In this document: positions 1 through 64,000 of the stretch, piece by piece
Numbering within the stretch: the stretch's first letter is position 1
Layout: the number at the start of each line of letters is the position of its first letter
DNA from: an uncultured Anaerolineae bacterium
GTDB lineage: Bacteria > Chloroflexota > Anaerolineae > VGOG01
Length of the DNA stretch: 64,000 nucleotides
Direction of reading: 5' to 3'
Assembly: GCA_964510205.1 (NCBI GenBank)
Contig: CAZEBW010000004.1
Location: forward strand, 3,638 to 67,637
The notes under the pieces: generated by a model
Database searches by the model: none
The model's input: only the letters and a program-made list of their open reading frames with translations
What the model was told of the DNA's origin: nothing
Translations under genes and position numbers: made by a program

Positions 1-894
1 GCGGGGGAGGCCGTGGTGCCGCTGCGCACCCAACTGCCGGTGGACAGGCACGAGGGCGTGACTCTGTTCATGCCCGCCTATCTTTCGGACAGCGATGACC
101 TGGGAGTCAAGATCGTCTCTGTCTTCCCCCGCAATCTGGACAAGCGTCTTCCTACCATCTTCGCCTTGGTGATCGTGGTGGAGGCCGCTACCGGCCGGCC
201 GCTGGCGGCGATGGACGGCGCTTATCTGACCGCCCTGCGCACGGGCGCGGCTTCGGGGGCGGCTACCGACCTGTTGGCCAGGGAGGACGCCGGGGCAGCG
301 GCCATCTTCGGGGCGGGAGCGCAGGGGCGCACCCAGCTTCTGGCCGTTTGCGAGGCGCGGGACATCGAAACAGCCTGGGTGTACGACGTCAACCTCCAGG
401 CGGCGGAGAAATACGCCCAGGAAATGGCGGGAAAGGGGAGGGTTCCCGCTGATGTCCGGGTCGCCTCCTCCCCAGCGGAAGCGGTCCGCGAGGCCGATGT
501 CATCTGCGCGGCCACCACTTCCAGCACGCCCGTCTTCGCCGACGGCGACCTCAAGCCCGGCGCCCACATCAACGCCGTGGGGTCTTTCACGCCGCAGATG
601 CAGGAGGTGCCGGAGCAGACGGTCGCCAGGGCCAGGCTGGTGGTAGGCTCGCGGGAGGGATGCCTGGCCGAGACGGGCGACCTGATCATCCCCATCCAGA
701 AGGGCCTGATCACCGAACACGATATCTACGCCGAGCTGGGGGAAATCGCTGCGGGGCTCAAGCCGGGGCGCGACCATGCCGACCAGATCACGCTCTTCAA
801 GTCGGTGGGCAATGCTGTGCAGGACGTGTCGGTGGCCCGCGCGGTGCTGACGCAGGCCGAGGCGCTGGGGCTAGGTATTGAGGTGGAACTGTGA
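1..894 (+). CDS. Ornithine cyclodeaminase / mu-crystallin family protein (5' end runs off the window)
   Basis: Track ORF 13..894 starts at an internal GTG and the frame stays open to base 1. It has a Rossmann GAGAQG motif and the DGAYLTALRTGAASG and INAVGS blocks typical of the OCD/mu-crystallin family. Confidence 0.8.
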   Translation, partial: AGEAVVPLRTQLPVDRHEGVTLFMPAYLSDSDDLGVKIVSVFPRNLDKRLPTIFALVIVVEAATGRPLAAMDGAYLTALRTGAASGAATDLLAREDAGAAAIFGAGAQGRTQLLAVCEARDIETAWVYDVNLQAAEKYAQEMAGKGRVPADVRVASSPAEAVREADVICAATTSSTPVFADGDLKPGAHINAVGSFTPQMQEVPEQTVARARLVVGSREGCLAETGDLIIPIQKGLITEHDIYAELGEIAAGLKPGRDHADQITLFKSVGNAVQDVSVARAVLTQAEALGLGIEVEL

Positions 895-901
895 GGCGCG
901 C

Positions 902-1711
902 TCAAGAGGCGAATTTGAGGAGCAGCGCCAGGCCGATCAGCCCCACCGCAGCGAACTCGATGACAATCCGCCGATTGAGGGCCTCCAGCAACCCCTGGCG
1001 GGCGAGGCCAGTGGTCAGGTAGAAGACGAGCAGCAGCAGGATGCCAGCGGTCAAGCTGTGCATCTGCAAGTGGCTCAAGGCCCAGAGGATTTCCCCCATG
1101 ACCAGGCCCACGATCAGCGCGTAGAGACCGCTTCGCCGCAGGCCCTGCTCGGTGCTGTGCAGCAGAGTGAGAGCCAACAGGCTGCTCCCGACCATCGCTG
1201 CCACCGACGAGAGCAGCGGGCGGTCCGCGCCCTCGTGGATGAGCGTGAAAAGAACGAGGGCCATGAGATAGGCGATGAAGTTCAGGCCCAAGTGAGTGAC
1301 GTTGTGGAACGAGGCGGTAGGATCAACGGAACGATACTCAGCGGAGATGATCAATGGAAGAACGATTCCCATCGCGGCCAGACCGCCCAGAGTGTAGATT
1401 GCATTTGGAGCCTTGGGCAGCAGAATCGCGGCCAGCAGCGTGGCCAGGCTGGGTAGGATGCAGGGAACGAAGGTGTGTTTGGACAGGGGATGGAGGCGCA
1501 TGATGGATGCGGCGCCGCTGTAGGCCAGGCCGGTCAGCAGCGCCGCCGTCAGCCAGTGCGCCAGTTCCCTGGCCGCGGAGAGTCGGATCGTCACAGGGAT
1601 GCTCAGCACGGCGAAGCCGAAAGTCCTCTGCGGCAAGACGACGAACAGCGAGAGGGCCAAACAGAGCAGTATCACACTTACCACCACGCTGAGCTTGTCG
1701 TAGTTGGGCAT
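902..1711 (-). CDS. Polytopic membrane protein, function unknown
   Basis: A 269-aa ORF that is almost entirely hydrophobic helices. No recognisable catalytic motif. Confidence 0.55.
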   Translation of the reverse strand: MPNYDKLSVVVSVILLCLALSLFVVLPQRTFGFAVLSIPVTIRLSAARELAHWLTAALLTGLAYSGAASIMRLHPLSKHTFVPCILPSLATLLAAILLPKAPNAIYTLGGLAAMGIVLPLIISAEYRSVDPTASFHNVTHLGLNFIAYLMALVLFTLIHEGADRPLLSSVAAMVGSSLLALTLLHSTEQGLRRSGLYALIVGLVMGEILWALSHLQMHSLTAGILLLLVFYLTTGLARQGLLEALNRRIVIEFAAVGLIGLALLLKFAS

Positions 1712-1756
1712 AGGCTCATTCTACAACTACCCCTCGTTTTTGTCAAACAGTTCTCT

Positions 1757-1832
1757 GGGGTCAGGGAATCAGGGAATCGGGGAATCGGGGAGCTGATTCT
1801 GATCCCTGATCACTGATTCCTGATTCCCTGGT
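1757..1832. repeat. Heptamer tandem array GGGAATC followed by its reverse complement (foldback-capable)
   Basis: The sequence tcagggaatcagggaatcggggaatcgggga is followed by ctgattctgatccctgatcactgattcctgattccctg. It lies between divergent genes. Confidence 0.8.
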
Positions 1833-1839
1833 CACTTGA

Positions 1840-3929
<2,090 letters not shown>

Positions 3930-3930
<1 letters not shown>

Positions 3931-3963
3931 AACGGATTGGAGGAAGGAAATCCGTTCTTTTCT
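3930..3963 (+). terminator. Rho-independent terminator after ligA
   Basis: Stem gaacggatt / aatccgttc followed by ttttctt. Confidence 0.6.
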
Positions 3964-3995
3964 TAATCTGTTGTAGTGTTGTTGCGAGGAATGCC

Positions 3996-5183
3996 ATGCC
4001 ACAAGTCGTCCTGAAACGAGGCCGTGAAAAACCTATCCTGAATCGTCACCCCTGGATCTTCTCCGGGGCCATCCAGCGCGTCGAGGGGGAGTGTGATGAC
4101 GGGGATGTGGTGGAGGTGGCCGACCAGCGGGGGCGCTTCCTGGCGCGAGGCTACCTAAACCGCCGCTCTCAGATCGCGGTGCGTCTCCTCACCTGGGATG
4201 AGGACGAGGTCATCGGGACGGACTTCTGGCGGCGTCGGCTGGAGCGGGCCTTCGCCAGCCGGCAGGCCCTGGCCGCTGATCCCTCCACCGACGCCTACCG
4301 CCTGGTCAACGCCGAGTCCGACCTACTGCCCGGCCTGGTTCTCGATCGCTACGGCGATTACCTGGTGGCCCAGTTTCTAACGCTGGGAATCGAGCGGTGG
4401 AAGGCCGAACTGGTTGGCCTGGCGGCTGATCTGCTGCAGCCCAGGGGCGTCTACGAGCGGAGTGACGCGGAGGTGCGGGAGAAAGAGGGATTGGCTGCGG
4501 TCAGCGGCCTGCTGCACGGCGAGCAGCCGCCGGACCTGGTGGACATAATGGAGAACGGCCACCGTTTCTGGGTGGACATAAAGGCGGGGCACAAAACCGG
4601 CTTCTATCTCGACCAGCGGGAGAACCGTGCCAAGCTGACCAGGTACTGTGCGGGCAAAGCGGTGCTCAACGGCTTCGCCTACACGGGGGCTTTCGCCGTC
4701 TACGCCGCTGCGGCGGGGGCGGGGCGCATCACCAATGTGGAATCCTCGGCCGAGGCCCTGGCGCTGGCCCGGCGCAACATGGCCCTCAACGGTTTCGCCG
4801 ACCGCGACGACGGGTACATTGAGGGGGACGTTTTTCAGGTGCTGCGGGGGTATCGCGATCAGGGGCGGACCTTTGAACTGGTCATCCTCGATCCGCCGAA
4901 GTTCGCCCACTCCAAGGCCCAGGTGCAGTCAGCCTGCCGGGGCTACAAGGACATCAACTTGCTGGCCATGCAGCTCCTGGCCCCCGGCGGCGTCCTGGCC
5001 ACCTTCTCTTGCTCAGGCCGGGTGAGCGCCGATCTCTTCCAGAAGGTGCTCTTCGGGGCCAGCGTGGACGCCGCCCGCGATGTGCAGATCATCGAGAAGC
5101 TGTCCCAGTCCTCCGATCACGCCATCCTGCTCACCTTCCCTGAGTCGGAGTACCTGAAGGGGTTTGTGTGTCGGGTGTTTTGA
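3996..5183 (+). CDS. rlmI: Class I SAM-dependent rRNA methyltransferase, RlmI/YccW-like (PUA + MTase)
   Basis: N-terminal PUA-like region, then a SAM methyltransferase core (LNGFAYTGAF, ILDPPKF). GAGGA RBS lies 6 nt upstream of the ATG. Confidence 0.8.
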   Translation: MPQVVLKRGREKPILNRHPWIFSGAIQRVEGECDDGDVVEVADQRGRFLARGYLNRRSQIAVRLLTWDEDEVIGTDFWRRRLERAFASRQALAADPSTDAYRLVNAESDLLPGLVLDRYGDYLVAQFLTLGIERWKAELVGLAADLLQPRGVYERSDAEVREKEGLAAVSGLLHGEQPPDLVDIMENGHRFWVDIKAGHKTGFYLDQRENRAKLTRYCAGKAVLNGFAYTGAFAVYAAAAGAGRITNVESSAEALALARRNMALNGFADRDDGYIEGDVFQVLRGYRDQGRTFELVILDPPKFAHSKAQVQSACRGYKDINLLAMQLLAPGGVLATFSCSGRVSADLFQKVLFGASVDAARDVQIIEKLSQSSDHAILLTFPESEYLKGFVCRVF

Positions 5184-6229
5184 AATGCGGTGACCGCGCC
5201 CTGCTGTCCCACCTCACCCTCTATCTCAAACGCTACATCTAAGAACTGTTCTACCACCCAGATATTGGTCAGCAAGTGCTGGGTGATCTCGCAGGTGGTG
5301 AAAGCTGACGGGCCAGAGGCTAGGGCCAGGGGCAGAATCAACTGATCGGCCAGGTACTTGCCCAGGCAGGCGCCGCTTTGGTGGTAGGCCATGAACTCGC
5401 GGCAGGCATCCTCGGCCACTTTCTCGGCAGGCTTGCCGCGCTTTCCCAAAGAGGAGAAGCCGGCCACTGCATTCTCGTACTCCGCCGCGAGAAAGAGGAC
5501 GGTGCCTTTGCCTGGCGAGGGCGCGTCCACGATCTCTACCTGCGGCTCGAAACCGCGCTCTCGCAGATATCCCTCCGCGCGCTTCTGCTGCCTCTGTCCG
5601 ATGTGGGCGGGCAGGTTGGAGGCCGCGGAGACGCCCCACAGGCGCTTCAGTTCGCCCCGCTGGGTCAAATCCAGGCCCGAAAGTTCGCTCTCTCCTCGGC
5701 CCTGGATTGCCACCGTCATCTCCCCTCCGCCTATGGGATACCAGCCCCACTTCTCGACCTCGGCTTTAGCTTCCAGGCCCGTGCGGGCCAGGGTGGGCAG
5801 GTAGACGTGTTTGAGGTAGTGAAAAGAGGGGCTCCAGGCCACGTGGGTGCCGCCGCGTACGGTCAGGCGGGATGAGCCGGAGGCGAAGGCCAGGGGCAGC
5901 AGCAGGGTTTGGGCGACCAGACTGGTTGCGCCCGCGCTTCCGCCCTTGCGGGCCTCGGCCACGTCGAATAAATACTGCCCAGCGCGAGGCGACGACCGAG
6001 GCTTGAAAGTCAGCTCCAGGGAGCCCAGGCTGGCGCCTTCTAGCTCGGCCTGGCAGACTTGAGCTGTGGCCCGGACCCCGGTGAGGTGTTGGGCTTGCAG
6101 GCCGGGCCTGCGGCGCTGAGCGCGGACGTTCTCGATGCGTGTGGGTTGGCCCAGGATCGCGGATAGGGTCAGGGAAGTGCGCAGCACCTGCCCGCCTCCC
6201 TCGCCATAAGAGCCATTGATGACGATCAT
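5117..6229 (-). CDS. rtcA: RNA 3'-terminal phosphate cyclase RtcA
   Basis: N-terminus MIVINGSYGEGGGQVLRTSLTLSAI and collinear RtcA-like sequence. Start placed at ATG 6229 (GGAGGA RBS) rather than the track start 6301. The 3' end overlaps convergent rlmI by 67 nt. Confidence 0.85.
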   Translation of the reverse strand: MIVINGSYGEGGGQVLRTSLTLSAILGQPTRIENVRAQRRRPGLQAQHLTGVRATAQVCQAELEGASLGSLELTFKPRSSPRAGQYLFDVAEARKGGSAGATSLVAQTLLLPLAFASGSSRLTVRGGTHVAWSPSFHYLKHVYLPTLARTGLEAKAEVEKWGWYPIGGGEMTVAIQGRGESELSGLDLTQRGELKRLWGVSAASNLPAHIGQRQQKRAEGYLRERGFEPQVEIVDAPSPGKGTVLFLAAEYENAVAGFSSLGKRGKPAEKVAEDACREFMAYHQSGACLGKYLADQLILPLALASGPSAFTTCEITQHLLTNIWVVEQFLDVAFEIEGEVGQQGAVTAFQNTRHTNPFRYSDSGKVSRMA

Positions 6230-6383
6230 CGTTCCTCCTTCTTCCCTCAGTGGCAGATGCAAATACCATACCACATTGTCCCCAAAAGTCAAATGGGTCA
6301 TTTTTCGCCTGGCAAAAACGCTCAGCCATTGGCCATCTCTCCAACGTGTATTTCAATTTGGGGGCAAGACCGAGAGACAGCGT

Positions 6384-6478
6384 CATGTGTCATTGCGAGG
6401 AGCGGAGCGACGAAGCAATCCCCTACGCACATTGGAGATTGCTTCGGGCGCACACACCGCGCCCTCGCAATGACATTT
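6384..6478. repeat. Palindromic (MITE/REP-like) element, copy 1
   Basis: Terminal inverted repeats tgtcattgcgag / ctcgcaatgaca with an inner stem gaagcaatc / gattgcttc. A near-identical left half recurs at 42154-42240. Confidence 0.75.
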
Positions 6479-6516
6479 GCCCTAGAACTGAAACGCACAT
6501 CTCTCCAAATCGCTTT

Positions 6517-6545
6517 TTGCGTTGAATCCGACTATCGTGTATAAT
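6517..6545 (+). promoter_or_regulatory. Putative sigma-70 promoter for the Flp pilin gene
   Basis: TTGCGT (6517-6522), 17-nt spacer, TATAAT (6540-6545), about 40 nt upstream of the start codon. Confidence 0.4.
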
Positions 6546-6586
6546 AAGGCAGTGTGTCCTTTACCACCTGAAGAGGAGGTCAATAA

Positions 6587-6739
6587 GTGATACCATTTCT
6601 GTCACGTGAAGAAGGACAGGGGCTCATTGAGTATGCCCTGATCATCGTCTTGGTAGCCATAGTCGTCACTGCCATCTTGCTGTTGCTGTGGGACAAGATA
6701 TACGTCTTGCTGAACCAGTTTATCAACTTCATTAGCTGA
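6587..6739 (+). CDS. flp: Flp/Fap-family type IVb (Tad) pilin, 50 aa (absent from the ORF track, below its size cut-off)
   Basis: GTG start with a GAGGAGG RBS 7 nt upstream. Translation is VIPFLSREEGQGLIEYALIIVLVAIVVTAILLLLWDKIYVLLNQFINFIS. The G/LIEYAL motif plus a hydrophobic helix is the Flp signature. Confidence 0.7.
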   Translation: MIPFLSREEGQGLIEYALIIVLVAIVVTAILLLLWDKIYVLLNQFINFIS

Positions 6740-6923
6740 CTCGTCGTCTTCGTGCACTCGACCTGACATTTGCCGTGTTTTTTCTTGCTTCAGTGGATCC
6801 AGATTCTGAGCAGAGCGGACCTTCGCGCCATTCGGCTGCGTGCGCTCAGGCCCGTGCTGATCCGGCCGCAATGACAGGCATGGGGGCCGCCTCTGCTGGA
6901 AATCCTGGCAGGCCAGGGGAAAC

Positions 6924-7628
6924 TTGACCGCTTTAGATTTGGTGCAGGGAATCAAAAGAGGTCTCCTGGATTTGCTGTTCCCCCCTCGCTGTGCGAGCTG
7001 TCGAGAGGTGGGGAGTTTGCTCTGTGCCAAGTGCCTCGATGAGTTCGAGTTGATTGAACCGCCCCTCTGCCCCCGCTGTGGTCGCCCCAGGTCCAACGGT
7101 CGCCTTTGCCCCCTTTGCCAACGCGGCCCGCTGCGAATAGACGGTGTTCGTGCTGTGGCCTATTTTGATGGAACCTTGCGCGATACCATTCACCGCTTCA
7201 AGTACTCAAACCTGCGGGATCTGGCCATCCCCTTGGGCAAGCTGATGGGCGACTATTGGGAGAAGAGCCCCCTTCCGGCTGACATCATTGCCCCCGTGCC
7301 CTTGCATCCAGCCCGACTGCGTGAGCGCGGCTACAATCAGGCGGCGCTCCTGGCCAGAGAGTTGGGGAAAAGCATCGGGTTGCCGGTCGTAGAGCACAGC
7401 TTGGTGCGCGTGCGGGCCACTCGCCCCCAGGTGGAGTTGGGTGCGCTGGAGCGCAAGGAGAACGTTCAGGACGCTTTTCGCTGCCCGAACGCCGAGCTGG
7501 GGGGCAAGCGAATCCTGTTGATTGACGACGTGTGCACCACCGGCGCCACGTTGGAGGCTTGCAGCATCGCCTTGCAGCAGGTCGGCGCTCGTTCCGTTTG
7601 GGCCTTCACCTTAGCCAGGGCCAGATGA
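6924..7628 (+). CDS. comF: ComF family protein (zinc ribbon + phosphoribosyltransferase fold)
   Basis: N-terminal CxxC pairs (CASC..CAKC, CPRCG..CPLC) and a C-terminal PRTase motif ILLIDDVCTTGAT. Confidence 0.8.
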   Translation: MTALDLVQGIKRGLLDLLFPPRCASCREVGSLLCAKCLDEFELIEPPLCPRCGRPRSNGRLCPLCQRGPLRIDGVRAVAYFDGTLRDTIHRFKYSNLRDLAIPLGKLMGDYWEKSPLPADIIAPVPLHPARLRERGYNQAALLARELGKSIGLPVVEHSLVRVRATRPQVELGALERKENVQDAFRCPNAELGGKRILLIDDVCTTGATLEACSIALQQVGARSVWAFTLARAR

Positions 7629-7742
7629 GCAGTGATCTGAAACGGCTTGCCTCATGCTGGCGGCGGATGATAAATCGCCAGTTCCAGGGCGGGCTGAGGC
7701 CGATGGTAGGACGCAAAACCGATTAAGGAAAGGAGATGTCAA

Positions 7743-8288
7743 ATGCAGTTGATCATCCAGGGTAAGAACATTGACGTGACCGATCGCTTGGAGGAGTACA
7801 TTGAGAAGAAAGTGGGCAAGCTGGACCGCTATCTGCCCACCATAAGCGAGGCGCGGGTAGAGCTGGCTGTTGAGGACACCAAGAGCGCTAAGGATCGCCA
7901 GGTAGCGCAGTTGACCGTGCGGAGCAAGGGCACATTTTTGCGGGCCGAAGAGAGAACTGCTGATATGTTCTCCTCGATTGACGTTGTTACGGACAAGATG
8001 TACCGCCAGATCGTTCGCTACAAGGGCAAACGCTATGGCCGAGGTCGCGGGCCAGGTGAGATGCCGCCAGTGGAGGACTTCGCATTTGAAGAGGAAGAAG
8101 AATCGTCTCGCATCGTCAGAACCAAGCGTTTCCAGTTGGCTCCCATGGATGCAGAAGAGGCCATCGAGCAAATGGAGCTTCTGGGCCACGACTTCTTCCT
8201 GTTCTTCAATGTTTACAACAATGCCATAAACGTCGTCTATCGGCGTAAGGATGGCAACTACGGGCTGCTTGAGCCGGAGCTGGCGTAG
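7743..8288 (+). CDS. hpf: Ribosome hibernation promoting factor, long form
   Basis: MQLIIQGKNIDVTDRLEEYIEKKVGKLDRY N-terminal S30AE domain plus a C-terminal dimerisation domain. Confidence 0.9.
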   Translation: MQLIIQGKNIDVTDRLEEYIEKKVGKLDRYLPTISEARVELAVEDTKSAKDRQVAQLTVRSKGTFLRAEERTADMFSSIDVVTDKMYRQIVRYKGKRYGRGRGPGEMPPVEDFAFEEEEESSRIVRTKRFQLAPMDAEEAIEQMELLGHDFFLFFNVYNNAINVVYRRKDGNYGLLEPELA

Positions 8289-8325
8289 AGACGAAACTGT
8301 CGGCGCTCAAAAGGAAAGTCAGCAA

Positions 8326-8787
8326 ATGAAGACCATACTTATCGTCTGCACGGGCAACATCTGCCGTTCACCTATGGCCATGGGGCTGCTGCGGGACAAG
8401 CTGCGGGAGGAGGGATTAGAGGACCAGTACGCGGTATCGTCGGCGGGCGTGTGGGGGCTGGATAGCCAACCGCCTTCCGCGTACGCCATTCAGATGATGG
8501 CGGAGCGAGGTATTGACATCAGCGATCACCGCAGCCGCGACCTCAGCTCGGCGGATGTGGAGGAGGCCGACCTCATTTTGACCATGGAGCGCGGGCAGGC
8601 CGAGGCCATCCGGGTGGAGTTCCCTCAACACGCTCACAAAGTTCATTTGCTGAGCCAGATGGCCGGGCGGCACTACGACGTCCGCGATCCCTACGGCGAC
8701 CCTTTGCCCGAATACCGCCAATGCGCCAACGAGATCGAAAGGTTGATCGGGGAGGGCTATCCGCGCATCATGCAGTTGGTGGGCTGA
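8326..8787 (+). CDS. Low-molecular-weight protein tyrosine phosphatase
   Basis: CTGNICRS P-loop (C-X5-R-S) and a downstream DPYG motif. Start placed at MKTILIVCTGN. Confidence 0.85.
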   Translation: MKTILIVCTGNICRSPMAMGLLRDKLREEGLEDQYAVSSAGVWGLDSQPPSAYAIQMMAERGIDISDHRSRDLSSADVEEADLILTMERGQAEAIRVEFPQHAHKVHLLSQMAGRHYDVRDPYGDPLPEYRQCANEIERLIGEGYPRIMQLVG

Positions 8788-8797
8788 GTGCAGCCGA

Positions 8798-8904
8798 AAT
8801 CCAAAAGAGTGTGGCTAAAATCTGTGGAAGGTAGTAGCGACTTCAGTCGCTTGGAACGACTAAAGTCGTCACTACCACAAGTTTTAGCCACACCCAATCC
8901 AAAA
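8798..8904. mobile_element. MITE-like hairpin element with flanking 9-bp direct repeat
   Basis: 12-bp terminal inverted repeats gtgtggctaaaa (8809-8820) and ttttagccacac (8882-8893), with an internal stem tagtagcgacttcagtcg / cgactaaagtcgtcactac. AATCCAAAA lies 2 nt outside both ends (8798-8806 and 8896-8904). Confidence 0.45.
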
Positions 8905-8906
8905 AG

Positions 8907-8937
8907 GGGAGACCGCCGGCGGTCTCCCCTTTTCTCA
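8907..8937. terminator. Bidirectional rho-independent terminator between convergent genes
   Basis: Perfect stem ggggagaccgcc / ggcggtctcccc, flanked by an A-tract upstream and a T-tract downstream. Confidence 0.7.
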
Positions 8938-8950
8938 TTCTCTTCAGTCG

Positions 8951-9466
8951 TCACCATCCCTCTATGAACTGCTGCCAGTCGGCGTTTTCTTTGACGTAAC
9001 GGCCAAAGAGGTAGGTACTCGTGGCAGCGGGTTCGTAAGGGCGCCGCAGCAACTGCATGTGGGCCTCTTGGAGCGTTCGTCCGCCCTTTCGATGGTTGCA
9101 GTCCGGGCACGCGCTCACCAGGTTCTCCCACTCGTGCTGTCCCCCATTGTGACGTGGGTTGACGTGATCCACGGTCAGGTTTTTGGTCTGTTTCCCGCAG
9201 TATTGGCAGGTGTAGTTGTCTCGCCGGAAGATCTCTTTTTTGGTGAGCTTGACCCGGGGGCGAGGCCGCTTGATCAGGCAGGCCAGCTTGATCACCGAAG
9301 GGCACTGGAAAGTGGTGGAAGGGGTGCGGATGACGCCCCGGCTGTTCTCCAGGACGTCGGCCTTGCCCACCACGACCAGGGTGATGGCCCTCTTGACGCT
9401 GCAAACATTCAGAGGTTCGTAATTTAGGTTAAGCACGAGAACAGGATAATCTAGCAAGCCTCTCAA
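8951..9466 (-). CDS. HNH endonuclease
   Basis: CQYCG...DHVNPRHNGG...N...CPDCNHRKG HNH/zinc motif. Confidence 0.85.
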   Translation of the reverse strand: MRGLLDYPVLVLNLNYEPLNVCSVKRAITLVVVGKADVLENSRGVIRTPSTTFQCPSVIKLACLIKRPRPRVKLTKKEIFRRDNYTCQYCGKQTKNLTVDHVNPRHNGGQHEWENLVSACPDCNHRKGGRTLQEAHMQLLRRPYEPAATSTYLFGRYVKENADWQQFIEGW

Positions 9467-9524
9467 CGATGCCTCCTCTGGCTTTTCGATCCAGTACCGA
9501 TTATAACACGACCTGGCGATTAGG

Positions 9525-10298
9525 TCAAGCTTGCCCTTGCCACAGCCGCCTCAGGCGCAGGTACATCACCAGATTGTAATAAGCCATCAACAGGCTTAGG
9601 AGTAATCCGTGGAAGCCGTCCTTGTAGCCCTCCAGCGAGACGTAGCGCCGCTTGAACTCCCGGAGGGGCTGCAGGATGAAGTTATGCGGCTTGGGCCGGA
9701 CGCCTTGCTCAAACATGATCTTGGCTTCGTAGTCAGTGTAGCGGTTCTGCCTCTGGATGAATTGAGCCAGGGTGTCGTAGTTGTAGTGGATCAGGGGATG
9801 TTCCAGATGCCCCGCTTCGCCGTCCAGGATGACGACCTCGTGGACCTCCCGCTGGGGATCGTAGCGGGCTTGGCCCTGCCGCAGGAGGCGCAGTTGATAG
9901 TCGGGATACCAGCCGGCGTGGCGGATCACGCGGCCGAAGATGTAGTTGTGGCGCGGCGCCCACCAGCCCGACCGCGATTCGTCCTGGATGGCGCGGCGTA
10001 TCTCGGCCGCCAGCTCCGGTGTAGCGCGTTCGTCGGCGTCCACGAAAAACACCCAATCGCTGTCCACGGCATCCAGGGCGGCGTTGCGCTGCTGGGCGAA
10101 ATTCTGAAACGGGTGCTGGAGCACCGTCGCCCCCGCCTCTCGTGCCACCGCCACCGTGCCGTCCTGGCTGAACGAGTCGAAGACCACCACCTCGTCGGCC
10201 CATTTCACGCTGGCGATGCAGTCGGCGATGTTCTTCTCCTCGTCCTTGGTGAGAATGATGACACTCAGCTTCGACCGAGATTGGCTATTTGTCCTCAA
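9525..10298 (-). CDS. Glycosyltransferase family 2
   Basis: LSVIILTKDEEKNI...VVVFDSFSQDGT...FFVDADE (DxD) pattern. Confidence 0.85.
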   Translation of the reverse strand: MRTNSQSRSKLSVIILTKDEEKNIADCIASVKWADEVVVFDSFSQDGTVAVAREAGATVLQHPFQNFAQQRNAALDAVDSDWVFFVDADERATPELAAEIRRAIQDESRSGWWAPRHNYIFGRVIRHAGWYPDYQLRLLRQGQARYDPQREVHEVVILDGEAGHLEHPLIHYNYDTLAQFIQRQNRYTDYEAKIMFEQGVRPKPHNFILQPLREFKRRYVSLEGYKDGFHGLLLSLLMAYYNLVMYLRLRRLWQGQA

Positions 10299-10311
10299 GC
10301 AATCACTCCCT

Positions 10312-11268
10312 TTACGACATCTCCGCCACAGTCCGATACGCTGCCAGGCGTCCTTCTAGTTCCGCTTCGCTGATCTCACCGTGCTCGTGGGCGGCCATCG
10401 CTCGACGCTTCTCCGCTCGCAGTCCCAGCCGCACCATGCGGCGCACAGTCCACTGATAGAAACGGCCATAGTGCTTCTCGAACAGCAGATAGCGGCTCTT
10501 CCACAGGGCCGCAAACATCTCGCCCCGCACCTGCCGGGTGCTCCTGGCCTCGTGGTGCACCACCTCAGCCTGGGGCACGCAGTAGACGCCCCAGCCCGCT
10601 TTCTTCATCCGCAGGCACCAATCAATCTCCTCGCAGTAGATGAAAAACCGTTCGTCCAGCAGTCCCACCTCTTGGATGGCCTCCCCCCGCCCCATCAGCG
10701 CTGCTCCGAGGGGATGGTCAATAGCGAAGGGCTGCCCGCGCTCGTACAGTCGGCGGGGATAGCGGCCGTTGAGGCGGGAGTTGAGCAGGCGGTGATGGAG
10801 GGGGAAAAAGTCGAGAAAGGCCTGGGCCAGGGTGGGGAAGGCGAAGGCCGAGTGCTGCAGGCTGCCGTCGGGATAGAGCAGCTTGGCCCCGGCCACGCCG
10901 GCGCGGGGATTCTCGTCCAAAAAGCGCACCATCGTGGCCAGCGCGTCGCCCAGCACCTCCGTATCGGGATTCAGCAGCAGAACATAGCGGGGCTGCTCGT
11001 GACGCTTGACGGAGGCAAACCCCATCCCCCGCAGCGCTTGGTTGTTGGCCGCGGCAAAGCCCACGTTCGTCTCGTTGGCCATCAGCCTGGCCTGGGGGAA
11101 GCGCTCCCGCACCATCTCGATACTCCCGTCCGTGGAGGCGTTGTCCACTACCCAAACCTCGGCCGTCAGATTCGAGCGTTGCAGGCTGCCATAAACCGAG
11201 GTCAGGCAAGCTGCCAGCAGCCCCCGCACGTTCCAATTGACGATGATGATGGCCAGGTTCGAGTTCAA
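10312..11268 (-). CDS. Glycosyltransferase family 2 (rhamnosyltransferase-like)
   Basis: AIIIVNWNVRGLL...VVDNASTDGS...LLNPDTE pattern. Confidence 0.85.
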   Translation of the reverse strand: MNSNLAIIIVNWNVRGLLAACLTSVYGSLQRSNLTAEVWVVDNASTDGSIEMVRERFPQARLMANETNVGFAAANNQALRGMGFASVKRHEQPRYVLLLNPDTEVLGDALATMVRFLDENPRAGVAGAKLLYPDGSLQHSAFAFPTLAQAFLDFFPLHHRLLNSRLNGRYPRRLYERGQPFAIDHPLGAALMGRGEAIQEVGLLDERFFIYCEEIDWCLRMKKAGWGVYCVPQAEVVHHEARSTRQVRGEMFAALWKSRYLLFEKHYGRFYQWTVRRMVRLGLRAEKRRAMAAHEHGEISEAELEGRLAAYRTVAEMS

Positions 11269-11400
11269 GCCTCCCTCCTGCAGAAGCGACGTGTGCTACT
11301 GGCCTAGATTATACTCGTGGTGGGGTAAAAGGCAAGCTCTGGTTGGGGAGAAAAGAAAGAGGCCATCCCGGTGGGTGAGGGGTGGGATGGCCCGGTCAAT

Positions 11401-11430
11401 TTGACAAGATTAGAACATGTGTGCTATAAT
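11401..11430 (+). promoter_or_regulatory. Near-consensus sigma-70 promoter
   Basis: TTGACA (11401-11406), 18-nt spacer ending in TGc, TATAAT (11425-11430). A GAGGAGGGA RBS precedes ATG 11486. Confidence 0.55.
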
Positions 11431-11485
11431 CAATCTCGAAAAACCGTTCTGTTACTTACGCTTCTAATGCAGAGGAGGGAGTGAA

Positions 11486-11725
11486 ATGGGTTTGGATATT
11501 TGGTTCAAGGAAGACATTAGGAACATTCTATTGGGTGTGGAGTTGGCCAATGGGCATCTGGCCAGTCGCTACAGTGATGACGAAGTGCGGGCTTATCGTG
11601 AGGGGTTTAAGGCTGCTCTGGCAGCGACGGCGGTGAGTTTTGGGATCTATCAATTCGGACCGCGGGCGGAAGCGCATCGCATTGGGAGCCAAACTGCGCT
11701 CTCCACAATTGCAGAGCAGCCTTGA
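11486..11725 (+). CDS. Small hypothetical protein (79 aa)
   Basis: ORF with a strong RBS and promoter. No recognisable domain. Convergent with the 3' end of the island operon. Confidence 0.5.
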   Translation: MGLDIWFKEDIRNILLGVELANGHLASRYSDDEVRAYREGFKAALAATAVSFGIYQFGPRAEAHRIGSQTALSTIAEQP

Positions 11726-11840
11726 ACCCGGCTGATTGATTCTTAACCCCGATGCCATTCTCCACTGGGACGCCAGGCATGCTTTGTGCAAGGCGTGTCT
11801 GCTGCTGGTCTCGGTAGAGCGGTTGCGATGCCCCCACTTT

Positions 11841-13340
11841 TCATGGAAGCGGTGGCAGTAGTATCCTATTGATGGTTATGCCCCACTGGTCACTTCTTCG
11901 TTCAAGCCCTTCCATTAGTTGCTGGCATGCTGTGGCCTTGTTCGGCGGATCATGTACATCCTGTTGCCTGTATCCACATAACGCCTCATTCAGGAGCACG
12001 GCCATTTCCTGCACGATTTCTTTGTCCCAAATAGTCTTCATGTCGGCTTCGGTCAGTTTTTTCTTCTTGGTCTTCTTGTGGTTATTCTCACCAGATTCTC
12101 TAAAGAAGTGAGGTGCATGAACCGCTTTTTCCTTATTGACCTGGTAGTAAACTACTGGGGCAAGCTGCAAGACCCCATCTGCTAGTGCGACTTTCTGTTT
12201 GGGGCAACGGCATCTCAGCTCCATGGTCGGGATTACAGCTTGAATTTGGCTGTACAAGGGAAGCTGAAGAATACTTTGACCTTCTTCCAGCACCCTGATT
12301 TCGCGACTGTCTCCGATCACAGCAATCCTGTCGGGTGGGACGGTGAAGGTGAACGCCCTGTATCCAACGAGCACCAGAAGGACAAGCAAGAGTGGCAAGG
12401 CCGTACCCGCGGCAGTCAAGACAACGATGTGCAGTGAACTGCGCACGGAAAGCAGTATGCTCGCCAGCAGCATCAGTAGTACAATGACCACAAAGCCTGC
12501 CAACGCGCTGACAAAGGCGAGCACAGGGCTGGACAGTATTAGGTTGATGGCATCGCGAGCGTATGTGAGCAATGTCTCGAGTTGAATAGCAAGCGATGGT
12601 GGAGATTGCTCCGCCGCTCCGTCCTTCTCCTGCTCTGACGGCCTCATGCCTTGCGGACTGGCGTCTCCAGGTGGAAGGGATTCTTCGTCAATGTCCTCTG
12701 AGTTCATGGCTAGTCGTTCCGTCGTTTGCTCAGGCATACTCTCTTCACCCTCCTCTTGTTTTTGCTTCGCCTCTTGGCCTGACGGCTCCGTTTGTACGGG
12801 ACCAGCTCTTCCACGTCGAAGCGGTCCTCCGCCGGTATCTCCTGAATCCATGGCTACTTGTTGGTCTCGCAGGATCTTCCGGTATCGTGACTCGACTGTG
12901 CGCCTTAGGCGGCGGTCCATGTCCTGCAGCAGTTCCAGGCTGCGTGAACAGGCTTGACTTGCCTTGAGCCATTTGCCTTGGGCCTCGCACACCGTGGCCA
13001 ATCCAAAGAGGGCTACTGCTTGACTATGTTTGTCACTCAGAAAGAAGCGAGTGCTCTCTTGATACTTGTTGGCTGCCTCATCCAAGTGTTCCTGAGCGTG
13101 AAAGATAGCTGCGAGGTGAATAAGGGCTACCCCTTGAGCATATGAGTCATCCAACATGTCCAATTCGAGAGATCCTCTTGCTGATCTAATGCTTTGCTCA
13201 GCTATCGATTGGGCTGCTTTGTACCGGCCAGCTCGTCGCAGTTTGTCGGCCTCCTTGTTGAGCACGGTACCGCGATTAGTTCGTTCTCTTAGTTGGCGTA
13301 TGATCTGGTTGGCTTGTCGGTGGTAAGGATCGGATGTCAT
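11841..13340 (-). CDS. TPR-like N-domain / acidic linker / 2 TM / divergent SPFH (band-7)-like C-domain protein
   Basis: N-terminal helical-repeat region (AAQSIAEQS...LFGLATVCEAQGKWLKA), an E/S/P-rich linker and two hydrophobic helices. The C-terminal pattern (RIAVIG..REIRVLEEGQ...VVYYQV...WGITINRILLPP) is collinear with the SPFH fold. Start set at MTSDPY (ATG 13340). Confidence 0.55.
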   Translation of the reverse strand: MTSDPYHRQANQIIRQLRERTNRGTVLNKEADKLRRAGRYKAAQSIAEQSIRSARGSLELDMLDDSYAQGVALIHLAAIFHAQEHLDEAANKYQESTRFFLSDKHSQAVALFGLATVCEAQGKWLKASQACSRSLELLQDMDRRLRRTVESRYRKILRDQQVAMDSGDTGGGPLRRGRAGPVQTEPSGQEAKQKQEEGEESMPEQTTERLAMNSEDIDEESLPPGDASPQGMRPSEQEKDGAAEQSPPSLAIQLETLLTYARDAINLILSSPVLAFVSALAGFVVIVLLMLLASILLSVRSSLHIVVLTAAGTALPLLLVLLVLVGYRAFTFTVPPDRIAVIGDSREIRVLEEGQSILQLPLYSQIQAVIPTMELRCRCPKQKVALADGVLQLAPVVYYQVNKEKAVHAPHFFRESGENNHKKTKKKKLTEADMKTIWDKEIVQEMAVLLNEALCGYRQQDVHDPPNKATACQQLMEGLERRSDQWGITINRILLPPLP

Positions 13341-13419
13341 TGAAGTCCCCCCATAGAAGGAAAGCCCACCGGGATGCAGGAGAGTTGGGCCGGATAAACT
13401 AAGGTGTTCTGCGATATCG

Positions 13420-14727
13420 CTATGGGCTGCCAGGCGGCAATGCAATCGCTGATCTTATGGATTGCAGAGTGGCCATCACGTCGGAAGGCAGAAGGATCTT
13501 GGTCGCTGGATCGGAGGCCATTTTCTCCAGAGCTTCAATGAAACGCAAGGCTATGAATTGTGGAATCGGGATGTTCTTAGTCTCCATCTGACGGAAGCCT
13601 TCGGTGATGGCTATGATCATTCTAGTTTGAGCTTGTGCTCTGGCAACCTCAATCAGGTTATATACTTCAGCCTGTGCCTCGCCTTCAGTGATGAGGACTT
13701 GCTTGCGACTCTCCGCCATGCGCGCTTCCCAGTCTACTTGCCATTTCTTTTGCATTCCTTCCCTAATTTCCGGAGGCACCTCAATATTCAGCATCTGAAA
13801 GCTTATGATAGTGCCTCCCCAGCCTTCGGCTATCTTTCGCAGGGAATCTCGGACACGCTGCTTGATGTCGCTTTGAGGGAACGTGTTGGGATCCAGTGGG
13901 TCAAAGATATCATCCAAGTAACGTTTGCCAATCTCGTCGCGAAGCAGATTCTTGGCTACTTCGATAGTGGCGATTTCCCAGTCATAGCTATCGTAGGTAG
14001 CTTTGAGGACCGCCTCTCTAGAGAATGGATAGGGCTTCTCTGGGTTCCACACCTTGGCTGGATCCTGCGCGATGCGGAATAGAACGCTATAGTGGATGGT
14101 CACCGGTATGCCATCTTTGGTTGAGGCATTATCTAGCGTTCCTCTCCTGAACCGTTTCCGTGTGACGATGACCTTCCTGATACTTTCAAAAGGCTTGGTG
14201 CGCACTGCACCGGGCCCCTCAATGCGAGTGAATTTCCCCATCCGCTCGAAGACAACGGCTTGCTCGTTGCGTATTACGATCAAATTGGCTACCTTGAAGC
14301 CGGCGAGTGCGCCTTTGGACTTCACCTCGTCCACTTGGCCATCTTCAACGATGATGTAGCTTCCCAGGAATAGCTCTCCGGTGACAAAAGAGAGTAAATA
14401 CCGAAAGCAGTCCCACTGATTGCCGCCCCGGCTGACCAGTATGAGTTGCGAGGCCAGAAACAGGAGACTGCCTGTTAAGAATAGATAGACAGCCAGCCCC
14501 AATACTGCCCCCGTCAGGCCTCTCGTGACGAAGGAGAAGGTCAGAAACACCCCACTTGCAGTGAAGAATATCGCCAGCGCCACGCCCTTGCTCTGGCCCA
14601 TCCTGACAAGACACCCAAGGGAGACCACAGCGAGCCATACTAGGCCCCATTTGGGCTCGTGAACTACAGAGACTAAAATCAGTAGTGGAAGCAGGGCTAC
14701 GGACAACACAAGCAAGATCTTCTTCAT
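13420..14727 (-). CDS. SPFH/band-7 (stomatin/prohibitin-like) membrane protein
   Basis: Four N-terminal TM helices, then VIRNEQAVVFERMGKF...TKDGIPVTIHYSVLFRI...GWGGTIISFQMLNIEVP and a coiled-coil tail. AAGGAGAG RBS precedes ATG 14727. Confidence 0.75.
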   Translation of the reverse strand: MKKILLVLSVALLPLLILVSVVHEPKWGLVWLAVVSLGCLVRMGQSKGVALAIFFTASGVFLTFSFVTRGLTGAVLGLAVYLFLTGSLLFLASQLILVSRGGNQWDCFRYLLSFVTGELFLGSYIIVEDGQVDEVKSKGALAGFKVANLIVIRNEQAVVFERMGKFTRIEGPGAVRTKPFESIRKVIVTRKRFRRGTLDNASTKDGIPVTIHYSVLFRIAQDPAKVWNPEKPYPFSREAVLKATYDSYDWEIATIEVAKNLLRDEIGKRYLDDIFDPLDPNTFPQSDIKQRVRDSLRKIAEGWGGTIISFQMLNIEVPPEIREGMQKKWQVDWEARMAESRKQVLITEGEAQAEVYNLIEVARAQAQTRMIIAITEGFRQMETKNIPIPQFIALRFIEALEKMASDPATKILLPSDVMATLQSIRSAIALPPGSP

Positions 14728-14903
14728 AGCACAAGCTCTCCTTGTTTCTGTCAGCACTCTTAAGGTACGTGAGACTGCCGTCCAGTGCGTTCAACACGAG
14801 CTTATCTGACGGCGCCACAGGTATCACCCAGTTTCCATAGATCGAGGCAAAACCAAAAGGCCGCGGCTCGATATCGAAAACGTTTTGCAATGAGGGTGCT
14901 CAC

Positions 14904-16418
14904 TCAGCTCTGGGCGATCAAAATGGGGGAAGCCCAAGTCAAGTCATCCTTATTACGCATTGCCAGCTCTCGCCGGGCATCCAGCAGTGCCAGTTCAGGG
15001 CTGCCGTGCTGGAGCATAGAACGATAGAACGCCAGTGCCATTTCCTTGGCGCTCACTGCCGGCACTGACCACCTGTAGCCCAAAACAGACGGCACCCCTG
15101 ATTGGATAATTCCATCAGCGATACCCAGGTAGTCATCGTCCAGCAAATCAACCGGGCTGCCGGTACGAGTGCCCTCGCAGCACGTCAGGTGAAACAAACG
15201 GGTGTCAGAATCTTCCAACAGCCATCTCAGCTCATTTCCGGTCATTGGCTTTATATTCCCTGACCGGTTGCTGTCTTCCCAGAAGAACAATCTGCTCTGT
15301 TCCGGAGACCCCTCGTGAAAGACTCCGTGACCAACATAATGCACGATGTGATGCTTACACCCACGGAGCATTTCTTGCACTGCACTGTATGTAGCTGCTT
15401 CGGTTCTGACATGAGTCAAATCCAACCAGTTCAGTGGCGACAGCAAATCCACCAACTCTTCTCCGATTTTGTCAATCAGATCAATGCGTGGCTCAGTGTT
15501 GGACACGAGCAGTAGAACACGCAGGTTCTCGCCTGAACTGGCGAGACGTCGTATGAGTTCAGCAGAGATGGGTTCACGCCTCGTCACTACGCCTCGAATT
15601 TGGCGGACCATTGGATGGAGCAGTGTAAGGTAATCACCAGCCTCATCGGAAAAGATGAACTCCAGTGGCAATCCTGCCAGATCTCGGGTGGATTCAAACA
15701 CGAGGTGCAAGTATTGGTTCATTTGCGTCCTACCGAGTGCTCGGTGATACCCGTTGAGTACCGCAGAGTGCTGTTCGAACAGCAGGCGGTATAGCTCCCG
15801 TCCCACGTCTTTGATCAGAAAGCGGCGGTCTGCTGTGCTCATCATGCGTTCGCTTCCCCAGCGTGCAAAACGTGGAGCGTCGAGGCTTAGTGGATTGACA
15901 GAGGTGTATGTGAAGCGGATGTTGCCACGGCCCCGCACAAGAAGTCGCTGCCCTGGCTCTAGCGAGATTGTAATTTCGCACTCTTGGCTCGGCTCAAAGA
16001 CCGGCAATTGCCATTTCAATGACCTACTGATCACGCTATCCATCACTTTAACCACATCTTCTATCATGGTCTTTGGGAGGTACTCGGCTACAAGTCGCCG
16101 TCCAGTTGCATCAGGTTCCAGGGCGCGCCTCATCGTGTCAGGGGTACCATAGCCGGTGATAATGACAATCGGGAGCCCAGGGAATCGTCGTTTAAGCTCA
16201 GCAGCTAGATCAAGGCCTTCTAGGTTGCCTTCATCTGTCTCGTCCAAGCGCATGTCAAGTAGGGCTGCGTCGAAATGCTCTCGGTCAGACAAATCCAGGG
16301 CTCGCGCAACACTGGCAGCCGTTTTGGTTGCGTAGCCCTCGTCAATCAAGAGTTGTGAAAGGGTCACTCGCCAGTCAAACAAATCATCTACGATAAGCAC
16401 CTGGATTTGTTTAGTCAT
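14904..16418 (-). CDS. Response-regulator receiver fused to CHAT (caspase-like) peptidase domain
   Basis: REC features: VLIVDD...LLDMRLDE...ITGYG...LPK. CHAT features: HIVHYVGHG (His), LFHLTCCEG (Cys), SVLGYRWSV. The ATG overlaps the stop of the upstream kinase by 8 nt. Confidence 0.85.
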   Translation of the reverse strand: MTKQIQVLIVDDLFDWRVTLSQLLIDEGYATKTAASVARALDLSDREHFDAALLDMRLDETDEGNLEGLDLAAELKRRFPGLPIVIITGYGTPDTMRRALEPDATGRRLVAEYLPKTMIEDVVKVMDSVISRSLKWQLPVFEPSQECEITISLEPGQRLLVRGRGNIRFTYTSVNPLSLDAPRFARWGSERMMSTADRRFLIKDVGRELYRLLFEQHSAVLNGYHRALGRTQMNQYLHLVFESTRDLAGLPLEFIFSDEAGDYLTLLHPMVRQIRGVVTRREPISAELIRRLASSGENLRVLLLVSNTEPRIDLIDKIGEELVDLLSPLNWLDLTHVRTEAATYSAVQEMLRGCKHHIVHYVGHGVFHEGSPEQSRLFFWEDSNRSGNIKPMTGNELRWLLEDSDTRLFHLTCCEGTRTGSPVDLLDDDYLGIADGIIQSGVPSVLGYRWSVPAVSAKEMALAFYRSMLQHGSPELALLDARRELAMRNKDDLTWASPILIAQS

Positions 16419-17205
16419 GGCTGCTATCCGTGGGAGTTTCTATGGCTTTGATCACAGGGAGTGTGATCGCTATCGTCGTGCCGTGGCCAATCTCAGTATG
16501 TTTTACACTAATCTCTCCACCAAACCTGGCAAGTATCAAATGCGCTAACCAGAGACCCAGGCCCTTGTTGGTCCCGGTTGACGGAATCGGACCCTGAAAA
16601 AGATCGGCAAGAATGAGTTGCGGTATCCCTGTTCCGTTATCTGCAATCTCTACTCGCACTGTGTTGTCCGCGTCCACGTACTGGGTATGGATGTCAATAT
16701 GTCCGGGTTTTTTGCTTGTTGCTTGGATCGAGTTTTCGAGCACCGCCCGGAAAACCTCCGCGAGCAAGTGGCTATCAGCACGCACGGGAGGGACATCCTC
16801 TGGAAAATCAAAACTCACCCGTACTGTCTTGGAAGTGTGGCTAGCAGAAAGTTCTTCCCAGACCTCATACAGCAGTGAGTTTACGTCTAAGGGCATAGGC
16901 GGCTCACTCGGCTCTCTGAGTACTTCGACGGCGGCACTTAATTCGCTCAAACTGCTAATGGTCTTTTCTATGGCTGTGACCAGGTCGAGGGCGGCTCTAT
17001 CGTTGCTATTGATGTATTCCTTAAGACGACCGACTCGAACTCCCAGCAACCCAGTCAAGTTGGAGAGCTGGTGCAGTAATGCAGCAGAAGCCATCCCCAG
17101 TGCAATGAGGCTGGCCTCCTCCCCGTGGCTACGGTTAGGATGTGCACTTTCTTGCGGTAGGGGTGGATTTGGTCTCTGACTTTCCCGGTCATTTGGTGGA
17201 CTCAT
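16411..17205 (-). CDS. Sensor-less cytoplasmic histidine kinase (DHp + HATPase_c only)
   Basis: H-box-like AALLHQLSNLTG. ATPase N/G boxes VLENSIQAT, IADNGTGIP, GLGLWLAHLI. No TM or sensor domain. Confidence 0.8.
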   Translation of the reverse strand: MSPPNDRESQRPNPPLPQESAHPNRSHGEEASLIALGMASAALLHQLSNLTGLLGVRVGRLKEYINSNDRAALDLVTAIEKTISSLSELSAAVEVLREPSEPPMPLDVNSLLYEVWEELSASHTSKTVRVSFDFPEDVPPVRADSHLLAEVFRAVLENSIQATSKKPGHIDIHTQYVDADNTVRVEIADNGTGIPQLILADLFQGPIPSTGTNKGLGLWLAHLILARFGGEISVKHTEIGHGTTIAITLPVIKAIETPTDSSHD

Positions 17206-17241
17206 TTGTCGGATTCTCCCAAGCGCGGCGCGTCCTTCAGT

Positions 17242-18717
17242 TCACTCCTGATGAATCAAGATAGGCGACAACCAGGTTGGATCGTTTCTGTCCATAGCGG
17301 CCAGCTCGCGCCTTGCGCTCCAGAGGGCGAACTCCGGCCCCCCTTGCTCCAATAAGGACTGGTAGAAAGCCAACGCCAGCCGACGGGCTCCATCATCTGA
17401 CACAGGCCAGCGGAAGCCCAGCACCGAGGGTGCGCCGGCCTGCGCGACAGCGTCGGCCAGCCCAAGGAAATCGTCATCCAGCAAAGCAGCCTGAGCGCCG
17501 CTGGCTGTGCCATAGCAACTGCTCATGTACACCAGACGTGCTTCCGAGCGCCTGAGTAGCATCTTTAGTTCGGTTGCTTTCATCGGCATGACGCCACCTT
17601 GCTTATTCTCCTGGGCCCAGAAGTATAGGCTGCTATCTTCAGGGGACTCGGTCCTGTACGAGCCATGTCCTGCGTAATGTACAATGTCGTAACTGGGCTT
17701 CCCCAACTCTGATCTTACGCGCTCATACGTGGCGCGCTCCGTGGGGATGAGTTTAACACTGACAGGGATGCAGTCCTGGCTCTTTAAGTACTCGTACAGT
17801 GCCTGCGCCTCGGCATCTACGCCGTCTATTGGAGGCTGTGTGTTAGAGGCGATAATCAGAATTCGCAATTCCTGAGTCAGTGCCAGCAGCGAAGGGGAAA
17901 TCAGGCTGCGTTTCGGGGTAGCATTGTATAGAAAACGGGCGAGGGGGTGTTGAAGTACCAGGTACTCTGGAGGATCATCCGAGCGCATAAATTCCAATGG
18001 TAGTCTGAGAAATTCCCTGGGCGTCTCAAAAAGCATTGAAAACGACTGGCTCTTGGCGCGCGCTTCCACATAGGCTTTTTCGGCTTCAGGGTGCTCAGTA
18101 AATATGTCACGCCACAGACTGTGGCCGATCTCCCCAACCTGGAAACGCAAATTGCTCACGTCTCTTCTGGCGAGTTCTGTCCGCCTTGCATAGCGTTCGA
18201 GTGCCACACGCAACACTTTCCACGAGCGCAAGGAACAGACGTGGCGACCGCGCGCCCTGATCACCAGAGGCTGTCCGGCTGTGAGTGATAGAGATAGCTG
18301 GGTAGCATCACCTGTCTTCTCAAACCTCGGCTTGGTTGCCTCCTGGCGTGCTTTCGCGATAGTCTCCAGAACTTGTTCAGCCACATCCGGGGTTTTTTCG
18401 ATGAAGTCAACTACTCCGAGATATCGAATCGCGCGTACAATTTGCTTGGTTCTCGGGTAGCGTGTGAGCAGGATGACGCGAACCCGCGGATTGAGGGCGC
18501 GGAATGCCATCGCCAGGCTCAATCCGCTTTCGTCCTCTTCATCATCTCCGTGCAGGCGCACGTCAATGAGAGCAAAGTCGAACGGTTCTTGCGTGACAGC
18601 AACCAGGGCTTGTTCCTCGTTGGCCGCTGACCGGACGGTGTATCCTTCATCGGAAAGTCGCCCTGCTAACGTGGTACAGAAATCGGCATGGTCATCTACT
18701 ATCAGAATCTTGCACAT
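17242..18717 (-). CDS. Response-regulator receiver fused to CHAT (caspase-like) peptidase domain
   Basis: REC features: ILIVDD...LIDVRLHGDDEEDE...LLTRY...IEK. CHAT features: DIVHYAGHG (His), LVYMSSCYG (Cys), SVLGFRWPV. Start chosen at MCKILIVDD (ATG 18717, GAGGG RBS); upstream in-frame ATGs at 18732 and 18768 are possible. Confidence 0.85.
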   Translation of the reverse strand: MCKILIVDDHADFCTTLAGRLSDEGYTVRSAANEEQALVAVTQEPFDFALIDVRLHGDDEEDESGLSLAMAFRALNPRVRVILLTRYPRTKQIVRAIRYLGVVDFIEKTPDVAEQVLETIAKARQEATKPRFEKTGDATQLSLSLTAGQPLVIRARGRHVCSLRSWKVLRVALERYARRTELARRDVSNLRFQVGEIGHSLWRDIFTEHPEAEKAYVEARAKSQSFSMLFETPREFLRLPLEFMRSDDPPEYLVLQHPLARFLYNATPKRSLISPSLLALTQELRILIIASNTQPPIDGVDAEAQALYEYLKSQDCIPVSVKLIPTERATYERVRSELGKPSYDIVHYAGHGSYRTESPEDSSLYFWAQENKQGGVMPMKATELKMLLRRSEARLVYMSSCYGTASGAQAALLDDDFLGLADAVAQAGAPSVLGFRWPVSDDGARRLALAFYQSLLEQGGPEFALWSARRELAAMDRNDPTWLSPILIHQE

Positions 18718-18757
18718 TGCTACCCTCTTCATCAACTGTCTGATGGGACGCTCCGGG

Positions 18758-19639
18758 TCATCCAGCATTCCCCCAATTTGCCTGTATGTAACTCGTTGTC
18801 GCCTTTACGTCCAGGCTGCGAGTCGAATTGCCAATACGCACCCAGAACTTGTGAACATCGCCCGTCGCCAGGAACACCGGCTTTGGGCTTTTTTCAATCG
18901 CAACGATGCAGACGTGTTTACCATCTATGGGTTCGAAGCGTGTGCGAATGTATGGCATATATTCTAGACCCACATAGGTCTTGACAATATCCGTCAATGC
19001 CAATTGAAACCCATCGGTATTTGGCTTGCGCAGAGTTTGTAAGTCTTTTTCAATACCTAGCACCGTGCCATCGTCAGCGACGCCAATGAGTAGGGTCCCA
19101 CCCTTGCTGTTCAACATTCCTGTGATTGCCACGGCGATCGTTTCCTGCAGGCTCTTGTTAGTTGTGTTTTTCTTGAAATCCCAGCGGATACTGGACTTGA
19201 ATTCCACGTGGTCATTTTCACCTTGGGCAATCAAATTGAGTACCGAGCGTTCAAATGCGCGGTTCACGTACTCCGGCAGTTGGTCTACTTCAGATTTTTC
19301 CAGGAAGCCAAACGCTGGTGATACTCCCTCGCGATCAGGTTGAAGGACCTCCCTCACCATCCTGACGTTTGCATAGCCGGTCAAGATAATGATGGCCACA
19401 TGGGGGTCCTTCTCTCTGATCTCGCGCATAAGCAAGATGCCATCTTGGTTGTCCTCGTCGGCCTCGTCCAAGCGCACGTCCAGAACTGCGACGTGAAAAC
19501 GCTCGGCGTCCAACATTTGCAGAGCCTCAACTCTGCTGGATGCCGAGCGTACTTCATAGCCTTCGTCTGACAAAAGGCCCGACAATGTTGCGCACACGTC
19601 GGGCAGGTCATCTACTACGAGAACGCGACCTTTGTACAT
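18758..19639 (-). CDS. Response-regulator receiver fused to AlbA_2 (Schlafen-like, putative nucleic-acid-binding) domain
   Basis: REC features: VLVVDD...VLDVRLDEADEDN...LTGYA...LEK. C-terminal features: GENDHVEFKSS...MLNSKGGTLLIGVADDGTVLGI, matching the AlbA_2/divergent-AAA pattern. AGGAG RBS precedes ATG 19639. Confidence 0.75.
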   Translation of the reverse strand: MYKGRVLVVDDLPDVCATLSGLLSDEGYEVRSASSRVEALQMLDAERFHVAVLDVRLDEADEDNQDGILLMREIREKDPHVAIIILTGYANVRMVREVLQPDREGVSPAFGFLEKSEVDQLPEYVNRAFERSVLNLIAQGENDHVEFKSSIRWDFKKNTTNKSLQETIAVAITGMLNSKGGTLLIGVADDGTVLGIEKDLQTLRKPNTDGFQLALTDIVKTYVGLEYMPYIRTRFEPIDGKHVCIVAIEKSPKPVFLATGDVHKFWVRIGNSTRSLDVKATTSYIQANWGNAG

Positions 19640-19665
19640 GGCACTCCTGCCGATTGCATCTTGTC

Positions 19666-20067
19666 TTATCGTGCCAACACTTCCTGTACTATCTTGACCA
19701 ACTCTTCGGTCTGGGTTTTCGGGATATAGTTCGCTACAAGTCTCCGGCCCTGCGTATCTGGCTCCATTGCCCGTCTCATGGTATCCGGCGTGCCGTAGCC
19801 TGTGATCATTACGACTTCGGTAGTGGGCCAATGTTGTTTGATCTCATCCGCCAGGTCCAGCCCCTCGGTGTTACTCTCGTCCGTCTCGTCCAGGCGCATG
19901 TCCAGTACTGCCAGATCAAAATGGCTGGTTTTGAGCAACTCCAATGCCGCAGGCGAAGACTCGGCAACCTGGACATCGTATCCCGCGTCCTCCAACAAGC
20001 CACCGAGCGTCGTGCGCCAATCTAGCAGGTCATCTACCACCAGAATCTTCTGCCGTTTGTTTGTCAT
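19666..20067 (-). CDS. Stand-alone response-regulator receiver
   Basis: ILVVDD...VLDMRLDETDESN...ITGYG...IPK. Closest in sequence to the REC of the 14904-16418 protein. Shows an ATGA start/stop overlap with the upstream gene. Confidence 0.9.
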   Translation of the reverse strand: MTNKRQKILVVDDLLDWRTTLGGLLEDAGYDVQVAESSPAALELLKTSHFDLAVLDMRLDETDESNTEGLDLADEIKQHWPTTEVVMITGYGTPDTMRRAMEPDTQGRRLVANYIPKTQTEELVKIVQEVLAR

Positions 20068-20453
20068 TCTCTTACTCCTTCGTGCTTACCATGGCGATTA
20101 CGCGGCACCTGTGGAAACAGAATGATCTCCCTGACCTGCTCGAAGAGATCCTCGCTTCCGAAAGACTTGGCGAAGTAGCGCATGGCTCCCAACCGGTAGG
20201 CCGCAAGCGCCTCTTGGGTCGTGGGTTGTACTGTTGTTACGACCACCCGCTTATCAGAGTATTTCTCAGCGATGACTGCAAGCACGTCCAGGCGGCGGGA
20301 GCTTGCGATGACCAGGTCGAACTGATCCGCTTCGAGTTCAGCGAGTGCTGCCTTGGTGTCAGGCGCAACGACGATTTCAAACTTGTTGAGATCGCTCTTG
20401 GCGAACTCAATCCAGCGAGGTTCGTCGTCAATGATCAGAATGCGAGTTTTCAT
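20064..20453 (-). CDS. Atypical (pseudo-)receiver domain protein; phospho-acceptor Asp replaced by Ser
   Basis: ILIIDDE...FDLVIASSRR...VVVTT...FAKSF. The acidic pair, Thr and Lys are kept, but the D57-equivalent reads S. AGGAGG lies 7 nt upstream of ATG 20453. Confidence 0.7.
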   Translation of the reverse strand: MKTRILIIDDEPRWIEFAKSDLNKFEIVVAPDTKAALAELEADQFDLVIASSRRLDVLAVIAEKYSDKRVVVTTVQPTTQEALAAYRLGAMRYFAKSFGSEDLFEQVREIILFPQVPRNRHGKHEGVRE

Positions 20454-20455
20454 GA

Positions 20456-23400
20456 TCACACCTCCTTTCCCGTCCCCGGCGCTGGGATCTGAACCAGCAT
20501 TGTTGTTCCAGTGGGATCGGTCTCTTCTATTATAGCATCACCGCCAATACTTTGCAACATCAGTCGGCTGAGCCAGAGACCCAGACCTGCCCCTCCGCCT
20601 GGCTCCTTGGATGGGACTGGTTTGACGAAGAGACGTTGCTGGACTTGCAGTGGGATGCCCGGTCCTGTATCCTGAACCCGCACACAGATATTACTGTCGG
20701 TCAGACGACTGGTAACTGCTAACTGGCCACCCGCCTTCATTGCTCGGTAGGCATTGTCAACCAAGTTGTAGAAGACCTCAGCGATCTGACCGATCGGGGC
20801 CCGAATCTGCGGCAGCGATTGATCCAGGTCTAGGGTATGTTCGATCGTTGATCGAATGGGATCCGTTCGCCACTGTTCTCTCACTTTACCCACCACGTCA
20901 CTCAGCACTGCGTTAATGTCCACATCCTGATCCTCGACCTCTCGCAGCGGTTCTTGAATGCGCGCGATGATATCCGACGTATAGCGGGCGTTACGTTCGA
21001 TGATGTCAAGGATCTCTGCAATCGTATCATTCGACATATCAACGCGCTTCCGCAGGCGCGTCACGTTGGGAACGATGATGTTGAAGGTATTATTGACACG
21101 ATGTTGTAAAGCTGCGATGGCCGTGCCCAGTGTGGCCAAGCGCTTGGTCGCGATGACTTCACTGCGTGCCTCCTCATATAACCGGGCATTCTCAAGGGCA
21201 ATGGCTGCCTGGTTGGCCATAGAGGAGATGACCTGCAAGTCCTGTTCATCGTAGGCCTGCTCTCTTTCCCAGTCGTAGATAGCGATCACGCCCAGAACCC
21301 TATTCTCCAGAACCATCGGGACACCTATCCAAGATTTGGCGACACGCCCGATGAACTCTTGATGTCCGGGCTGTCCATACCACGCTTTAGATTCCACTTG
21401 GGTGCGATGCAGGATTGGCTTCTTGGTAAGGATGACTTCTTCGGTCTTACCCCGCTTCTCCATATCAGCCTTGCGGGGATCGTAATGCACCTGCTCACCG
21501 TGCTCCGTTGCCAGACCGAAGCGGATCATCCCTGTTTCCTCGTCATACAGCGCGATGTACATGTCCTGTGCGCCGGTCAACTCCCTGGCCTGCTCGTAGA
21601 TTAGCTCCAGAATCTCATCTTGCTTCAGACGAATACCGGAGGTTAGTGCCTGTCCTACCTCATTCAGTGCCGCCAACGCCTGAACGCGCCGTGCGAGCTG
21701 CTGGTTGATCTCGTAGTAAAGCGTTGCATTATCCAACGCGATTGCCGCTTGGTTGGCCACAGAGGAGATGACCTGCAAGTCCTGTTCATCGTAGGCCTGC
21801 TCTCTTTCCCAGTCATAAATGGCGATCATACCCAGTACCTTCTCACCTGTGACCATGGGAACGCCCAAGTAAGAAGGCTGAACACGCCCGATGAACTCTT
21901 GATGTCCGGGCTGTCCATACCACGCTTTAGATTCCACTTGGGTGCGATGCAGGATTGGCTTCTTGGTAAGGATGACTTCTTCGGTCTTACCCCGCTTCTC
22001 CATATCAGCCTTGCGGGGATCGTAATGCACCTGCTCACCGTGCTCCGTTGCCAGACCGAAGCGGATCATCCCTGTTTCCTCGTCATACAGCGCGATGTAC
22101 ATGTCCTGTGCGCCGGTCAACTCCCTGGCCTGCTCGTAGATTAGCTCCAGAATCTCATCTTGCTTCAGACGAATACCGGAGGTTAGTGTCTGTCCCACCT
22201 CGTTCACTGCCTGTATAGCTTTATACAAGCGTGCGCTTTTAATAGCAACCGCTGCTGCCCCAGCTAGGGCCTCAACCAGACGCATGTGATCGTCTGTAAA
22301 GGCTCCGATTTGGGTACTCTCCAGATTGAGCGTTCCAATCACTCTGTCACGGTGTATCAACGGTGTTGTGAGTTCGGATTGTACTTCCTCAAACCACTCC
22401 TTGTAGTACGGATCGCTTTTGATATCGTTGCAAAGATATGTCTTTCTACTCAAGGCAACGTGTCCGTTGATGCTCGTCTCGTCTAGGGGTAGTCTCGTGA
22501 GGGTTCGCGTCGGCGTCTCATCCCTCTTGTTTCTCGCCCCAAATCGCAGTTCACGTGTCCGCTCGTCCAGCAACCAAATACTCGTATACTTGGCTGGCGT
22601 CAGCCTGGCCGCTTGCTCTGCGATTTGCTCCAGCAGATCCTCTAGGGAAGCAGTGCCAATGAGCGCGTATAGGTTCTGAAGAGCTCTGATATCATCAATT
22701 CGCTCTTGTAGGCTAGTCTGAGCCTCTTCGTACACACGGGCGTTATAGATAGCTGTCGCCGCTTGATTAGCGAACAGCTCGATAGCCCCCCGTTGCTCAG
22801 GAGTGAAGGGTTGTCGGCTCCGGTAATTGACGAACATAGCGCCCACGGTTTCGCCTGCTGCTTCGAGGGGGACGGCGGCTGACGATAGGATTCCCTCGCG
22901 CACTACAAAGCGCTTTTCCGGGCGCTCAGGGCGCTCTACGGTGAATGGGCCGGTGAGCAGGGTATCCGTCTGAGTATCGGGAGAGTAGAGGGGCTCTCCA
23001 CCCTCGACCACTTTCACAACGACATCATCCTTGAATATTTCGTCCTTGACAACTGTGGGGTCTCGGCGCTCTCCTTCCAAGATAGGTGGCATGATGTAAC
23101 GGTCATCCGCCTCAACGTACTGGTACACATCCACGAGATCGGCACCCAATACACTCCTGGCACTTCGCGCCACCTGACGCAATACCTCTCTCAACCCCTG
23201 TGCCGAAAGCTCAGCCGAGAGTATTCGTCCCCCAATCTGGTGCAGCCTCTGCAAGACTGCAGCCCGGCTGGTTGCCTGCTCAAGAAGTTGAGCATTGTGT
23301 ACAGCCACGGCGGACTGGCTGGCCACCGCCTCTAACAGCATCTGATCGTGCTCGTCAAAGCCGCTCAGCCCGTCCATATCAGCAGAGATCACCCCAATAA

Positions 23401-24193
23401 CCTCGTCTTGCAAGATTATGGGCGCCAGCACCATTGAGCGCTCGACGATGTCTGACGACAAACCGGGGACAAACTGAGGGTGCTTGACCGCATCCGGGAC
23501 GAGTTCTGATTGCTTGGTTTGGGCTACCCACCCGGCCAACCCGACCCCTTGGGCGAACTGCTGTCGTGCGATGCCTGCTGACGAGGCAGCTTCCAACGCT
23601 AGGTCACCGCTCTTATCCACTAGAAAAACGCTGATGTGCTTGCAATCCAGCACTCTTTCTGCGGCTTGCATAATGCGTGCGAAAAGATCGGCACGGCGCA
23701 ATTCGGAACTGATCAAGAGGCTCACTGCGTTCAGGGTCGCCAGATCCTGAATTCGACGCTGCGTGGCAGCCACTTGAGCGGAAGAACTCTCAATCAGCGC
23801 CTTCTCGAAATCAGTGAAATCCCTTGCCTCACGGGTATAAACGTCAAGCACACCAACGATTTTCCTTTTTACTCGTAGTGGTACCACCATAGCCGACTTC
23901 AGTCCCATAGCGGTGGTTTCTGGTTTGTACTTCCAGCGAGCATCGGTGTCAACGTCTGTCACGACGATTGCCTGTTCAGTCGCAAAAACGTCAGACGCGA
24001 CACTGGGCTCATCCAGGCGCAGAAACGCATCGCGAACGTATTCCTCTGACAACTCTGTCGCTGCAGCGATCCGGAGGGTTTCCCCCGTTTCATCGGCAAG
24101 CCAGATACAGGCCGGCAGTCCCAGAGTCTGGCTTATGGTCTCCACCACGGGTTGAAAGAACTGCTTTTTATCAAGTTCTTGAGAGGGGATCAT
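20456..24193 (-). CDS. Multi-GAF cytoplasmic histidine kinase (HisKA_2-like H-box + HATPase_c)
   Basis: 1245 aa with about five to six GAF-like modules judged by periodic motifs (e.g. VPL...VIGVL...). The C-terminus has AALQHRVNNTFN (an HRVxN-type H-box) plus LVDNAYRAM, VQDTGPGIP, GLGLWLSRLM. No TM segment. AAGGAGAG RBS. Confidence 0.9.
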   Translation of the reverse strand: MIPSQELDKKQFFQPVVETISQTLGLPACIWLADETGETLRIAAATELSEEYVRDAFLRLDEPSVASDVFATEQAIVVTDVDTDARWKYKPETTAMGLKSAMVVPLRVKRKIVGVLDVYTREARDFTDFEKALIESSSAQVAATQRRIQDLATLNAVSLLISSELRRADLFARIMQAAERVLDCKHISVFLVDKSGDLALEAASSAGIARQQFAQGVGLAGWVAQTKQSELVPDAVKHPQFVPGLSSDIVERSMVLAPIILQDEVIGVISADMDGLSGFDEHDQMLLEAVASQSAVAVHNAQLLEQATSRAAVLQRLHQIGGRILSAELSAQGLREVLRQVARSARSVLGADLVDVYQYVEADDRYIMPPILEGERRDPTVVKDEIFKDDVVVKVVEGGEPLYSPDTQTDTLLTGPFTVERPERPEKRFVVREGILSSAAVPLEAAGETVGAMFVNYRSRQPFTPEQRGAIELFANQAATAIYNARVYEEAQTSLQERIDDIRALQNLYALIGTASLEDLLEQIAEQAARLTPAKYTSIWLLDERTRELRFGARNKRDETPTRTLTRLPLDETSINGHVALSRKTYLCNDIKSDPYYKEWFEEVQSELTTPLIHRDRVIGTLNLESTQIGAFTDDHMRLVEALAGAAAVAIKSARLYKAIQAVNEVGQTLTSGIRLKQDEILELIYEQARELTGAQDMYIALYDEETGMIRFGLATEHGEQVHYDPRKADMEKRGKTEEVILTKKPILHRTQVESKAWYGQPGHQEFIGRVQPSYLGVPMVTGEKVLGMIAIYDWEREQAYDEQDLQVISSVANQAAIALDNATLYYEINQQLARRVQALAALNEVGQALTSGIRLKQDEILELIYEQARELTGAQDMYIALYDEETGMIRFGLATEHGEQVHYDPRKADMEKRGKTEEVILTKKPILHRTQVESKAWYGQPGHQEFIGRVAKSWIGVPMVLENRVLGVIAIYDWEREQAYDEQDLQVISSMANQAAIALENARLYEEARSEVIATKRLATLGTAIAALQHRVNNTFNIIVPNVTRLRKRVDMSNDTIAEILDIIERNARYTSDIIARIQEPLREVEDQDVDINAVLSDVVGKVREQWRTDPIRSTIEHTLDLDQSLPQIRAPIGQIAEVFYNLVDNAYRAMKAGGQLAVTSRLTDSNICVRVQDTGPGIPLQVQQRLFVKPVPSKEPGGGAGLGLWLSRLMLQSIGGDAIIEETDPTGTTMLVQIPAPGTGKEV
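21211..22200. repeat. In-frame 540-bp tandem duplication (one GAF module) inside the kinase gene
   Basis: 21342-21648 is identical to 21882-22188 (307/307 by eye). 21221-21274 is identical to 21761-21814. The roughly 65 bp between the two blocks are strongly diverged. Confidence 0.9.
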
Positions 24194-24228
24194 GGGTCAC
24201 TCTCCTTGTCATCTGTAAATGGGCAGAT

Positions 24229-25569
24229 TCAATTATGAGGTTGGTGTCTCCAGACTTCCAATGACTCCCTATATCCCGCTTCCGAAAATGCTAACCCCTT
24301 CTCCCTCAGCATCATAGCGGTGAGAAGGTGAGGTAATCCTTTCTTCTTTTCCAGGAAGACGATTTGTGGGCCGGAAAGCGTACGCCTACCATTCTTCTTC
24401 AGGAATTGCATGAGCTGGCGACGTCCGCGCTCAACGGTCTTTAAGAAACGCTGTGCCTCGGTTGAGAAATAGGATTCCAGTTTCTCCTCGTCCTCCGGCG
24501 CCGCTCGCGAAGCGTTGCGCACTGTTTGGGAAATGCAATCTATCAGTGTGGGTAGAAACCCCCTGGTTTCGATGCCCAGAACAATCTGCCGCGTTACGAC
24601 ACCTCGAATCAATAGCTTAATGAGACGCTCTCGCCCATTCTTACCTGGAGGTGGAGCGCCATCTGCGACTAGGAAATACAGCGCCTTTAGATAATCTGCC
24701 ATCACATGTTCGCTGGCAGTGATCAACGATTCTGGCAGGTCAGGTGCGCGAACGAGACTATGTATGGTGTCTGTGATCGGTTGGTAACTACTTATCTCAA
24801 ACACTGATTGAGCATCTTGCAGGATCATTGCCACGCGCTCAGTGCCAATCACCGTTTCGAAGAAAGGCTCCGTCATCGGTTGGAGCCTTTGGGTCTTAGT
24901 GTCTATCTCGGTGCTGACAAAGAGTGAATTGGCGAATTCAACGAACCGACCGCACTGGCAAGGCGGCCGACAATCGGGGCCGCAGCCAAAGACCGCGCCT
25001 CGATCAAAGAACATCTCAGTATTGGGCCCGCATTTACGATAGCGAACTACCCCTTCAATGCCATTTCCTTGTTTCCAGAGGTTGTCCTTGACTCCCAGAC
25101 CTATGATCTGCTCTTCAGGCATCCCGATACTCCGCCAAGCTTGATGAGCCTCTACATCCTCGTCAAACGCATGCTTTGAAATCTTACCCCCGGCGAAATA
25201 AGTGACCCATATGTTGTCTGGCTTGATTCTCAGGTTTGAGGTCATGAACTCCCACATTTGCTGGATAACAGTTGCCTTGCTGAGAGCATTAAAGGAAAAA
25301 GCGGCGGGCATTTCAAACAAGCTTAGGTGCACATTGTCGGTTCCAACGGTGTCAATGTCGAAATATCTGAAGCACTTTTGCACCAGTGCATACTTATGCC
25401 CGGCACGCTTGCCCATCTGATCAAGAGCCTTTTCAAATTGCGGTAATCCAGCACTCATTACGAACGACATAGGAATAGAGGGATGCAACAGCGAGGCACT
25501 AGGCAGAACGGAGAATCCTTTGCCCTGGTAATAATCGAGGAACGTTTGGCTAATGGCTGGGGATCGCAT
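24229..25569 (-). CDS. Alanyl-tRNA synthetase catalytic-core paralog (aminoacylation + tRNA-recognition domains only; no editing or C-Ala domains)
   Basis: 446 aa, collinear with roughly the first 450 residues of bacterial AlaRS. Matching blocks: FLDYYQGKGF, VMSAGLPQF (vs FTNAGMNQF), QKCFRYFDIDTVG (vs QRCVR..NDLENVG), LFEMPAAFSF (vs FFEMLGNFSF), KCGPNTEMFFD (vs GPCGPCTEIFYD), ETVIGTERV (vs DTGMGLERI), YFLVADGAPPPGKNGRE (vs AFLIADGVMPSNENRGY). Confidence 0.8.
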   Translation of the reverse strand: MRSPAISQTFLDYYQGKGFSVLPSASLLHPSIPMSFVMSAGLPQFEKALDQMGKRAGHKYALVQKCFRYFDIDTVGTDNVHLSLFEMPAAFSFNALSKATVIQQMWEFMTSNLRIKPDNIWVTYFAGGKISKHAFDEDVEAHQAWRSIGMPEEQIIGLGVKDNLWKQGNGIEGVVRYRKCGPNTEMFFDRGAVFGCGPDCRPPCQCGRFVEFANSLFVSTEIDTKTQRLQPMTEPFFETVIGTERVAMILQDAQSVFEISSYQPITDTIHSLVRAPDLPESLITASEHVMADYLKALYFLVADGAPPPGKNGRERLIKLLIRGVVTRQIVLGIETRGFLPTLIDCISQTVRNASRAAPEDEEKLESYFSTEAQRFLKTVERGRRQLMQFLKKNGRRTLSGPQIVFLEKKKGLPHLLTAMMLREKGLAFSEAGYRESLEVWRHQPHN

Positions 25570-25621
25570 TTTCTAGCTCCAAATCACGCGATACACCGAA
25601 CGTTATTGTAGATGCATGAAT

Positions 25622-25650
25622 ATTATATCAAACCTGTCCTTAAATGTCAA
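25622..25650 (-). promoter_or_regulatory. Perfect consensus sigma-70 promoter for the island operon
   Basis: The minus strand reads TTGACA (25650-25645), an exact 17-nt spacer, then TATAAT (25627-25622), set in an AT-rich gap. About 50 nt of 5'UTR with a GGAG RBS precedes ATG 25569. Confidence 0.65.
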
Positions 25651-25704
25651 GGCATCCAAAATACTGGATAGACATACACCGTATCGTTCAAGGAGTTGGG
25701 GTAA

Positions 25705-26070
25705 TCACACATTCGGGTGATGGCACTTCTTCCCAGTCGAAAATATCTCTAGCGAAGGGGCATCATATCGAGGCCCTCCTTCGAAGTCCCTAACGAACCG
25801 GTAAAACTCGTCAATGAAGCTGACTAATTCATCAGTATGCTCACTGATCGCCTTGACATCAGGGGAGATGTTCTCCTTGAGTTCCCTCTTGAACTTTTCA
25901 TCCTTCTCCTCAAGAGCAGCCCAATCCCAAGCCCCGTCAAGGTACTTGCGAATCTCCCCTAGCACATGATCTCGTGCGAGTGTGAGATCAGATGGGCAAT
26001 CTTTTGCCTTTAATCTACGATAATCTAATTCCATTTCCCTGCAAAGGGCTGGCGCATGGTCTCTGTCCAT
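25705..26070 (-). CDS. Hypothetical protein; possibly the C-terminal part of a frameshifted lipoprotein gene
   Basis: 121-aa ORF. Its frame is open upstream to 26124 and it overlaps the 26025-26249 ORF. Confidence 0.4.
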   Translation of the reverse strand: MDRDHAPALCREMELDYRRLKAKDCPSDLTLARDHVLGEIRKYLDGAWDWAALEEKDEKFKRELKENISPDVKAISEHTDELVSFIDEFYRFVRDFEGGPRYDAPSLEIFSTGKKCHHPNV

Positions 26071-26249
26071 CCCCTCGAAACTCTCAACACGTGAGTCAAA
26101 TTCATTGAGCGATTGACCAGCTCACAGGCATATTCCCTTACCAATTTGACATCAGCAGGTTTTGAGGATGTCTGCTCAGGGCTGCAGGCCATGACCACCG
26201 GCATTAGAAAACAAAACAGAAGTAGCAAGACAATCTTTTTCATGAGCAC
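26025..26249 (-). CDS. Lipoprotein signal peptide ORF (74 aa); possibly the N-terminal part of a frameshifted gene
   Basis: MLMKKIVLLLLFCFLMPVVMACS is a lipobox signal. The ORF ends 45 nt after the next ORF begins in another frame. Confidence 0.4.
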   Translation of the reverse strand: MLMKKIVLLLLFCFLMPVVMACSPEQTSSKPADVKLVREYACELVNRSMNLTHVLRVSRGWTETMRQPFAGKWN

Positions 26250-26440
26250 TCTACCTCCTCAGATGGTGTGGCAGATCGTAGTGCCGGCAGGTCAGAGCCA
26301 GAAGCTGATTGGCCCCGACATTTCATAGATTAGTTAGGGCTCTAGAAGAGTGTAATCCATTCGCCACGGTTCATTTACGGGGGTTACCTGCGTCATGCTT
26401 CCACCCCTCTACACGGCGGTTGCGCCCCCCCAAAAAACGC

Positions 26441-27730
26441 CTACTCGTTCCAAGCCCCCCCACTAGCCACATCAACCGTGATCAGCACGGGGTCAACCCG
26501 GTCCTGGACGATTTCGACGCCCTCGTGGATCAGGCCCGCCCAGACGTAGAAGGGGTTGCGCGGGGGCTTGTCCAATATCTGGATGGCGCCGGCGATGGTC
26601 ACTCTCTGGCCGGGCATGAGGTAGTGGAATACGTCGTCTCCCTTGACCACCGCCTCTAGTTCGTCGTGCTGGCCTAGGGACCAGCGGAAGGGGTAGGGAT
26701 AGGCGGGGTTCTCTTCGAAGTCTAGGCCGAAGCGCCAGGCGCCGTCCGATTGGTGCCACTCCAGGGTGCTGAAGTTCTGACGGCTGGTGTAGGTGGCGCC
26801 CGGCTCGGGGCCGGTGGTGCGAACGGGGGTGTCGCCGTAGTTCTCCACGGTGGCGGTGAAGTACAGCGTCCCGCTCAGGGGGATGGTGAGAGAGGTGAAA
26901 TCGCCCCGCAAGCCCTCGTCGGTGGCATACTCCACCACGGCGTTGATGATGTCGGCGCGGGGCACCCCGCCGTGCTGGATGGTCAGGGTGCTTCGCTCCT
27001 CCACCCGCTGGCCCAAGATGTCCTCGGCGATGGCCGTCACGGTGTAGGTGCCATCGGGCGGGGGGACGGACCCCAGATCAACGCCGCCCTCGTAGTCGTA
27101 CTCGTGCAGGCCCACCTCTCCCGGCTCGATCCGCTGCGATACTTTCTCTGGAATGAAGAACTTCTCCCCTTCGTCGTTGAGGAGATAGACGCGCACGGTG
27201 GCCGGCTTGGGGAGGAAGTAGTTGATGGTCACGTGGTCGCCAACGCCGTCGCGGTTGGGGCTGAAAACCTGGGGGGAGACGGAGAAGCCTCTCAGCTCAG
27301 GAAGGCTGGTGTCAGCGTCAACGATGGTCAGGCTGCCCTCCGCCTTCTGGGTGTGGCCGTCCTCGCCGGTGGCCTCGACGACCCAGGCGTACTGCCCATT
27401 GGGCAACATGCGCCGCTTGACCGAACCGCCGTCAGCCACGTCCACCACCCCGCCGAATAGGGTCCAGTAGGTCTCGTCCTGGGCCGAGCGTCGCTCTTCC
27501 TTTCGATGGTAGTGCCGCTCGCCGGCCTGGTCAATGAAGTAGATGGACACGCTGGCGTTGCGGGAGAGCTTGTAAAGGATGTTGGCGGCGTCGTCGTGCC
27601 CGTCGGCATTGGGCGAGATCACGTCGGGATAGAACTCCACGTCGTAGAGCAGCGGGCGGGACGAGCAGCCGGTCATGCTGAGCCCCGTCAGGATCAATGC
27701 GATCACCAGCGCGATAGACAAGTGTTTCAA
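26441..27730 (-). CDS. Secreted lipoprotein with tandem FlgD-Ig-like domains
   Basis: Lipobox LSMTGCS. Repeated ISPNADGHDD / FSPNRDGVGD motifs, each followed by a beta-rich segment. Confidence 0.65.
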   Translation of the reverse strand: MKHLSIALVIALILTGLSMTGCSSRPLLYDVEFYPDVISPNADGHDDAANILYKLSRNASVSIYFIDQAGERHYHRKEERRSAQDETYWTLFGGVVDVADGGSVKRRMLPNGQYAWVVEATGEDGHTQKAEGSLTIVDADTSLPELRGFSVSPQVFSPNRDGVGDHVTINYFLPKPATVRVYLLNDEGEKFFIPEKVSQRIEPGEVGLHEYDYEGGVDLGSVPPPDGTYTVTAIAEDILGQRVEERSTLTIQHGGVPRADIINAVVEYATDEGLRGDFTSLTIPLSGTLYFTATVENYGDTPVRTTGPEPGATYTSRQNFSTLEWHQSDGAWRFGLDFEENPAYPYPFRWSLGQHDELEAVVKGDDVFHYLMPGQRVTIAGAIQILDKPPRNPFYVWAGLIHEGVEIVQDRVDPVLITVDVASGGAWNE

Positions 27731-27759
27731 ATCAGCGGCACCTCCTTAACGTTGTGAGT

Positions 27760-27872
27760 TCTCCCGGAAAGTGCTCGAAGCCCCGTCCTCGGGGCGGCTT
27801 TCGTAGCGCAGCTACGCCAGCGACGCCCCCGGGGACGGGGGCTGGGAGCATCTTCAAAGACTTTCCGGGAGA
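27760..27872. repeat. Nested multi-hairpin intergenic element
   Basis: Outer stem tctcccggaaagt..gaag / cttc..actttccgggaga. Inner stems ccccgtcc..ggggc, cgtagcgcagctacg and gcccccggggacggggg. Confidence 0.6.
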
Positions 27873-27920
27873 TCTCTTGTCAGCCTGAAGTTTACCAGAT
27901 TGTGGATGAATAGTCAAGAC

Positions 27921-27975
27921 GGTTCACTTTTCACGTTTTTTACGTTTCACGTTTCACGCTTCACGCATCACGTAG
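27921..27975. repeat. Heptamer tandem array TTTCACG (about 7 imperfect copies)
   Basis: ggttcacttttcacgttttttacgtttcacgtttcacgcttcacgcatcacgtagg. Confidence 0.8.
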
Positions 27976-28123
27976 GTATCTTGCTTAAGCAGGTAGCGAT
28001 TTGTCATGCAGCTTTCTCTATCTCCTGATCTCTGGTTTTCGCATGATTTTACTTTTTCCCCCAGTTGGTATAAAATACAAGGCCGAAGTTCAAAGGCCAC
28101 CCGTTGGGATCGGATGACGAGAT

Positions 28124-29482
28124 ATGCTAACCTACCAAGACGCGCTCGACTACATCTACGGCTTCACCGATTACGAGAAGAAGATCTCCTACCTATACTC
28201 GCCGGAGCACTTCGATCTGGCGCGCGTGGAAAAGCTGTTGGCCTCGCTCGATGACCCCCACCGACGCTTTAAGTCCATTCACATCGCTGGCACCAAGGGC
28301 AAGGGTTCAGTGGCGGCGATGAGCGAATCTGTCCTGCGGGCGGCGGGCTACCGCACGGGTCTCTACACTTCGCCGCACCTGCACACTTTTCGAGAGCGGA
28401 TTCAGGTCAACGGCCAGTTGATTCCCGAGGAAGCGGTGGCTTCTCTCACCGAGCGATTGCAGCCCCTGGTGAGCCAGATCGAGGGCATCACCACCTTCGA
28501 GATCATGACTGCCCTGGGCTTTCTCTTTTTCGCCGAGCAGGGCGTGGAGCTGGCCGTTCTGGAGGTGGGCATGGGCGGCCGACTGGACGCCACCAACGTC
28601 GTGGATCCTCTGGTAGCCGTCATTACCTCCATTAGTTACGATCACACGCGTGTGCTGGGGGAGACCCTGCCCCTGATCGCACGGGAGAAGGCGGGCATTA
28701 TCAAGGACAAGGCTTTGGTGGTCAGTGCGCCCCAGGCGCCGCCGGCCATGGCCGTCATCGAAGAGGTGTGCAGGGAGCGCGATGCCGAGCTGATGGTCGT
28801 CGGCCGAGACTGGACGTGGGAGGCCGGGGAGGCCAACCTGGACGGGCAGTGGTTTGGAGTAACGAGTACCGAGGGACGAGTACCGAGGGACGAGTTCTGG
28901 ATTCCTTTGCTGGGCAGGCACCAGGTGGATAACGCCACCGTCGTCGTGGCCGCTGTGGACAAGCTGCGCCAACGAGGCGTCAACATTCCCCAGGCCAGCA
29001 TCGCCGAGGGCCTGCGGCGGGTTCGCTGGCCGGGACGGCTGGAGATTCTGGGCCGCGAACCCTGGCTGGTGGTGGACGGGGCGCACAACGGCGATTCGGC
29101 GAACAAGTTGGTGGCGGCGATCAAGGCCTTGTTTCCCTATCGGAAGCTGATTCTGGTGTTCGGCGCCCTGGCGGGCCACAGCGCGTCCGATATGCTGCGT
29201 GCCCTCTTGCCAGCGGCGGATGAGGTGATCCTCACCCAGGCCCATCGCATCAGGGCCGTGGCGACATCGGATTTGCTCCGAGAGGCGGAGGCCGTCTCCA
29301 CTTCCAAGACGAAGGCGGCAGTGGTCGCTGAAACAGTGGCCGAGTCCTTAGAACGCGCGTTGGCCCTGGCCGGCCCTGATGATCTGATTTGCGCCACCGG
29401 CTCGTTTTCCATCGTGACTGAAGTGCGCGAGGCCTGGGCCGAGAGGCAGGGCGCGGAGACGCCAGAGCGCGATGTGGGGTAG
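28124..29482 (+). CDS. folC: Folylpolyglutamate synthase / dihydrofolate synthase
   Basis: HIAGTKGKGS P-loop, Mur-ligase-family collinearity and the typical N-terminus YQDALDYIY. Confidence 0.9.
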   Translation: MLTYQDALDYIYGFTDYEKKISYLYSPEHFDLARVEKLLASLDDPHRRFKSIHIAGTKGKGSVAAMSESVLRAAGYRTGLYTSPHLHTFRERIQVNGQLIPEEAVASLTERLQPLVSQIEGITTFEIMTALGFLFFAEQGVELAVLEVGMGGRLDATNVVDPLVAVITSISYDHTRVLGETLPLIAREKAGIIKDKALVVSAPQAPPAMAVIEEVCRERDAELMVVGRDWTWEAGEANLDGQWFGVTSTEGRVPRDEFWIPLLGRHQVDNATVVVAAVDKLRQRGVNIPQASIAEGLRRVRWPGRLEILGREPWLVVDGAHNGDSANKLVAAIKALFPYRKLILVFGALAGHSASDMLRALLPAADEVILTQAHRIRAVATSDLLREAEAVSTSKTKAAVVAETVAESLERALALAGPDDLICATGSFSIVTEVREAWAERQGAETPERDVG

Positions 29483-29502
29483 AGAGCGATAACGGAGGAG
29501 AG

Positions 29503-31119
29503 TTGATGAAAGCTATACTGTCTCCAAGTGGCAGACGTAAAACGTCAAGCGTGAAACGTGAAACGTCAAACGTAGAACGTCAAGCGTCAGGTGCCAGGGG
29601 TCAAACGTTGAGGTTCAAAGCTATCTTGGCGACCTTGCTGATAAGCTTGGGGGCGCTGATCTTGTGCCAATCCCTGAGGGTGGAAGGGTCGCCCGTCCCC
29701 GCCTCTCCTGTCCTCCAGACTGAGGAGGAGAGGACGGCGGCGAGCGACGCGCCGTATCGGGCCCGCATCGTGATCAGCACTTCCTCTGACTGGACGCGGC
29801 TCTACGTTCGAGGTGGAGAGCGCATTTTGAACGCCAAAACTGCTATCCTGCAGGGCGACGCCGCCACGACGAAAGCGGAGTGGGACGGCGACGAGCTCTA
29901 TTTGGAACAGCCTCTGGCCAATGCTCCAGCCCAGACGGTCAAAGTGCAGTACGATCTGGTGATGACGGGCCTGGACAGTGACGGCCACGTCTTCTTCGAG
30001 AGCCAGAAAGGCGATTTGGGCGTCACCACCACGGAGTTCTACAATTACAGCTCATCTTCCGCTACTCCCATCGCCTCCTGGTCCAATCTGCTGGACAAAG
30101 CGGGCGATCCTTCCAATCCCTTCTCTTTTTCCATAGCCAGTTCCCATTTCACAACGGGTGGTCCCCTGCCCCTGCGGCACGTCTCGCCCAGATTGGTTTT
30201 GGCCTTTTATTATCCCTGGTACGATCTCGATTCCTGGTCGAGCCCAGTTCTCGAGGACCATCCGCTCATGCCTGCTAGTTCCGGCGACGTGGAAGCCATC
30301 ACCAGGCACGTCACCTGGGCACAGCAGCATGGCATTCACGGCTTCATCTCGTCCTGGTGGGGTTCGGGCAACTACCGCGATGCCAATTTCGCCAAGTTGC
30401 TCTCCGTGGCGGAAGGCACCGATTTCAAAGCAACTATCTACTTCGAAACCCTGGGCGAACGTTTCAGGACCCCCCAGGACGTTGTTCATCAGTTGGAGTA
30501 CGTCCTGGATTCCTACAGCGATCACCCCAACTTCCTGCGCTATCGGGGCCAGCCGGTGATTTTTCTTTACGCTGTGGACCACGTAGCCAGAGAGCCCGGC
30601 CAACCCCCCCTTCAGTCCTGGCAAGCCATACTGGGGCAGATGCGGGCTGATGGTTACGATGCAGTGTGGCTCGGCCAGACCTTCGATCCCAGCTATCTGC
30701 AGGTGTTCGACGGCCTGCACGCCTACGGCTTCTATGCCCCAGATATGGCTGAGGTGTACGCTTCGGTTTCGGGCCAGGTGAGGAGCTATCAATTCCTGCA
30801 CGACCCGACCGCCGAGCGGAAGATCTGGGCGCCAGCGGTCATGCCGGGCTATGACGACGACCTGTTGGGCCGCCCAGGTTCCTGGTATCTGGATCGAGCC
30901 GGTGGGGACGCCTACGGCTTCACTTTCCAAGCGGCCATTCAGTCCCAGGCCGATTGGATCGTCATCACCAGCTTCAACGAGTGGTGGGAGCACACTCACA
31001 TCGAGCCCAGCGACCGCTACGGGTTCACTTATCTGGGGCTGACTAAGGAGTGGTCGGACGCTTTTCTGGCTGGAGCTCCTCAACTCACTTTCCTGCCCCT
31101 GATCACCAAGAACTGGTAG
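29503..31119 (+). CDS. Membrane-anchored glycoside hydrolase, GH99-like
   Basis: N-terminal TM anchor. LAFYYPWYDLDSW and ITSFNEWWEHTHIEPS resemble GH99 endo-alpha-mannosidase blocks (recalled from memory). An alternative TTG start at 29608 would exclude the repeat-encoded tail. Confidence 0.5.
   Translation: MMKAILSPSGRRKTSSVKRETSNVERQASGARGQTLRFKAILATLLISLGALILCQSLRVEGSPVPASPVLQTEEERTAASDAPYRARIVISTSSDWTRLYVRGGERILNAKTAILQGDAATTKAEWDGDELYLEQPLANAPAQTVKVQYDLVMTGLDSDGHVFFESQKGDLGVTTTEFYNYSSSSATPIASWSNLLDKAGDPSNPFSFSIASSHFTTGGPLPLRHVSPRLVLAFYYPWYDLDSWSSPVLEDHPLMPASSGDVEAITRHVTWAQQHGIHGFISSWWGSGNYRDANFAKLLSVAEGTDFKATIYFETLGERFRTPQDVVHQLEYVLDSYSDHPNFLRYRGQPVIFLYAVDHVAREPGQPPLQSWQAILGQMRADGYDAVWLGQTFDPSYLQVFDGLHAYGFYAPDMAEVYASVSGQVRSYQFLHDPTAERKIWAPAVMPGYDDDLLGRPGSWYLDRAGGDAYGFTFQAAIQSQADWIVITSFNEWWEHTHIEPSDRYGFTYLGLTKEWSDAFLAGAPQLTFLPLITKNW
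29534..29590. repeat. Heptamer tandem array GAAACGT (reverse complement of the TTTCACG family)
   Basis: gacgtaaaacgtcaagcgtgaaacgtgaaacgtcaaacgtagaacgtcaagcgtcagg. It lies in the 5' end of the 29503 ORF and is encoded as RRKTSSVKRETSNVERQAS. Confidence 0.8.
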
Positions 31120-31160
31120 GTCAATCTAGACTCTACTGAAAGAAGGTGAACTGCTGGCAA

Positions 31161-31207
31161 GACCCTAAAGGTTTCCAAAACCTTTAGGGTCTCCACGCTG
31201 CTTTTTT
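31161..31207 (+). terminator. Rho-independent terminator
   Basis: 14-bp perfect stem gaccctaaaggttt / aaacctttagggtc, with a T-run (gcttttttc) a few nt downstream. Confidence 0.6.
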
Positions 31208-31247
31208 CGGGGGAGTCAATCTATCAAACTATTGGAGGCTTAGCTGA

Positions 31248-33704
31248 ATGTCGGATACCGATATGGACAAACTTCTTGAGGAGGGAGGCTTCTTGGCCGT
31301 CAGTGGCCGGCGAGCCGAAGGAGTCCTTCAGAATGCTTGGGAGGAGGTGCGTGAAGCAACCAACGAAATCGCTGAATATCCCTTGCTTCCCCTGCGCGAT
31401 ACGGTGGTTTTCCCGCACATGGTCACCCCGCTCTTTGTGGGCCGCGATCGCTCGCTGAAGGCTGTGGAGGCGGCGATGGCTACCGATGGCATCATCGTCG
31501 TGGCGGCCCAGAAGGATGCCGAAATCGAAGAGCCAGGCTGTGATGACATCTACGCCGTCGGCACCGAGATGACTATCGCCCGCATGTGGCACCTGCCCGA
31601 CGGCACGACCAACATCTGGGGGAAGGGCACGCGAAGGGTCGAGATCCTCAATTGCGTGCACGTTGACCCCTACATCAAAGTGAGAGTCAGGAACATAGTG
31701 GAACCCAGCGAGGAGGATCTGTCCACTCAGGCCCTGATGCGCGCCGTGCTGGCTCTGTTCGAAAAGTGTGTGCAACTGGACCGCAATCTGCCCGAAGACG
31801 CTTACGTGATCGCCCTGAACATTGACGAGCCGGGGTGGTTGGCAGACCTGGTTGCTTCTGCCCTGAACATAGATATCGAAAAACGCCAGGAAGTGCTGGA
31901 GACCATTCAGCCGCTCAGCCGCCTGCAGCGATTGAGCATCCTTCTGGCCCAGGAGCTGGACGTCCTGGAGCTGGAGGACCGCATCCACGCTCAGGTCCAG
32001 GAAGAGGTGGACAAGTCTCAGCGCGAGTATTTCCTGCGCCAGCAAATGAAGGCCATCCAGACCGAGTTGGGCGAGATTGATGGCCAGTTCCAAGAGGTCA
32101 ACGAGCTGAAGGAGAAGATCGCCGCCATCGGGATGCCGCAGGAGGTGCGCGAGAAGGCGGAGAAGGAGCTTGGCCGTCTCTCTTCCATGCCCGTCGCCTC
32201 TCCTGAGGTGAGCGTCATTCGCACCTACCTCGATTGGTTGATCGAATTACCGTGGAGCGAGGACACCAACAATAACATGGACATCGCGGCTGCAGCCCAG
32301 GTGTTGGAAGAAAGCCACTATGGCCTGGACAAAGCCAAGGAGCGCATTTTGGAATACATGGCCGTCCGCAAGCTGGCCGGCGAGAAAATGCGCAGCCCGA
32401 TCTTGTGCTTCGTGGGGCCGCCGGGAACGGGCAAGACCTCCCTCGGCAAAGCCATCGCTCAGGCGTTGGGAAGGAAGTTCGTGCGGGTCAGCCTGGGCGG
32501 CGTCCGAGATGAGGCGGAGATACGGGGGCACCGGCGCACTTACGTGGGCTCTATGCCGGGCCGCGTCATCCAGACCATGCGCCGCGCCGGAACCCTCAAC
32601 CCCCTCTTCATGCTGGACGAGATAGACAAAATGGGCGTTGACTTTCGGGGCGATCCCTCGGCCGCCCTGCTGGAGGTGTTAGACCCTGAGCAGAACCACG
32701 CTTTCTCCGATCACTACCTGGACGTGAACTATGACCTGTCAAAAGTGATGTTCATCACCACGGCCAATATCCTCGACCCCGTCCCGCCTGCCCTGCGTGA
32801 CCGTATGGAGGTCATCGAGTTCCCCGGCTACATCGAGGAGGAGAAGCTGGAGATCGCCAGGCGATTTCTCTGCCCCCGGCAGTTGACGGAAAATGGCTTG
32901 GACGATACGGAGCTCCACTTTTCAGATGAAGCATTGCGTCACATCATCCGCGAGTATACTTACGAAGCTGGGGTGCGCAATCTGGAGCGAGAGATCGCCA
33001 ATGTGTGTCGCAAAGTAGCCCGGCGAGTGGCTGATGGCGGGCCGCCCGCCCAGCGCGTCACCATCCAGTCGCTGCCCAAATATCTAGGCCCGCCGCAGTT
33101 TACCTACGGCCTGGCTGAGGAAGAAGACGAGATCGGGGTGGCTATGGGCATCGCCTGGACGGAGGCTGGCGGAGACATCATGCCCGTGGAAGTGAGCCTG
33201 ATGGAGGGCAAGGGGAATCTCATGCTGACTGGCCAGTTGGGCGAGGTGATGCAGGAGTCGGGCCAGGCGGCGCTTTCCTATGCCCGTTCTCACGCCGAGG
33301 CGTTGGGCATCCAGGGGCAGGACTTCGATAAGCTGGACATCCACATCCACGTGCCAGAAGGGGCCATCCCCAAGGACGGGCCTTCGGCGGGAATCACCAT
33401 GTCCACGGCCCTCATCTCGGCCTTAGCCCACCGTCCCGTCCGCCACGATGTGGGCATGACGGGCGAGATCACCCTGCGGGGGCGGGTGCTGCCCGTGGGC
33501 GGCATCAAGGAGAAGGTGCTGGCCGCCCACCGCGCCGGGCTGAAAACCGTCATCCTGCCCAAGAGAAACGAAAAGGACATGGTCGAAATTCCTAACAAGG
33601 TCAAACGGGACCTGGAGTTCATCTTCGTGGAGCGAATGGATGAGGTGCTGGCCGCGGCTCTGCTGCCGGCAGACAAGAAGCGCAAGAAGAGGTCCCTACA
33701 CTGA
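31248..33704 (+). CDS. lon: ATP-dependent Lon protease (endopeptidase La)
   Basis: N-terminal LON domain, Walker [10 protein letters not shown], and the PKDGPSAG catalytic Ser region. Confidence 0.95.
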
Positions 33705-33781
33705 GAGGCGCGCAATCGAGCGTGATCCTGCCTGGGTGAAGGGGCAGCGGCTGGCACGGGCGATTTACGAAAGGCGGAACA

Positions 33782-34810
33782 ATGATATCGGTCATTAGAA
33801 AAGCAGTTCTCCTGGGCGTGGTACTGGGCCTGCTGAGCCTTGCTGGCTGCGACTTCGGCGACCTGTTGGCAGGGAGAGGGACGCCGACGCCGAACATACC
33901 TGATCTCAGTGAGCTGGTCCCCGATGACTGGACCATCGAGAAAAGAGTGGAAGTAGACGTTGACGGGGACAGCGAGGTCGAGTGGCTCGTCATCTACCGC
34001 TACGACAAATCTCCCAGAGGCTTCGGCGGCCCTCTGGGGGGCGTGATTTATGACCGCCAGCCCGACAGGTCGCCCGAGAATCTGGCCACGCCGGAGCCGT
34101 ACCGGCCGTCCATTCTGGTGGCTTACCACCTCTTGCCGGGGAAGGGCGGAAAGGGCTATTTGGGGGAAAACCTGGGCGGCGAGGATACGCCCTGGCCTAG
34201 AGTGGCGCAATATGATGCCAACGGGGATGGCCGCGAGGAACTGGTGATCCTGGGCTACTCCTTTCCCGGTTTCCCCACTAGCCTGGCCATCTTCCGTTGG
34301 GTGGATAGGCAGAGAGGCTATGAGACTCTGATCCGCACAGAGGGCGAGGGCGCAGACGTGCTGTGGGGCGATGCCGGGGTCGAGCTGAAACCCGCCTTTG
34401 GCGAGGGGCCTATAGGAACGGTCATCGTGAGAAGCAGGCTGCATCACCCCTACTGGTATCTGCGTAGTCAGATTGGCCGCCGAATCGTTTACGAGTGGGA
34501 TGATGCCCAGACGAAGCTGGTGAAGAAATCCGAAAACATTGATTTCGTCTTTGGTCGCCCTCGGGGCGCCGAGCAGTCCAAGCAGAAGCAGTACCCCGTG
34601 GCCTATCCCGAGGCTGCCGTGCTGGCGTACTACGAAGATGGGCGCATAGAGGACATCGTTGCTGTGCAGGAAAACGAGGACGGGGAGGCTAAGGTGAACG
34701 TGCGACTGACGGTTGATGGCCAGCTTGTGGAGGATGTCTGTAGCCTCACCAGGAAATCCACCGGAAAGGTGAAGGACGTGACAAAGTGGGAGGTGAGTTG
34801 TCCGGAATGA
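33782..34810 (+). CDS. Hypothetical lipoprotein
   Basis: Signal plus lipobox LLSLAGCDF. No recognisable domain. Confidence 0.6.
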
Positions 34811-34815
34811 TGTCT

Positions 34816-34882
34816 GTGATTCGTAGGTTCGTAGATTCGTAAATTCGTGGGTTCGTAGATTCGTAAGTTCGTAGATTCGTGT
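34816..34882. repeat. Octamer tandem array TTCGTAGA (about 8 imperfect copies)
   Basis: gtgattcgtaggttcgtagattcgtaaattcgtgggttcgtagattcgtaagttcgtagattcgtg, immediately upstream of eno. Confidence 0.85.
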
Positions 34883-34902
34883 TACCGACTGGAGGAGGCT
34901 GA

Positions 34903-36216
<1,314 letters not shown>

Positions 36217-36344
36217 TGATTTGACATCAGGCCCGATTAACGGTACAATAGAAGGTGATGTTATATTCTCTTGCTTGGGCTCGGTCTGAGACCTTCGCCC
36301 AACGGAGGATGTCGGTTCTGGGCTGTCCAAGTTAGGAGGATCAC

Positions 36345-36695
36345 ATGCGAGCTACTTTACCCAAAATACCCCAGAGTGTGGAGCGAACCCTCGGCCCAGA
36401 GGCGACGGGTGACTTGAGCCAGTGGTTCGAGATTGTTCTGGTTGAACACGCCGTGCGTCGTGACGAGTATCGTGAGGTGCTTTCACGTCTGGACATCCTA
36501 GAGCACGACGTCGCCGATGTGAAGGACGGAATCACCGACCTGCACCGCACAATGGATGATCGCTTCGATCGGATGAACGAGCGCTTCGATGAAATGTACA
36601 GGCACATCAGCACCATGACCCGCTGGACGGTGGGGACGCTGGCTCTGTTGGGCACCATCATGACCATCCTGATGGCTATCGCTCAGTTCACCTGA
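36345..36695 (+). CDS. Tail-anchored coiled-coil protein, function unknown
   Basis: 116 aa, with a heptad-rich middle (LDILEHDVADVKDGITDLHRTMDDRFDRMNERFDEMY) and a C-terminal TM helix. Confidence 0.55.
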   Translation: MRATLPKIPQSVERTLGPEATGDLSQWFEIVLVEHAVRRDEYREVLSRLDILEHDVADVKDGITDLHRTMDDRFDRMNERFDEMYRHISTMTRWTVGTLALLGTIMTILMAIAQFT

Positions 36696-36740
36696 TTACA
36701 ACTAGCTTCTTGCATAAACGGCAGGGATTTCATCCAGAAA

Positions 36741-36778
36741 AGCCACCAGAGGTCTTACCTCTGGTGGCTTTTTGTCTT
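36741..36778 (+). terminator. Rho-independent terminator
   Basis: Stem agccaccagagg / cctctggtggct with loop tctta, followed by ttttgtctt. Confidence 0.7.
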
Positions 36779-36783
36779 GGAGA

Positions 36784-36960
36784 GCCCACCCTCCCCTAGC
36801 CCCTCCCTGTGAGGGAGGGGAACATCATGCTCCTCCCCCTCGGAGGGGGAGGCTGGGTGGGGGAGCTTCAGTAGATCACAGTCGCTCGCGGTGGATTGCC
36901 AAATCCACCGCCAAACCGCTGGATCTGGCGATCCAGCGGGAGCAAATTGTGATGTACTGA
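36784..36960. repeat. Composite nested-hairpin elements
   Basis: First half: cccaccc..gggtggg enclosing cccctccct/gggagggg and cctccccctc/gggggagg. Second half: outer stem gcttcagtagatcaca / tgtgatgtactgagc enclosing gcggtggatt/aatccaccgc and cgctggatc/gatccagcg. The 5' part recurs at 57545-57600. Confidence 0.6.
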
Positions 36961-36973
36961 GCTTCGATGATTT

Positions 36974-38437
36974 CTAGACAGACTCTTCCAGCTCCGGACG
37001 AGCCTCTTCTGTCAGCCTGGCGGCAGCCACCGCCAAACCGATGTACAGCCAGAACAGGGCCACGGCGTGGGGGAAGCTGAAGAGGTAATGGTCGAGGATG
37101 CCGCCTATCAGTCCCCCCACCACGGCTGTTTGAAGACCCAACAGGATGGCCTCCAAACGCGGATCGTGCTCCATGTTTTTCCAACTGCGCCAGGTATACC
37201 TGAAGAAGATGGCCATGATGACCAAGAACACGCCCAGCCCCACCAGGCCCATCTCCTCGGCGATGAGCAGGTAGAGGCTGGATACGCCCAGGTAGATGTC
37301 TATATCGGGCGTGCCGATGAAGCCTACGCCGATCCAGGGGTAGCGGCTGATGAGGATGAAGGCGTCTTTGTACTCCCCCAGACGCATTTGGCTGGCCAGG
37401 TCTTGAAACTGCACTCCCTCGGTGAAGTGTATGACGTATTCTCGCGTCTGCGGCAGGAGCAGGACGAGCAGGCCCGCAGCAGCCAGCACGGGCAACAGGC
37501 GGCGATACTTGATCACGGCCAGCAGGACCAGGGCGCAGCCGAGGCCGGCCATTGAGCCTCGCGAGAAGGTCAGAATCAGACAGAGGCCCATCGCCGCCAA
37601 CATGGGTGCGGCCAATGTGCGCTTCAGGAGCGGGCGCCGCGTGAAAAGCTGGGGGACGGTCAGCGACGCCACCAGGATCAACAGGCCGCCCAAAATGTTG
37701 GGGTCCACGGAGGTGCCGATGGCCCGCATGGGCAGCGAGGGGTCGTCGCGGATGAAGCGCAGCACCCCCCAGCCGGCCGGGTAGTTGAAGACGCGCAGGG
37801 CGGAGAGGAGGCGGACGGTGAGGGCGCGGGGCAGGAGATAGAGCACCACGCCAATCAGGGCTTCCCCGAAGCCGGCCAAGATGATGACCAGCACCAACTG
37901 CTCCAGCTCCTTGCGGGTGCGCACGCAGTTGACCGTTACGAAAAACAGGGCGATGCCCATGATGATCTCGGCGAAGCGGCGCACGGCGTTGGGCGTGGGA
38001 CTGGCGTGGGCCAGGCCGGCCACGAAGGAGACGAAGGCCAGGAACAGGAAAATGACGATGGGCAGGGCCAAAGGGGAGGTCACGAACTCCTGCTGCTGGC
38101 CGGTGACCAGGTGGGCCAGCCAGACGGCGAACAGCACCGCCAGCACCAGGTTCGGAAAAGTGGGGGTGAAGCCGATCTTGATGGGCAGGGCGCCGAAGGG
38201 CAGCAGGCAGACGATGCCGATGAGGGCCATGAAGCCGAATTGAGTGCTCTGCAACATCATCAGTCCGCTGACAAGCGCCATCACCAGGGCCGCCGTGATC
38301 AGCGGGCCGGGATAGGCGATCAGCCATCCCCCGATGATTCCCAGCGCCAGGCAGAGGGCTATCACCGCCAGGGCCACCACCCAGCGCTTGTCGGATACGA
38401 AAATGGATTGTAGGCGGTTGTAGGTGGAGTTTTGCAT
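36974..38437 (-). CDS. O-antigen ligase / polymerase family (Wzy_C-like) membrane protein
   Basis: About 12 TM helices, with a loop LTFSRGSMAGLG typical of the O-antigen ligase family. Confidence 0.7.
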   Translation of the reverse strand: MQNSTYNRLQSIFVSDKRWVVALAVIALCLALGIIGGWLIAYPGPLITAALVMALVSGLMMLQSTQFGFMALIGIVCLLPFGALPIKIGFTPTFPNLVLAVLFAVWLAHLVTGQQQEFVTSPLALPIVIFLFLAFVSFVAGLAHASPTPNAVRRFAEIIMGIALFFVTVNCVRTRKELEQLVLVIILAGFGEALIGVVLYLLPRALTVRLLSALRVFNYPAGWGVLRFIRDDPSLPMRAIGTSVDPNILGGLLILVASLTVPQLFTRRPLLKRTLAAPMLAAMGLCLILTFSRGSMAGLGCALVLLAVIKYRRLLPVLAAAGLLVLLLPQTREYVIHFTEGVQFQDLASQMRLGEYKDAFILISRYPWIGVGFIGTPDIDIYLGVSSLYLLIAEEMGLVGLGVFLVIMAIFFRYTWRSWKNMEHDPRLEAILLGLQTAVVGGLIGGILDHYLFSFPHAVALFWLYIGLAVAAARLTEEARPELEESV

Positions 38438-38447
38438 AAAGACCTCC

Positions 38448-38580
38448 GGGGTTCGTAGATTCGTAAATTCGTAAATTCGTAAATTCGTAGATTCGTAGAT
38501 TCGTGGGTTCGTGGATTTGATCCCGAATTTATGAGTCCCGAGTCTACGAATCTACCAGTTTCACGTTTCACGTTTTACGG
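38448..38580. repeat. Octamer array TTCGTAGA (about 9 copies), one inverted unit, then TTTCACG heptamers
   Basis: ggggttcgtagattcgtaaattcgtaaattcgtaaattcgtagattcgtagattcgtgggttcgtgg ... tctacgaatcta ... cagtttcacgtttcacgttttacgg. Confidence 0.85.
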
Positions 38581-38800
38581 TAATGGTGACAGGCAGTAGG
38601 ATTCTGTTGTCCTTTATCTCTCCATCATCTCCCAAGATTGGCAATCGTTGCTCTGTCGCCAGTTCGTACATTCCGACCTCCAGCCAATGTGGTCCCGCTG
38701 GAGTGTCCTCTCGGACAGTCAGGATGTACTCGTCTTCGATGACCTCGCCGACGTCCCAGACGGAAGTGGGATAATCGCCCTCCAAAGGCTGGCTGTCCAT
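38561..38800 (-). pseudogene. Detached C-terminal half of the second C-terminal module of the 38882-40990 GT-C protein
   Basis: In the same frame as the upstream ORF, 27 sense codons after its TAA. YPTSVWDVGEVIEDEYILTV...LEVGMYELATEQRLPIL...NRILL aligns with the ends of the paralogs. Confidence 0.7.
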
Positions 38801-38821
38801 CTGCCCCCAGATGTGCGCCGC

Positions 38822-38893
38822 GACGTCATGTGATGAAGCCGCCGCGACGTCATATGATGAAGCGGCCTCGACGTCATATGATTAAGCGGCCTC
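38822..38893. repeat. 24-bp tandem repeat, 3 copies
   Basis: gacgtcatgtgatgaagccgccgc / gacgtcatatgatgaagcggcctc / gacgtcatatgatTaagcggcctc. The third copy carries the stop codon of the GT-C ORF. Confidence 0.9.
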
Positions 38894-40990
38894 GTCAATC
38901 AGGTGGGTGAAGATGGTGTAATCGGTGTCCATCTCTGCCTCAGCTCGCCAGTAGAGGGTCAGGTGGATCTCCTCGTCTGGCCTAAGCTCGACTTTGTCCA
39001 CTTTGTATCCGATCAGAGTGACCTTGTTATCCAGGTTGAAATCCAACGGGTTATCAATCGCTACCTCCCGACGTTCTCGCGGGAGCATCTTCAACTGACC
39101 GATGACGACGCTTGGGGGATCAAGTTTTGAACCAGTGGTGGGGTCGTAGTGCCCCACCTCAACTCGCACGAGGCTGGGCGCTTGGGCGTCCTCGCTGATG
39201 GGCAGCCGATAGGCGTCGGCGATGATCCCCCCTGGGGCCCACAAGCTGGTGGGATACGAACCCCAACCGGGATAGGTGTCCTCAGATCCCACTAGTTCGC
39301 CCCCGCGCCCCAGCAGGTGGATAAACAGGTAGTAGTCCTTCTCCTCCATCTCCGCCAGCCCCTGCCAGTAGAAAGTGACGCCCAGCGTCTCGCCCGGCCT
39401 GACCGTCTCTCTATCTAGTTTGAAACCGAGCAGTCGGATTTTCTCTCCAAAATCGTGGACCACCCCTGGCGGGACCTCGCTGGGGGAGACGATGGGCGGC
39501 CTGGCGTAGGCAGGGTGGATGTAGACAAATGGACAGAGGGCGGCGAAGGCGAACATGGCCAGACCTATCACCGTCACCAGGATGTTAACGTATCTCCCAG
39601 ATACCAGTTGGCTCAGGCCCAGCATCAGCAGGACGGATATGGCGGAGATGGCGGGAAATAGCAGCCGTCCCTGGCTGGCGGGCGTCGTCCACGTCCAGCG
39701 AACTAGTCCCGCGAAGACGATGCCCAGCCAGAGGATGAGGACAAAGAAACCAGGTTTTTCCCGTTTCACAGTACTTCCCTGGGCGTTTGGAGTGTTCGTA
39801 AACTGGTGTGTTTTGGGTCCAAAGGATGCGAAAAACCTGGTTTCTGACAACCAACGCCGTCTCACAAACCAAATCCCCAAGCCCACCAGGGCCAGCAAGC
39901 TTACCACGTCCAGGATGGCGTAGGCGGCGGGCGCAACCAAGATGCTGAACCAGCCAAACAGCGCCCAGAAAGACATGCGCAGGCCCCGAAACTCGCCCCA
40001 CAGTTCTGACAGATTCGATGGCCCACTATCTCGGCCCACCACGGCCAGCATGGCGTTGAGGCCGGTCGGGTCCCCGTAAAGCTGCCAATTCCTGACGTAC
40101 CACCAGCCAGCCACCGCCAGCACTACGGCAAGGACGATCAGCCCCCCGATCAACGGCCTCGCCGACCGGCGGCGGTAGGCTTGCACGACGAGGACGACGG
40201 CGGTCAAGATCAACAGGCCCAGGCCGCTGAGCTTGGAGAGGCAGGCCAAACCTAGGACGAGGCCCAACAACACGTAATACGCAATACGCAATACGAACAG
40301 GCGGCGTGTTGCGTACTGCGTATTGCGTATTTCGTATTGCGTATTGCGTACCAACAGAAGCAGCGTCAGTGACGATAGGAAGACCACTAGATTGTCGTTG
40401 TTGATGGAGCTGCTGATGAACAAGAACTGCGGGATGAAGGCGTTGATGGCTGCGGCGCCGAGGGCGAGGTGTTCGCGGTCAGGGAAGACCTCCAGAGCGA
40501 GTCTATGCGTCAAGAACACGGTGCCTGCCCCCAGGAGCACCGACAGCAGGCGGACGAGGTGCACCGCCAAAGCTGTGCCCTGAAAGGGGAAACTCTCCCG
40601 CCGGGTATGGACGATCACGTTCTTGTTGCCTGCATCCAGCGGCGTGCCGACGTTGCGCTGGGGATTGTACCAGAGTAGGTCCTCCGCCTCGCTGGTATCG
40701 CTCCAGAAAGTGGTCAGTGCGCCGATCAGGTAATACAGAGGCGGCTGGCTGCCCTCCTGCTCCCACAATCCCGGCTCTTCGGGGTTCTGCACCGGCAGTC
40801 CCTTCCCATCAGCAAGATGCTTGATGAAGAAGTAGTGGTAGATCTCATCGGGCGCCTCGAAGATGGGCGTGACCAGGCTGTAGGTGATGCCCAGGGCGAT
40901 GAACGTGGTTAGAATTAGGGTTATGGCCCAGTGTTGTCTCATAGTGCAAAGTCCTACGTCCCACGTCCTACGTCTCACGTCCGAAGTCAT
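38882..40990 (-). CDS. GT-C fold glycosyltransferase (PMT/ArnT-like, GT39/83 type), paralog 1; truncated by an in-frame TAA
   Basis: N-terminal loop FEAPDEIYHYFFIKHLADGKGLP (acidic DE motif), about 11 TM helices, and C-terminal LTLYW-type modules. ATGA start/stop overlap with paralog 2. Confidence 0.8.
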   Translation of the reverse strand: MTSDVRRRTWDVGLCTMRQHWAITLILTTFIALGITYSLVTPIFEAPDEIYHYFFIKHLADGKGLPVQNPEEPGLWEQEGSQPPLYYLIGALTTFWSDTSEAEDLLWYNPQRNVGTPLDAGNKNVIVHTRRESFPFQGTALAVHLVRLLSVLLGAGTVFLTHRLALEVFPDREHLALGAAAINAFIPQFLFISSSINNDNLVVFLSSLTLLLLVRNTQYEIRNTQYATRRLFVLRIAYYVLLGLVLGLACLSKLSGLGLLILTAVVLVVQAYRRRSARPLIGGLIVLAVVLAVAGWWYVRNWQLYGDPTGLNAMLAVVGRDSGPSNLSELWGEFRGLRMSFWALFGWFSILVAPAAYAILDVVSLLALVGLGIWFVRRRWLSETRFFASFGPKTHQFTNTPNAQGSTVKREKPGFFVLILWLGIVFAGLVRWTWTTPASQGRLLFPAISAISVLLMLGLSQLVSGRYVNILVTVIGLAMFAFAALCPFVYIHPAYARPPIVSPSEVPPGVVHDFGEKIRLLGFKLDRETVRPGETLGVTFYWQGLAEMEEKDYYLFIHLLGRGGELVGSEDTYPGWGSYPTSLWAPGGIIADAYRLPISEDAQAPSLVRVEVGHYDPTTGSKLDPPSVVIGQLKMLPRERREVAIDNPLDFNLDNKVTLIGYKVDKVELRPDEEIHLTLYWRAEAEMDTDYTIFTHLIDEAA
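40273..40351. repeat. Inverted pair of heptamer arrays AATACGC / GCGTATT inside a CDS
   Basis: gtaatacgcaatacgcaatacgaa...ttgcgtactgcgtattgcgtatttcgtattgcgtattgcgtac, translated as VRNTQYEIRNTQYATRRLFVLRIAYY. Confidence 0.85.
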
Positions 40991-41024
40991 TGACTTAGGA
41001 CCTCGGACTTAGGACCTAGGACTA
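40951..41024. repeat. Inverted heptamer arrays GTCCTAC(G) / GGACCTA spanning a gene junction
   Basis: gtcctacgtcccacgtcctacgtctcacgtcc and ggacctcggacttaggacctaggac. These encode the N-terminus of paralog 1 and the C-terminus of paralog 2. Confidence 0.75.
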
Positions 41025-43332
41025 TTCTCACTTTGCTCAACAGGATTCGGTTGCCCATCAGCCGGCCGTCCTGGTCGAGGAGGTCTAAGCGATTCCCGGT
41101 CTCAGCCAGGTAGAGCCCCACCTCGATCTCGTAGACGTCGGGAGGGGCGTCGGGGGCGATGTCTAGCTCGTATTGGTCCACGACGATTTGCCCCCTGGCC
41201 CAGGCGGAAGTGGAAGGCTGCGGCTGGCGGTCCGCTCCTGCCCAGATCTGATCTCCCTCTCTCAGCAGGTGGACGAAGACGGTGTAGGCGTCCCTCATCT
41301 CGGCCAGGCTCTGCCAGTACAGAGTAAGGTGGATGGCTTCGCCCGGCTCGGCCTTTCTGCGGTCCATCTCGTAGCCCACCAGGGCGATCTGGCCCCCAAA
41401 GTTGAAATGCACCGGATTGGGCAGCCCGGTTTCGGACCTGGGCAAGACCCCGATTTTCCCGAAGCGCACGTTATCTCCCGCAAGTTCTCCATTGGCCCCG
41501 TACACGGGTAGGCGTTCGCCCGTCGCAGCGTCGTAAGGCCCCACCTCCAGTTGGGCCGAACTGGGGGCGTAGGTCGTCTCTGGCAGCGTCAGGGTGTAGG
41601 CGTCCGCGATGGCGTCGCCGGCCTGCCACAGCGTGGTAGGGAAGCTGCCCAGTCCGGGGAAGGTGTTCCTCTGGGCTATGACGAGATCGTTTTCGTCCAG
41701 CAGGTGAACGAAGACGGCGTAGTCCCGGTTCATCTCGGCCAGGGATTGCCAGTACAGGGTGACGGTTAGCGAATCGCCGGGTTGCAGGTTGTAGGTTGTA
41801 GGTTGCAGGTTGTAGCCCAGCAGCTTCATCACTCCGCCGAAGTTCATATCCAGGCGATTTGGGATGGCCTCGATCTGTTCGGGAGAGAGCAGGGGCGGCC
41901 TGGCGTAGGCTGGGGCGATGTAGGCCACGGGACAGATGCAGGCGAACACGAACATCGCTCCGGCCAGCAGGGCTGTGGCCTTGCCTCGCCAGCGGGTGGG
42001 AATGAGTTGTAACCATCCCAGCAGGGGCAGGATGGCGAGGGACGCAGTGGCTGGGAAGAGGTGCCGCCCAGAGGGTGCAAAGACCCACTGCAGCCAGCGC
42101 AGCAGGGCGGCGAAGACCAGTAAGCTCCACAGCAGGAGCAGGGCTAAGCCCTGCCATGTGTCATTGCGAGGAGCGGAGCGACGAAGCAATCTCCTCCTTG
42201 CGGCTTGGGGATTGCTTCGCTTCGCTCGCAATGACACATCCGTGAGTTTGGTCCCGTTTCTAACGACTAGAACTAACAGCCCCAGGGCGCCCAGGCGCAC
42301 CACAATTCGCAGGACGGTGTAGATCCAAGGGTGGACGTGGACATTGCCCCAGCCGAAGGCGGCCCAAAAGGACAGCTCCATCTGAGAGAACTCGTGGATC
42401 AACTCGCCGAGGGTGAGCTGCGGCCGGCCGGGGCCCACGATGGCTTGGTGGATCTGCACCCCCAGCGGGTCGCCGTGCAATCGCCAATTCAAAGTATACC
42501 ACCATCCGGCTACGATGGCAACAACAGCAAAGACGATCAGGCATGCCTTGAGAAAGGCCCACCCAGAGCCTCTGCGCCAGGCGGCCATGGCGATGGCCAC
42601 GACCGCAGCAGGCAGCAGGGCCAGCGCGCTCGCTTTGGTGATGAGGGCCAATCCCACGGTCAGCCCCAGCCAGACCAGACGGCGGGTGGAGAGGCCCCTT
42701 CTCCTCAGGCGGACCATGAGCCACAGGGCCAGGGTGCACAGGGCCGACACTGCGCTGTCGTTGCTCACTGCACTTGATATAAAGATGAACTGCGGATTGA
42801 AGGCCACCAGGCCCGCTGCACCAGCGGCGAAAGAACGTTGCCGGGGGAACAACTCCAGCGCAATCAGATAGGTGGCCAAGACGGTGGTTGCTCCCCAGAG
42901 CACCGACACCAGGCGGGCCATACGAACGGCCAACACCGCGCCGCGATAGGGGAAGCGTTCCTCGTTGGTGTGAAGCACTCGGTTTTTGTTGTCGTTGACC
43001 GTGCCAGGCGCGCTGTAGCCCCAGAAAGGATTGAGCCACGCCAGGTTCTGCCAATCGTCGTCTTCGATCCAGAACGTAGCCAAAGCCGCCGTGACATAAT
43101 ACAGTGGGGGCTGGGTGGCCTCCTGTCTCATCAGAGGCTGCGTTTGCGCCAGGCTCTGCACCGGCAGACCTTTCCCGTCGCCCAGCCATTTGACGTAAGG
43201 GTAATGCCACAACTCGTCGGGCTTCTCGAAGAGGGGCGTGGCTGCGTTGTAGGCGATGCCCAGGGCGAAAAACGCGGTTAGGATTAGGATGATGGCCCAA
43301 TGTTGTTTGATGGTCCGAGGTCCCCTATCCAT
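40987..43332 (-). CDS. GT-C fold glycosyltransferase (PMT/ArnT-like), paralog 2
   Basis: FEKPDELWHYPYVKWLGDGKGLP, multi-TM core, and two C-terminal modules of about 120 aa (TVTLYWQSLAEM..., HLTLYWQSLAEM...). Confidence 0.85.
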   Translation of the reverse strand: MDRGPRTIKQHWAIILILTAFFALGIAYNAATPLFEKPDELWHYPYVKWLGDGKGLPVQSLAQTQPLMRQEATQPPLYYVTAALATFWIEDDDWQNLAWLNPFWGYSAPGTVNDNKNRVLHTNEERFPYRGAVLAVRMARLVSVLWGATTVLATYLIALELFPRQRSFAAGAAGLVAFNPQFIFISSAVSNDSAVSALCTLALWLMVRLRRRGLSTRRLVWLGLTVGLALITKASALALLPAAVVAIAMAAWRRGSGWAFLKACLIVFAVVAIVAGWWYTLNWRLHGDPLGVQIHQAIVGPGRPQLTLGELIHEFSQMELSFWAAFGWGNVHVHPWIYTVLRIVVRLGALGLLVLVVRNGTKLTDVSLRAKRSNPQAARRRLLRRSAPRNDTWQGLALLLLWSLLVFAALLRWLQWVFAPSGRHLFPATASLAILPLLGWLQLIPTRWRGKATALLAGAMFVFACICPVAYIAPAYARPPLLSPEQIEAIPNRLDMNFGGVMKLLGYNLQPTTYNLQPGDSLTVTLYWQSLAEMNRDYAVFVHLLDENDLVIAQRNTFPGLGSFPTTLWQAGDAIADAYTLTLPETTYAPSSAQLEVGPYDAATGERLPVYGANGELAGDNVRFGKIGVLPRSETGLPNPVHFNFGGQIALVGYEMDRRKAEPGEAIHLTLYWQSLAEMRDAYTVFVHLLREGDQIWAGADRQPQPSTSAWARGQIVVDQYELDIAPDAPPDVYEIEVGLYLAETGNRLDLLDQDGRLMGNRILLSKVRIVLGPKSEVLSQ
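41779..41816. repeat. Heptamer array GGTTGTA/GGTTGCA inside a CDS
   Basis: gggttgcaggttgtaggttgtaggttgcaggttgtag, translated as YNLQPTTYNLQP. Confidence 0.85.
42154..42240. repeat. Palindromic (MITE/REP-like) element, copy 2, in-frame inside the GT-C paralog 2 CDS
   Basis: catgtgtcattgcgaggagcggagcgacgaagcaatc...gattgcttcgcttcgctcgcaatgacacatc, translated as a loop ...DVSLRAKRSNPQAARRRLLRRSAPRNDTW... Confidence 0.8.
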
Positions 43333-43418
43333 AGTCCATAGTCCTAGGTCCGATGGAAGGCGGCCTCGGACCTAGCGCGATTTCACAAAACAGGCATTGA
43401 TTCTTGAGACAGCGTCCG

Positions 43419-43530
43419 CCAGGGGCTCCGCTGCGCTCAAGCCCCTGGCTCAGTCTACAAAGCCCCCGCTGGGGCTGGGGTCGTCAGGCCGCAGGCCTTT
43501 GTACCTGAGCCCGGCGGCTTCAGCCCCGGG
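43419..43530. repeat. Intergenic nested-hairpin element
   Basis: gccagggg...cccctggc, and ctcagtctacaaagcc...ggcctttgtacctgag enclosing gcccc/ggggc stems. Confidence 0.4.
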
Positions 43531-43583
43531 CGGAGTGGCGGCGGAGTCAACCTTTGTTGTGTGATGCAGTGCTAGGCTTGGAT

Positions 43584-45926
43584 TTATTTGACTCGTACTT
43601 TGCTCAACAGCACGCGGTCGTCCAGCAGCCGCCCGCCCTCCCCCACGATTCTCAGGCGGTCGCCTGTCTCCGCCAGGTAGAAGCCTATCTCGACGTCGTA
43701 CACGTCGGCGGGAGTGTCGGCATAGATGGTAAGTTCGTATTCGTCCACTATCGTCTGGCCGGGCTGCCAAGTCGAAGTGGGGGACTTGCCGTCCAGGGGC
43801 CAGCTATCCTCTTGGGCCCAGATGCGGTTCTCTTCTCCCAAAACGTGGGTGAACACGGAGTAGTCTTCTTTCATGTCAGCCAGCCCCTGCCAGTAGAGGG
43901 TCAGGTGGATGGTCTCGCCGGGCGCGGCCGTCCGTCGGTCCATATCGTATCCGACGAGGGCGATCTTGTTTGCGAAGTTGAAGTGGACGGGGTTGGGCGC
44001 CTCTGCTTCAGCTCGGGGCAGGATCTCGAATTGGTGGAAGCGGACGTTGTCGCCCAGGGCCTCTCCATTGGGAGCGTAGGCCGACAGCCGCTCCCCGGTG
44101 TCGAAGTTGTAGAGTCCCACGGCCAGTTGGGCTTGGTTGGGGGCGAAGGCCGTCTCTGGCAGGATGAGGACGTAGCGGTTGGCGATGGCCTCTCCTGGCG
44201 ACCAGAGGCTGGTGGGATAGAGGCCCTGTCCGGGGTACATGTCTCGTTGGGCGACGATGAGCTCGGTTTGGTCGAGCAGGTGGACGAAGGTGCTGTAGTT
44301 CTCGTTCATTTCGGCCAGGGCTTGCCAGTAGAGGGTGACCTCCAGTGAATCGCCAGGTTTCAGGTGACTGGGTATTGGGTATTGGGTATTGGGTATTGCG
44401 TAGCCTAGCAGCTTGATCACTTCGCCGAAGGAGACGTCGAGGCGGTTGGGGATGGCCGCGATCTCTGCTGGTGAGAGGGGTTGGGGTTTGGCGTAGGCGG
44501 GGGCGATGTAGCGGAAGGGGGTGGCGGCGGCGATGATGAACATCAGGCTGCCCAGCAGGCAGGCCAGCGTTTTGGTGTAAGCGAAGCGGCGGTTTTTGTA
44601 AGCGAAGCGACGGCGTCGGGGCACGAACTGGCTCAGGCCCAAGAAGAGCAGGATGGAGAGGGCCGAGATAGCTGAAAAGACCAGTCGCCCTTGAGAGGAC
44701 CAGGTCAGCAGCGCCCAGCGGATCAGGGATATGAACACGATGGCCGGCCAGGCCAGCAGCAGCGCTACTTTGATCCAGGCCTCTGGCCGTGGTTTGTCTC
44801 CAATCAATTTGCGAATCAGGAAGGCGATCACCCCCAGGGCGGCTGCTATGGCCATGAGATTCAGCAGGTCGTAGACCCAGGCATCCATGGGCACGTTCAC
44901 CCCGCCGAACAGGCCCCAGTACGACATGGCGAAGCCCTCACGCTCCCCCCACAATTGACGGAGGGTGGCGGGCGGGTGGCGCCGGCCCAGAATGTCCAGG
45001 AACACGTTTAGCCCCAGGGGGTCGCCGTAGAGCTTCCAATTCCTGACAAACCACCAGCCTGACAGGAGTGCAGCCAGACCCACCACGATGAGGCCGCCTT
45101 GCAGGAGAGTTCGCCAGGAGCGTTGACGGTAAGCAGCGTAGGCGACGGTCAGGCCCGCCAGCGCCAGGAGACCGATGGCGCTCTCTTTGGTCAGGATGGC
45201 CAATCCTATGACCAGCCCCAGCCATGCCCAATCGCGGTTTGCGGTTTGCGGTTTGCGATTTGCGATTTGTGGTTTGCGATTTGTGATTTTGACCATCATC
45301 AGCAGGGCCAGGCTGCACAAGGGCACCACCAAGTTGTCGTTGTTGATCGCGCCGCTGACGAACAGGAACATGGGAGTGAAGGCGTTGACGGCGGCTGCGC
45401 CCAGGGCCAAGTCCTCGCGGCCGGGGAAGATCTCCAGAGCGAGCAGGTAAGTCAGCAGCACCGTGGCCGCTCCCATCAACACCGAGAGGAAGCGTATGAG
45501 GTGCACGGCCAGGGCCGTCCCATGCCAGGGGAAGGCCTCTTGTTCGGAGTGTATGACCAAATTGGTGTTGCCGTCGGCGGTCAGCACGCCGTTATCCACG
45601 TGGGGGTTGGGCCATAACAGGGGCGGCTGGCCGTGGTAGGCGTCGTCGGTGTCAATCCAGAAAGTGGCCAGGGCGCCCAGGGCGTAGTACAGGGGCGGCT
45701 GGCTCCCCTCCTGCCGCCAGGGCTGATCAATGCCGGGATCCTGCACGGGTAGACCGTGGCCGTCCGCCAGGTGCTTGACGAAGGGGTAGTGCCACAACTC
45801 GTCGGAGGCCTCGAAGATGGGTGTGACTACGCTGTAGGCAACGCCCAGGGCGATAAACGTGGCCAGGATGAGGGCGATGGCTAAAGGTTGTAGGTTGTAG
45901 GTTCTAGATTTTAGGGTTGCGTTCAT
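43584..45926 (-). CDS. GT-C fold glycosyltransferase (PMT/ArnT-like), paralog 3
   Basis: FEASDELWHYPFVKHLADGHGLP, multi-TM core, and two C-terminal modules. ATGA overlap with paralog 4. Confidence 0.85.
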   Translation of the reverse strand: MNATLKSRTYNLQPLAIALILATFIALGVAYSVVTPIFEASDELWHYPFVKHLADGHGLPVQDPGIDQPWRQEGSQPPLYYALGALATFWIDTDDAYHGQPPLLWPNPHVDNGVLTADGNTNLVIHSEQEAFPWHGTALAVHLIRFLSVLMGAATVLLTYLLALEIFPGREDLALGAAAVNAFTPMFLFVSGAINNDNLVVPLCSLALLMMVKITNRKPQIANRKPQTANRDWAWLGLVIGLAILTKESAIGLLALAGLTVAYAAYRQRSWRTLLQGGLIVVGLAALLSGWWFVRNWKLYGDPLGLNVFLDILGRRHPPATLRQLWGEREGFAMSYWGLFGGVNVPMDAWVYDLLNLMAIAAALGVIAFLIRKLIGDKPRPEAWIKVALLLAWPAIVFISLIRWALLTWSSQGRLVFSAISALSILLFLGLSQFVPRRRRFAYKNRRFAYTKTLACLLGSLMFIIAAATPFRYIAPAYAKPQPLSPAEIAAIPNRLDVSFGEVIKLLGYAIPNTQYPIPSHLKPGDSLEVTLYWQALAEMNENYSTFVHLLDQTELIVAQRDMYPGQGLYPTSLWSPGEAIANRYVLILPETAFAPNQAQLAVGLYNFDTGERLSAYAPNGEALGDNVRFHQFEILPRAEAEAPNPVHFNFANKIALVGYDMDRRTAAPGETIHLTLYWQGLADMKEDYSVFTHVLGEENRIWAQEDSWPLDGKSPTSTWQPGQTIVDEYELTIYADTPADVYDVEIGFYLAETGDRLRIVGEGGRLLDDRVLLSKVRVK
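44368..44405. repeat. Heptamer array GGGTATT inside a CDS
   Basis: ctgggtattgggtattgggtattgggtattgcgtagcc, translated as IPNTQYPIPS. Confidence 0.85.
45229..45293. repeat. Heptamer array GGTTTGC/GATTTGC (about 8 copies) inside a CDS
   Basis: cgcggtttgcggtttgcggtttgcgatttgcgatttgtggtttgcgatttgtgatttt, translated as KITNRKPQIANRKPQTANRDW. Confidence 0.85.
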
Positions 45927-48900
45927 TGCACTTGCACCTTGCTCAACAGAATGCGGTCGCCGGGCAAAGGTTCGCCCTGTTCATCGAAAGCGGGAAGTCG
46001 CTGCATGGTCTCCAAATCGTACATCCCCACTTCGATCTGGTACTCGCCGGCCGGTGCGGCCGCGTCCACGATGATCTCGTATTCGTCTACCACGACCTCG
46101 CCGGGAAGCCAGCTCGTCGTCGGATGCGCGCCCCTCATGGGAAGGTTATCTTTTTGCCCCCAGGTGCGATTCTGGGCGTCTACGAGGTGGGTGAAGACGG
46201 TGTAGCTGGTCTCCATTTCTTGCTGTAAGCGAAGCGGCGCTTGCCAGTAGAGGGTGAGGTGCAGCGTGCCGCCTGGCTTCACGGTGGTCTTGTCGAGATC
46301 GTAGCCGAGGAAGGCCACCTTGTCAGCCAGGTTCGCTCGCAAGGGATGTTGGATGTCGGTGGGCGCGGTGAAAAGCCGCTCAGGGGCGATTACCGACAAT
46401 GTCGCCAGAGGTTGGAAGTCGGAAGTTGGAGATTGGAGGTTGGAAGGTTGAATTTTGAAGTTTAAGCTTTGCTCGCCCGTTGGAGCAGCGGCATCAACCG
46501 CCAGGTCGTATTGGCCGCGAATGACCTCGCCTTCCTTCCAGCGGCTGGTGGGGTATTCTTCGTTGGCCAATGGGAACTCTCCCCTGGCCCAAACGTTTCC
46601 CGTGCTGTCTTGCATCTGTAGATGAAGGCGGTAGTCGCTTTCCATCGAGCGCAGCGCCCGCCAGAAGAGCGCGGCTCGCATTGTCTCCCCCGCCCGCGCT
46701 TCGGTGGACGACAGGTCGTAGCCCAGGAGTTCCACCTGGCCGTCGAAGTCGTGACGCAGGGGGTGGGGGATGGCCAGCTCCTCGATGGTCGGCGGCACGC
46801 TGGGGCTGGCTACGGCGACTGTCCCCAAGGCGTACTCCGTACCCGCTGGCGCGTTCCTTTCGTCCAAGATGCGCAGGCTTTGCAGCGTGTCCACATCATA
46901 AACGACCAGCTCCACTTGATAGCGGCCCGGCGGGATGCCAGGCAGCAGGGAGAGGGTATGATGCCTCTCCACGATCCCGCCCACCTCCCAGGCATAGGTC
47001 GCCAGGCCGTCTTCGTTCTCCAGCCATTCGTCTGTTTGGCTCCAAAGGCGCCCCTGTTCGTCCACCAGGCGGAGGGAGAGGGCGTAGCCCTCCTGCATCT
47101 GCGCCTGGGTCTCCCACCGAAGGGCGACCCCCAACTGCTTTCTGTACTCGATGATGTCCCCGGTGAAGCCGTGGCCCGTCAGCCGCAAGCGGTTGCCGAA
47201 ATTGACGTTAGCCTGGACCTGGATGGGGCTCAAATCCAGGTCCAGAGGAGAGGTGAGGAGATAGCGAGAGACGGTGGTATGGGGAAGGGCCTCTCGGCCG
47301 ATGAGCAGGGCATGGGTATTCAGTTGGTAACTGATCCAATTGCCCATATCGCTTTCTGGGTAGGCCACGTACCATAGCTGTCGGGGCGCGGCGGACTCTG
47401 TTAGCTTGTCGGTCATGTCGGTCCAGCCCTGGCTATCGGAGACGACGTAGTAGGTCAGCGGCCCTTGATAATGCTTGACGAAGGGCGAGTCGGCGTCGAG
47501 CAGCACGACGTCGTCCGGCTGAGCCTGGCTCTCCAAATAGGCGATCAGCTCTTGGTAGTAAGTGTTGGGATAGATCCAGGCGTAGTCCACGCCGCGAATC
47601 TTGACCACGTGCTCTGGCTGCTGTTGACCGTGGAGAGCCGCTGTGACGGGCGAGTCTTGCTGCACATCGCTGACGTAGAGCACGGCGTAATCGGCGGTAG
47701 CTGTGTTGTGCTCCGTCAGTGCTTCCGTCTGGCCCTTGAACAGGGGGGCGAACCCTGGGATGTCCCAGGTGGCAACGCGAAGGTCTGTTGCATTCTCCTT
47801 TTGATTCAAATATCTGGCCGCCAGATCCATGCCCTCGCCCCAGCCCGCGGGCAGGATTTGGATGGCTCTGGATGTGCCGCCCAGCAGGGGGTTGGCGTAG
47901 GCCAGATAGTAGGGATGGTAGGGCAAGGCGAGAGCAGCCTGGAGGAGCACCACTAAGCTCAGAGCCAGCTCGATCCCCCATCTCCAATGCCTGGATAGGA
48001 AGGCTTCGATGAAATAGACCCACCCAACAGCGGCCAGGATGTCAAGGGCCAGAAAGGCGGGCAATAGATACCGCTCGAACTTCTTGGCCCCCACGGCCAG
48101 AGTGATCGTGACCAGGGAAACGTAGACGAGCAGGGCGAGTACCTCGAACCACTTCGAACCTCTTTTCTTTACGATGGCCCAAAATGCTGCTGCCAGTAGG
48201 CCCAGCCAGACGAGGGGCGTCGTCCTGAAGAGCAGGCTGAAGGGATAGAACCAGGGGCCTGGGTCGGAGACGGACTGACCGAGGAAGAAGTTGACGGGGT
48301 GAGGGGTGGCGGCGAAGCGGTGGGCGAGTCCGAAGGTGCCGCGCAGGGTCTCGACGGGAGAGACCCACATAGCTGGCCAAAGGGCCACAAAAGCGATAAC
48401 CGCTACCATGCACCACACCGAGAGGGACCGTAGCGAACTGAAAATCGGCTTGGCCCACGCCTGCCCTGAGCCTTGTCCTGAGGCCGCTTCGCCTACAGTC
48501 GAAGCGTGTCGCCGGAGGATTGCCGACTTCGTGAGACCCTCGAAGCTGAGCAAAAGGGCGGCGAAGGGTAGCAGAGCGAAGGCGGTGGCCTTGGTCAGAA
48601 AGGCCAGGCCGGCTAGGCACCCTGAGAGGCCGAGGTAAACAAGGGAGCGATTATGCCTCAGGTAGACGAGAAGGCTCAGGACGGACAGGATCATCAGGTT
48701 GGCCGCCGCCCCGTCGGTGTGGAAGACTCGCGAATGGGCCAGGTGGAAGGGGTCGAAGCAAATCAAGAGCGCGGCCAGGAGGGCCACCCTCCCCCCGAAG
48801 AGTTTCCTGGTCAGGAGGTATACCCCCACCGCGCTCGCTGCGCCGAGGAGAACGAGTGGGAGCTTGGCTGCCACCAGGAAGAGGGCCAGGCGGCGCAGGG

Positions 48901-49234
48901 CAGCTACGTTGTACAAATCAAGCGTGGCTAGCTGTTGCAGCCAGTTCCACTCGGCCGCCCCTTGCCCCAGCAGGAGCTGGCCGGCTGCCCCCAAAGCCCC
49001 GGCCCACATGATGGTCACCCCAGGCGCCCCCACCTGGAAGGTATCGGCGAAGCGCCCGCTCTCTATGGCAGAGAGGAAGCGGAGCGAGCGGTAGACCCAC
49101 ATTGGCTCGTCCCAGGTGATGAAGGTGTTGAGGGCCAGGATGCGGGGCAGCAAGGCCAAAACGAAAAGGCCCAGGCAGATGAGCGTTTGTCGCTTCTTGT
49201 TACGAAATCGCATTCGCCGCTGGCTCATTTTCAA
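45923..49234 (-). CDS. GT-C fold glycosyltransferase (ArnT/PMT-like), paralog 4, 1103 aa
   Basis: ITWDEPMWVYRSLRF N-loop, multi-TM core, a central soluble region and three C-terminal modules. Confidence 0.8.
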   Translation of the reverse strand: MKMSQRRMRFRNKKRQTLICLGLFVLALLPRILALNTFITWDEPMWVYRSLRFLSAIESGRFADTFQVGAPGVTIMWAGALGAAGQLLLGQGAAEWNWLQQLATLDLYNVAALRRLALFLVAAKLPLVLLGAASAVGVYLLTRKLFGGRVALLAALLICFDPFHLAHSRVFHTDGAAANLMILSVLSLLVYLRHNRSLVYLGLSGCLAGLAFLTKATAFALLPFAALLLSFEGLTKSAILRRHASTVGEAASGQGSGQAWAKPIFSSLRSLSVWCMVAVIAFVALWPAMWVSPVETLRGTFGLAHRFAATPHPVNFFLGQSVSDPGPWFYPFSLLFRTTPLVWLGLLAAAFWAIVKKRGSKWFEVLALLVYVSLVTITLAVGAKKFERYLLPAFLALDILAAVGWVYFIEAFLSRHWRWGIELALSLVVLLQAALALPYHPYYLAYANPLLGGTSRAIQILPAGWGEGMDLAARYLNQKENATDLRVATWDIPGFAPLFKGQTEALTEHNTATADYAVLYVSDVQQDSPVTAALHGQQQPEHVVKIRGVDYAWIYPNTYYQELIAYLESQAQPDDVVLLDADSPFVKHYQGPLTYYVVSDSQGWTDMTDKLTESAAPRQLWYVAYPESDMGNWISYQLNTHALLIGREALPHTTVSRYLLTSPLDLDLSPIQVQANVNFGNRLRLTGHGFTGDIIEYRKQLGVALRWETQAQMQEGYALSLRLVDEQGRLWSQTDEWLENEDGLATYAWEVGGIVERHHTLSLLPGIPPGRYQVELVVYDVDTLQSLRILDERNAPAGTEYALGTVAVASPSVPPTIEELAIPHPLRHDFDGQVELLGYDLSSTEARAGETMRAALFWRALRSMESDYRLHLQMQDSTGNVWARGEFPLANEEYPTSRWKEGEVIRGQYDLAVDAAAPTGEQSLNFKIQPSNLQSPTSDFQPLATLSVIAPERLFTAPTDIQHPLRANLADKVAFLGYDLDKTTVKPGGTLHLTLYWQAPLRLQQEMETSYTVFTHLVDAQNRTWGQKDNLPMRGAHPTTSWLPGEVVVDEYEIIVDAAAPAGEYQIEVGMYDLETMQRLPAFDEQGEPLPGDRILLSKVQVQ
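46409..46468. repeat. Heptamer array GGTTGGA/AGTTGGA (about 8 copies) inside a CDS
   Basis: gaggttggaagtcggaagttggagattggaggttggaaggttgaattttgaagtttaagc, translated as LNFKIQPSNLQSPTSDFQP. Confidence 0.85.
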
Positions 49235-49276
49235 CTCCGAGGTAATGCGTTTCTCCCGCTATTCTTGTGCCTGCTC

Positions 49277-50302
49277 TCAATCTGGCTCTGCGGTGAGGGC
49301 TGAGCTCTCAACGGCAGCCTCGTGCGAAGCGCCTGCCCGCTCAATCAACTCAAATCCTTCCCGCGAGAGATAGAAGTAGCCCAAGGCCAGGGGGAGTATG
49401 TGAGTGGCCCGAAAAAGGAGGGCGAAGGCTAGTGCATCGCTCCTGTCGGCGGAGAAGACCGCGAGTATGCCGGCGAAAACGAATTCCAGAGTACCCACTT
49501 TGCCAGGCAGAGCCGGGACGAGGCTTGCCAAGTTGAAGATGACCAGCAGAAGGACATAGATGTATCCGGACAGGGATATGCCTAACGAGGCGCCGGTCAG
49601 AAGAAAGGTGATCAGCATAAGAGACCAAGCCGAAAACGATAGAAGGACTGAGAGCGCCATCCCTCTTCCCTCTTTCAAAATCAACATCCCTTTGCTGAAG
49701 GAGGCCAACAGGTTCTTGGCTTTGGAGGCCAGAGAGGGAGAGATTTTGGCCAACCCCGTGGTCAGCAGATGGGTGATGTCTTCCCCTCGGTGATACCAGC
49801 TCGCCAGGAGAAGGAGGCCGACGGCAAATAGAAGGCCGGCCAGACCACCCACGTACATGATCCAGTCGGGCAGCGGGAAAAGACGGAGGAGCACCAGCAG
49901 GCCAAAGAGTAGAATCAGCACATCGAGCATCCTCTCCACGACGATGGTCGCCAGAACCGTGCTGGTCCGCAGGCTTTCCCCTCTTGCCAGCGCGAAAGCG
50001 CGCAACAACTCGCCCGATTGGACGGGTAGAAAGTAGTTGCCGAAATAACCAATCAAAATCCTGGGCAGCAGAATGCGGACCCTCAAATCCTTAACCGGCC
50101 TGAGAAGATACTTCCAACGGGCGGCTCGCAAGCCGAAAGCCCCCAGGCGAAGCAAATTGGCCAGAACCAGATAGGAGTAGTCAGCTCCTCGCAGGGCCAA
50201 CGCGAGCTTTCCCGCCTCGATATTTCTCACGACCAGGAACAATAGGAGAAGGCTGATTCCAGTTCCGATCAGCAGCCGATATCTTTTCACCGTCAACCCC
50301 AA
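49277..50302 (-). CDS. Lysylphosphatidylglycerol-synthase-TM-like (flippase-like, UPF0104) membrane protein
   Basis: N-terminus RYRLLIGTGISLLLLFLVVRNI...LRAARWKYLL and about 8 TM helices, typical of the LPG_synthase_TM family. Confidence 0.7.
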   Translation of the reverse strand: MGLTVKRYRLLIGTGISLLLLFLVVRNIEAGKLALALRGADYSYLVLANLLRLGAFGLRAARWKYLLRPVKDLRVRILLPRILIGYFGNYFLPVQSGELLRAFALARGESLRTSTVLATIVVERMLDVLILLFGLLVLLRLFPLPDWIMYVGGLAGLLFAVGLLLLASWYHRGEDITHLLTTGLAKISPSLASKAKNLLASFSKGMLILKEGRGMALSVLLSFSAWSLMLITFLLTGASLGISLSGYIYVLLLVIFNLASLVPALPGKVGTLEFVFAGILAVFSADRSDALAFALLFRATHILPLALGYFYLSREGFELIERAGASHEAAVESSALTAEPD

Positions 50303-51981
50303 TACCCCAGCCCTTTGAGCCTCTCCTCGATCAACGCGCTATCTTCCTGGGAATAGGCGCCAGCCTGGCCTCCCCGTTCCTCAGGGGCCTCGGTGTAGAG
50401 CACAGGATTGGAGACAAGAAAATCTTCCTGGAGGGCTTCTTTTAGCACTTTCCCATCCATGTCCACAGGCACGGGCAGACCCAGCAGATGTAGGATGGTG
50501 GGAGCGACGTCTATGATCTGCGCTCCCGTGATGGTCTCGTTCTCTCTGATGCCGTCACCCATCAGGGCAATCAAGCCGTTCATCCTATGGTCGCCGGAAT
50601 TGCCGAAGACATCCTCGATGATATGACGGGACGCAAACTCCAATATGCCCAGTGGCTTATATCTCATGTCCCTAGCTATAAAGGAGATATCGGGGGCTTT
50701 GTCAACGTATGGGCCATTGTAGAACTCTTCTTTGGTCAAGATCTCGCCGATAATCTTCTCACCAGTCTGAGGATCTCTAAACTGGCGCAAATCATGTACG
50801 ATTTTATCCCGAAGCTCCTCGTATTCGCGGCCAGGCTCGACAATGCCCTGGGGCTCCCTACCTTTGAGATTGATGAAGATCTGACCGTAGTTGCCTCTGG
50901 AATAGGCCCTTGTTGTGGACCAGTCCACCGACGACATGGAGAGGAACATGGCTTTCAGCAGACGAATCAGTTTGTGGCGTTGAACCAACCCGCCGGAAAG
51001 CCTCAATTTGGCCAGACCGAGCTCCATAGCCAGCCTGTATAGGAGACCGGGGGTGAACCCTCTGCTGAAAAGGGCGTACTTGGCCTTGGTGATGAAATCC
51101 TGTTTCAACCTTAAATAGCCTGACTCCATCAGCCAGATGTTGAAGTTGACGAATTTGTGAATAGGCCCAAAGCCATGATCAGACATTAAGATCACCACGG
51201 TCTCGTCGCCCGCGCTCTGAATCAACTGTTGCAGGCCGGCATCCACCTCCTTGAGAAAGGACATGATCCGACCCTCGAATTTCGCCGCCTCACTGTGGTT
51301 GTGCTTGGGATGGGTGGGATCGAAGATGTGCCACAGTTCGTGTTGGAGCCGATCCATGCCCGAGAAATGCACCATGAAGAAATCCCAATCGTAGTGCTCG
51401 AGAAGGTAGCGGCTCGTGTTAAGCCTGTACTCGAAAACCTGAAAGAGTTCCTCGATGACATGGCCGACTCGCCCTGGGCTGTAGACCTCGGTGTGCAGCA
51501 GGCGGTACTTTCCAAACTTCCTCTCCAGCTCGGGTATCAAAGTCTTGGGGTAGGAAAAGCGCCTATCTCCGGGCGGCGTCAGCATGCCGCTTATGAGGAA
51601 ACCATTGACCTGGCGCGGTGGATAGGTGACCGGCACATTGACCGTTCCTACCTTCTTACCCGCCTCGCTCACCAGGTCCCAGATCGCCTGACCGCTGCAC
51701 ATGTCGGCGCTGACGGGCTCTCGATCGAAGCTCTCTCCGTGGCGAAGGAGGAATTCGAAAACCCCATGTTTGCCGGGGTTTTTGCCCGTCATGAAGGACG
51801 CCCAGGCGGCTGCCGTCACGGGGGGAAAGACGGTGTGCAATTCACCTGCTGCCCCATTCTCAAGCATCTTTCTCAGAACAGGGAGGTGGCCCTCCTTAAT
51901 CAAGGGGTTGAGCAAATCCAAAGTCGCCCCATCGAGGCCGATGACCAAGACCCTGCGATGATTCACGTTCTCCTCTTTCAA
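50293..51981 (-). CDS. Alkaline-phosphatase-superfamily protein (type I phosphodiesterase/nucleotide pyrophosphatase family)
   Basis: VLVIGLDGATLDLL...PPVTAAAWASFMTGKNPGKHGV...ILMSDHGFGP metal/nucleophile motifs. Confidence 0.8.
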   Translation of the reverse strand: MKEENVNHRRVLVIGLDGATLDLLNPLIKEGHLPVLRKMLENGAAGELHTVFPPVTAAAWASFMTGKNPGKHGVFEFLLRHGESFDREPVSADMCSGQAIWDLVSEAGKKVGTVNVPVTYPPRQVNGFLISGMLTPPGDRRFSYPKTLIPELERKFGKYRLLHTEVYSPGRVGHVIEELFQVFEYRLNTSRYLLEHYDWDFFMVHFSGMDRLQHELWHIFDPTHPKHNHSEAAKFEGRIMSFLKEVDAGLQQLIQSAGDETVVILMSDHGFGPIHKFVNFNIWLMESGYLRLKQDFITKAKYALFSRGFTPGLLYRLAMELGLAKLRLSGGLVQRHKLIRLLKAMFLSMSSVDWSTTRAYSRGNYGQIFINLKGREPQGIVEPGREYEELRDKIVHDLRQFRDPQTGEKIIGEILTKEEFYNGPYVDKAPDISFIARDMRYKPLGILEFASRHIIEDVFGNSGDHRMNGLIALMGDGIRENETITGAQIIDVAPTILHLLGLPVPVDMDGKVLKEALQEDFLVSNPVLYTEAPEERGGQAGAYSQEDSALIEERLKGLGYWG

Positions 51982-51995
51982 ATCAGATCAATCTC

Positions 51996-53678
51996 CTAAG
52001 CTATGTAGCCCAGTCCCTTCAGCCGCTCCAGGATCAGCTCCCTGTCCTCTCCGACGTAGTCCTGGCTGCTCTCCGCTTTTTCCAAAGAGGGCTCGCCATA
52101 AGTTACCCGATGGGATTTCAGGAATCCGGGAGTAAAAGCCTTCTGCAAAACCTTGCCTTCCAGGTCGGAGGGTAGAGGTAGCCCCATAGCGTAAAGGATG
52201 GTGGGAGCGAGGTCAATGATCTGAGCCTCGTCTAAGCTCTCGCCGGCTTTGACACCTCCGCCGTGTAGGATCAATATACCATCCATACTGTGATGGCCCG
52301 TCTGTCCATAGCTGGGCTCGATGACGCGATTTGAACCGAAATCCGCATGGCCGAAGGAAACGTACTTGGAGCGCTCAGTATGCAGAACCAGATCGGGCAT
52401 CCTGTCCAGGCTTTTCCCCTGGAATATCTCCTCTTTTCTATAAGCCCTTTTGATCACCTTCTCGCCGCTTTGAGGATCGCGCAAGCTCTGCGCTTCGCCG
52501 ATTAACCTGTCTCGCAGCCTCTCGTACTCCCGCCCCGGCTCGACAATTCCCTGCGGGTACTTTTCCTTGAGATTGATGTAGACCTGCCCGAAGTTGCCCA
52601 CGGCGAAGGCCCTGGTCTTCGACCAGTTGACATCGGAGAAGGAGAGGAAGAGCTTTTTCAGGAGGCCGAGGGATTTCCCCCGTTTCACGTTTGCCCGCAG
52701 GCCGCTTAGGCCCAAATACGTCGCTAGCTTCAGGATATTCATGGGGGTGAATCCCGCCTGGAACATAGCATACTTGGCCAGGCTGAGCGGATCTTTCTTC
52801 AGGCTCAGCAAGCCCAATTGGCGCAGCCAGTTGTTGACGTGGAAGAAACGATGGAAGGGACCGAATCCGTGATCCGACATCACCACAACGATGGTATCCT
52901 CGTCCGCTTGAGCCAGAATCCGACCCAGGTGGCGGTCAATCTCCCGATAGAAGCTCAGGATGGACTCCCTGTGCAGATCTGCCTGGATGGGATCGTATAG
53001 AGGGTGCTTTTCGTCGAGGAGATGCCAGAGCTCATGTTGCAGCAAATCCACCGATTCGAAGACAGAGACGAAGAAATCCCACTCCCTGTTCTCCAGCAGG
53101 TAAAGCACAGCCTCGACTCTTTGGGCCTCGAACGCTTTCACATCCTCAACGAAACGTTCAATGTTACCAGATCGGTTGCCCTCAGGCGGGGAGAGCGGGA
53201 AATCCCCCACCTTTCGCCGCAGCTCTTCCCTGAGCGAAGGGGGATAGGTGTAATCGCTATCGGGACCAGGGGCCATAAAAGAGCTGACGATGAAGCCGTT
53301 CACCGCCTCGGGGGGATAGGTGACGGGAAAGCTCACTAGCCCCACCTTGCAGCCAGCATCGCTGATGAGATTCCACAGCGTCCTTGAGGTTCTGAAGGTG
53401 GCGTTGGCGACAGATACCTGATAGCTGCCAGGGCGGGGAAAGACGAAATCCACCAACCCGTGTTGTCCAGGGTTCTTGCCCGTGGCGAAGGATGTCCAGG
53501 CCGAGGCCGAGACGGGAGGGATGGTGGTGGTCAGGGCTCCGACCGTCCCTTCGCTCATCAACCTTTGCAGGGTAGGCAATTTGCCGTCCCTGGCCCAAGG
53601 CCGGAGCAGGTCGAAAGTGGCGCCGTCCAGTCCTATTACCAACACTCTTCTGTTCTCCGCGGCGTTCTCAGCAAACAT
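51996..53678 (-). CDS. Alkaline-phosphatase-superfamily protein, paralog
   Basis: VLVIGLDGATFDLL...PPVSASAWTSFATGKNPGQHGL...VVMSDHGFGP. Collinear with the neighbouring gene. Confidence 0.8.
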   Translation of the reverse strand: MFAENAAENRRVLVIGLDGATFDLLRPWARDGKLPTLQRLMSEGTVGALTTTIPPVSASAWTSFATGKNPGQHGLVDFVFPRPGSYQVSVANATFRTSRTLWNLISDAGCKVGLVSFPVTYPPEAVNGFIVSSFMAPGPDSDYTYPPSLREELRRKVGDFPLSPPEGNRSGNIERFVEDVKAFEAQRVEAVLYLLENREWDFFVSVFESVDLLQHELWHLLDEKHPLYDPIQADLHRESILSFYREIDRHLGRILAQADEDTIVVVMSDHGFGPFHRFFHVNNWLRQLGLLSLKKDPLSLAKYAMFQAGFTPMNILKLATYLGLSGLRANVKRGKSLGLLKKLFLSFSDVNWSKTRAFAVGNFGQVYINLKEKYPQGIVEPGREYERLRDRLIGEAQSLRDPQSGEKVIKRAYRKEEIFQGKSLDRMPDLVLHTERSKYVSFGHADFGSNRVIEPSYGQTGHHSMDGILILHGGGVKAGESLDEAQIIDLAPTILYAMGLPLPSDLEGKVLQKAFTPGFLKSHRVTYGEPSLEKAESSQDYVGEDRELILERLKGLGYIA

Positions 53679-53848
53679 ATCTTACCTCAGTGGACGGATT
53701 ATAGACGAAAGCGTGGGTAAAGTCAATGCAGGCCAAACAGCATTTTCCCCCTCGTTGTAGAGGGGGATGACGATAGATCCGTCTGCTTTCACCTCTGCGA
53801 CCCTCCCGCAGACTCTGAGCCTGCGGGAGGGTGTTATTGGCTGTCGGT

Positions 53849-56074
53849 CTATGGCCCGAAGTTCTTGAGCACCAGCGGCAAATAGACGTGGTAGGCGGAT
53901 GTCGGCGTTGTCGTGGATGTGGCAGTGCTGGTTGCGGTAGGCGTAGGTGTGCGGGTGGCCGTTGGTGTGTTGGTCAGCGTTGGAGTCAGCGTGTTTGTAG
54001 GCGTTGGTGTGTTAGTCGGTGTTGAGCTTGGCGTGGCGGTAGAGGTTGATGTAGAGGTGGGCGTCGGCGTAGGCTCGTCTGTGATGCGCAAGATGAGGAG
54101 GCCACCTGCGTTATCGGCCACGTAGACGTAGTCCCCGGCCACCTGAACGCCTCTGGCATCGCCGGGCGTGTCAAAGGCCCCAACTTCGATGGGATTTTCC
54201 TTGTCAGCCACGGAGACGATCCGCAGGCCAGCGCTTCCATAGGCCACGTAGGCGAGGTTTCCTACGACCTGAACGTCGAAGGCCCAGCCACGGATGTCAA
54301 ATGAGCCGACCTCGGTGGGATGGGCCTTGTCGGCCACCGAGATGATCCGCAGACCGCCCCCCCGATCGGCGACGTAGGCATAACTGCCAGCCACGTGCAC
54401 ACCGCTTGCCCGGTCGGGTGTATCGCAGAAGCCTTCCTCTGTAGGATTGGCCTTGTCGGCAATGGAGATGACGCGCAGCCCGCTTTCTCCGTCGGCGACG
54501 TAAGCGTGGTTGCCGACCACGTGCACGCCGCTTGCCTGGTCGGGTGTATCGCAGAAGCCTTCCTCTGTGGGATTGGCCTCATCGGCAACGGAGATGATGC
54601 GCAGCCCGCTTTCTCCATCGGCGACGTAGGCATAAGCCGCTGTCGCTTCCGAGGCCGCTGCCGCTTCGCCCACTACATGAACGCCTTTGGCGTCATCGGG
54701 CGTCTCGGCGAAGCTGACTTCGGTGGGGTTTGCTTTGTCCGAAACGGAGATGACGCGCAGCCCAGCCACGCCATCGGCGACGTAGGCGTAAGCCGCTGCC
54801 GCTTCCGAGGCCGCTGTCGCTTCCGAGGCCGCTTCTGCTTCCGAGTCACCCACCACGTAAACGCCCTTAGCCGAACCAGTGGTATTCCAGAAGCCTTCTT
54901 CTGTAGGATTGGCCTTGTCGGCCACCGAGATGACTCTAAGTCCCTCGTCCCACTCAGCGACGTAGGCATAGTTCACTTCCGAGGCCGCTTCCACATAAAC
55001 ATCCCTTGCCTCGCCAGCGGTGTCGAAGAAGCCTTCCTCTGTCGGACTGGCCTTGTCGGCCACGGAGATGACTCGGAGGCCGCCTGTCTCATCGGCGACG
55101 TAAGCGCGGTTGTCAGCTACGTGAACGTCGAACGCTCGGTCGGGTGTGTCACAGGAACCGACTTCAGTGGGATTCTCCTTGTCGGCCACCGAGATGACCC
55201 GCAGCCCGCCGTAGTTGTGGGCGATGTAGGCATGGTCGCCCACAACGTGGACCTTCCTGGCATAGCCAGATAGGTCCAGATGGCCAGTCTCAGAAGGATT
55301 CTGCTTGTGGGCGACTGAGATCACCCGCAGACCTCTATCCCAATTGGTGACGTAGGCGTGGGCCGCTCCCGCTTCCGAGTCGTCCATGACGTGAACGCCA
55401 TTGGCCGAGCCTGGCATATCGAAGAAGCCGACCTCGGTGGGGTTGGCCTTGTCGGCGACGGAGATGATCCGAAGCCCTCCGGTTCCAGCAGCGACGTAGG
55501 CGTAGGCTCCCAAAACGTGGACGTCTTCTGCCGAGTCGGGCGTGTAGAGGGAGCCTACCTCGGTTGGATTCGCCTTGTCAGCAACGGAAATGATCCGCAG
55601 CCCGCTCCACTCGTCGGCCAGGTAGGCGTACTCGCCAACGACATGAACGCTGTGGGCACGGTCCAAATCTAGGTGACCTACCTCAGTGGGGTTGCCTTTG
55701 TCGGCAAGCGAGATGATCCTTAGGCCCCCGTCCCCAGCGGCGATATAAGCGTAGGCCGTTTCCACTTCCGAGTCCCCTTCCACGTGGATGTCCCTCACGA
55801 TGCCGGGGAGCGCTTCAGTGCGTCCCATCTCGGTGGGGTTGGCCGGATCGGAGACATCCACGATGACCAGCTTCAGCCCGTTGCCGACATAAGCGTACTG
55901 TCCGGCGACGTGAACGGCGTGAGTCGCTCCCCTAATCTGGCCCACTAACTCCAGCGCCAAACCGTTCTGGGCGCCCTGGGGCGGAAGGGCCAGCCCCGAA
56001 AGGGAAGTGCCCGCCAGGATAAGTGCGAGGCTGATGACGACCGGGGCAATCTTCCAGAGATGTTCTTTGTTCAT
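53849..56074 (-). CDS. Secreted LVIVD-repeat (beta-propeller) protein with Thr/Pro-rich linker and short conserved C-terminal tail
   Basis: Signal-anchor MNKEHLWKIAPVVISLALILAG. At least 12 repeats of GLR(I/V)ISVADKANPTEVG...DVHV.G.YAYVA. The C-terminal section is PTPTPTSTSTS... followed by YLPLVLKNFGP. Start taken at ATG 56074; 56086 is possible. Confidence 0.8.
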   Translation of the reverse strand: MNKEHLWKIAPVVISLALILAGTSLSGLALPPQGAQNGLALELVGQIRGATHAVHVAGQYAYVGNGLKLVIVDVSDPANPTEMGRTEALPGIVRDIHVEGDSEVETAYAYIAAGDGGLRIISLADKGNPTEVGHLDLDRAHSVHVVGEYAYLADEWSGLRIISVADKANPTEVGSLYTPDSAEDVHVLGAYAYVAAGTGGLRIISVADKANPTEVGFFDMPGSANGVHVMDDSEAGAAHAYVTNWDRGLRVISVAHKQNPSETGHLDLSGYARKVHVVGDHAYIAHNYGGLRVISVADKENPTEVGSCDTPDRAFDVHVADNRAYVADETGGLRVISVADKASPTEEGFFDTAGEARDVYVEAASEVNYAYVAEWDEGLRVISVADKANPTEEGFWNTTGSAKGVYVVGDSEAEAASEATAASEAAAAYAYVADGVAGLRVISVSDKANPTEVSFAETPDDAKGVHVVGEAAAASEATAAYAYVADGESGLRIISVADEANPTEEGFCDTPDQASGVHVVGNHAYVADGESGLRVISIADKANPTEEGFCDTPDRASGVHVAGSYAYVADRGGGLRIISVADKAHPTEVGSFDIRGWAFDVQVVGNLAYVAYGSAGLRIVSVADKENPIEVGAFDTPGDARGVQVAGDYVYVADNAGGLLILRITDEPTPTPTSTSTSTATPSSTPTNTPTPTNTLTPTLTNTPTATRTPTPTATSTATSTTTPTSAYHVYLPLVLKNFGP

Positions 56075-56099
56075 CTTTCCTTCCATTCGCTTCTCTTGC

Positions 56100-57305
56100 T
56101 CAGGTGATCTGATCTTGCAGAACTCTCTCGTAAAGCGCACCTGTTTTCTCAGCGATCTTCTCCCAGGTGAAGCTCTGGGCTAGTCTGGCCGCCCCCTCGC
56201 CCAGGCGCCGCCGCAGCTCGGCGTTCGACGCCAGTCTGGCAATGGCCTCGGCCAGCGCGACCGGGGCGTCGGGGGGGACGAGGAGGATGTTCTCTCCATG
56301 CACAAGCTCAGGCACGTCCGCTCGTGGGCGGGTGCTGACGGTGGGCAGGCCATGGGCCAGGGCGGCCATGAAGCTCCCCCGCCGGAACGAGGCCCCGTCC
56401 CGGTAGGGCAGCACGCAGATGTCGGAGGCCAGCAAGTTGGCTGAGACCTCGGCCTGGGGAGTGTAGCCCGTCCAAAACACGCTATCCGTCAGGCCCAGCT
56501 CCGCGATCAAACCTTCGACCCTCTTCAGATAGGCCAGGTTGGTGGGATCGCTGGAGCCTACTTTGCCCCCTACCATCATCAGTTGGAGGTTGGAGGTTGA
56601 TTGCATCAGCCTAGCCAGGGCACGTATCAGGGTTTCGGCTCCTTTGCTCTTGTTGAGGAAGCCGAAGTAGGAGAGCAGGATGTCATCCGGTCCCACGCCC
56701 CAACGGGCTCGCCAGGCCTCGCGGTCGTAGTCCGCCGGCGGTGCGGGGCTGATGTTGGAGCCGATGGGGATCAGCGATAGGGAGCGGATGGACGAATAAT
56801 CGGACAGCCTGGCGAAATCCTCGGCGTTGGTGGCGATGACGGCGTCGCTCCAGCGGGCCAGGGCCAGGTTCACCCACCAGCGCAGGGGGCCGGCTTTGGG
56901 GAAGAGGTAGGGCACCTTTAGATCGTGGAAGGTGACTACGGTCAACGGATGGTCTTTGGAAGAACGGGACGCGAGGCGCAGCGGCAGGAGATTGATGGCC
57001 GGGTGCATGTCGTAGGCGGCTGTCTGGTATTGGATGTTGACGATGTCGGAGCGGGTCTCGTTCAGTAGCTCGATGATGCGTCGCCAGGAGCCCCAATCCC
57101 ATTTCTCGATGATAGGGAAAAGGGACAAGTGACCAGTGACAAGGGGCAGCCCTGATCCCTTGTCCCTAGTCCCTAGTCCCTTGACCGAGGTGATAACGCT
57201 GACCTCAACTCCCAGCTCGGCCAGCGCCTTACCCAGCTCGTTGGTGAAATCTCCCACACCGCCTTGCATGGGTGGGAACTCGCCGCTGATTAGACACACT
57301 TTCAT
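56100..57305 (-). CDS. Glycosyltransferase family 4 (GT-B)
   Basis: MKVCLISGEFPPMQGGVGDF N-terminus and a C-terminal E-x7-E-type region (GSFMAALAHGLPTV...ELV). Confidence 0.85.
   Translation of the reverse strand: MKVCLISGEFPPMQGGVGDFTNELGKALAELGVEVSVITSVKGLGTRDKGSGLPLVTGHLSLFPIIEKWDWGSWRRIIELLNETRSDIVNIQYQTAAYDMHPAINLLPLRLASRSSKDHPLTVVTFHDLKVPYLFPKAGPLRWWVNLALARWSDAVIATNAEDFARLSDYSSIRSLSLIPIGSNISPAPPADYDREAWRARWGVGPDDILLSYFGFLNKSKGAETLIRALARLMQSTSNLQLMMVGGKVGSSDPTNLAYLKRVEGLIAELGLTDSVFWTGYTPQAEVSANLLASDICVLPYRDGASFRRGSFMAALAHGLPTVSTRPRADVPELVHGENILLVPPDAPVALAEAIARLASNAELRRRLGEGAARLAQSFTWEKIAEKTGALYERVLQDQIT
57122..57187. repeat. Imperfect inverted heptamer arrays (GGGACAA.. / CCCTAGT) inside the GT4 CDS
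   Basis: gggacaagtgaccagtgacaagggg...cccttgtccctagtccctagtcccttg, translated as KGLGTRDKGSGLPLVTGH. Confidence 0.7.
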
Positions 57306-57334
57306 GCTTCGGTCCTGCTTTCGAGAACACGGAT

Positions 57335-57518
57335 GTACAGGGTAGTCCCCCTCTTGGGTGTTGTTGATTGGCCCTCGGTCTGAAGACCTCGGCTGATACA
57401 GGAAATCCGTTGAAACGGATTCAGAACAAATGCGATTTATCGCATTTTATGTCTCAGCCGGGCAATTCATTGCTCGGCAAGGCCAGCAACACTCTACGGG
57501 GGGACTACCGAGTACAGG
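57335..57518. mobile_element. MITE-like multi-hairpin element flanked by a GTACAGG direct repeat
   Basis: Outer inverted repeats gtagtccccc (57342-) and gggggactac (-57508). Internal stems cctcggtc/gacctcgg, gaaatccgtt/aacggattc, aatgcgat/atcgcatt and ccgggcaat/attgctcgg. GTACAGG occurs at 57335-57341 and 57512-57518. Confidence 0.45.
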
Positions 57519-57544
57519 ATTTACGGATTTTGCCTCAAGCTGGG

Positions 57545-57600
57545 TAGCTTCAGTAGATCGCGGTCGCTCCCGTTGAATTGCCAAACCGACTGAGCTTGAT
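57545..57600. repeat. Partial copy of the 36865-36960 hairpin element
   Basis: gcttcagtagatcgcggtcgctcccgttgaattgccaaaccgactgagc compared with gcttcagtagatcacagtcgctcgcggtggattgccaaatcc... Confidence 0.6.
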
Positions 57601-57603
57601 CCG

Positions 57604-58539
57604 TTAATCCTGCGAATCCGCCGTTATCCTCCCTAACACTTGCCAATACGACTTAATCCGCGCTGCTCGCAGCGGTCGCTTGTGCCCCACCAGCCACTTG
57701 AGGGCTTCTACGATCAGTTGATAGAAATAGGTGACTAGGATAAACAACCGCAACGCCTCTGCTTGCCACGGGCCGTGATGCTTGCGGAAATAGCGGATTT
57801 TGCTGCGCTGGAATTGGATGTGCTGGAAGGATTTGACCTGCTCGCTCGATTGCCCCCCGTGGTGGACCACTTTGGCCGTGGACAGGTAGATTATCTTCCA
57901 GCCTCGCTCCTGGGCTCGACGGCACCAATCCAATTCCTCAGAGTACATGAAGAAGCCTTCGTCTAGTGGCCCCACCTGTTCGATGGCCTCGCGGCGGGCC
58001 AGCAAGCAGGCTCCAGTGACCCAGTCCACCTCTTGCACCTCGTCGTCCGGGCGGTCTGCGATGTAGTAGCGTCCGGCGACGCGGTTGTGGGGGAACCACT
58101 GCTGCATGATCGTGCTTTCCAGGAAAGCGGTGGTCAGGGTCGGGAAGCGGCGGCGCGAGGACTGGATGCTGCCGTCGGGGTTCAGGAGCTGCGGCCCCAG
58201 CGCGCCCACTTGAGGATGCTCGTCCATGTACTCGACCATCGTCGCCAGCGCGTCGCCGACCACTTCCGTGTCCGGGTTCAGCAGCAGGACGTATCGCCCC
58301 CGGCTGACGGCGATGCCCTGGTTGTTGCCCACGGTGAAGCCCACGTTCTCGCGGTTGGCGATGAGCCGCACCTGGGGGAACTCCTTTTCAACCATCGCTG
58401 CGCTGCCATCTGAGGAAGCGTTGTCTACTACGATGACCTCGAGCCGGAAGTTGGAAGGTGGAAGGTGGAAGATGGAATCGAGACAACGCTTCAGGAGGTC
58501 TCGTACATTCCAGTTCACGATCACAATGGACAGATCCAT
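57604..58539 (-). CDS. Glycosyltransferase family 2
   Basis: LSIVIVNWNVRDLL...VVDNASSDGS...LLNPDTE. Start taken at MDLSIV (ATG 58539); the track start at 58623 lies in a repeat array. Confidence 0.85.
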   Translation of the reverse strand: MDLSIVIVNWNVRDLLKRCLDSIFHLPPSNFRLEVIVVDNASSDGSAAMVEKEFPQVRLIANRENVGFTVGNNQGIAVSRGRYVLLLNPDTEVVGDALATMVEYMDEHPQVGALGPQLLNPDGSIQSSRRRFPTLTTAFLESTIMQQWFPHNRVAGRYYIADRPDDEVQEVDWVTGACLLARREAIEQVGPLDEGFFMYSEELDWCRRAQERGWKIIYLSTAKVVHHGGQSSEQVKSFQHIQFQRSKIRYFRKHHGPWQAEALRLFILVTYFYQLIVEALKWLVGHKRPLRAARIKSYWQVLGRITADSQD

Positions 58540-58587
58540 TCTAACCTTCGACCTCCAATCTCCAACCTCTAACCTCCAACCTCCATT
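58446..58587. repeat. Inverted heptamer arrays GGAAGGT/GGTGGAA and CCTCCAA bracketing the GT2 start codon
   Basis: ggaagttggaaggtggaaggtggaagatgg (58446-58476, in the CDS, encoded as HLPPSNFRLE) and ccttcgacctccaatctccaacctctaacctccaacctcc (58545-58585, in the 5' leader). Confidence 0.8.
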
Positions 58588-58706
58588 TGCTAAGACGGCG
58601 GCTTCTAGGCCGCCGCGTCTCAAACATCTATCCCCAAGTTACCAATTCAGGACTCTCACCCCTCACCGCAAGACAGATGGCCGCCACCTCTCATTGCCTC
58701 GTTGCC

Positions 58707-59684
58707 TCATTCTCGCCGCTCTACCACAAAATTGGCTAGGTCGAGCATGGCCTGGCGGTATTCGTTGGGGGGCAGGAGCGTGAGGGCCTCGCGGCTCTTG
58801 GCGGCGAAACGCTTGGCTTCGGCCGTGGAAGACTCAATCGCTCCCGATTCCTTGATCGCTTTCAGCGCTTGCGCCTCATCGCCTCCCCGATCTCGCCCGT
58901 TCAGCACGCTGGTCACTGTCTCGTCCTCTGGATGGGCCTCCAGGAAATAGAGAGTGGGCAGGGTGAGGATGCCCTGGCGCAGGTCGCTGCCGACAGGCTT
59001 TCCCAGCACATCCTCGTTGCCTGCGAAGTCGAGGATGTCGTCCACGATTTGAAAGGCCATTCCCAAGTTGTAGCCATAATCGCGCAGGGCTTGTATTTCT
59101 GGCTCCGGTGCGCCGCTCAGGACGCCCCCCGCCTCCGTTGAGGCGGCGAAGAGAGAGGCGGTCTTGCTGTAAATGCGTTGGTAGTAGTATTCCCTAGCGG
59201 TAGCCGTTGTTCGCTCCCCCTCTTTGCTGTCAAAGATCTGATTCAACTCGCCGCTGCAGATCGTCATCAGGGTTTGGGCGAAGATGGAGACCACGCGCAC
59301 GCTCTCGGTCTCGGCGGCAAACGCCGCTGATCTGGCGAAGAGGTAATCACCGGTCAGCACCGTCGCTGCGCTGTTCCACATGGTATTCAGGGTGGGGTTG
59401 CCGCGGCGTAGAAAAGCGTTGTCTATCAAATCGTCGTGGACGAGAGTGGCTGTGTGCAGCGTCTCCACGGCTGCGGCCAGGGAAGTGACCTTTTCGGCGT
59501 CGGCGGGATAGAACTTGCTCGATAGGAGAACCAGAGCAGGGCGCATCCGCTTGCCGCCGCCGCTCAGCAGATAGTCCAGTATGGTCCTCATTTGTTCGTA
59601 TTCGATGCGGTAGACTTCGCGCATCTTGCGCTCTACACGCTCCAGGTCCTGGCGGATGATTTTGAAGATGGGGATGACCTTCAA
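58707..59684 (-). CDS. Polyprenyl diphosphate synthase (trans-IPPS, hepta/octaprenyl type)
   Basis: First and second Asp-rich motifs LVHDDLIDN and FQIVDDILDF. Confidence 0.9.
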   Translation of the reverse strand: MKVIPIFKIIRQDLERVERKMREVYRIEYEQMRTILDYLLSGGGKRMRPALVLLSSKFYPADAEKVTSLAAAVETLHTATLVHDDLIDNAFLRRGNPTLNTMWNSAATVLTGDYLFARSAAFAAETESVRVVSIFAQTLMTICSGELNQIFDSKEGERTTATAREYYYQRIYSKTASLFAASTEAGGVLSGAPEPEIQALRDYGYNLGMAFQIVDDILDFAGNEDVLGKPVGSDLRQGILTLPTLYFLEAHPEDETVTSVLNGRDRGGDEAQALKAIKESGAIESSTAEAKRFAAKSREALTLLPPNEYRQAMLDLANFVVERRE

Positions 59685-59700
59685 GGCTGTTTCCTTTCGT

Positions 59701-60489
59701 TCAGAGATCTAATGCAAATAGTGCTCGCGCATTGTCCGAGGTAATTCGCGCCACTTCTTCTACCGACATCTCCTTTAGGCGGGCGATGGCCTGAGCCACC
59801 AGCTTTACGTAAGCAGGCTCGTTGCGTTTCCCTCGATGGGGATGGGGCGTCAGGTAGGGACAATCGGTCTCCACCAGCAGCTTTTCCAGGGGCAGTTGAC
59901 GGACCAAGTCCCGCAGGCGTCGGGCATTGTCAAAAGTCACGGGGCCGGCGACGGAGATATAGAAACCCAGTTCGATGGCCTCTTGCGCCATAGCCAAATC
60001 GCCGGAGAAGCAGTGCAGAACCCCCGCTGGCTGATGGCTGCTCTTGGCCCAACGGCGCAGAGTGGCCATAATCTCTTCGTGGGCTTCGCGATCGTGGATG
60101 ATAACCGGTTTCCCCACTTCGCTCGCCAGGGCCAACTGCTGTTGGAATGCCCGGCGCTGCTGATCTCGGGGCGAGAGATCGCGATAGAAGTCCAGCCCGA
60201 TTTCGCCGATGGCGACCACTTTGGGATGGAGCGCCAAGGCCCCCAGCTCTTCCAGCATTCTCCTCGTCACGGTCTTGGCGTCGTGAGGGTGCACACCTAC
60301 CGCTGCGTAGACCTGGGGGTAAGCCTCGGCCAGGGCCACCGCCGCCTGGCTGGAAGCCAAGTCGGCTCCGACATTGACGATAGTCCTCACCCCAGCGGCC
60401 TGGGCTCGCTCGATGACTCGCTTCCGATCGTCGTCGAATTGGGGGAAGTCGAGATGGGTGTGGGTATCAACCAGCAGCGTGTCTGGCAT
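59701..60489 (-). CDS. tatD: TatD family metal-dependent hydrolase
   Basis: VDTHTHLDF...IGEIGLDFY...HCFSG...ETDCPYL motifs. Confidence 0.9.
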   Translation of the reverse strand: MPDTLLVDTHTHLDFPQFDDDRKRVIERAQAAGVRTIVNVGADLASSQAAVALAEAYPQVYAAVGVHPHDAKTVTRRMLEELGALALHPKVVAIGEIGLDFYRDLSPRDQQRRAFQQQLALASEVGKPVIIHDREAHEEIMATLRRWAKSSHQPAGVLHCFSGDLAMAQEAIELGFYISVAGPVTFDNARRLRDLVRQLPLEKLLVETDCPYLTPHPHRGKRNEPAYVKLVAQAIARLKEMSVEEVARITSDNARALFALDL

Positions 60490-60907
60490 CTCGTCGTTTC
60501 CTGGGCTGAATGAAAGTGGTCTCGTGCTCCTCGAAGATCACCCGGAAGGTCTCAAGGAAGTCCTGCCTGCCCAGCAAAGGGGGGATGTCATCCCTGTCCA
60601 GGAAGCCAAGCGGGATATGCCTCTCCCAGCGACCAAGCTTGACCGTCACATCACGGCATAGATAAATTGTCTCGCTGCCGCCAATGCCGTGGGTACCGTG
60701 TTCTATGCAATCCACATTGACATCTATCCCCAGTAGAGGAGCATACCGTTTGGGCATAATGGTGTAATCGGCTCCGGTATCAACTATCATGCTGACGGAT
60801 ACCCAATTGTCCTGCTCTTTCGTCTGGACCAGAACGTCAGCAACAGGGCGATACACGACGCCGAAGAGATCGGAGGGCACGGCTTTGTGACGGAATTTTA
60901 GAGCCAT
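60467..60907 (-). CDS. Retropepsin-like aspartic peptidase
   Basis: MIVDTGADYTIMP D-T-G active-site motif, about 146 aa. The 3' end overlaps the tatD start by 23 nt. Confidence 0.7.
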   Translation of the reverse strand: MALKFRHKAVPSDLFGVVYRPVADVLVQTKEQDNWVSVSMIVDTGADYTIMPKRYAPLLGIDVNVDCIEHGTHGIGGSETIYLCRDVTVKLGRWERHIPLGFLDRDDIPPLLGRQDFLETFRVIFEEHETTFIQPRKRRDARHAAG

Positions 60908-61125
60908 AGGATGTATAGCTCCTCTTTCGTGACATAGGTTAGCAGAGGGATTCTACCTGGATGTTTCTTCCTGACCTCTTCCAACAGTCGTACCCCCTGT
61001 TCTTCGTCCTCAATTTCGTGTATCTCCTCGCCGATCACGAGGACATGCTTTCCCCTGAACTCTTCTTCTCTTGCCTGAAGGGTTTGATGTTCCAGTGAGA
61101 AATCGGTTTGCATTTCCATTATCAA
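60898..61125 (-). CDS. Small acidic protein (DUF5678-like), partner of the retropepsin-like gene
   Basis: 75 aa with FRGKHVLVIGEEIHEIEDEE...IPLLTYV. 10-nt overlap with the downstream peptidase gene. Confidence 0.5.
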   Translation of the reverse strand: MIMEMQTDFSLEHQTLQAREEEFRGKHVLVIGEEIHEIEDEEQGVRLLEEVRKKHPGRIPLLTYVTKEELYILWL

Positions 61126-61135
61126 TCCTCCCTCA

Positions 61136-62560
61136 TTAAGGTTCCAGCCCCGCCAGCCTCATCCCCTCCTCCAGGAGGGGCCTCACCTTGTCCTGGTGCG
61201 TTGTCTCGCAGTAGATGCGGAGCAGGCCGGGCTCGGTGCCGGAGAAGCGCATCAAAAGCCAACCGCCGTCCTCCAGGCTGAACTTGTAGCCATCGGTGGT
61301 GTTAAGGTCTGTCACCTCGAGGCCAGCCACGGACTCCGGCCTAGCCTCATCCACGCGCCGCTGCACAGTTTCTCGCTCTTCACGCGGGAAGTAGTGGTCA
61401 ATGCGGTCGTAGTAGTAGCGAGCGCCGACGACTTCGTACAGGTGGTCCAGGAGCTGGGAGGGGGTCTTGCCCGTTTGCACCATGAAATCGAGGAAGTAGA
61501 GATTGGCCAGGATGCCGTCCCGGTCGGGGACGTTGCCCCGAAAGGCGTAGCCTCCACTCTCCTCCCCGCCGATCATGGCCTCCACCTCCAGCATCTTGGG
61601 GGCCACGTACTTGAAGCCTACCCCGGTCTGGTATACCGGCACGTCGTAGATCTGCCCCAGCTTCTCCAGAACCGAGGTGGTGGAGAGGGTTTTCACAATC
61701 GGACCCCGCCAGCCTCGCACTTCCAGCAGGTACAGCGCCAACAGGCCGTAGACCTGCAACTGGTTGACGAAGCGGCCATGCTCGTCGCCTATGCCGATGC
61801 GGTCGGCGTCGCCGTCGTTGATGATGGCCACGTCGGCTCCTAGCTCCACTACCGTGGCCAGGCACGGGTCCACGTTGGGGGGGATGGGCTCGGGTCGAAC
61901 CATGTCGGGGAAGAGGGGATTGCGCAGGTTGTGGATCTCGATGATCTCTGTGCTGCCGCCCCCCAGGATGCGCGGGAACCAGCCGATGCCGTTGCCCCAC
62001 ATGGGATCCGCGACGATGGTCAGGCCAGCGGCTTTGATAGGCTCGACGTCAATCAGGTCTCGCAGGTGGGCCAGATAGGCCGGCGCCGGGTCGAAGCGCT
62101 CCACTAGGCCCTGATCCTCGGCCTCGTCCAACGCCAGGCGTTTCACCTCCTCAATGGGCGGGATGTGAGCCTCGATCTCTTTTAGCCCATCGGGAGCGAT
62201 GGCGCCCCCGTGCTCGTCCCGCACCTTGAAGCCGTTGTCGGTGGGCGGATTGTGGCTGGCGGTGATGTTGACCGCTCCCGCCGCCCCCAGCGCCACCACG
62301 CTGTGGCCGATGACCGGGGTGGGGGTGGCCCCCTCGGTGAGGTGGACGCGGATGTCGTGGGCGGCCATCACCTCGGCCACGGCAGCGGCGAAGTGCTCCG
62401 AGGCGAAGCGGCGGTCGTGGCCCACTACCACGCCCTTTTCGGAGCCGCCATTGTCGAGCAGATAGCGGGCGAAACCTTGGGCGCAGCGCCGCACATTGTC
62501 GAAAGTGTAATCCTCGGCGATTTGAGCACGCCATCCGTCGGTGCCAAATTTGATCTTCAT
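61136..62560 (-). CDS. Phosphoglucomutase/phosphomannomutase family protein
   Basis: KFGTDGWR, phosphoserine loop [14 protein letters not shown], and Mg site INDGDADR. Confidence 0.9.
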
Positions 62561-62964
62561 TCGTCTTCTAATCCTTTCCTCACCATCGCCAGGACCTCGG
62601 AGGCCAGGCTGATAGCTTCTGCGGCATCCTGTTCGTCGTAGACTTCAGCTGGCACCCCGCCTGGCAAGGCATTGGGGTAGCGAGTGGGAATGTAGAAACG
62701 GTCCAGTTTGCCTGCCGATCCAGCGAGGTCAGCGAAGCTCTTCTCGTACTCTCTGCAGCGACGGCTGAGCTCAGCCACCGAGTGCCCCACTACCACCCGC
62801 TCTCCTTGAGCGAACAGGAAGGCTTTAAGGGCCTTCTCTGCTGCTTGCTGGGCGCTGAAGCAGGCTATCGAGTAGTATTCCCCGTCCGCATTGTGTTCAG
62901 CAGCTCGGAGGTCGTATTCGGCTTGCTTCAGCCAGCGCTCTGCTTCACCCTTAGGGTCTTTCAT
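62557..62964 (-). CDS. HEPN domain protein (toxin-like component of a MNT-HEPN pair)
   Basis: Helical protein of about 135 aa with the [14 protein letters not shown] motif of the HEPN family. The stop overlaps the pgm start by 4 nt. Confidence 0.75.
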
Positions 62965-63292
62965 AGATGACGACTCCTTCTTTCAGTACCATTTCGATAA
63001 AGGGATTTCTCCGCTCTTGCATCTCGGCGAACTCTTGAGGGGTGTAGACCAATACGTCCATAGCGAAAGTGGGTTTGACGAGTTCATACACCCTTCCCAG
63101 TCTGTCCAGAAAGCGCTCCTGGGTCTCTTTGATGATCACCAAGTCGAGGTCGCTGTATTCATCCTCATCTCCGCGGGCCCAGGAGCCGAAAAGGATCACC
63201 TGCTGGGGGTCGTATGCTTCTAGCGAGGCAATGACGTGAGAGATTCCCTCTCGTCTTGAAACGGTTTCCATGTTATCAAAGATCTTTCTCAT
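62951..63292 (-). CDS. Minimal nucleotidyltransferase (MNT) domain protein
   Basis: ILFGSWARGDEDEYSDLDLVII (GS-x-RG...DxD). 14-nt overlap with the HEPN gene. Confidence 0.8.
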   Translation of the reverse strand: MRKIFDNMETVSRREGISHVIASLEAYDPQQVILFGSWARGDEDEYSDLDLVIIKETQERFLDRLGRVYELVKPTFAMDVLVYTPQEFAEMQERRNPFIEMVLKEGVVIYERP

Positions 63293-63552
63293 TGCTCTTT
63301 CCCGTAAAGGTAGCGATCGTGCTCTACAGCAGCGTTTGGCAGTCGGCCAGGTTGGGCATCACGTCCCAGGGAGCGAAAAACCTCCCAACCCCTTGGTGAT
63401 TCTTTTCGCTTAGCTTCATCCGGCACGGGCAAAATGCGAATCTCCCCTGGCCGCACTACTACCTGCAAACGGGTGCCCAATCCAGCATTGCGAATCCAGT
63501 GTTCGTCAATCCAGATCCCCTGTTGAACCTCTAGCATCTTTTGATTAGGCAT
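63289..63552 (-). CDS. Small hypothetical protein, possibly AbrB/SpoVT-like
   Basis: 87 aa with LQVVVRPGEIRILPV, which is swapped-hairpin-like. 4-nt overlap with the MNT gene. The domain call is weak. Confidence 0.4.
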   Translation of the reverse strand: MPNQKMLEVQQGIWIDEHWIRNAGLGTRLQVVVRPGEIRILPVPDEAKRKESPRGWEVFRSLGRDAQPGRLPNAAVEHDRYLYGKEQ

Positions 63553-63569
63553 AGTTTTGTTCTCCTCTC

Positions 63570-64000
63570 CTATCTCAGATAGTTTTCCTTCTTCAGCGCT
63601 TCCAGATCGGCATCCACCATGATCTGGATCAGCTCCTCAAAAGTGACGGCAGGCTCCCAGCCCAGCTTGGTGTGGGCCTTGTTGGCATCAGCCACCAGAC
63701 AGTCCACGTCGGCAGGGCGAAGGAATCTGGGATCGACCACCACATGGTCTTGCCAGCCCAGATCGAGGTAGCTGAAGGCCACCTCGCAGAGATATCGCAC
63801 TGAGTGAGTTTGCCCGGTACCCACCACGTAGTCGTCCGGCTCGTCCTGCTGGAGCATGAGCCACATGGCTTTGACATAGTCTCCGGCGTAGCCCCAATCT
63901 CGTTGGGCCTCTAAGTTGCCCATCCTCAGTTCATTGTCCAGGCCCAGTTTGATGCGGGCTGCGCCGTAGGTCACTTTATGGGTTGAGAACTCCAGGCCTC
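63570..64000 (-). CDS. gmd: GDP-mannose 4,6-dehydratase (3' part; 5' end beyond the window)
   Basis: [45 protein letters not shown] matches the Gmd C-terminal half. The frame is open to base 64000. Confidence 0.9.

Follow-up and report, generated by a model that had tools for sequence, protein, structure and literature searches.

A low-GC block at a variable site of an Anaerolineae genome carries composite accessory cargo with an AlaRS-like/kinase/CHAT operon

The window, a 64-kb stretch of DNA from an uncultured Anaerolineae (Chloroflexota) genome, contains a low-GC island of about 15 kb (11300–26400) set between host genes. A GT2 glycosyltransferase gene (10312–11268, minus strand; GC3 0.82; Pfam Glycos_transf_2) borders it on the left, and a host lipoprotein gene (26441–27730, minus strand; GC3 0.87) on the right, beyond which lies FolC (28124–29482, plus strand). 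Island GC was 0.530 relative to 0.604 for the remainder of the window, and the island is the lowest-GC 15-kb stretch within it. The break was far sharper by GC3, for which the 11 island genes (0.53–0.66, mean 0.58) and the 31 outside genes (0.69–0.87, mean 0.77) did not overlap at all (Mann–Whitney p = 1e-6). GC-normalised tetranucleotide profiles correlated with the outside profile at r = 0.69–0.72 for island windows versus 0.81–0.91 for outside windows, with an L1 distance of 0.31 versus 0.15 ± 0.02. GC, GC3, and tetranucleotide composition thus all deviate inside the island, and the compositional break claimed in the initial annotation was borne out. Its figure of 45 to 60% GC for 60-nt lines of the island was also correct (measured 5th–95th percentile range, 0.43–0.62), whereas the 65 to 77% given for the flanks was overstated: outside lines span 0.47–0.72, and over 1 kb a GC of 0.61–0.65 is attained only by the genes immediately adjoining the island. 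Long shadow ORFs are lacking in the island as described, the longest nongene ORF there being 206 aa, versus sixteen of 230 to 483 aa, all outside. Host-type repeats are likewise absent (none of 31 Tandem Repeats Finder rows falls inside), but this gap is not specific to the island, since it runs from 1993 to 27918 and so covers the left flank too; the recurring hairpin CGAAGCAATC...GATTGCTTCG is confined to window positions 6411 and 42182.

The left edge of the island consists of a G+C-rich hairpin with a perfect 9-bp stem (11361–11392, no strand assigned) between GT2 and a small gene, a perfect sigma-70-type promoter (TTGACA-N18-TATAAT; 11401–11430, plus strand), and the small gene itself, which encodes a conserved 79-aa protein (11486–11725, plus strand). 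This protein has 52 homologs, most of them 78 to 86 aa long, with a conserved N-terminal segment of ∼55 aa and a variable C-terminal tail; it matched nothing in Pfam, NCBIfam, or PADLOC. Among the related loci compared (numbered with the prefix L), the gene adjoins the GT2 ortholog in L107 to L111, relatives that carry other cargo, and its substitutions lie mainly at third codon positions. The hairpin is conserved in L107, L108, and L109, and the promoter aligns in the same three loci as TTGACC ... TATAAT/TACAAT. Because this unit is conserved beside GT2 in relatives with other cargo, and DNA homology with them stops only at ∼11655, the 79-aa gene and its promoter are hotspot framework and not acquired cargo. 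At the right edge lies a frameshifted remnant of a small lipoprotein gene (25691–26255, minus strand), which comprises ORFs of 72 and 121 aa in different frames; tblastn with a 268-aa protein of L023 aligned to it in three frames, and the same broken ORFs are present in L001 and L002.

Both transcription units of the island start at near-perfect promoters, as had been proposed. TTGACA-N16–18-TATAAT has exactly two matches in 64 kb, the one at 11401–11430 and one on the minus strand (25650–25622), both with an extended −10 TG, relative to 0.01 expected in shuffled sequence. The second is a perfect sigma-70-type promoter 52 nt upstream of the ATG of an alanyl-tRNA synthetase (AlaRS)-like gene, the first of a cassette operon. 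It travels with the closest homologous cassettes: the same perfect promoter (12/12) was found at L034 and L037, and an 11/12 match in L035.

The left part of the cargo contains four genes, all on the minus strand. The first (11841–13340; 499 aa from the probable start, ORF to 13445) encodes a protein with TPR repeats (Pfam TPR_12), a transmembrane segment, and a weakly SPFH-like C terminus, whose alignment to the neighboring SPFH domain is collinear but weak (E = 0.009). The 499-aa gene call recurs in L112, and no fetched locus contains an ortholog. Next is a membrane SPFH/Band 7 protein (13420–14727; 435 aa, ORF to 14757; Pfam Band_7, 8.9e-18). Its best matches are the SPFH proteins of the same hotspot in L005 and L010 (34–36% identity), and SPFH proteins linked to homologous cassettes are 28 to 32% identical. 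A receiver–CHAT protease of a second type follows (14904–16418; Pfam Response_reg and CHAT); it is 67% identical to the receiver–CHAT protein of L043 and 37 to 40% identical to the common type, and retains the phospho-acceptor Asp together with a GHG His and a TCCEG Cys. The fourth gene (16411–17205) encodes a 264-aa histidine kinase (Pfam HATPase_c) without a sensor domain, which is the add-on partner of the second receiver–CHAT protein; it is only ∼30% identical to kinase C termini elsewhere and has no ortholog among the compared loci.

The core cassette (17242–25650) is read on the minus strand, in the order AlaRS-like protein (24229–25569), multi-GAF histidine kinase, pseudo-receiver, receiver, receiver–AlbA_2, and receiver–CHAT, with overlapping start and stop codons along the operon. 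The cytoplasmic kinase (20456–24193) has six GAF stretches and a HATPase_c domain in Pfam and an H-box, LQHRVNN, in its sequence; its DHp domain matched no Pfam model. A 540-bp tandem duplication within the gene leaves 21342–21641 and 21882–22181 100% identical, and the L027 and L030 kinases share 40 to 47% identity with the protein. The single-domain pseudo-receiver (20064–20459) has Ser at the position of CheY Asp57, a substitution shared by its L030 ortholog (69% identity). The single-domain receiver (19666–20067; 65% identical to the L030 counterpart) has an intact phospho-acceptor. In all, four of the five receivers of the island align an Asp with CheY Asp57. The receiver–SLFN/AlbA_2 protein (18758–19642; 294 aa from MYKGRVLVVDD, ORF to 19831; Pfam Response_reg and SLFN_AlbA_2) has counterparts at 56 to 76% identity in nine other cassettes, and L092 gives a partial match with 49% identity. 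The canonical receiver–CHAT protease (17242–18768; Pfam Response_reg and CHAT, 1.5e-33) retains the receiver Asp and is 59 to 74% identical to those of L040, L046, L101, L049, L054, L055, and L030.

This gene order recurs across about 50 loci. The multi-GAF kinase gene directly follows the AlaRS-like gene in 53 of the 56 loci with downstream sequence; of the three exceptions, that of L041 comes from overlapping ORF calls. The full succession of two receivers, receiver–AlbA_2, and receiver–CHAT is present in the window and nine other loci; in L050 and L093, a ∼530-aa receiver protein replaces receiver–AlbA_2. SPFH genes lie upstream of the cassette in eleven loci, as a pair in ten. Effector sets vary among cassettes (AlbA_2, CHAT, EAD11–trypsin), and the homologous cassettes include EAD7 and EAD11 (L030, L032) and a trypsin-like protease. 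The core, which makes up most of the block, thus belongs to an operon family that is widespread and apparently undescribed, and whose hosts are probably filamentous Chloroflexota. Judged by its domains, the operon would couple a remodeled AlaRS-like protein to a sensor kinase that controls caspase-like proteases.

The AlaRS-like protein has 446 aa (all close relatives, ∼445 aa) and comprises the aminoacylation and tRNA-recognition domains only, without the editing and C-Ala domains. It covers positions 2 to 426 of 552 of Pfam tRNA-synt_2c and positions 2 to 417 of 847 of TIGR00344 (alaS), where its 224 bits fall below the cut-off of 457; it matches solved AlaRS fragments at 1e-49 and is ∼30% identical to canonical AlaRS. 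A residue comparison of 118 family members showed that the motif 2 Arg (R68), the TE pair, Asn194, and the motif 3 ER (E244–R245) are kept, the class II ATP-binding residues R68 and E244–R245 being invariant. In all 118, the four-residue AGGK loop of motif 2, which includes Lys73, is deleted, Asp235 is replaced by Glu, and Gly237 is replaced by Val; four invariant Cys residues have been gained. In canonical AlaRS, K73 touches the 3′ end of the tRNA, and the K73A mutation eliminates alanylation while activation persists (PMC6209979); the amino group of the substrate is bound by Asp235 (PMC12143591). The family thus lacks the loop that approaches the tRNA 3′ end and has a changed alanine pocket within a remodeled active site. 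The canonical N-terminal fragment (PDB 9jdn, 3hxu) has the same two domains and the same ATP-binding residues; the family differs from it by these changes, the new Cys4 cluster, and its operonic association with a GAF kinase.

The site, bounded by a conserved GT2 gene and a conserved lipoprotein/FolC pair, is variable. In single contigs of related Anaerolineae MAGs, GT2 orthologs (69–87% identity) were found in L005, L008, L010, L107, and L109, and orthologs of the lipoprotein (51–86% identity) in ten related loci, including L004 to L008, L010, L023, and L025. In L008, GT2 directly abuts the lipoprotein gene, an arrangement that the initial annotation had suggested looking for in relatives. 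A single SPFH gene occupies the site in L010; L005 carries SPFH, TIR–EAD8–CHAT, and SLOG genes; L109 carries the small gene followed by TPR–Peptidase_S24, SPFH–TIR, SPFH, and radical SAM genes; and L107 has other cargo too. Cargo GC3 at this site in relatives is 0.49–0.62 versus 0.67–0.83 in their flanks. The sister genomes, with flank-protein identities of ∼85 to 89%, have no cargo at the site orthologous to that of the window, and the window's SPFH protein is only 34 to 36% identical to theirs, versus ∼85% for flank proteins. The empty site of L008 belongs to a more distant relative than these sisters.

Together, these data indicate that the 15-kb block is accessory cargo that can be swapped at a variable site of the genome, and, by the relationships of its proteins, a composite whose modules differ in their relatives. 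The central idea of a compositionally foreign accessory cassette, as opposed to synteny conserved across the clade, holds, because the site is empty in L008, is filled differently in sister genomes, and the cassette stands in other genomic contexts elsewhere. The foreign composition agrees with it; the left transcription unit, as framework, does not belong to the acquired part. Horizontal exchange is the most parsimonious reading, and as no integrase is present, we infer that recombination between the conserved flanks brought the cassette in. Low GC typifies the cassette family and the hotspot occupants at large, so it points to neither a donor nor a date of transfer.

We favor, with a probability of about 0.7, the reading that the block is composite accessory cargo of a variable hotspot, with an AlaRS-like/kinase/CHAT phosphorelay operon of conflict or cell-death type as its core. 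In the proposed mechanism, the cassette would act as a cytoplasmic phosphorelay gating proteases. The AlaRS-like protein, no longer charging tRNA but with its ATP-binding residues retained, would supply or sense the input. This input may be a nucleotide sensed by the GAF domains, of acyl-adenylate or Ap4A type, or else a bound tRNA or metabolite. The kinase would phosphorylate the receivers and thereby switch on the caspase-like CHAT proteases and the AlbA_2 nucleic-acid-binding effector; the SPFH proteins in the membrane would serve as scaffolds or be targets, and the output would be like that of the systems that multicellular bacteria use for conflict and programmed cell death. A more specific proposal, which we regard as tentative and more probably wrong than right, is that a neofunctionalized paralog of the AlaRS catalytic domain (loop lost, pocket remodeled, Cys4 knuckle) is the input of a multi-GAF kinase that gates CHAT and Schlafen-type AlbA_2 effectors by phosphorylation, in a system that is widespread in Anaerolineae and undescribed. 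The paralog may make an acyl-adenylate or Ap4A-like signal, acylate the kinase, or report tRNA status. If true, this would be a system for programmed cell death or abortive infection that is driven by two-component signaling and has a relative of tRNA synthetases at its center.

The same cassette could instead serve a housekeeping role, as a stress or developmental two-component network of filamentous Anaerolineae with no conflict or defense function. The AlaRS-like protein and GAF domains would then sense amino-acid, lactate, or energy status, and CHAT and SPFH proteins would remodel proteome and membrane. Regulatory systems classically contain histidine kinases, receivers, and GAF domains, the family is widespread with conserved gene order, and no PADLOC system matched; yet the alternative cargo of the hotspot consists of TIR, SLOG, EAD8–CHAT, and SPFH–TIR genes, effector sets differ from cassette to cassette, and presence is patchy in close relatives. 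We consider this a possible but doubtful account.

Unlikely, in our view, is a resident region, ancestral and vertically inherited, that was differentially lost and whose low GC3 reflects weak expression or codon selection in signaling genes. In 11 of 13 loci, the cassette has a lower GC than the host; cassette GC also varies in part with that of the host, and equals it in low-GC hosts. Gene-class bias therefore fits as well as mobility. The AlaRS-like identity to nearest relatives (80–87%) is similar to host-protein identity in the clade (84–89%), so vertical descent of the cassette with relocation may have occurred. The 79-aa edge gene keeps its position in relatives, and neither mobility genes nor repeats were found. 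Against residence stand the lack of orthologous cargo and the divergent SPFH proteins in close sisters, the empty site in the more distant L008, and the differing cassette flanks among loci: even the closest cassette, L034 (AlaRS-like protein 81% identical), adjoins unrelated genes.

A remnant of a prophage, ICE, or transposon with decayed mobility genes would account for the sharp compositional break, the right-edge pseudogene, and the self-contained promoter. This is very improbable, since no island protein has an integrase- or transposase-like Pfam match, the 64-kb window holds no tRNA gene, and no direct or inverted repeat of at least 11 nt joins the two island edges, as the initial annotation had also observed. 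Nor did we find relatives among 2.9 million viral contigs or on plasmids, or mobility genes beside the cassette in L027, L030, and L032. An assembly or binning chimera of two organisms hardly merits consideration, even for a metagenome-derived genome with an exact 300-nt repeat in the kinase gene, where short-read contigs break, because the GT2/small-gene junction is conserved in relatives and independent Logan contigs cross both junctions at 99.8 to 100% identity (L112 on the left, from the GT2 5′ end through the small gene, TPR, and SPFH to receiver–CHAT; L001 on the right, from the lipoprotein gene through the pseudogene and AlaRS-like gene to the kinase).

Defense islands and hotspots are fixed sites between core genes that hold different accessory cargo in related genomes. 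The site studied here likewise has variable cargo and an empty state between core genes, its cargo is GC-poorer than the core, and the cargo of relatives carries TIR, SLOG, CHAT, and radical SAM domains. It differs in that the window's cargo lacks mobile-element genes and matches no catalogued defense system, PADLOC giving weak domain-level matches only. Multicellular bacteria have conflict systems built with effector-associated domains (EADs; PMC7159879, PMC8195603), which are driven by STAND, MoxR–vWA, or other NTPases; EAD7, EAD11, and the trypsin-like protease are typical of those described in PMC7159879. According to Kaur et al. 2020 (PMC7159879), no histidine kinase is among the vWA-associated effectors studied there, and neither that paper nor Kaur et al. 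2021 (PMC8195603) mentions alanyl-tRNA synthetase. CHAT, trypsin-like protease, and TIR with EAD7, EAD11, and EAD8 are shared by the homologous cassettes or neighboring cargo. Here, in contrast, a histidine kinase accompanied by an AlaRS-like protein would be the driver; Pfam detected no STAND, MoxR–vWA, or related NTPase domain in any island protein, and no EAD domain in the window's own proteins, EAD8 being in the L005 cargo.

SAVED–CHAT and other signal-activated CHAT proteases are part of CBASS and type III CRISPR. As in the receiver–CHAT proteins of the window, a caspase-like CHAT domain is fused there to an N-terminal signal-receiving domain; in the window, a phosphorylatable receiver stands in place of a cyclic-oligonucleotide sensor, and the SAVED_CHAT model of PADLOC matched weakly (5.5e-05). 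The elements of a two-component system are in place, with HATPase_c in both kinases, an H-box in the multi-GAF kinase, and the receiver Asp residues. Among aminoacyl-tRNA synthetase derivatives, HisZ and the HisRS-like domain of GCN2 are used for sensing or regulation, and we know of no described case of an AlaRS-like protein paired with a bacterial two-component kinase. [quoted passage not shown] As in these regulators, the synthetase fold of the cassette would have a use outside translation, with a kinase or another regulatory output coupled to it.

The interval 11300-26400, between a GT2 gene (10312-11268, minus strand) and a lipoprotein gene (26441-27730, minus strand), forms a trough of 0.47-0.57 GC at about 11.3-26.4 kb in a sliding-window profile. 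Its GC content is 0.530 versus 0.604 in the rest of the window, and no other 15-kb stretch is lower. The break is far sharper at third codon positions than in overall GC: the 11 island genes have GC3 values of 0.53-0.66, whereas the 31 genes outside have values of 0.69-0.87, the two ranges being disjoint (p = 1e-6). Tetranucleotide usage, normalized for base composition, correlates with the outside sequence at 0.69-0.72 for island windows and at 0.81-0.91 for outside windows. The low-GC island of about 15 kb proposed in the initial annotation is thus borne out, but its description of the flanks as 65-77% GC was overstated; 60-nt lines outside have a median GC of 0.60, and the genes directly adjoining the island, at 0.61-0.65 per kb, are the only genes outside to reach such values.

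Other compositional features noticed at the outset largely hold. Long shadow ORFs are missing from the island (maximum, 206 aa), with 16 of 230-483 aa outside, and the host hairpin CGAAGCAATC...GATTGCTTCG occurs only at 6411 and 42182. The two copies (6411-6446 and 42182-42219) share the stem CGAAGCAATC/GATTGCTTCG and differ in their loops. Heptamer and octamer tandem arrays are indeed lacking inside, but the array-free stretch (1993-27918) takes in the left flank too. Outside the island there are many such arrays, with 4-8 copies of 7-8-nt units of differing sequence (1761-1836, 27919-27973, 29535-29589, 34818-34880, 38452-38517, 40268-40350, 40951-41023, 45234-45289, 58446-58585, and others); those at 27919-27973 and 34818-34880 are intergenic, and those at 29535-29589, 40268-40350, and 45234-45289 lie inside called ORFs. 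A second, milder GC dip at 49277-53678 (0.53-0.57) spans three genes with GC3 of 0.69-0.71, values at the bottom of what host genes show and not island-like. At 54310-54635, a 763-aa gene (53849-56140) contains 2.6 copies of a 126-nt unit (83% matches). Five short perfect hairpins lie within 200 nt at 36738-36939, between genes ending at 36216 and 36974.

Exactly two perfect TTGACA-N17/18-TATAAT promoter sequences are present in the 64 kb, versus 0.01 expected; both carry an extended -10 TG, and both are at the island transcription units to which they had been assigned. One (11401-11430, plus strand) is the predicted promoter of a 79-aa ORF, whose ribosome-binding site is good. The other is at 25650-25622 on the minus strand, which also carries all the large genes. 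Because their stop and start codons frequently overlap, these genes look like a single operon transcribed from this promoter. In transcription order, they encode an alanyl-tRNA synthetase (AlaRS)-like protein (446 aa), a histidine kinase with six GAF domains (1245 aa), two single-domain receivers (REC), a receiver-SLFN/AlbA_2 protein, a receiver-CHAT protein (17242-18768), a kinase without a sensor domain (264 aa), a second receiver-CHAT protein (14904-16418), an SPFH/Band 7 membrane protein, and a TPR-transmembrane protein whose C terminus is weakly SPFH-like. At the right edge of the island, the stretch from the AlaRS-like promoter to the flanking lipoprotein gene contains a frameshifted small lipoprotein gene (25691-26255, minus strand). 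Its ORFs of 72 and 121 aa are matched in three frames by a 268-aa homolog from locus L023, and the identical broken ORFs are present in the independent short-read contigs L001 and L002.

For synteny, window proteins were compared by tblastn with loci found using FolC (28124-29482), which matched only MAGs of uncultured Anaerolineae or Chloroflexota (best identity, 81%). The initial annotation had raised the question of whether the GT2 gene abuts the lipoprotein gene in relatives; in locus L008, the two orthologs directly adjoin. Among the related genomes, L008 lies furthest from the window, with flank identity of about 69-75%; all others stand at much the same distance (84-89%). A single SPFH gene separates the flanks in L010, and three genes do so in L005, encoding SPFH, a 971-aa TIR-EAD8-CHAT protein, and SLOG. 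GC3 is again low in the genes inserted in L005 and L010, 0.51-0.53 versus 0.72-0.83 for the genes that flank them. The L005 cargo (2939-8133), all three genes of which have low GC3 and whose SLOG is a prokaryotic SLOG (LSDAT), looks like a different conflict-type system. In L004, an unusual 769-aa S1-S1-receiver-GAF-histidine kinase fusion (2717-5026) is encoded upstream of the lipoprotein/FolC pair.

Further loci found with the 79-aa protein (L107/L108 and L109-L111) retain eight genes of the left flank (72-87% identity), followed by the 79-aa gene and then by other low-GC3 cargo (TPR-Peptidase_S24, SPFH-TIR, SPFH, radical SAM, and AAA_16/TPR). All five cargo types, the fourth as radical SAM/SPASM, stand behind the 79-aa gene in L109 (1-16246), which also encodes a 1074-aa RAMP-domain protein upstream of the conserved left flank. 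Differing cargo in relatives, or none in L008, indicates a hotspot with cargo turnover between close relatives, and the island is of an ordinary kind, accessory cargo of a core-flanked hotspot.

The left unit and its promoter, initially counted as part of the acquired cassette, do not belong to it. When the GT2/small-gene region of the window is aligned with L107, L108, and L109, four elements prove to be kept: a hairpin (11361-11392), the promoter and leader of the 79-aa gene, and its first ~55 codons. Third codon positions take most substitutions; homology breaks off abruptly near 11655, within the 3′ part of the gene. Conservation beside other cargo places this gene and its perfect promoter in the hotspot framework, outside the present cassette. 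L005, L010, and L008 lack the gene. Members of its family (window 11486-11725, plus strand; L107 8001-8240; L109 8001-8246) are 85-96% identical over the N-terminal ~55 aa and have tails that cannot be aligned at the DNA level, yet most of the 52 homologs fall within 78-86 aa. Reading the ORF as a non-coding RNA or an integration target was rejected, given these lengths and the third-position substitutions.

The core of the island (17242-25650) recurs elsewhere. For the AlaRS-like protein, the database contains 609 relatives at E<1e-10; identity is 49-87% for the best 120, nearly all of which are ~445 aa long, and ~30% for canonical AlaRS. Members at 64%, 61%, and 53% identity have the same order (AlaRS-like protein, multi-GAF kinase, receivers, receiver-effector) between unrelated flanks, and their effectors differ: L030 encodes REC-AlbA_2 and REC-EAD7-CHAT, and L032 encodes REC-EAD11 and EAD11-trypsin. 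A scan of metagenome contigs added 70 AlaRS-like loci. Of the 56 loci with 300 bp or more of downstream sequence, 53 continue with a GAF kinase gene, and one of the three exceptions (L041) reflects an ORF-calling overlap. The full series REC, REC, REC-AlbA_2, REC-CHAT is found in nine loci besides the window; in L050 and L093, a receiver protein of ~530 aa replaces REC-AlbA_2. One or two SPFH genes lie upstream in 11 loci, paired in ten. The nearest relative with flanks, L034 (81% identity), adjoins unrelated ABC-transporter genes. The cassette promoter is perfect there and in L037 and near-perfect in L035, and thus travels with the cassette. Together, these comparisons identify the island core as a conserved, predicted AlaRS-like/GAF-kinase/receiver-protease operon. 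A synthetase paralog is thereby fixed beside a GAF kinase and receiver-fused proteases in dozens of uncultured Chloroflexota. To our knowledge, synthetase paralogs taken into signaling are rare. No published association of AlaRS-like, GAF kinase, and CHAT proteins was found in the literature searched; its coverage was incomplete, and the absence is no proof of novelty.

As judged by protein identity, the island is a composite of modules with different relatives. The REC-CHAT protein at 17242-18768 and REC-AlbA_2 share 56-76% identity with the corresponding proteins of most other cassettes, whereas the second REC-CHAT protein (14904-16418) belongs to a separate lineage, with 67% identity to that of L043 and 37-40% to the remaining ones. 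None of the retrieved loci encodes an ortholog of the 264-aa kinase or of the TPR protein. The SPFH pair may be an integral part of the cassette, as such pairs lie upstream in many cassettes; against this, the SPFH protein of the window is nearest to those of the L005 and L010 hotspots (34-36%), and its TPR partner has no relatives.

The AlaRS-like protein matches solved N-terminal AlaRS fragments across the aminoacylation and tRNA-recognition domains (E=1e-49), scores far under the alaS cut-off, and is without editing and C-Ala domains. The 118 family members compared all keep the motif 2 Arg, a TE pair, Asn194, and the motif 3 Glu-Arg. All 118 have lost the motif 2 AGGK turn, whose Lys73 touches the tRNA 3′ end and whose K73A mutation kills alanylation while sparing alanine activation (PMC6209979). 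All likewise carry Glu for Asp235, which holds the amino group of the substrate (PMC12143591), Val for Gly237, and four new invariant cysteines (C196, C200, C204, C206). We infer that the protein would bind ATP, would not use alanine normally, and would not charge tRNA. Canonical AlaRS can adenylate lactate and acylate proteins, as cited in PMC12143591, so that a function in sensing or acyl transfer would have a precedent. A split housekeeping AlaRS was rejected, as no second half adjoins, the pocket and tRNA-loop residues are altered in all members, and the GAF kinase follows in 53 of 56 loci.

Low GC is not confined to the window. In 11 of the 13 loci with enough flank, GC is lower in the core cassette than in the remaining locus (mean difference, -0.069; largest, -0.17), the two exceptions being low-GC hosts, and the GC3 pattern is the same in L027, L030, and L032. 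This deficit in high-GC hosts makes low GC a standing property of the cassette family and of hotspot cargo. It is compatible with repeated exchange in a shared accessory pool and also with gene-class bias, and it cannot name a donor or date an event; a low-GC signature can be a lasting trait of a cassette family, not necessarily a timestamp of transfer.

The initial annotation saw no integrase, tRNA, or terminal repeats, and none emerged here: ARAGORN and Rfam searches, including the island edges, gave no tRNA and no Rfam family, no integrase domain is encoded in the island, and no terminal or edge repeats of at least 11 nt were found. A phage or plasmid vehicle was rejected, viral contigs containing no relative and plasmids only canonical alaS at ~30% identity. 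An assignment to a known defense system also failed, as PADLOC gave only weak domain matches. Both island junctions are reproduced in the independent Logan contigs L112 and L001 at 99.8-100% identity. The reading as a horizontally acquired cassette is partly supported by these sequence comparisons: synteny and context argue strongly for it, but transfer machinery is lacking, the boundaries have been revised, and the island is composite.

Four receivers align an Asp with Asp57 of CheY; the 131-aa receiver and its L030 ortholog carry Ser there, which marks a conserved pseudo-receiver. In the four intact receivers (14904-20067), the phospho-acceptor strand is followed immediately by an acidic insertion, D-E-x-D-E-x-N, that is specific to the family and missing from CheY and the pseudo-receiver. 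By inspection, both CHAT domains contain the GHG His and Cys motifs of caspase-fold proteases, and the large kinase contains an HRVNN-type H-box. This kinase gene has a 540-bp tandem duplication, with 100% identity between 21342-21641 and 21882-22181 (300 nt) and 79% between the neighboring segments 21186-21334 and 21726-21874 (149 nt), pointing to duplication of one GAF unit. Repeat copy number could be an assembly matter, since both independent short-read contigs, L001 and L002, stop at residue 678 of the kinase, a short way into the repeat.

We propose that an intracellular signal involving the AlaRS-like protein would reach the GAF kinase, as a product (a nucleotide or an acyl-adenylate) sensed by the GAF domains, through kinase modification, or through a tRNA- or metabolite-bound state. 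The kinase would then phosphorylate the receivers, activating the CHAT proteases and the AlbA_2 effector; single-domain receivers may be sinks or connectors, and the SPFH proteins membrane scaffolds or substrates. If this logic holds, the AlaRS-like protein would give bacterial two-component systems a new type of input, a sensor or enzyme derived from an aminoacyl-tRNA synthetase. A purely regulatory, non-defense role is a serious rival. The variable effector sets, the EAD adaptors of sister cassettes, and the TIR, SLOG, and SPFH-TIR cargo that the hotspot holds in relatives place the cassette nearest to the systems of conflict and cell death described for multicellular bacteria (PMC7159879, PMC8195603). 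Neither publication mentions an alanyl-tRNA synthetase, and the 2020 paper reports no histidine kinase among its vWA-associated effectors (PMC7159879). The systems described there are NTPase-driven; under the same proposed logic, the cassette would be driven by its histidine kinase and would add a kinase-driven branch to these caspase-like systems of multicellular bacteria.

Follow-up and report, generated by a model that had tools for sequence, protein, structure and literature searches.

Detocs, an immune phosphorelay, consists of the kinase DtcA, the free receiver DtcB and the receiver-PNP effector DtcC (Rousset et al., bioRxiv 10.1101/2023.01.24.525353), and its stand-alone receiver has been proposed to buffer stray phosphate (bioRxiv 10.1101/2023.01.24.525353). 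The ten-gene operon described here, g1 to g10 in gene order, lies in a window of 64,000 nucleotides from an uncultured Anaerolineae bacterium and has the same three-part architecture, with a kinase (g2), a free receiver (g4) and receiver-effectors (g5, g6 and g8). In both systems, the effectors fused to receivers are enzymes rather than transcription factors and are exchanged, and PNP-type effectors also occur in relatives of the operon, as a receiver-PNP fusion at locus L071 and as a PNP protein beside a separate receiver on the contig of protein P0243. The two differ in their kinase sensors, TPRs in Detocs and an AlaRS-like module with a GAF array here, and the operon also has a pseudo-receiver, parallel effectors, a second kinase and SPFH/TPR partners. 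Its effectors are of the CHAT and AlbA_2 types, and the window has neither a PNP domain nor TPRs on a kinase. PADLOC gave weak receiver-level matches to PDC-M60B (2e-6) and PDC-M60C (4e-5), models not confirmed to stand for Detocs, and no match to the kinases of the window.

GCN2, a eukaryotic eIF2-alpha kinase, has a HisRS-like regulatory domain. There too, a protein kinase takes its regulatory input from a synthetase-derived domain, a likeness that is most direct in the proteins that combine AlaRS-like, GAF and kinase domains in a single chain. However, GCN2 pairs HisRS with a Ser/Thr kinase and controls translation, whereas AlaRS is paired here with a histidine kinase, the AlaRS-like family retains its catalytic residues, and the outputs are proteases and other effectors. 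AcmF, a truncated AlaRS-like aminoacyl transferase of ascamycin biosynthesis (PMC12945691), resembles the family in being an N-terminal AlaRS with an Asp-to-Glu change. It differs in an Asn-to-Gln change and in the loss of most ATP-binding residues, where the family keeps N212, R69, E209 and R242 and adds G237V, a K73-loop deletion and a 4-Cys cluster. Of the further AcmF features, g1 shows neither the Asn-to-Gln change nor the ATP-residue loss, and it has kinases and receivers as neighbors in place of a biosynthetic context.

The conflict systems of Kaur et al. (PMC7159879, PMC8195603) have CHAT, caspase, TIR, TCAD9, EAD7, EAD8 and EAD11 domains in common with our loci, and both are biased to filamentous or multicellular bacteria. 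In contrast, STAND, vWA-MoxR or other NTPases form the basis of those systems; the vWA-associated effectors were reported to include no histidine kinase domains (Kaur et al. 2020, PMC7159879), and AlaRS is not mentioned in the text of Kaur et al. 2020 (PMC7159879) or 2021 (PMC8195603). An NTPase-centered conflict system was rejected because Pfam detects no STAND or vWA-MoxR NTPase in the operon; EAD and TCAD domains are found only on receiver-effectors of relatives. The TPR-CHAT protein of type III-E CRISPR (Craspase) and HetF also employ a clan CD His/Cys protease domain as a regulated effector. Craspase is activated by an RNA-guided complex, whereas here an N-terminal phospho-receiver would do so. 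The original prediction held that no described system combines two-component control of CHAT proteases with a synthetase paralog and SPFH partners. We found no description of an AlaRS-like/GAF-kinase cassette in the accessible literature, and the cassette is apparently undescribed so far, but given Detocs, two-component control of immune effectors is not unprecedented as a principle.

Organization of the operon

An ORF check placed all ten genes on the minus strand between 11841 and 25569 and in one direction, as the original prediction had them, and re-measurement of the nine junctions returned the values claimed. These are a 35-nt gap (g1/g2), a GTGA overlap (g2/g3), an ATGA overlap (g3/g4), gaps of 26 nt (g4/g5), 40 nt (g5/g6, with the g6 start taken as 18717) and 36 nt (g6/g7), an 8-nt overlap (g7/g8), and gaps of 176 nt (g8/g9) and 79 nt (g9/g10). 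The perfect consensus promoter reported ahead of the operon was also recovered: the sigma-70-type sequence TTGACA-17-TATAAT at 25650-25622 (minus strand) matches at 12/12 positions, carries an extended -10 TG upstream of TATAAT and precedes the g1 ATG by about 50 nt. By our own estimate, about 0.005 perfect matches are expected by chance per 31 kb of two-strand sequence.

Pfam identified five Response_reg proteins and confirmed most of the other domains. The earlier assignments of the AlaRS core, AlbA_2, CHAT and the g9 SPFH domain all survived profile searches, and only the SPFH call for g10 came out weakly supported. The operon is indeed a lower-GC island (0.533, against 0.60-0.61 in its flanks), and the GC content of the system was below that of the upstream flank in 16 of 18 loci. 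The locus in the window is chromosomal and set between housekeeping genes, with no integrase or mobile-element genes around it.

AlaRS-like protein and its kinase

The first gene, g1 (24229-25569, minus strand), encodes a 446-aa AlaRS-like protein (Pfam tRNA-synt_2c, 5e-70) made up of just the aminoacylation domain and the tRNA-recognition domain; it ends at position 426 of the 552 in the profile and lacks both an editing domain and a C-Ala domain. We rejected its identity as a canonical alaS, since it scores 224 bits with TIGR00344, for which the curated NCBIfam equivalog cut-off is 457. The AF2 model of g1 (pLDDT 85) matches the AlaRS catalytic fragments 1riq, 3hxu and 5knn with TM-scores of 0.77-0.78, and g1 has this fold together with the class II catalytic and ATP-binding residues. 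The family comprises about 57 clusters at 50% identity, and its stand-alone members measure 380-505 aa, most of them about 430-470. Family members score from 938 down to 267 bits and canonical AlaRS (~880 aa) begins near 265 bits, a separation by which the AlaRS-like proteins are a distinct family.

We examined signature residues, in E. coli AlaRS numbering, over 43 family members. All 43 keep R69, W170, E183, E209, N212, G239, E241 and R242, and all share D235E, G237V and a deletion of A70-K73; V214L is present in 41, and a new 4-Cys cluster in 40-42. The canonical alanine pocket (D235, G237 and V214) is thus changed and the K73 loop, which contacts the tRNA 3′ end, is lost. Judging from these residues, the amino-acid pocket and the tRNA 3′-end loop of g1 have been remodeled, with the class II ATP-binding and catalytic residues retained.

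The family was found at 64 loci in Chloroflexota, filamentous Cyanobacteria, Saprospiraceae, Thiothrix, Thiofilum and Methylococcaceae, almost wholly filamentous lineages; no tRNA genes or Rfam elements linked to these loci were found. The gene after the AlaRS-like gene encodes a multi-GAF protein (in most cases a GAF histidine kinase) at 35 of 43 loci, a GAF protein flanks it on either side at 31 of 38, and a kinase and a receiver are each present at 27 of 32. In several metagenomic lineages, the parts are fused: P0250, encoded on six contigs, joins an AlaRS-like domain, four GAF domains and HATPase_c in one protein, P0243 and P0244 combine two AlaRS-like domains with GAF and HATPase_c, and P0253 at locus L030 joins an AlaRS-like domain to GAF domains. 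Both halves of the tandem proteins retain every signature residue. In the window, the kinase is g2 (20456-24193, minus strand), a soluble protein of 1245 aa with six GAF domains, the H-box AALQHRVNN and HATPase_c (Pfam). A 540-bp internal tandem duplication at 21186-22181 (minus strand) corresponds to one GAF unit and contains a 300-nt stretch at 100% identity (21342-21641 and 21882-22181).

We infer that the AlaRS-like protein reads a tRNA or a small molecule, and we predict g1 to be the input module of g2. Alternatively, the protein could be an enzyme that makes a signal, the product being an adenylate or Ap4A-type nucleotide, or arising by AcmF-like aminoacyl transfer from aa-tRNA, and being detected by the kinase's GAF array. 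GAF domains bind small molecules, the catalytic and ATP-binding residues are invariant throughout the family and in both tandem halves, and AcmF has the same Asp-to-Glu change. We nevertheless consider an enzymatic role possible but doubtful: in the fusions, a generator would be joined to its own sensor, which makes a diffusible messenger less necessary, the family retains what AcmF has lost and lies outside any biosynthetic cluster, and G237V, V214L and D235E narrow the amino-acid site.

Receivers and exchanged effectors

The predicted Asp-to-Ser pseudo-receiver is g3 (20064-20459, minus strand; Pfam and alignment), which carries Ser at the phospho-acceptor position (DLVIASS) and probably starts at the ATG at 20453. 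The Ser motif is conserved at L007, L010, L011, L019, L031, L045 and L056. The stand-alone receiver g4 (19666-20067, minus strand; Pfam and alignment) has an intact Asp, and g5 (18758-19639, minus strand) joins a receiver to a Schlafen/AlbA_2 domain (SLFN_AlbA_2, Pfam 1.7e-18). Two receiver-CHAT proteases follow, g6 (17242-18717, minus strand) with the dyad His368-Gly/Cys418, numbered from a 508-aa ORF starting at 18768, and g8 (14904-16418, minus strand) with the dyad His364/Cys414. Their Pfam CHAT matches have E-values of 1.5e-33 (117 bits) and 4.4e-27 (95.7 bits) at a cut-off of 24, and each of the 13 proteins checked (g6, g8 and 11 homologs) retains the His/Cys dyad. Between them, g7 (16411-17205, minus strand) encodes a 264-aa kinase that lacks a sensor domain and has the H-box AALLHQLSN and HATPase_c (Pfam), so that both g2 and g7 have the H-box His and the HATPase_c domain of two-component kinases.

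The acidic pocket, phospho-Asp, Thr/Ser and Lys are intact in the receivers of g4, g5, g6 and g8. After the phospho-Asp, the insertion D-x-R-L-x-D-E-x3-N-x2-G-L is present in 13 of 13 aligned cognate receivers, drawn from Chloroflexota, Cyanobacteria and Saprospiraceae. The downstream receivers form a dedicated subfamily, and the effectors fused to them are exchangeable.

These genes are adjacent in other genomes as well. The order AlaRS-like, multi-GAF kinase, pseudo-receiver, receiver, receiver-AlbA_2 (the g5 counterpart), receiver-CHAT recurs at five other loci (L004, L006, L007, L067 and L068), of which L007 also has a second receiver-CHAT gene and a second kinase, a homolog of g7 at the same operon position; the core of AlaRS-like protein, GAF kinase and receiver spans phyla. 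Elsewhere, the constant core carries receiver-TCAD9, caspase C14 and CHAT-receiver effectors, a receiver-TIR protein (ThsB HMM, 2.9e-19), a receiver-PNP protein (CBASS PN effector HMM, 1e-12; PDC-M60C, 1.6e-12) and the EAD-bearing proteins REC-EAD11, REC-Nuc_deoxyrib_tr-EAD8 and REC-EAD7-CHAT. That TIR, caspase, PNP, TCAD9 and EAD-adaptor proteins fill the same slot strengthens the earlier suggestion of a defense or cell-fate module.

A candidate conflict or cell-death phosphorelay

The best reading, to which we give a probability of roughly 60%, is that the ten-gene operon belongs to a conserved signaling cassette of filamentous bacteria and, by analogy, would function as a conflict or cell-death phosphorelay of the Detocs kind, whose input derives from an aminoacyl-tRNA synthetase and is loosely comparable to that of GCN2. 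Anatomy, co-inheritance, fusions, conserved residues and effector swapping were observed directly; to these we add a putative signaling direction and trigger, likely roles for g3, g4, g9 and g10, and a presumed immune or cell-death function. The AlaRS-derived module g1 would serve as the input of the cytoplasmic multi-GAF kinase g2. As the likeliest trigger, g1 would sense altered tRNA, aminoacylation or adenylate status or a shift in metal or redox state, and the 4-Cys cluster may confer metal or redox sensitivity on the module. The trigger would lead to autophosphorylation of g2 and transfer of phosphate to the dedicated receiver subfamily, with g4 probably acting as a DtcB-like phosphate sink and g3 probably as a modulator. 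Output would occur through three receiver-effector fusions, the CHAT proteases g6 and g8 and the Schlafen-type nucleic-acid-binding domain of g5, and the short kinase g7 would be paired with g8. This logic matches that of Detocs, and the relay would probably drive filamentous bacteria into abortive infection or programmed cell death.

A more specific version is tentative, and we do not favor it at present: the AlaRS-derived module would be the bacterial counterpart of the HisRS-like domain of GCN2, a catalytically remodeled core that reads tRNA or aminoacylation status and directly gates a histidine kinase, by which caspase-like proteases and Schlafen-type, TIR or PNP effectors are phospho-activated. 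If so, a disturbance of translation, such as one caused by phage, would be linked to cell suicide in multicellular bacteria.

The same parts might instead form a two-component pathway that serves the physiology or development of filamentous bacteria and is unrelated to immunity, in which the AlaRS-like module reports amino-acid or translation status and the CHAT proteases remodel cells through filament fragmentation, necridia-type death, HetF-like division control or starvation proteolysis. In the filamentous lineages that hold almost all of the family, CHAT and caspase proteins can serve development, and g8 has a weak match to HetF. The chromosomal setting of the window locus among housekeeping genes would also fit, as would the absence of the family from the phage and plasmid collections searched and of any defense system from the PADLOC results, in which no model passed for the window proteins beyond weak receiver- or CHAT-level matches. 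We regard such a role as unlikely, however, as the TIR, PNP, TCAD9 and EAD-adaptor effectors are typical of conflict systems and match defense HMMs, and L069 adjoins AAA_16 and TCAD9 proteins. Moreover, exchange of effectors on a fixed sensor, consistently lower GC and patchy spread across phyla would be unusual for a core pathway.

If the conflict or cell-death relay is correct, a synthetase core, fused to the kinase in some lineages, would represent a new class of sensory input for histidine kinases and a prokaryotic parallel to GCN2. Detocs-type immune phosphorelays would be widened to caspase-like, TIR, Schlafen-like and kinase-like effectors and to filamentous bacteria, a matter relevant to how regulated cell death arose in multicellular lineages. 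The invariant changes to the pocket (D235E, G237V, V214L, K73-loop loss and the 4-Cys cluster) pose a testable biochemical question, namely what ligand or product the synthetase core has, and receiver-gated CHAT proteases would be switchable proteases and possible tools.

Membrane partners

The ninth gene, g9 (13420-14727, minus strand), encodes an SPFH/Band_7 protein (8e-18; 65.5 bits against a cut-off of 23.6) with about four N-terminal TM segments, and homologs are linked to the system at L003-L006, L008, L022, L062 and L068. The last gene, g10 (11841-13340, minus strand), is one open frame encoding TPRs, an acidic linker, two TM segments and a divergent SPFH-like C terminus. Its predicted TPR-like region (TPR_12, 6.7e-10) and both TM segments (residues 263-337) were confirmed. 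Only when scanned alone did the C terminus match Band_7 (and no other profile), over profile positions 2-140 and at an E-value of 0.0013, with a score of 19.3 bits that falls short of the 23.6-bit cut-off; hhalign (probability 2.7%) and the AF2 model (pLDDT 45) were uninformative, and the profile match hints, weakly, at an SPFH domain. A search for g10 homologs found none. Both g9 and g10 may be scaffolds or protease substrates.

The co-inheritance proposed for all ten genes holds for the core with a variable set of effectors but not for the SPFH/TPR genes, which occur with the core at about 20% of loci only and can lie to either side of it. This distribution indicates that the membrane partners are an accessory specific to a sub-clade or lineage. 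That the ten genes are chance neighbors (a synthetase pseudo-paralog, ordinary two-component genes and membrane proteins) is very improbable and, for g1-g8, already contradicted by the order repeated across many genomes and phyla and by the occurrence of the first two genes as one protein, even though most loci lack SPFH/TPR genes and the 176-nt and 79-nt gaps, with promoter-like sites inside the operon at 20557-20529 and 13646-13619 (minus strand), permit internal transcription starts. The SPFH-SPFH-TPR block itself remains attached while shifting from the 5′ to the 3′ side of the core. The public annotation of g10 (P0121) covers the last 298 aa only.

Organization and boundaries of the operon

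Ten open reading frames (g1-g10) occupy positions 11841-25569 of the window on the minus strand, with the operon 3′ end at 11841. The junctions listed in the original prediction were recovered in full, namely a 35-nt gap, GTGA and ATGA overlaps, gaps of 26, 40, and 36 nt, an 8-nt overlap, and gaps of 176 and 79 nt. The same holds for its perfect consensus promoter: a TTGACA-17 nt-TATAAT element with a TG before the -10 box (25650-25622, minus strand) matches the sigma-70 consensus at 12 of 12 positions, about 50 nt 5′ of the first ATG. The operon also has the lower GC content claimed for it, 0.533 compared to 0.60-0.61 on either side. It is flanked by genes for glycosyltransferases, an LMW phosphatase, ComF-like and CHU_C proteins, a Mur ligase, and a GH99 enzyme, and no integrase was found in its flanks within the window.

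Convergent to the operon lies a 79-aa ORF (11486-11725, plus strand) that marks its 3′ boundary. Its own perfect promoter (TTGACA, 18 nt, TATAAT, with TG; 11401-11430, plus strand) is accompanied by a GGAGGG ribosome-binding site, and a hairpin is found by the end of the ORF (11717-11734). Directly 5′ of the operon promoter, a 121-aa ORF without a Pfam match (25705-26070, minus strand) was dropped as a system component, as it has no counterpart in any other locus. A second low-GC stretch (at 49-54 kb; genes within 49277-56140) encodes an LPG_synthase_TM protein, a protein with LVIVD repeats, and two phosphodiesterases of type I, and was set aside because these are ordinary envelope genes.

Pfam searches bore out the predicted domains of g1-g9. 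The kinase g2 carries six GAF domains and HATPase_c, and the short kinase g7 (264 aa) HATPase_c only. Response_reg was matched in g3 (weakly) and in g4, and it is joined to SLFN_AlbA_2 in g5 (1.7e-18) and to CHAT in g6 (1.5e-33) and g8 (4.4e-27). As had been proposed, g3 is a pseudo-receiver whose phospho-acceptor aspartate is a serine; this aspartate is intact in g4, g5, g6, and g8. The CHAT His-Gly/Cys dyad is kept in g6, g8, and 11 homologues. When g5 and g6 were searched against PDB sequences, only receiver domains were matched. Band_7 was found in g9 (8e-18) and TPR_12 in g10. About four N-terminal transmembrane segments were detected in g9 and two in g10, the remaining operon proteins being soluble.

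Within g2, a 540-bp stretch corresponding to one GAF unit is duplicated in tandem (21186-22181), and over 300 nt the two copies show 100% identity (21342-21641 and 21882-22181). Possible explanations are that the duplication is recent, that gene conversion took place, or that the assembly introduced an artefact. The idea that g2 is a cyanobacteriochrome-type bilin-binding kinase was dropped because its GAF array has a single cysteine (residue 183), which lies outside a bilin-type Cys-His motif.

A family of AlaRS-like cores distinct from AlaRS

The first gene of the operon, g1 (24229-25569, minus strand), matches Pfam tRNA-synt_2c (5e-70) over positions 2-426 of the 552-position profile. With alaS, it reaches 224 bits, below the cut-off of 457, and it is without the editing and C-Ala domains; on sequence grounds, it is not alaS. 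Its AF2 model (pLDDT 85) superposes on AlaRS catalytic fragments with TM scores of 0.77-0.78. In one database, 609 related proteins were found at E<1e-10, the best 120 of which are nearly all ~445 aa long. An exhaustive profile search gave ~57 clusters at 50% identity with scores of 938-267 bits, while canonical AlaRS (~880 aa) starts near 265 bits. By these profile scores, g1 defines a family separate from canonical AlaRS. In phage and plasmid collections, the family was absent, and only canonical alaS was found at ≤31% identity.

Forty-three full-length members, drawn from several phyla, were aligned to Escherichia coli AlaRS, whose numbering is used here. All 43 retain R69, F90, M92, W170, E183, E209, N212, G239, E241, and R242. 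Equally invariant are the changes of D235 to glutamate and of G237 to valine and the deletion of A70-G71-G72-K73, and V214 is leucine in 41 of 43. Position 237 was anchored by a pair of E. coli entries, 3hxu and 3hxz (G237A), whose only difference is at this residue. In AlaRS, D235, G237, and V214 line the alanine site, and K73 touches the tRNA 3′ end. The pattern of kept and changed residues therefore suggests that ATP binding is probably retained, with a smaller, different ligand pocket and an altered acceptor-end site. Judged from the alignment, the signature is under strong purifying selection. Between 40 and 42 of the 43 members also share a new cluster, Cys196-x3-Cys200-x3-Cys204-x-Cys206 (g1 residues 196-206; G/G/E/G in AlaRS), which may form a metal or redox site. 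The position of E. coli C181 is asparagine in most members.

AcmF, the one characterized truncated AlaRS-like enzyme that we found, has an Asp-to-Glu change and has lost N212 and ATP-binding residues (PMC12945691). It thus shares the glutamate with the g1 family, but N212 and the ATP-binding residues are kept in the latter only. A system-encoded tRNA partner is unsupported, because the window gave no match to tRNA genes or Rfam elements and no linked tRNA-Ala was revealed when 36 loci were scanned for tRNAs.

Co-inheritance of the AlaRS-like gene and the GAF kinase

Scanning one genome per species yielded 64 loci, the majority in Anaerolineae and other Chloroflexota and the others in Phormidium, Spirulina, Leptolyngbyaceae, Saprospiraceae, Thiothrix, Thiofilum, Thiolinea, Methylococcaceae, and a few further taxa; the hosts are almost all filamentous. 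Neighbors were then counted by ORF calling and phmmer with the domains of the window. Of the 43 loci that extend 1.5 kb or more downstream, 35 encode a multi-GAF protein directly after the AlaRS-like gene, and in seven loci such a protein lies upstream. Where both flanks are available, a GAF protein is present on one flank or the other in 31 of 38 loci; loci without one are fragmentary, frameshifted, or very distant matches. Among the 32 loci that reach 6 kb or more downstream, 27 have a kinase domain there and likewise 27 a receiver. In 16 of 18 loci, GC content is lower in the system than in its upstream flank.

The order AlaRS-like, GAF kinase, pseudo-receiver, receiver, REC-AlbA_2, REC-CHAT recurs in five loci (L004, L006, L007, L067, and L068), of which L007 adds a short kinase and a second REC-CHAT. 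The gene neighborhood is thus conserved, its adjacency being shared by many genomes. Fusions are also found. P0250 (1718 aa, six contigs) joins an AlaRS-like core to four GAF domains and HATPase_c and is followed by genes for a pseudo-receiver, a receiver, REC-TCAD9, and REC-CHAT. P0243 and P0244 combine two AlaRS-like cores with GAF and HATPase_c, P0242 consists of two cores alone, and L030/P0253 joins one to GAFs; in the tandem proteins, each half keeps all signature residues. These comparisons establish g1 and g2 as a predicted functional pair.

A dedicated receiver family with exchangeable effectors

We aligned 13 cognate receivers, comprising g4, g5, g6, and g8 of the window and those of loci L004-L037 from Chloroflexota, Cyanobacteria, and Saprospiraceae. 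All 13 carry an acidic insertion of ~10 residues after the phospho-aspartate (D-[ILM]-R-L-x-D-E-x3-N-x2-G-L), and the pseudo-receiver family retains DLVIASS. Among PADLOC models, the 13 receivers best matched the PDC-M60B/C receivers and a SduA model.

The effectors vary between loci. Cyanobacterial loci carry caspase C14, and those of Saprospiraceae CHAT-REC. Elsewhere, we found REC-TCAD9 (APH-like kinase; L010, L033, and L069), REC-TIR (L016 and L018), REC-EAD11 (L022), REC-Nuc_deoxyrib_tr-EAD8 (L028), REC-EAD7-CHAT (L067), and REC-Nuc_deoxyrib_tr-PNP (L071). On the P0243 contig, a Nuc_deoxyrib_tr-PNP protein stands beside a receiver that is not fused to it. Against defense HMMs, these variable effectors matched ThsB (2.9e-19), CBASS PN and TIR effectors (~1e-12 to 1e-14), and PDC-M60C (1.6e-12). 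PADLOC run on the ten window proteins gave receiver-level or weak CHAT-level matches only and no listed system. Taken together, the system has a dedicated receiver family, its catalytic sites are intact, and effectors are exchanged on a constant core.

The SPFH/TPR block

In L004, L005, L006, L022, L062, and L068, the AlaRS-like gene is directly preceded on its own strand by two SPFH genes and one TPR gene; L003 has one of each in this place, and L008 has an SPFH gene downstream. In the window, the block stands at the operon 3′ end, with the TPR and second SPFH-like parts merged in g10. As it is found 5′ of the core elsewhere and 3′ here, the block is linked to the core despite rearrangement, though it is present in only about one-fifth of the loci.

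For g10, the predicted TPR-like region and two transmembrane segments were recovered, but its SPFH-like C terminus is a weak call. The gene is one open frame, of which the public annotation takes in the last 298 aa only. When its C-terminal 180 aa were scanned alone, Band_7 was the sole match, at a sub-threshold score (E 0.0013; 19.3 bits compared to 23.6). Comparison with an SPFH profile by hhalign gave no significant match, and a single-sequence AF2 model of this region was unusable (pLDDT 45). The SPFH-like assignment is therefore plausible, not established. A homologue search returned g10 itself only, its candidate list probably having been saturated by TPR and low-complexity words.

Proposed signaling scheme and relation to known systems

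Detocs protects against phage by means of a kinase, a receiver-PNP effector, and a free receiver that works as a buffer (Rousset et al., bioRxiv 10.1101/2023.01.24.525353). We propose the same logic for the g2 kinase, the free receiver g4, and the receiver-effectors g5, g6, and g8. The arrangement also recalls GCN2, where a synthetase-derived domain controls a kinase. In our scheme, g2 would be gated by g1, which would either sense or produce a ligand connected with ATP, tRNA, an amino acid, or a metal or redox state. Phosphate from g2 would pass to g4, serving as a sink, and to the effectors g5, g6, and g8. The pseudo-receiver g3 may modulate the relay, g7 may serve g8, and g9 and g10 could be scaffolds or cleavage targets.

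Overall, the results support the original prediction of an accessory, possibly defense or cell-fate, signaling module. By analogy, it is best described as a putative two-component, Detocs-like system of conflict or cell-death type with a novel AlaRS-derived input. The prediction had named no described system of this kind, and our full-text literature search likewise found no account of a system that combines an AlaRS-like protein, a GAF kinase, and REC-effectors; an earlier mention may exist in Burroughs & Aravind 2020 (J Bacteriol 202:e00365-20). Kaur et al. 2020 (PMC7159879) report no histidine kinases among vWA-associated effectors and do not mention AlaRS.

Additional genes at the loci

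In L071 (1592-7997), the region 5′ of the double-AlaRS-like kinase encodes a 644-aa protein with S1 (RNA-binding, weak) and HATPase_c and a 1492-aa REC-multi-GAF protein, and a Band_7 gene lies at the locus edge. In L069 (1-4755), the fused AlaRS-like-GAF-kinase operon adjoins genes for a 1223-aa TCAD9 and a 1630-aa AAA_16 protein, which look like an adjoining conflict system. Finally, a protein of 219-221 aa, matched by size and place, is encoded at the cassette 3′ end in L003 (17503-18165), L005 (18532-19191), L006 (13063-13728), L022 (15661-16320), and L068 (15022-15687). The L003 and L068 copies have no Pfam match, and in L003, L005, and L022, the protein is preceded by two receiver proteins.

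Follow-up and report, generated by a model that had tools for sequence, protein, structure and literature searches.

SPFH proteins are universal, and beyond the HflK/C-FtsH and NfeD partnerships their functions in bacteria are mostly unclear. The window, that is, the whole 64-kb stretch of DNA analyzed here, raises the question of what a pair of SPFH proteins does at the end of an operon that encodes CHAT proteases, and whether those proteases are its partners, as a reading of the sequence alone had proposed. The features concerned are as follows:

25622..25650, minus strand: sigma-70-like promoter (12/12, extended -10), 53 nt upstream of the AlaRS-like start
24229..25569, minus strand: AlaRS catalytic-domain paralogue, first gene of the operon
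20456..24193, minus strand: soluble histidine kinase with six GAF domains (Pfam)
19666..20459, minus strand: two single-domain receiver (REC) proteins (19666-20067 and 20064-20459)
18758..19639, minus strand: REC-Schlafen/AlbA_2 protein, 293 aa from its likely start (the one called on locus L012)
17242..18768, minus strand: REC-CHAT protease 1 (Pfam CHAT 1.5e-33, Response_reg 8e-16)
16411..17205, minus strand: small soluble histidine-kinase-like protein (HATPase_c)
14904..16418, minus strand: REC-CHAT protease 2 (Pfam CHAT 4.4e-27, Response_reg 1.9e-15)
14728..14903, minus strand: intergenic gap between REC-CHAT2 and protein 1, 176 nt
13420..14727, minus strand: protein 1, 435 aa, SPFH/Band_7
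11841..13340, minus strand: protein 2, 499 aa, TPR, linker, two TM helices and SPFH core
11486..11725, plus strand: small convergent ORF (orf79), 79 aa; own promoter (12/12) at 11401-11430

Both ORFs of the pair were found on the minus strand as the final two of a co-directional gene series, and domain anatomy and gene order agree with the earlier claim that two dissimilar SPFH membrane proteins end the protease operon. Their ATG starts, at 14727 and 13340, are preceded by Shine-Dalgarno-like sequences (AAGGAGAG and GGGGGGA, respectively), and the N-termini of both proteins are conserved among homologues. At the other end of the series, the AlaRS-like protein matched Pfam tRNA-synt_2c (E 5.2e-70) and scored 224 bits against TIGR alaS, below the cut-off of 457; its catalytic domain is present, while the editing and C-terminal domains are absent. 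The ORF of the REC-Schlafen/AlbA_2 protein itself runs on to 19831. The translation of REC-CHAT2 shows a His motif, HYVGHG, and a Cys motif, LTCCEG.

The site at 25622..25650 is a candidate operon promoter. That one strong promoter precedes the AlaRS-like gene, and that scanning of the gap 14728..14903 found neither promoter-like nor terminator-like sites, speaks for a coupling of the pair to the operon. The 176-nt gap is kept in the related locus L001, while L012 is an identical copy of the window locus and hence uninformative. Pfam searches detected no membrane-domain family in the other operon proteins, nor any NfeD/OB-fold or ClpP-like S49 domain in the operon. FtsH was found neither among the operon proteins nor among the annotated neighbours, a Lon protease (31248-33704) being the sole protease among the latter. 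The 64-kb window holds no tRNA genes, and Rfam gave no match within 10000-28000.

The two proteins of the pair are built as follows:

14347-14727, minus strand: multi-TM N-terminus of protein 1, residues 1-127 (hydropathy)
13699-14277, minus strand: SPFH/Band_7 domain of protein 1, residues 151-343 (Pfam)
13423-13698, minus strand: A/E-rich helix and conserved C-terminal tail of protein 1 (family alignment)
12846..13340, minus strand: TPR domain of protein 2, residues 1-165
12594..12845, minus strand: acidic disordered linker of protein 2, residues 166-249 (composition, pLDDT)
12351..12593, minus strand: two long hydrophobic helices, membrane anchor of protein 2, residues 250-330 (hydropathy)
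11844..12350, minus strand: degenerate SPFH core of protein 2, residues 331-499
12054-12086, minus strand: Lys-rich loop of protein 2, residues 419-429

Protein 1 matched Pfam Band_7 (PF01145) over residues 151-343 with 65.5 bits (cut-off 23.6; E 8.3e-18), and in the PDB it matched the stomatin PH1511 (4.4e-4). Behind the SPFH domain comes a helix rich in A and E (about residues 325-375), and the C-terminal tail (FIALRFIEALEKMASDPATKILLP) is conserved across the family as FIALRFIEALEKMAsDPATKILLP. The order of membrane anchor, SPFH domain, coiled-coil helix and C-terminal region, as read from the sequence, is that expected of the SPFH superfamily. Protein 1 had been described as a conventional 4-TM band-7 protein; the Band_7 domain and the multi-TM nature were borne out, with 4-5 hydrophobic segments by hydropathy in residues 1-127 and 3-5 across the family, but the word conventional does not quite fit, canonical SPFH proteins having one N-terminal TM helix (PMC12624060).

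For protein 2, each of the proposed parts, namely the TPR-like domain, the acidic linker, the two TM helices and the SPFH-like domain, was recovered. The N-terminus matched Pfam TPR_12 (E 6.7e-10). The linker of about 85 aa, rich in E/G/P/Q/S and with a net charge of -12, varies in sequence and length across the family, and the predicted model gives pLDDT <50 at residues 174-247 and helices at 250-270, 272-300 and 304-330. The Lys-rich insert that had been noticed in the SPFH-like domain is also present, as a low-confidence loop that maps to a family-wide variable basic insertion. The SPFH-fold similarity of protein 2, on which the sequence-only reading was in part to stand or fall, emerged from its family. 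The sequence of protein 2 itself gave no match to Pfam Band_7, even at E up to 1, and BLASTP between the two proteins was not significant (a colinear match with 19% identity, E 6). However, three family members matched Band_7 directly (P0019, 4e-9; P0025, 7.6e-8; P0018, 5.8e-6), and hhalign of the protein-2 family profile with the SPFH domain of the protein-1 family gave a probability of 94.2% (E 1.1e-7, 148 columns); the SPFH1+SPFH2 alpha/beta fold was found in protein 2.

Protein 2 stops at the last SPFH-core strand, and all 9 of the 9 family representatives end within ~10 residues of that strand. Absent from it are the CC1/CC2 coiled coil and the C-terminal cap, which are parts of cage-forming SPFH proteins (PMC12624060). 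The family is very rare, with 9 clusters in 1.84 billion representatives; word-indexed homology searches with the whole protein or its C-terminal profile returned only protein 2 itself and one fragment, and the homologues were gathered from the neighbours of protein-1 homologues and by exhaustive HMM search. The combination of TPR, tether, two TM helices and an SPFH core lacking the coiled coil is a rare new architecture, which is mis-annotated in the public record. A role of the Cys-x-Cys motif RCRCPKQ in metal binding or redox chemistry was weighed and rejected, as the motif is kept only in close relatives and reads YT(T/S)PKQ elsewhere.

The SPFH pair is a conserved unit, the SPFH1 gene and the gene for the TPR-2TM-SPFH core being adjacent in L001, L008, L009, L012/13, L014-16, L018, L020 and L022. 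It is a self-contained Anaerolineae module that is also found without CHAT genes: the pair has no adjacent CHAT gene in L008, L009, L014 and L018, of which L008 (80% identity) and L009 (63% identity) are closer relatives with no CHAT immediately upstream. Insertion of the acidic linker was rejected as a marker of CHAT-linked loci, since L008 has the insertion and no CHAT upstream. The small gene orf79 is conserved and accompanies the SPFH module even in distant loci, and elsewhere the pair and orf79 neighbour genes for PfkB, an LTD giant protein and radical SAM.

The cassette of AlaRS-like protein, multi-GAF kinase, two REC, REC-Schlafen and REC-CHAT proteins recurs in other metagenomes with 63-82% identity. 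In L032 it keeps the gene order of the window (AlaRS-like 63%, REC 82% and 80%, REC-Schlafen 76%, REC-CHAT 67% identity), and the SPFH module there comprises a Zn-ribbon TM protein, two full-length SPFH proteins and a TPR-S24 protein (28% identity), lies at the 5′ end of the operon, opposite to that in the window, and is separated from the CHAT gene by about 8 kb. As the cassette carries one SPFH module in the window and another, at its other end, in L032, such a module seems to be a membrane part that is integral to the system yet exchangeable. In L026, L030 and L031, whose 3′ ends are cut by contig ends, the type-II SPFH module seen in L032 adjoins the AlaRS-like and GAF-kinase genes, with a TPR-S24 protein in L031 and without one in L026. 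The more distant L016, from an Anaerolineales MAG, joins the type-I pair to an S1-REC-kinase (hybrid kinase), a REC-6xGAF protein and an AlaRS-like protein (42% identity), with no CHAT. What these gene neighbourhoods keep beside the SPFH genes whatever the module type, L016 included, is the AlaRS-like protein with the multi-GAF phosphorelay, and not CHAT specifically. The proposal that CHAT enzymes are the protease partners is therefore upheld in part: SPFH modules recur with the REC-CHAT cassette in rearranged loci, but the pair also occurs without CHAT.

The TPR domain had been taken for one of the CHAT type, moved onto the SPFH partner. Both CHAT proteins of the window have an N-terminal REC and no TPR by Pfam, and the TPR of protein 2 shares its ancestry with the TPR that opens the LexA-like TPR-S24 proteins (31% identity, E 6e-18), which are encoded beside SPFH genes in loci without CHAT; the domain was therefore not borrowed from CHAT proteins, and this claim is abandoned. 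A TPR-S24 gene directly follows the SPFH1 homologue in L004-7 and L031/32, as does an S24 protein, judged by its S24 part, on the contig of P0013. L034 encodes a TPR with a degenerate S24-like domain, and in L026 and L041 an S24-like domain of this type is fused to the C-terminus of the SPFH protein. In the S24 domain of L004 the LexA cleavage site (VAAGEP) is retained, as are both catalytic residues, Ser (in GDSM) and Lys. The pairing of this SPFH family with an S24 peptidase in the relatives echoes SPFH-protease partnerships; the general idea of such a pairing survives, although CHAT is not specifically the conserved partner.

Comparison with known systems places the pair apart from each of them. 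As in HflK/HflC-FtsH, two adjacent paralogous SPFH genes lie in an operon with proteases. However, protein 1 scored only 26.5 bits against TIGR01933 hflK (cut-off 159.4) and protein 2 gave no match, the proteases are soluble REC-CHAT cysteine proteases in an operon without FtsH, and the topology is predicted to be cytoplasmic, not periplasmic. With the coiled-coil wall and the cap both missing from protein 2, the two proteins are not equal wall subunits of the HflK/HflC kind. As with the NfeD/STOPP-stomatin (PH1510-PH1511) and QmcA-YbbJ pairs, the SPFH gene comes with a gene for a dedicated membrane partner, and the relatives put SPFH with a TPR-S24 peptidase; in PH1510/PH1511 the protease domain of the partner cleaves the SPFH protein (PMC13086221). 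In contrast, NfeD/OB-fold and ClpP-like S49 domains are absent here, the peptidase of the relatives is of the LexA type, and in the window the place of the partner is taken by a TPR-bearing protein that has an SPFH core of its own. Bacterial flotillins FloA/FloT scaffold sensor kinases, and the window likewise associates a membrane SPFH scaffold with histidine-kinase signalling, an association that is here one of gene linkage; the flotillin-type extended coiled coil is missing, and the kinases of the window are soluble.

In TPR-CHAT (Csx29/Craspase) and caspase-gasdermin systems the protease gene stands beside the gene of its substrate. The window also places CHAT beside a candidate substrate and has a TPR module in the system, but no gasdermin or Csx30-like protein; its TPR lies off the CHAT protein, with homologues in SPFH-linked TPR-S24 proteins, and CHAT activation would be by REC phosphorylation instead of CRISPR RNA. 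As to LexA/UmuD, the TPR in L004 and L032 stands where LexA has its DNA-binding domain and is followed by a cleavage site and a Ser-Lys dyad that are both intact, whereas protein 2 of the window has two TM helices and an SPFH core in place of S24, and therefore any cleavage would be in trans.

From these results, we give about an even chance to the explanation that the pair forms a heteromeric SPFH membrane module, most likely tethering or compartmentalising the soluble kinase-REC-CHAT/Schlafen-AlaRS-like system at the membrane. Protein 1, with its anchor, SPFH domain, coiled-coil helix and tail, would form a ring or cage of SPFH subunits at the cytoplasmic membrane face, and protein 2 would be an accessory adaptor subunit, which the truncated SPFH core and the pair of TM helices would keep at or in the assembly, with its TPR hanging in the cytoplasm on a long flexible tether. 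The module would be the sole membrane-bound part of an otherwise soluble system, in which two REC proteins would relay the signal of the multi-GAF kinase to the REC-Schlafen and REC-CHAT outputs, with the AlaRS-like enzyme in addition. The TPR arm would serve as a docking and regulated element, and the REC-CHAT proteases may cleave its tether in trans, which is proposed by analogy because the homologous TPR in relatives sits on a self-cleaving LexA-type S24 domain. SPFH-kinase and SPFH-protease precedents are HflKC-BarA, HflKC-FtsH and PH1510-PH1511 (PMC13086221). Counting against this explanation, the linkage is carried by a handful of independent lineages only, all probably Anaerolineae, for which shared ancestry is possible, and many SPFH modules of both types lie apart from the cassette (L002, L004, L014, L018, L027, L034 and L038-41); the CHAT-free regions immediately upstream in L008 and L009 are likewise unfavourable to it.

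Another explanation, which we regard as unlikely, is that the pair with its small convergent gene is an independent Anaerolineae SPFH microdomain module, a housekeeping scaffold merely beside the CHAT operon and uncoupled from it. The many unrelated contexts of the pair and orf79, the width of the gap before protein 1, and L008 and L009 once more would all suit such a scaffold. However, the same cassette is linked to two SPFH module types in differing gene orders and at 28-100% SPFH identity, the linkage is seen again in L016, and neither a promoter nor a terminator was found in the gap. A role in cell death or anti-phage defense is rather improbable. Caspase-like proteases act on bacterial gasdermins, and Craspase on Csx30; similarly, a phosphorylated REC-CHAT would cut protein 2 in its linker, or protein 1 in its tail, and thereby convert or release a membrane-perturbing assembly. 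Consistent with this are the exposed, long disordered linker beside the TM anchor, the REC-CHAT2 gene immediately upstream of the pair, the occurrence of SPFH modules of the same family near TIR, SIR2, NACHT/STAND, HEPN and AAA_16-CHAT genes on other contigs, and a lower GC of the operon region (0.50-0.55) than of its flanks (0.58-0.64). Yet PADLOC 2.0 found no families for protein 1 and only weak generic TPR models for protein 2 (E about 0.007-0.009), no recognisable pore-forming or toxic domain is present in protein 2, the CHAT gene of L032 is distant from its SPFH module, and in L016 the module occurs with kinase and AlaRS-like genes but without CHAT.

The pair could also act as an upstream sensor, to which we assign a similarly low probability: the SPFH assembly would sense the membrane or envelope state and pass it via the TPR arm to the soluble GAF-kinase phosphorelay and on to the CHAT and Schlafen outputs, the signal in relatives being passed on by S24 self-cleavage. 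LexA undergoes signal-triggered self-cleavage, and the LexA-type S24 domain is such a switch. In L026 and L030-32 the SPFH module occupies the 5′ end, with the AlaRS-like and kinase genes following directly, and L016 links it to these genes even without CHAT; moreover, HflKC recruits the BarA kinase (PMC13086221). Against an upstream sensor, the kinase already has six GAF sensor domains, the S24 domain is absent from the window, and a TPR-kinase contact is hypothetical.

The locus is a compact, genetically defined case of an SPFH module tied to a specific signalling and protease cassette, and the natural module swaps and TPR/S24/SPFH fusions point to binding partners. If the link is functional, it yields testable hypotheses on the docking partner of the TPR, the release of the TPR arm by CHAT or S24, and the gating of the SPFH cage. 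The locus also draws attention to its cassette, an undescribed signalling system with an AlaRS-like enzyme, a Schlafen-like protein and CHAT proteases at its centre, of which such an SPFH pair, to judge from related genomes, may be a swappable membrane part; in the literature no paper was found that joins SPFH with 'CHAT domain' and none that uses the term 'REC-CHAT'. A bolder and improbable reading is that SPFH membrane-cage modules are integral and interchangeable in an Anaerolineae system whose multi-GAF phosphorelay drives REC-CHAT proteases and REC-Schlafen beside a stand-alone AlaRS catalytic-domain paralogue, and that its key regulated step is the release of the TPR arm from the SPFH assembly by proteolysis, in cis via S24 in some lineages and in trans here, where CHAT would cut the acidic tether; if true, SPFH cages and caspase-like proteases would be linked here for the first time.

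A co-directional gene series occupied the minus strand of the window from 25569 down to 11841, and its gene order, assigned by Pfam annotation, was as follows.

Genes of the operon, first gene at the top
24229-25569, minus strand, AlaRS catalytic-domain paralogue (Pfam), first gene of the operon
20456-24193, minus strand, 6xGAF histidine kinase (Pfam)
19666-20459, minus strand, two single receiver (REC) proteins
18758-19639, minus strand, REC-Schlafen/AlbA_2 protein (Pfam)
17242-18768, minus strand, first REC-CHAT protein (Pfam)
16411-17205, minus strand, small kinase-like protein
14904-16418, minus strand, second REC-CHAT protein (Pfam)
13420-14727, minus strand, protein 1 (Band_7, E 8.3e-18)
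11841-13340, minus strand, protein 2 (TPR_12, 6.7e-10)

A sigma-70-like promoter (12/12) was located ahead of the AlaRS-like gene, at a distance of 53 nt. No promoter-like or terminator-like site was found in the 176 nt that separate the second REC-CHAT gene from protein 1, a gap that was kept in the related locus L001. In the translations of both CHAT proteins, the His and Cys motifs are intact. The operon region (about 11300-26300) has a GC of 0.50-0.55, lower than the 0.58-0.64 of its flanks, which suggests that it is an acquired island. The flanking genes are housekeeping ones, encoding GT2 glycosyltransferases, a Mur ligase, Lon and enolase. The window was found to hold no tRNA gene, and no Rfam match was obtained in 10000-28000.

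Protein 1 was confirmed as the band-7 membrane protein of the sequence-only reading, being a bona fide Band_7/SPFH protein whose N-terminus holds 4-5 hydrophobic segments and which also has an A/E-rich helix and a tail conserved in its family. The architecture proposed for protein 2 was likewise borne out, as a TPR domain leads into an acidic, disordered linker some 85 residues long (net charge -12, pLDDT < 50), after which come a pair of long TM helices and a C-terminal domain of ~170 residues. The fold of its TPR resembles those of peptide-binding and Rap-type TPRs, a generic likeness. The public NCBI-sourced protein for 11841-13340 (minus strand), P0001, has only 298 aa and begins at the internal Met202, so that this gene call leaves out the entire TPR domain. 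Homologues keep the N-terminal TPR within the same ORF, which supports the 499-aa form as the probable one.

No match to Band_7 was obtained with the protein 2 sequence itself, and BLASTP between proteins 1 and 2 was not significant. Homologues were reached by two indirect routes, as genes adjoining protein-1 homologues in three related loci (L001, L008 and L009) and by scanning 1.84 billion representatives exhaustively with an HMM, which returned only nine protein-2 clusters at E < 1e-3. Several relatives matched Band_7 directly (4e-9 to 5.8e-6), the protein-2 family profile aligned with the SPFH domain of the protein-1 family (94.2% probability, E 1.1e-7), and an AF2 model, with an alignment of protein-2 family members only as input, gave the C-terminal domain a pLDDT of 80-92. 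Together these results support the assignment of this domain as an SPFH core, in line with the SPFH-like domain first proposed. Protein 2 and its whole family end directly after the core, so that they have neither the CC1/CC2 wall nor the C-terminal cap, the defining parts of SPFH proteins that build cages (PMC12624060). The Lys-rich segment of protein 2 was modelled by AF2 as a low-confidence loop, at a position where a basic insertion of variable sequence is present throughout the family.

The sequence-only reading had also held that a CHAT-type TPR was moved onto the SPFH partner, and this was not upheld, as homologues of the TPR were found in SPFH-linked TPR-Peptidase_S24 proteins (31% identity, E 6e-18). 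In loci L004-L007, such a soluble protein follows P0010, a homologue of protein 1, with overlapping stop and start. The C-terminal half of the L004 protein aligned to E. coli LexA residues 70-177 (E 3.7e-16) and still has the cleavage site (VAAGEP), the serine of GDSM and the catalytic lysine. The TPR-S24 architecture also follows SPFH genes in L031 and L032, and the gene after the SPFH gene on the contig of the homologue P0013 has an S24 domain. In L034 a TPR is joined to a degenerate S24-like domain, which in L026 and L041 is attached C-terminally to an SPFH protein. From the three fusion types, TPR-S24, SPFH-S24-like and TPR-SPFH core, it is probable that the SPFH proteins and their TPR partner make up one physical complex. 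The TPR of protein 2 belongs to the SPFH module itself and is not a relocated CHAT-type one. In two of the TPR-S24 proteins, encoded directly after SPFH genes, the TPR stands in place of the LexA DNA-binding domain.

TPR-LexA-like proteins
L004, 11197-12162, Ser/Lys dyad and VAAGEP retained
L032, 4270-5325

The arrangement of an SPFH1 gene followed by a TPR(-like)-2TM-SPFH core gene, here called type I, was seen in many loci. Close relatives were found in L001 and L022 (84% identity), L008 (80%) and L009 (63%), and distant pairs at 27-32% identity in L014-L016, L018 and L020, from Anaerolineae MAGs and metagenome contigs. After the module in the window lies a small convergent ORF (11486-11725, plus strand, 79 aa) with a 12/12 promoter at 11401-11430, a perfect TTGACA-18-TATAAT with an extended -10. 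Its product matched no Pfam family; homologues (41-100% identity, N-terminal 55 aa conserved) lie convergent directly after the SPFH module in L001, L008, L013-L016, L018 and L021, distant loci included. The surroundings of the pair vary widely, with a radical SAM gene in L009, an LTD giant protein in L014 and L016, and SIR2, NACHT-TPR and rSAM-SPASM genes in L018. Since the surroundings vary in this way and no CHAT gene lies directly upstream of the pair in L008, CHAT genes are non-obligatory neighbours. Distant type-I loci carry a third conserved gene after the TPR-SPFH gene, absent from the window, whose product has a TM segment and a ~170-aa C-terminal domain matching no Pfam family.

Third conserved gene
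L014, 12420-13130
L016, 12381-13217
L018, 3152-5194 (C-terminal part)
L020, 2552-2863

A second module type (type II; L023, L026, L030-L032, L034 and L039-L041) consists of a protein of about 320-350 aa with a Zn-ribbon, multiple TM segments and a C-terminal beta-rich part, without Pfam match. Two full-length multi-TM SPFH paralogues precede or follow it, and a TPR-S24(-like) protein is often present as well. In a local tblastn survey covering L001-L043, the cassette upstream of the pair, from the AlaRS-like gene to REC-CHAT, was met again beside SPFH modules, but rearranged. In L032 the order is Zn-ribbon TM, SPFH-A, SPFH-B, TPR-S24, AlaRS-like (63% identity to the window), GAF kinase, REC (82%), REC (80%), REC-Schlafen (76%) and REC-CHAT (67%). 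This cassette is a close relative of the one in the window, but the SPFH module beside it belongs to another type, with only 28% identity, and lies at the opposite operon end. In L026, L030 and L031, the same type-II module is followed by AlaRS-like and GAF-kinase genes, with an intervening TPR-S24 in L031, none in L026 and a weak TPR-like match only in L030. L016, an Anaerolineales MAG, carries the type-I pair, a 278-aa protein, S1-REC-kinase, REC-6xGAF and AlaRS-like (42% identity) genes, without CHAT. It is the AlaRS-like/GAF phosphorelay, and not CHAT in particular, that accompanies both module types and is also present in the more distant L016. The recurrent, rearranged linkage and the promoter and gap pattern of the window support the view that the system has an SPFH module as an integral component, though one that can be exchanged. 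The linkage was found in only a handful of independent lineages, and the cassette is missing beside many SPFH modules (L002, L004, L014, L018, L027, L034 and L038-41).

No membrane-domain Pfam family was annotated in any other operon protein. On the simplest interpretation, the pair would serve as the membrane platform of the system. Protein 1 would form a ring or cage, and protein 2 would be an adaptor held by its two TM helices and SPFH core, whose TPR arm may have as its docking partner either the tail conserved in protein 1 or one of the soluble proteins. Its long tether might be cut in a regulated way by the REC-CHAT enzymes; by analogy with the predicted self-cleaving TPR-S24 relatives, it is a plausible candidate cleavage site. 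An unrelated housekeeping scaffold and an upstream membrane-state sensor were also considered, as was a membrane effector or substrate of a death- or immunity-type system. Weak hints of such a conflict-type role were a TIR-FGE-sulfatase after the pair in L027 (9473-10942), the SIR2/SIR2_2, NACHT-TPR and rSAM-SPASM genes of L018 (7200-12580), and HEPN_Swt1, AAA_16-CHAT and AAA_16-TPR on the P0013 contig, but PADLOC found nothing for either SPFH protein.

Partnerships of an SPFH scaffold with proteases or with signalling proteins are already known, and the pair is read as another of this kind. Neither protein of the pair qualifies as HflK/HflC (26.5 bits for protein 1 against an HflK cut-off of 159), and no NfeD or FtsH gene was annotated in the operon or its neighbours. 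In the literature collection searched, no paper joined SPFH with 'CHAT domain' or used the term 'REC-CHAT', and a comparative study of PSP systems gives Band-7 associations, but not the one seen here (PMC11237479). What is new in the window is an unusual SPFH subunit, truncated and carrying a TPR, and a genomic partnership that had not been described before.

The AlaRS paralogue (24229-25569, minus strand) is a stand-alone protein of 446 aa without editing or C-terminal domain, and its homologues (42-63% identity) occur alongside GAF kinases and SPFH modules in L016, L026 and L030-L032. A tRNA-related theme is hinted at by this protein and REC-Schlafen/AlbA_2 taken together. The gene for the GAF kinase contains two copies of a 306-nt segment (encoding 102 aa of a GAF domain), at 21341-21646 and 21881-22186 (minus strand), 540 nt apart with 99.7% DNA identity, apparently the outcome of a tandem duplication within the gene that is very recent. 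A 121-aa ORF (25705-26070) and, upstream of it, a small lipoprotein-like ORF (26080-26245, minus strand) starting MKKIVLLLLFCFLMPVVMAC fill the space from the operon promoter to the CHU_C-like gene of the flank.
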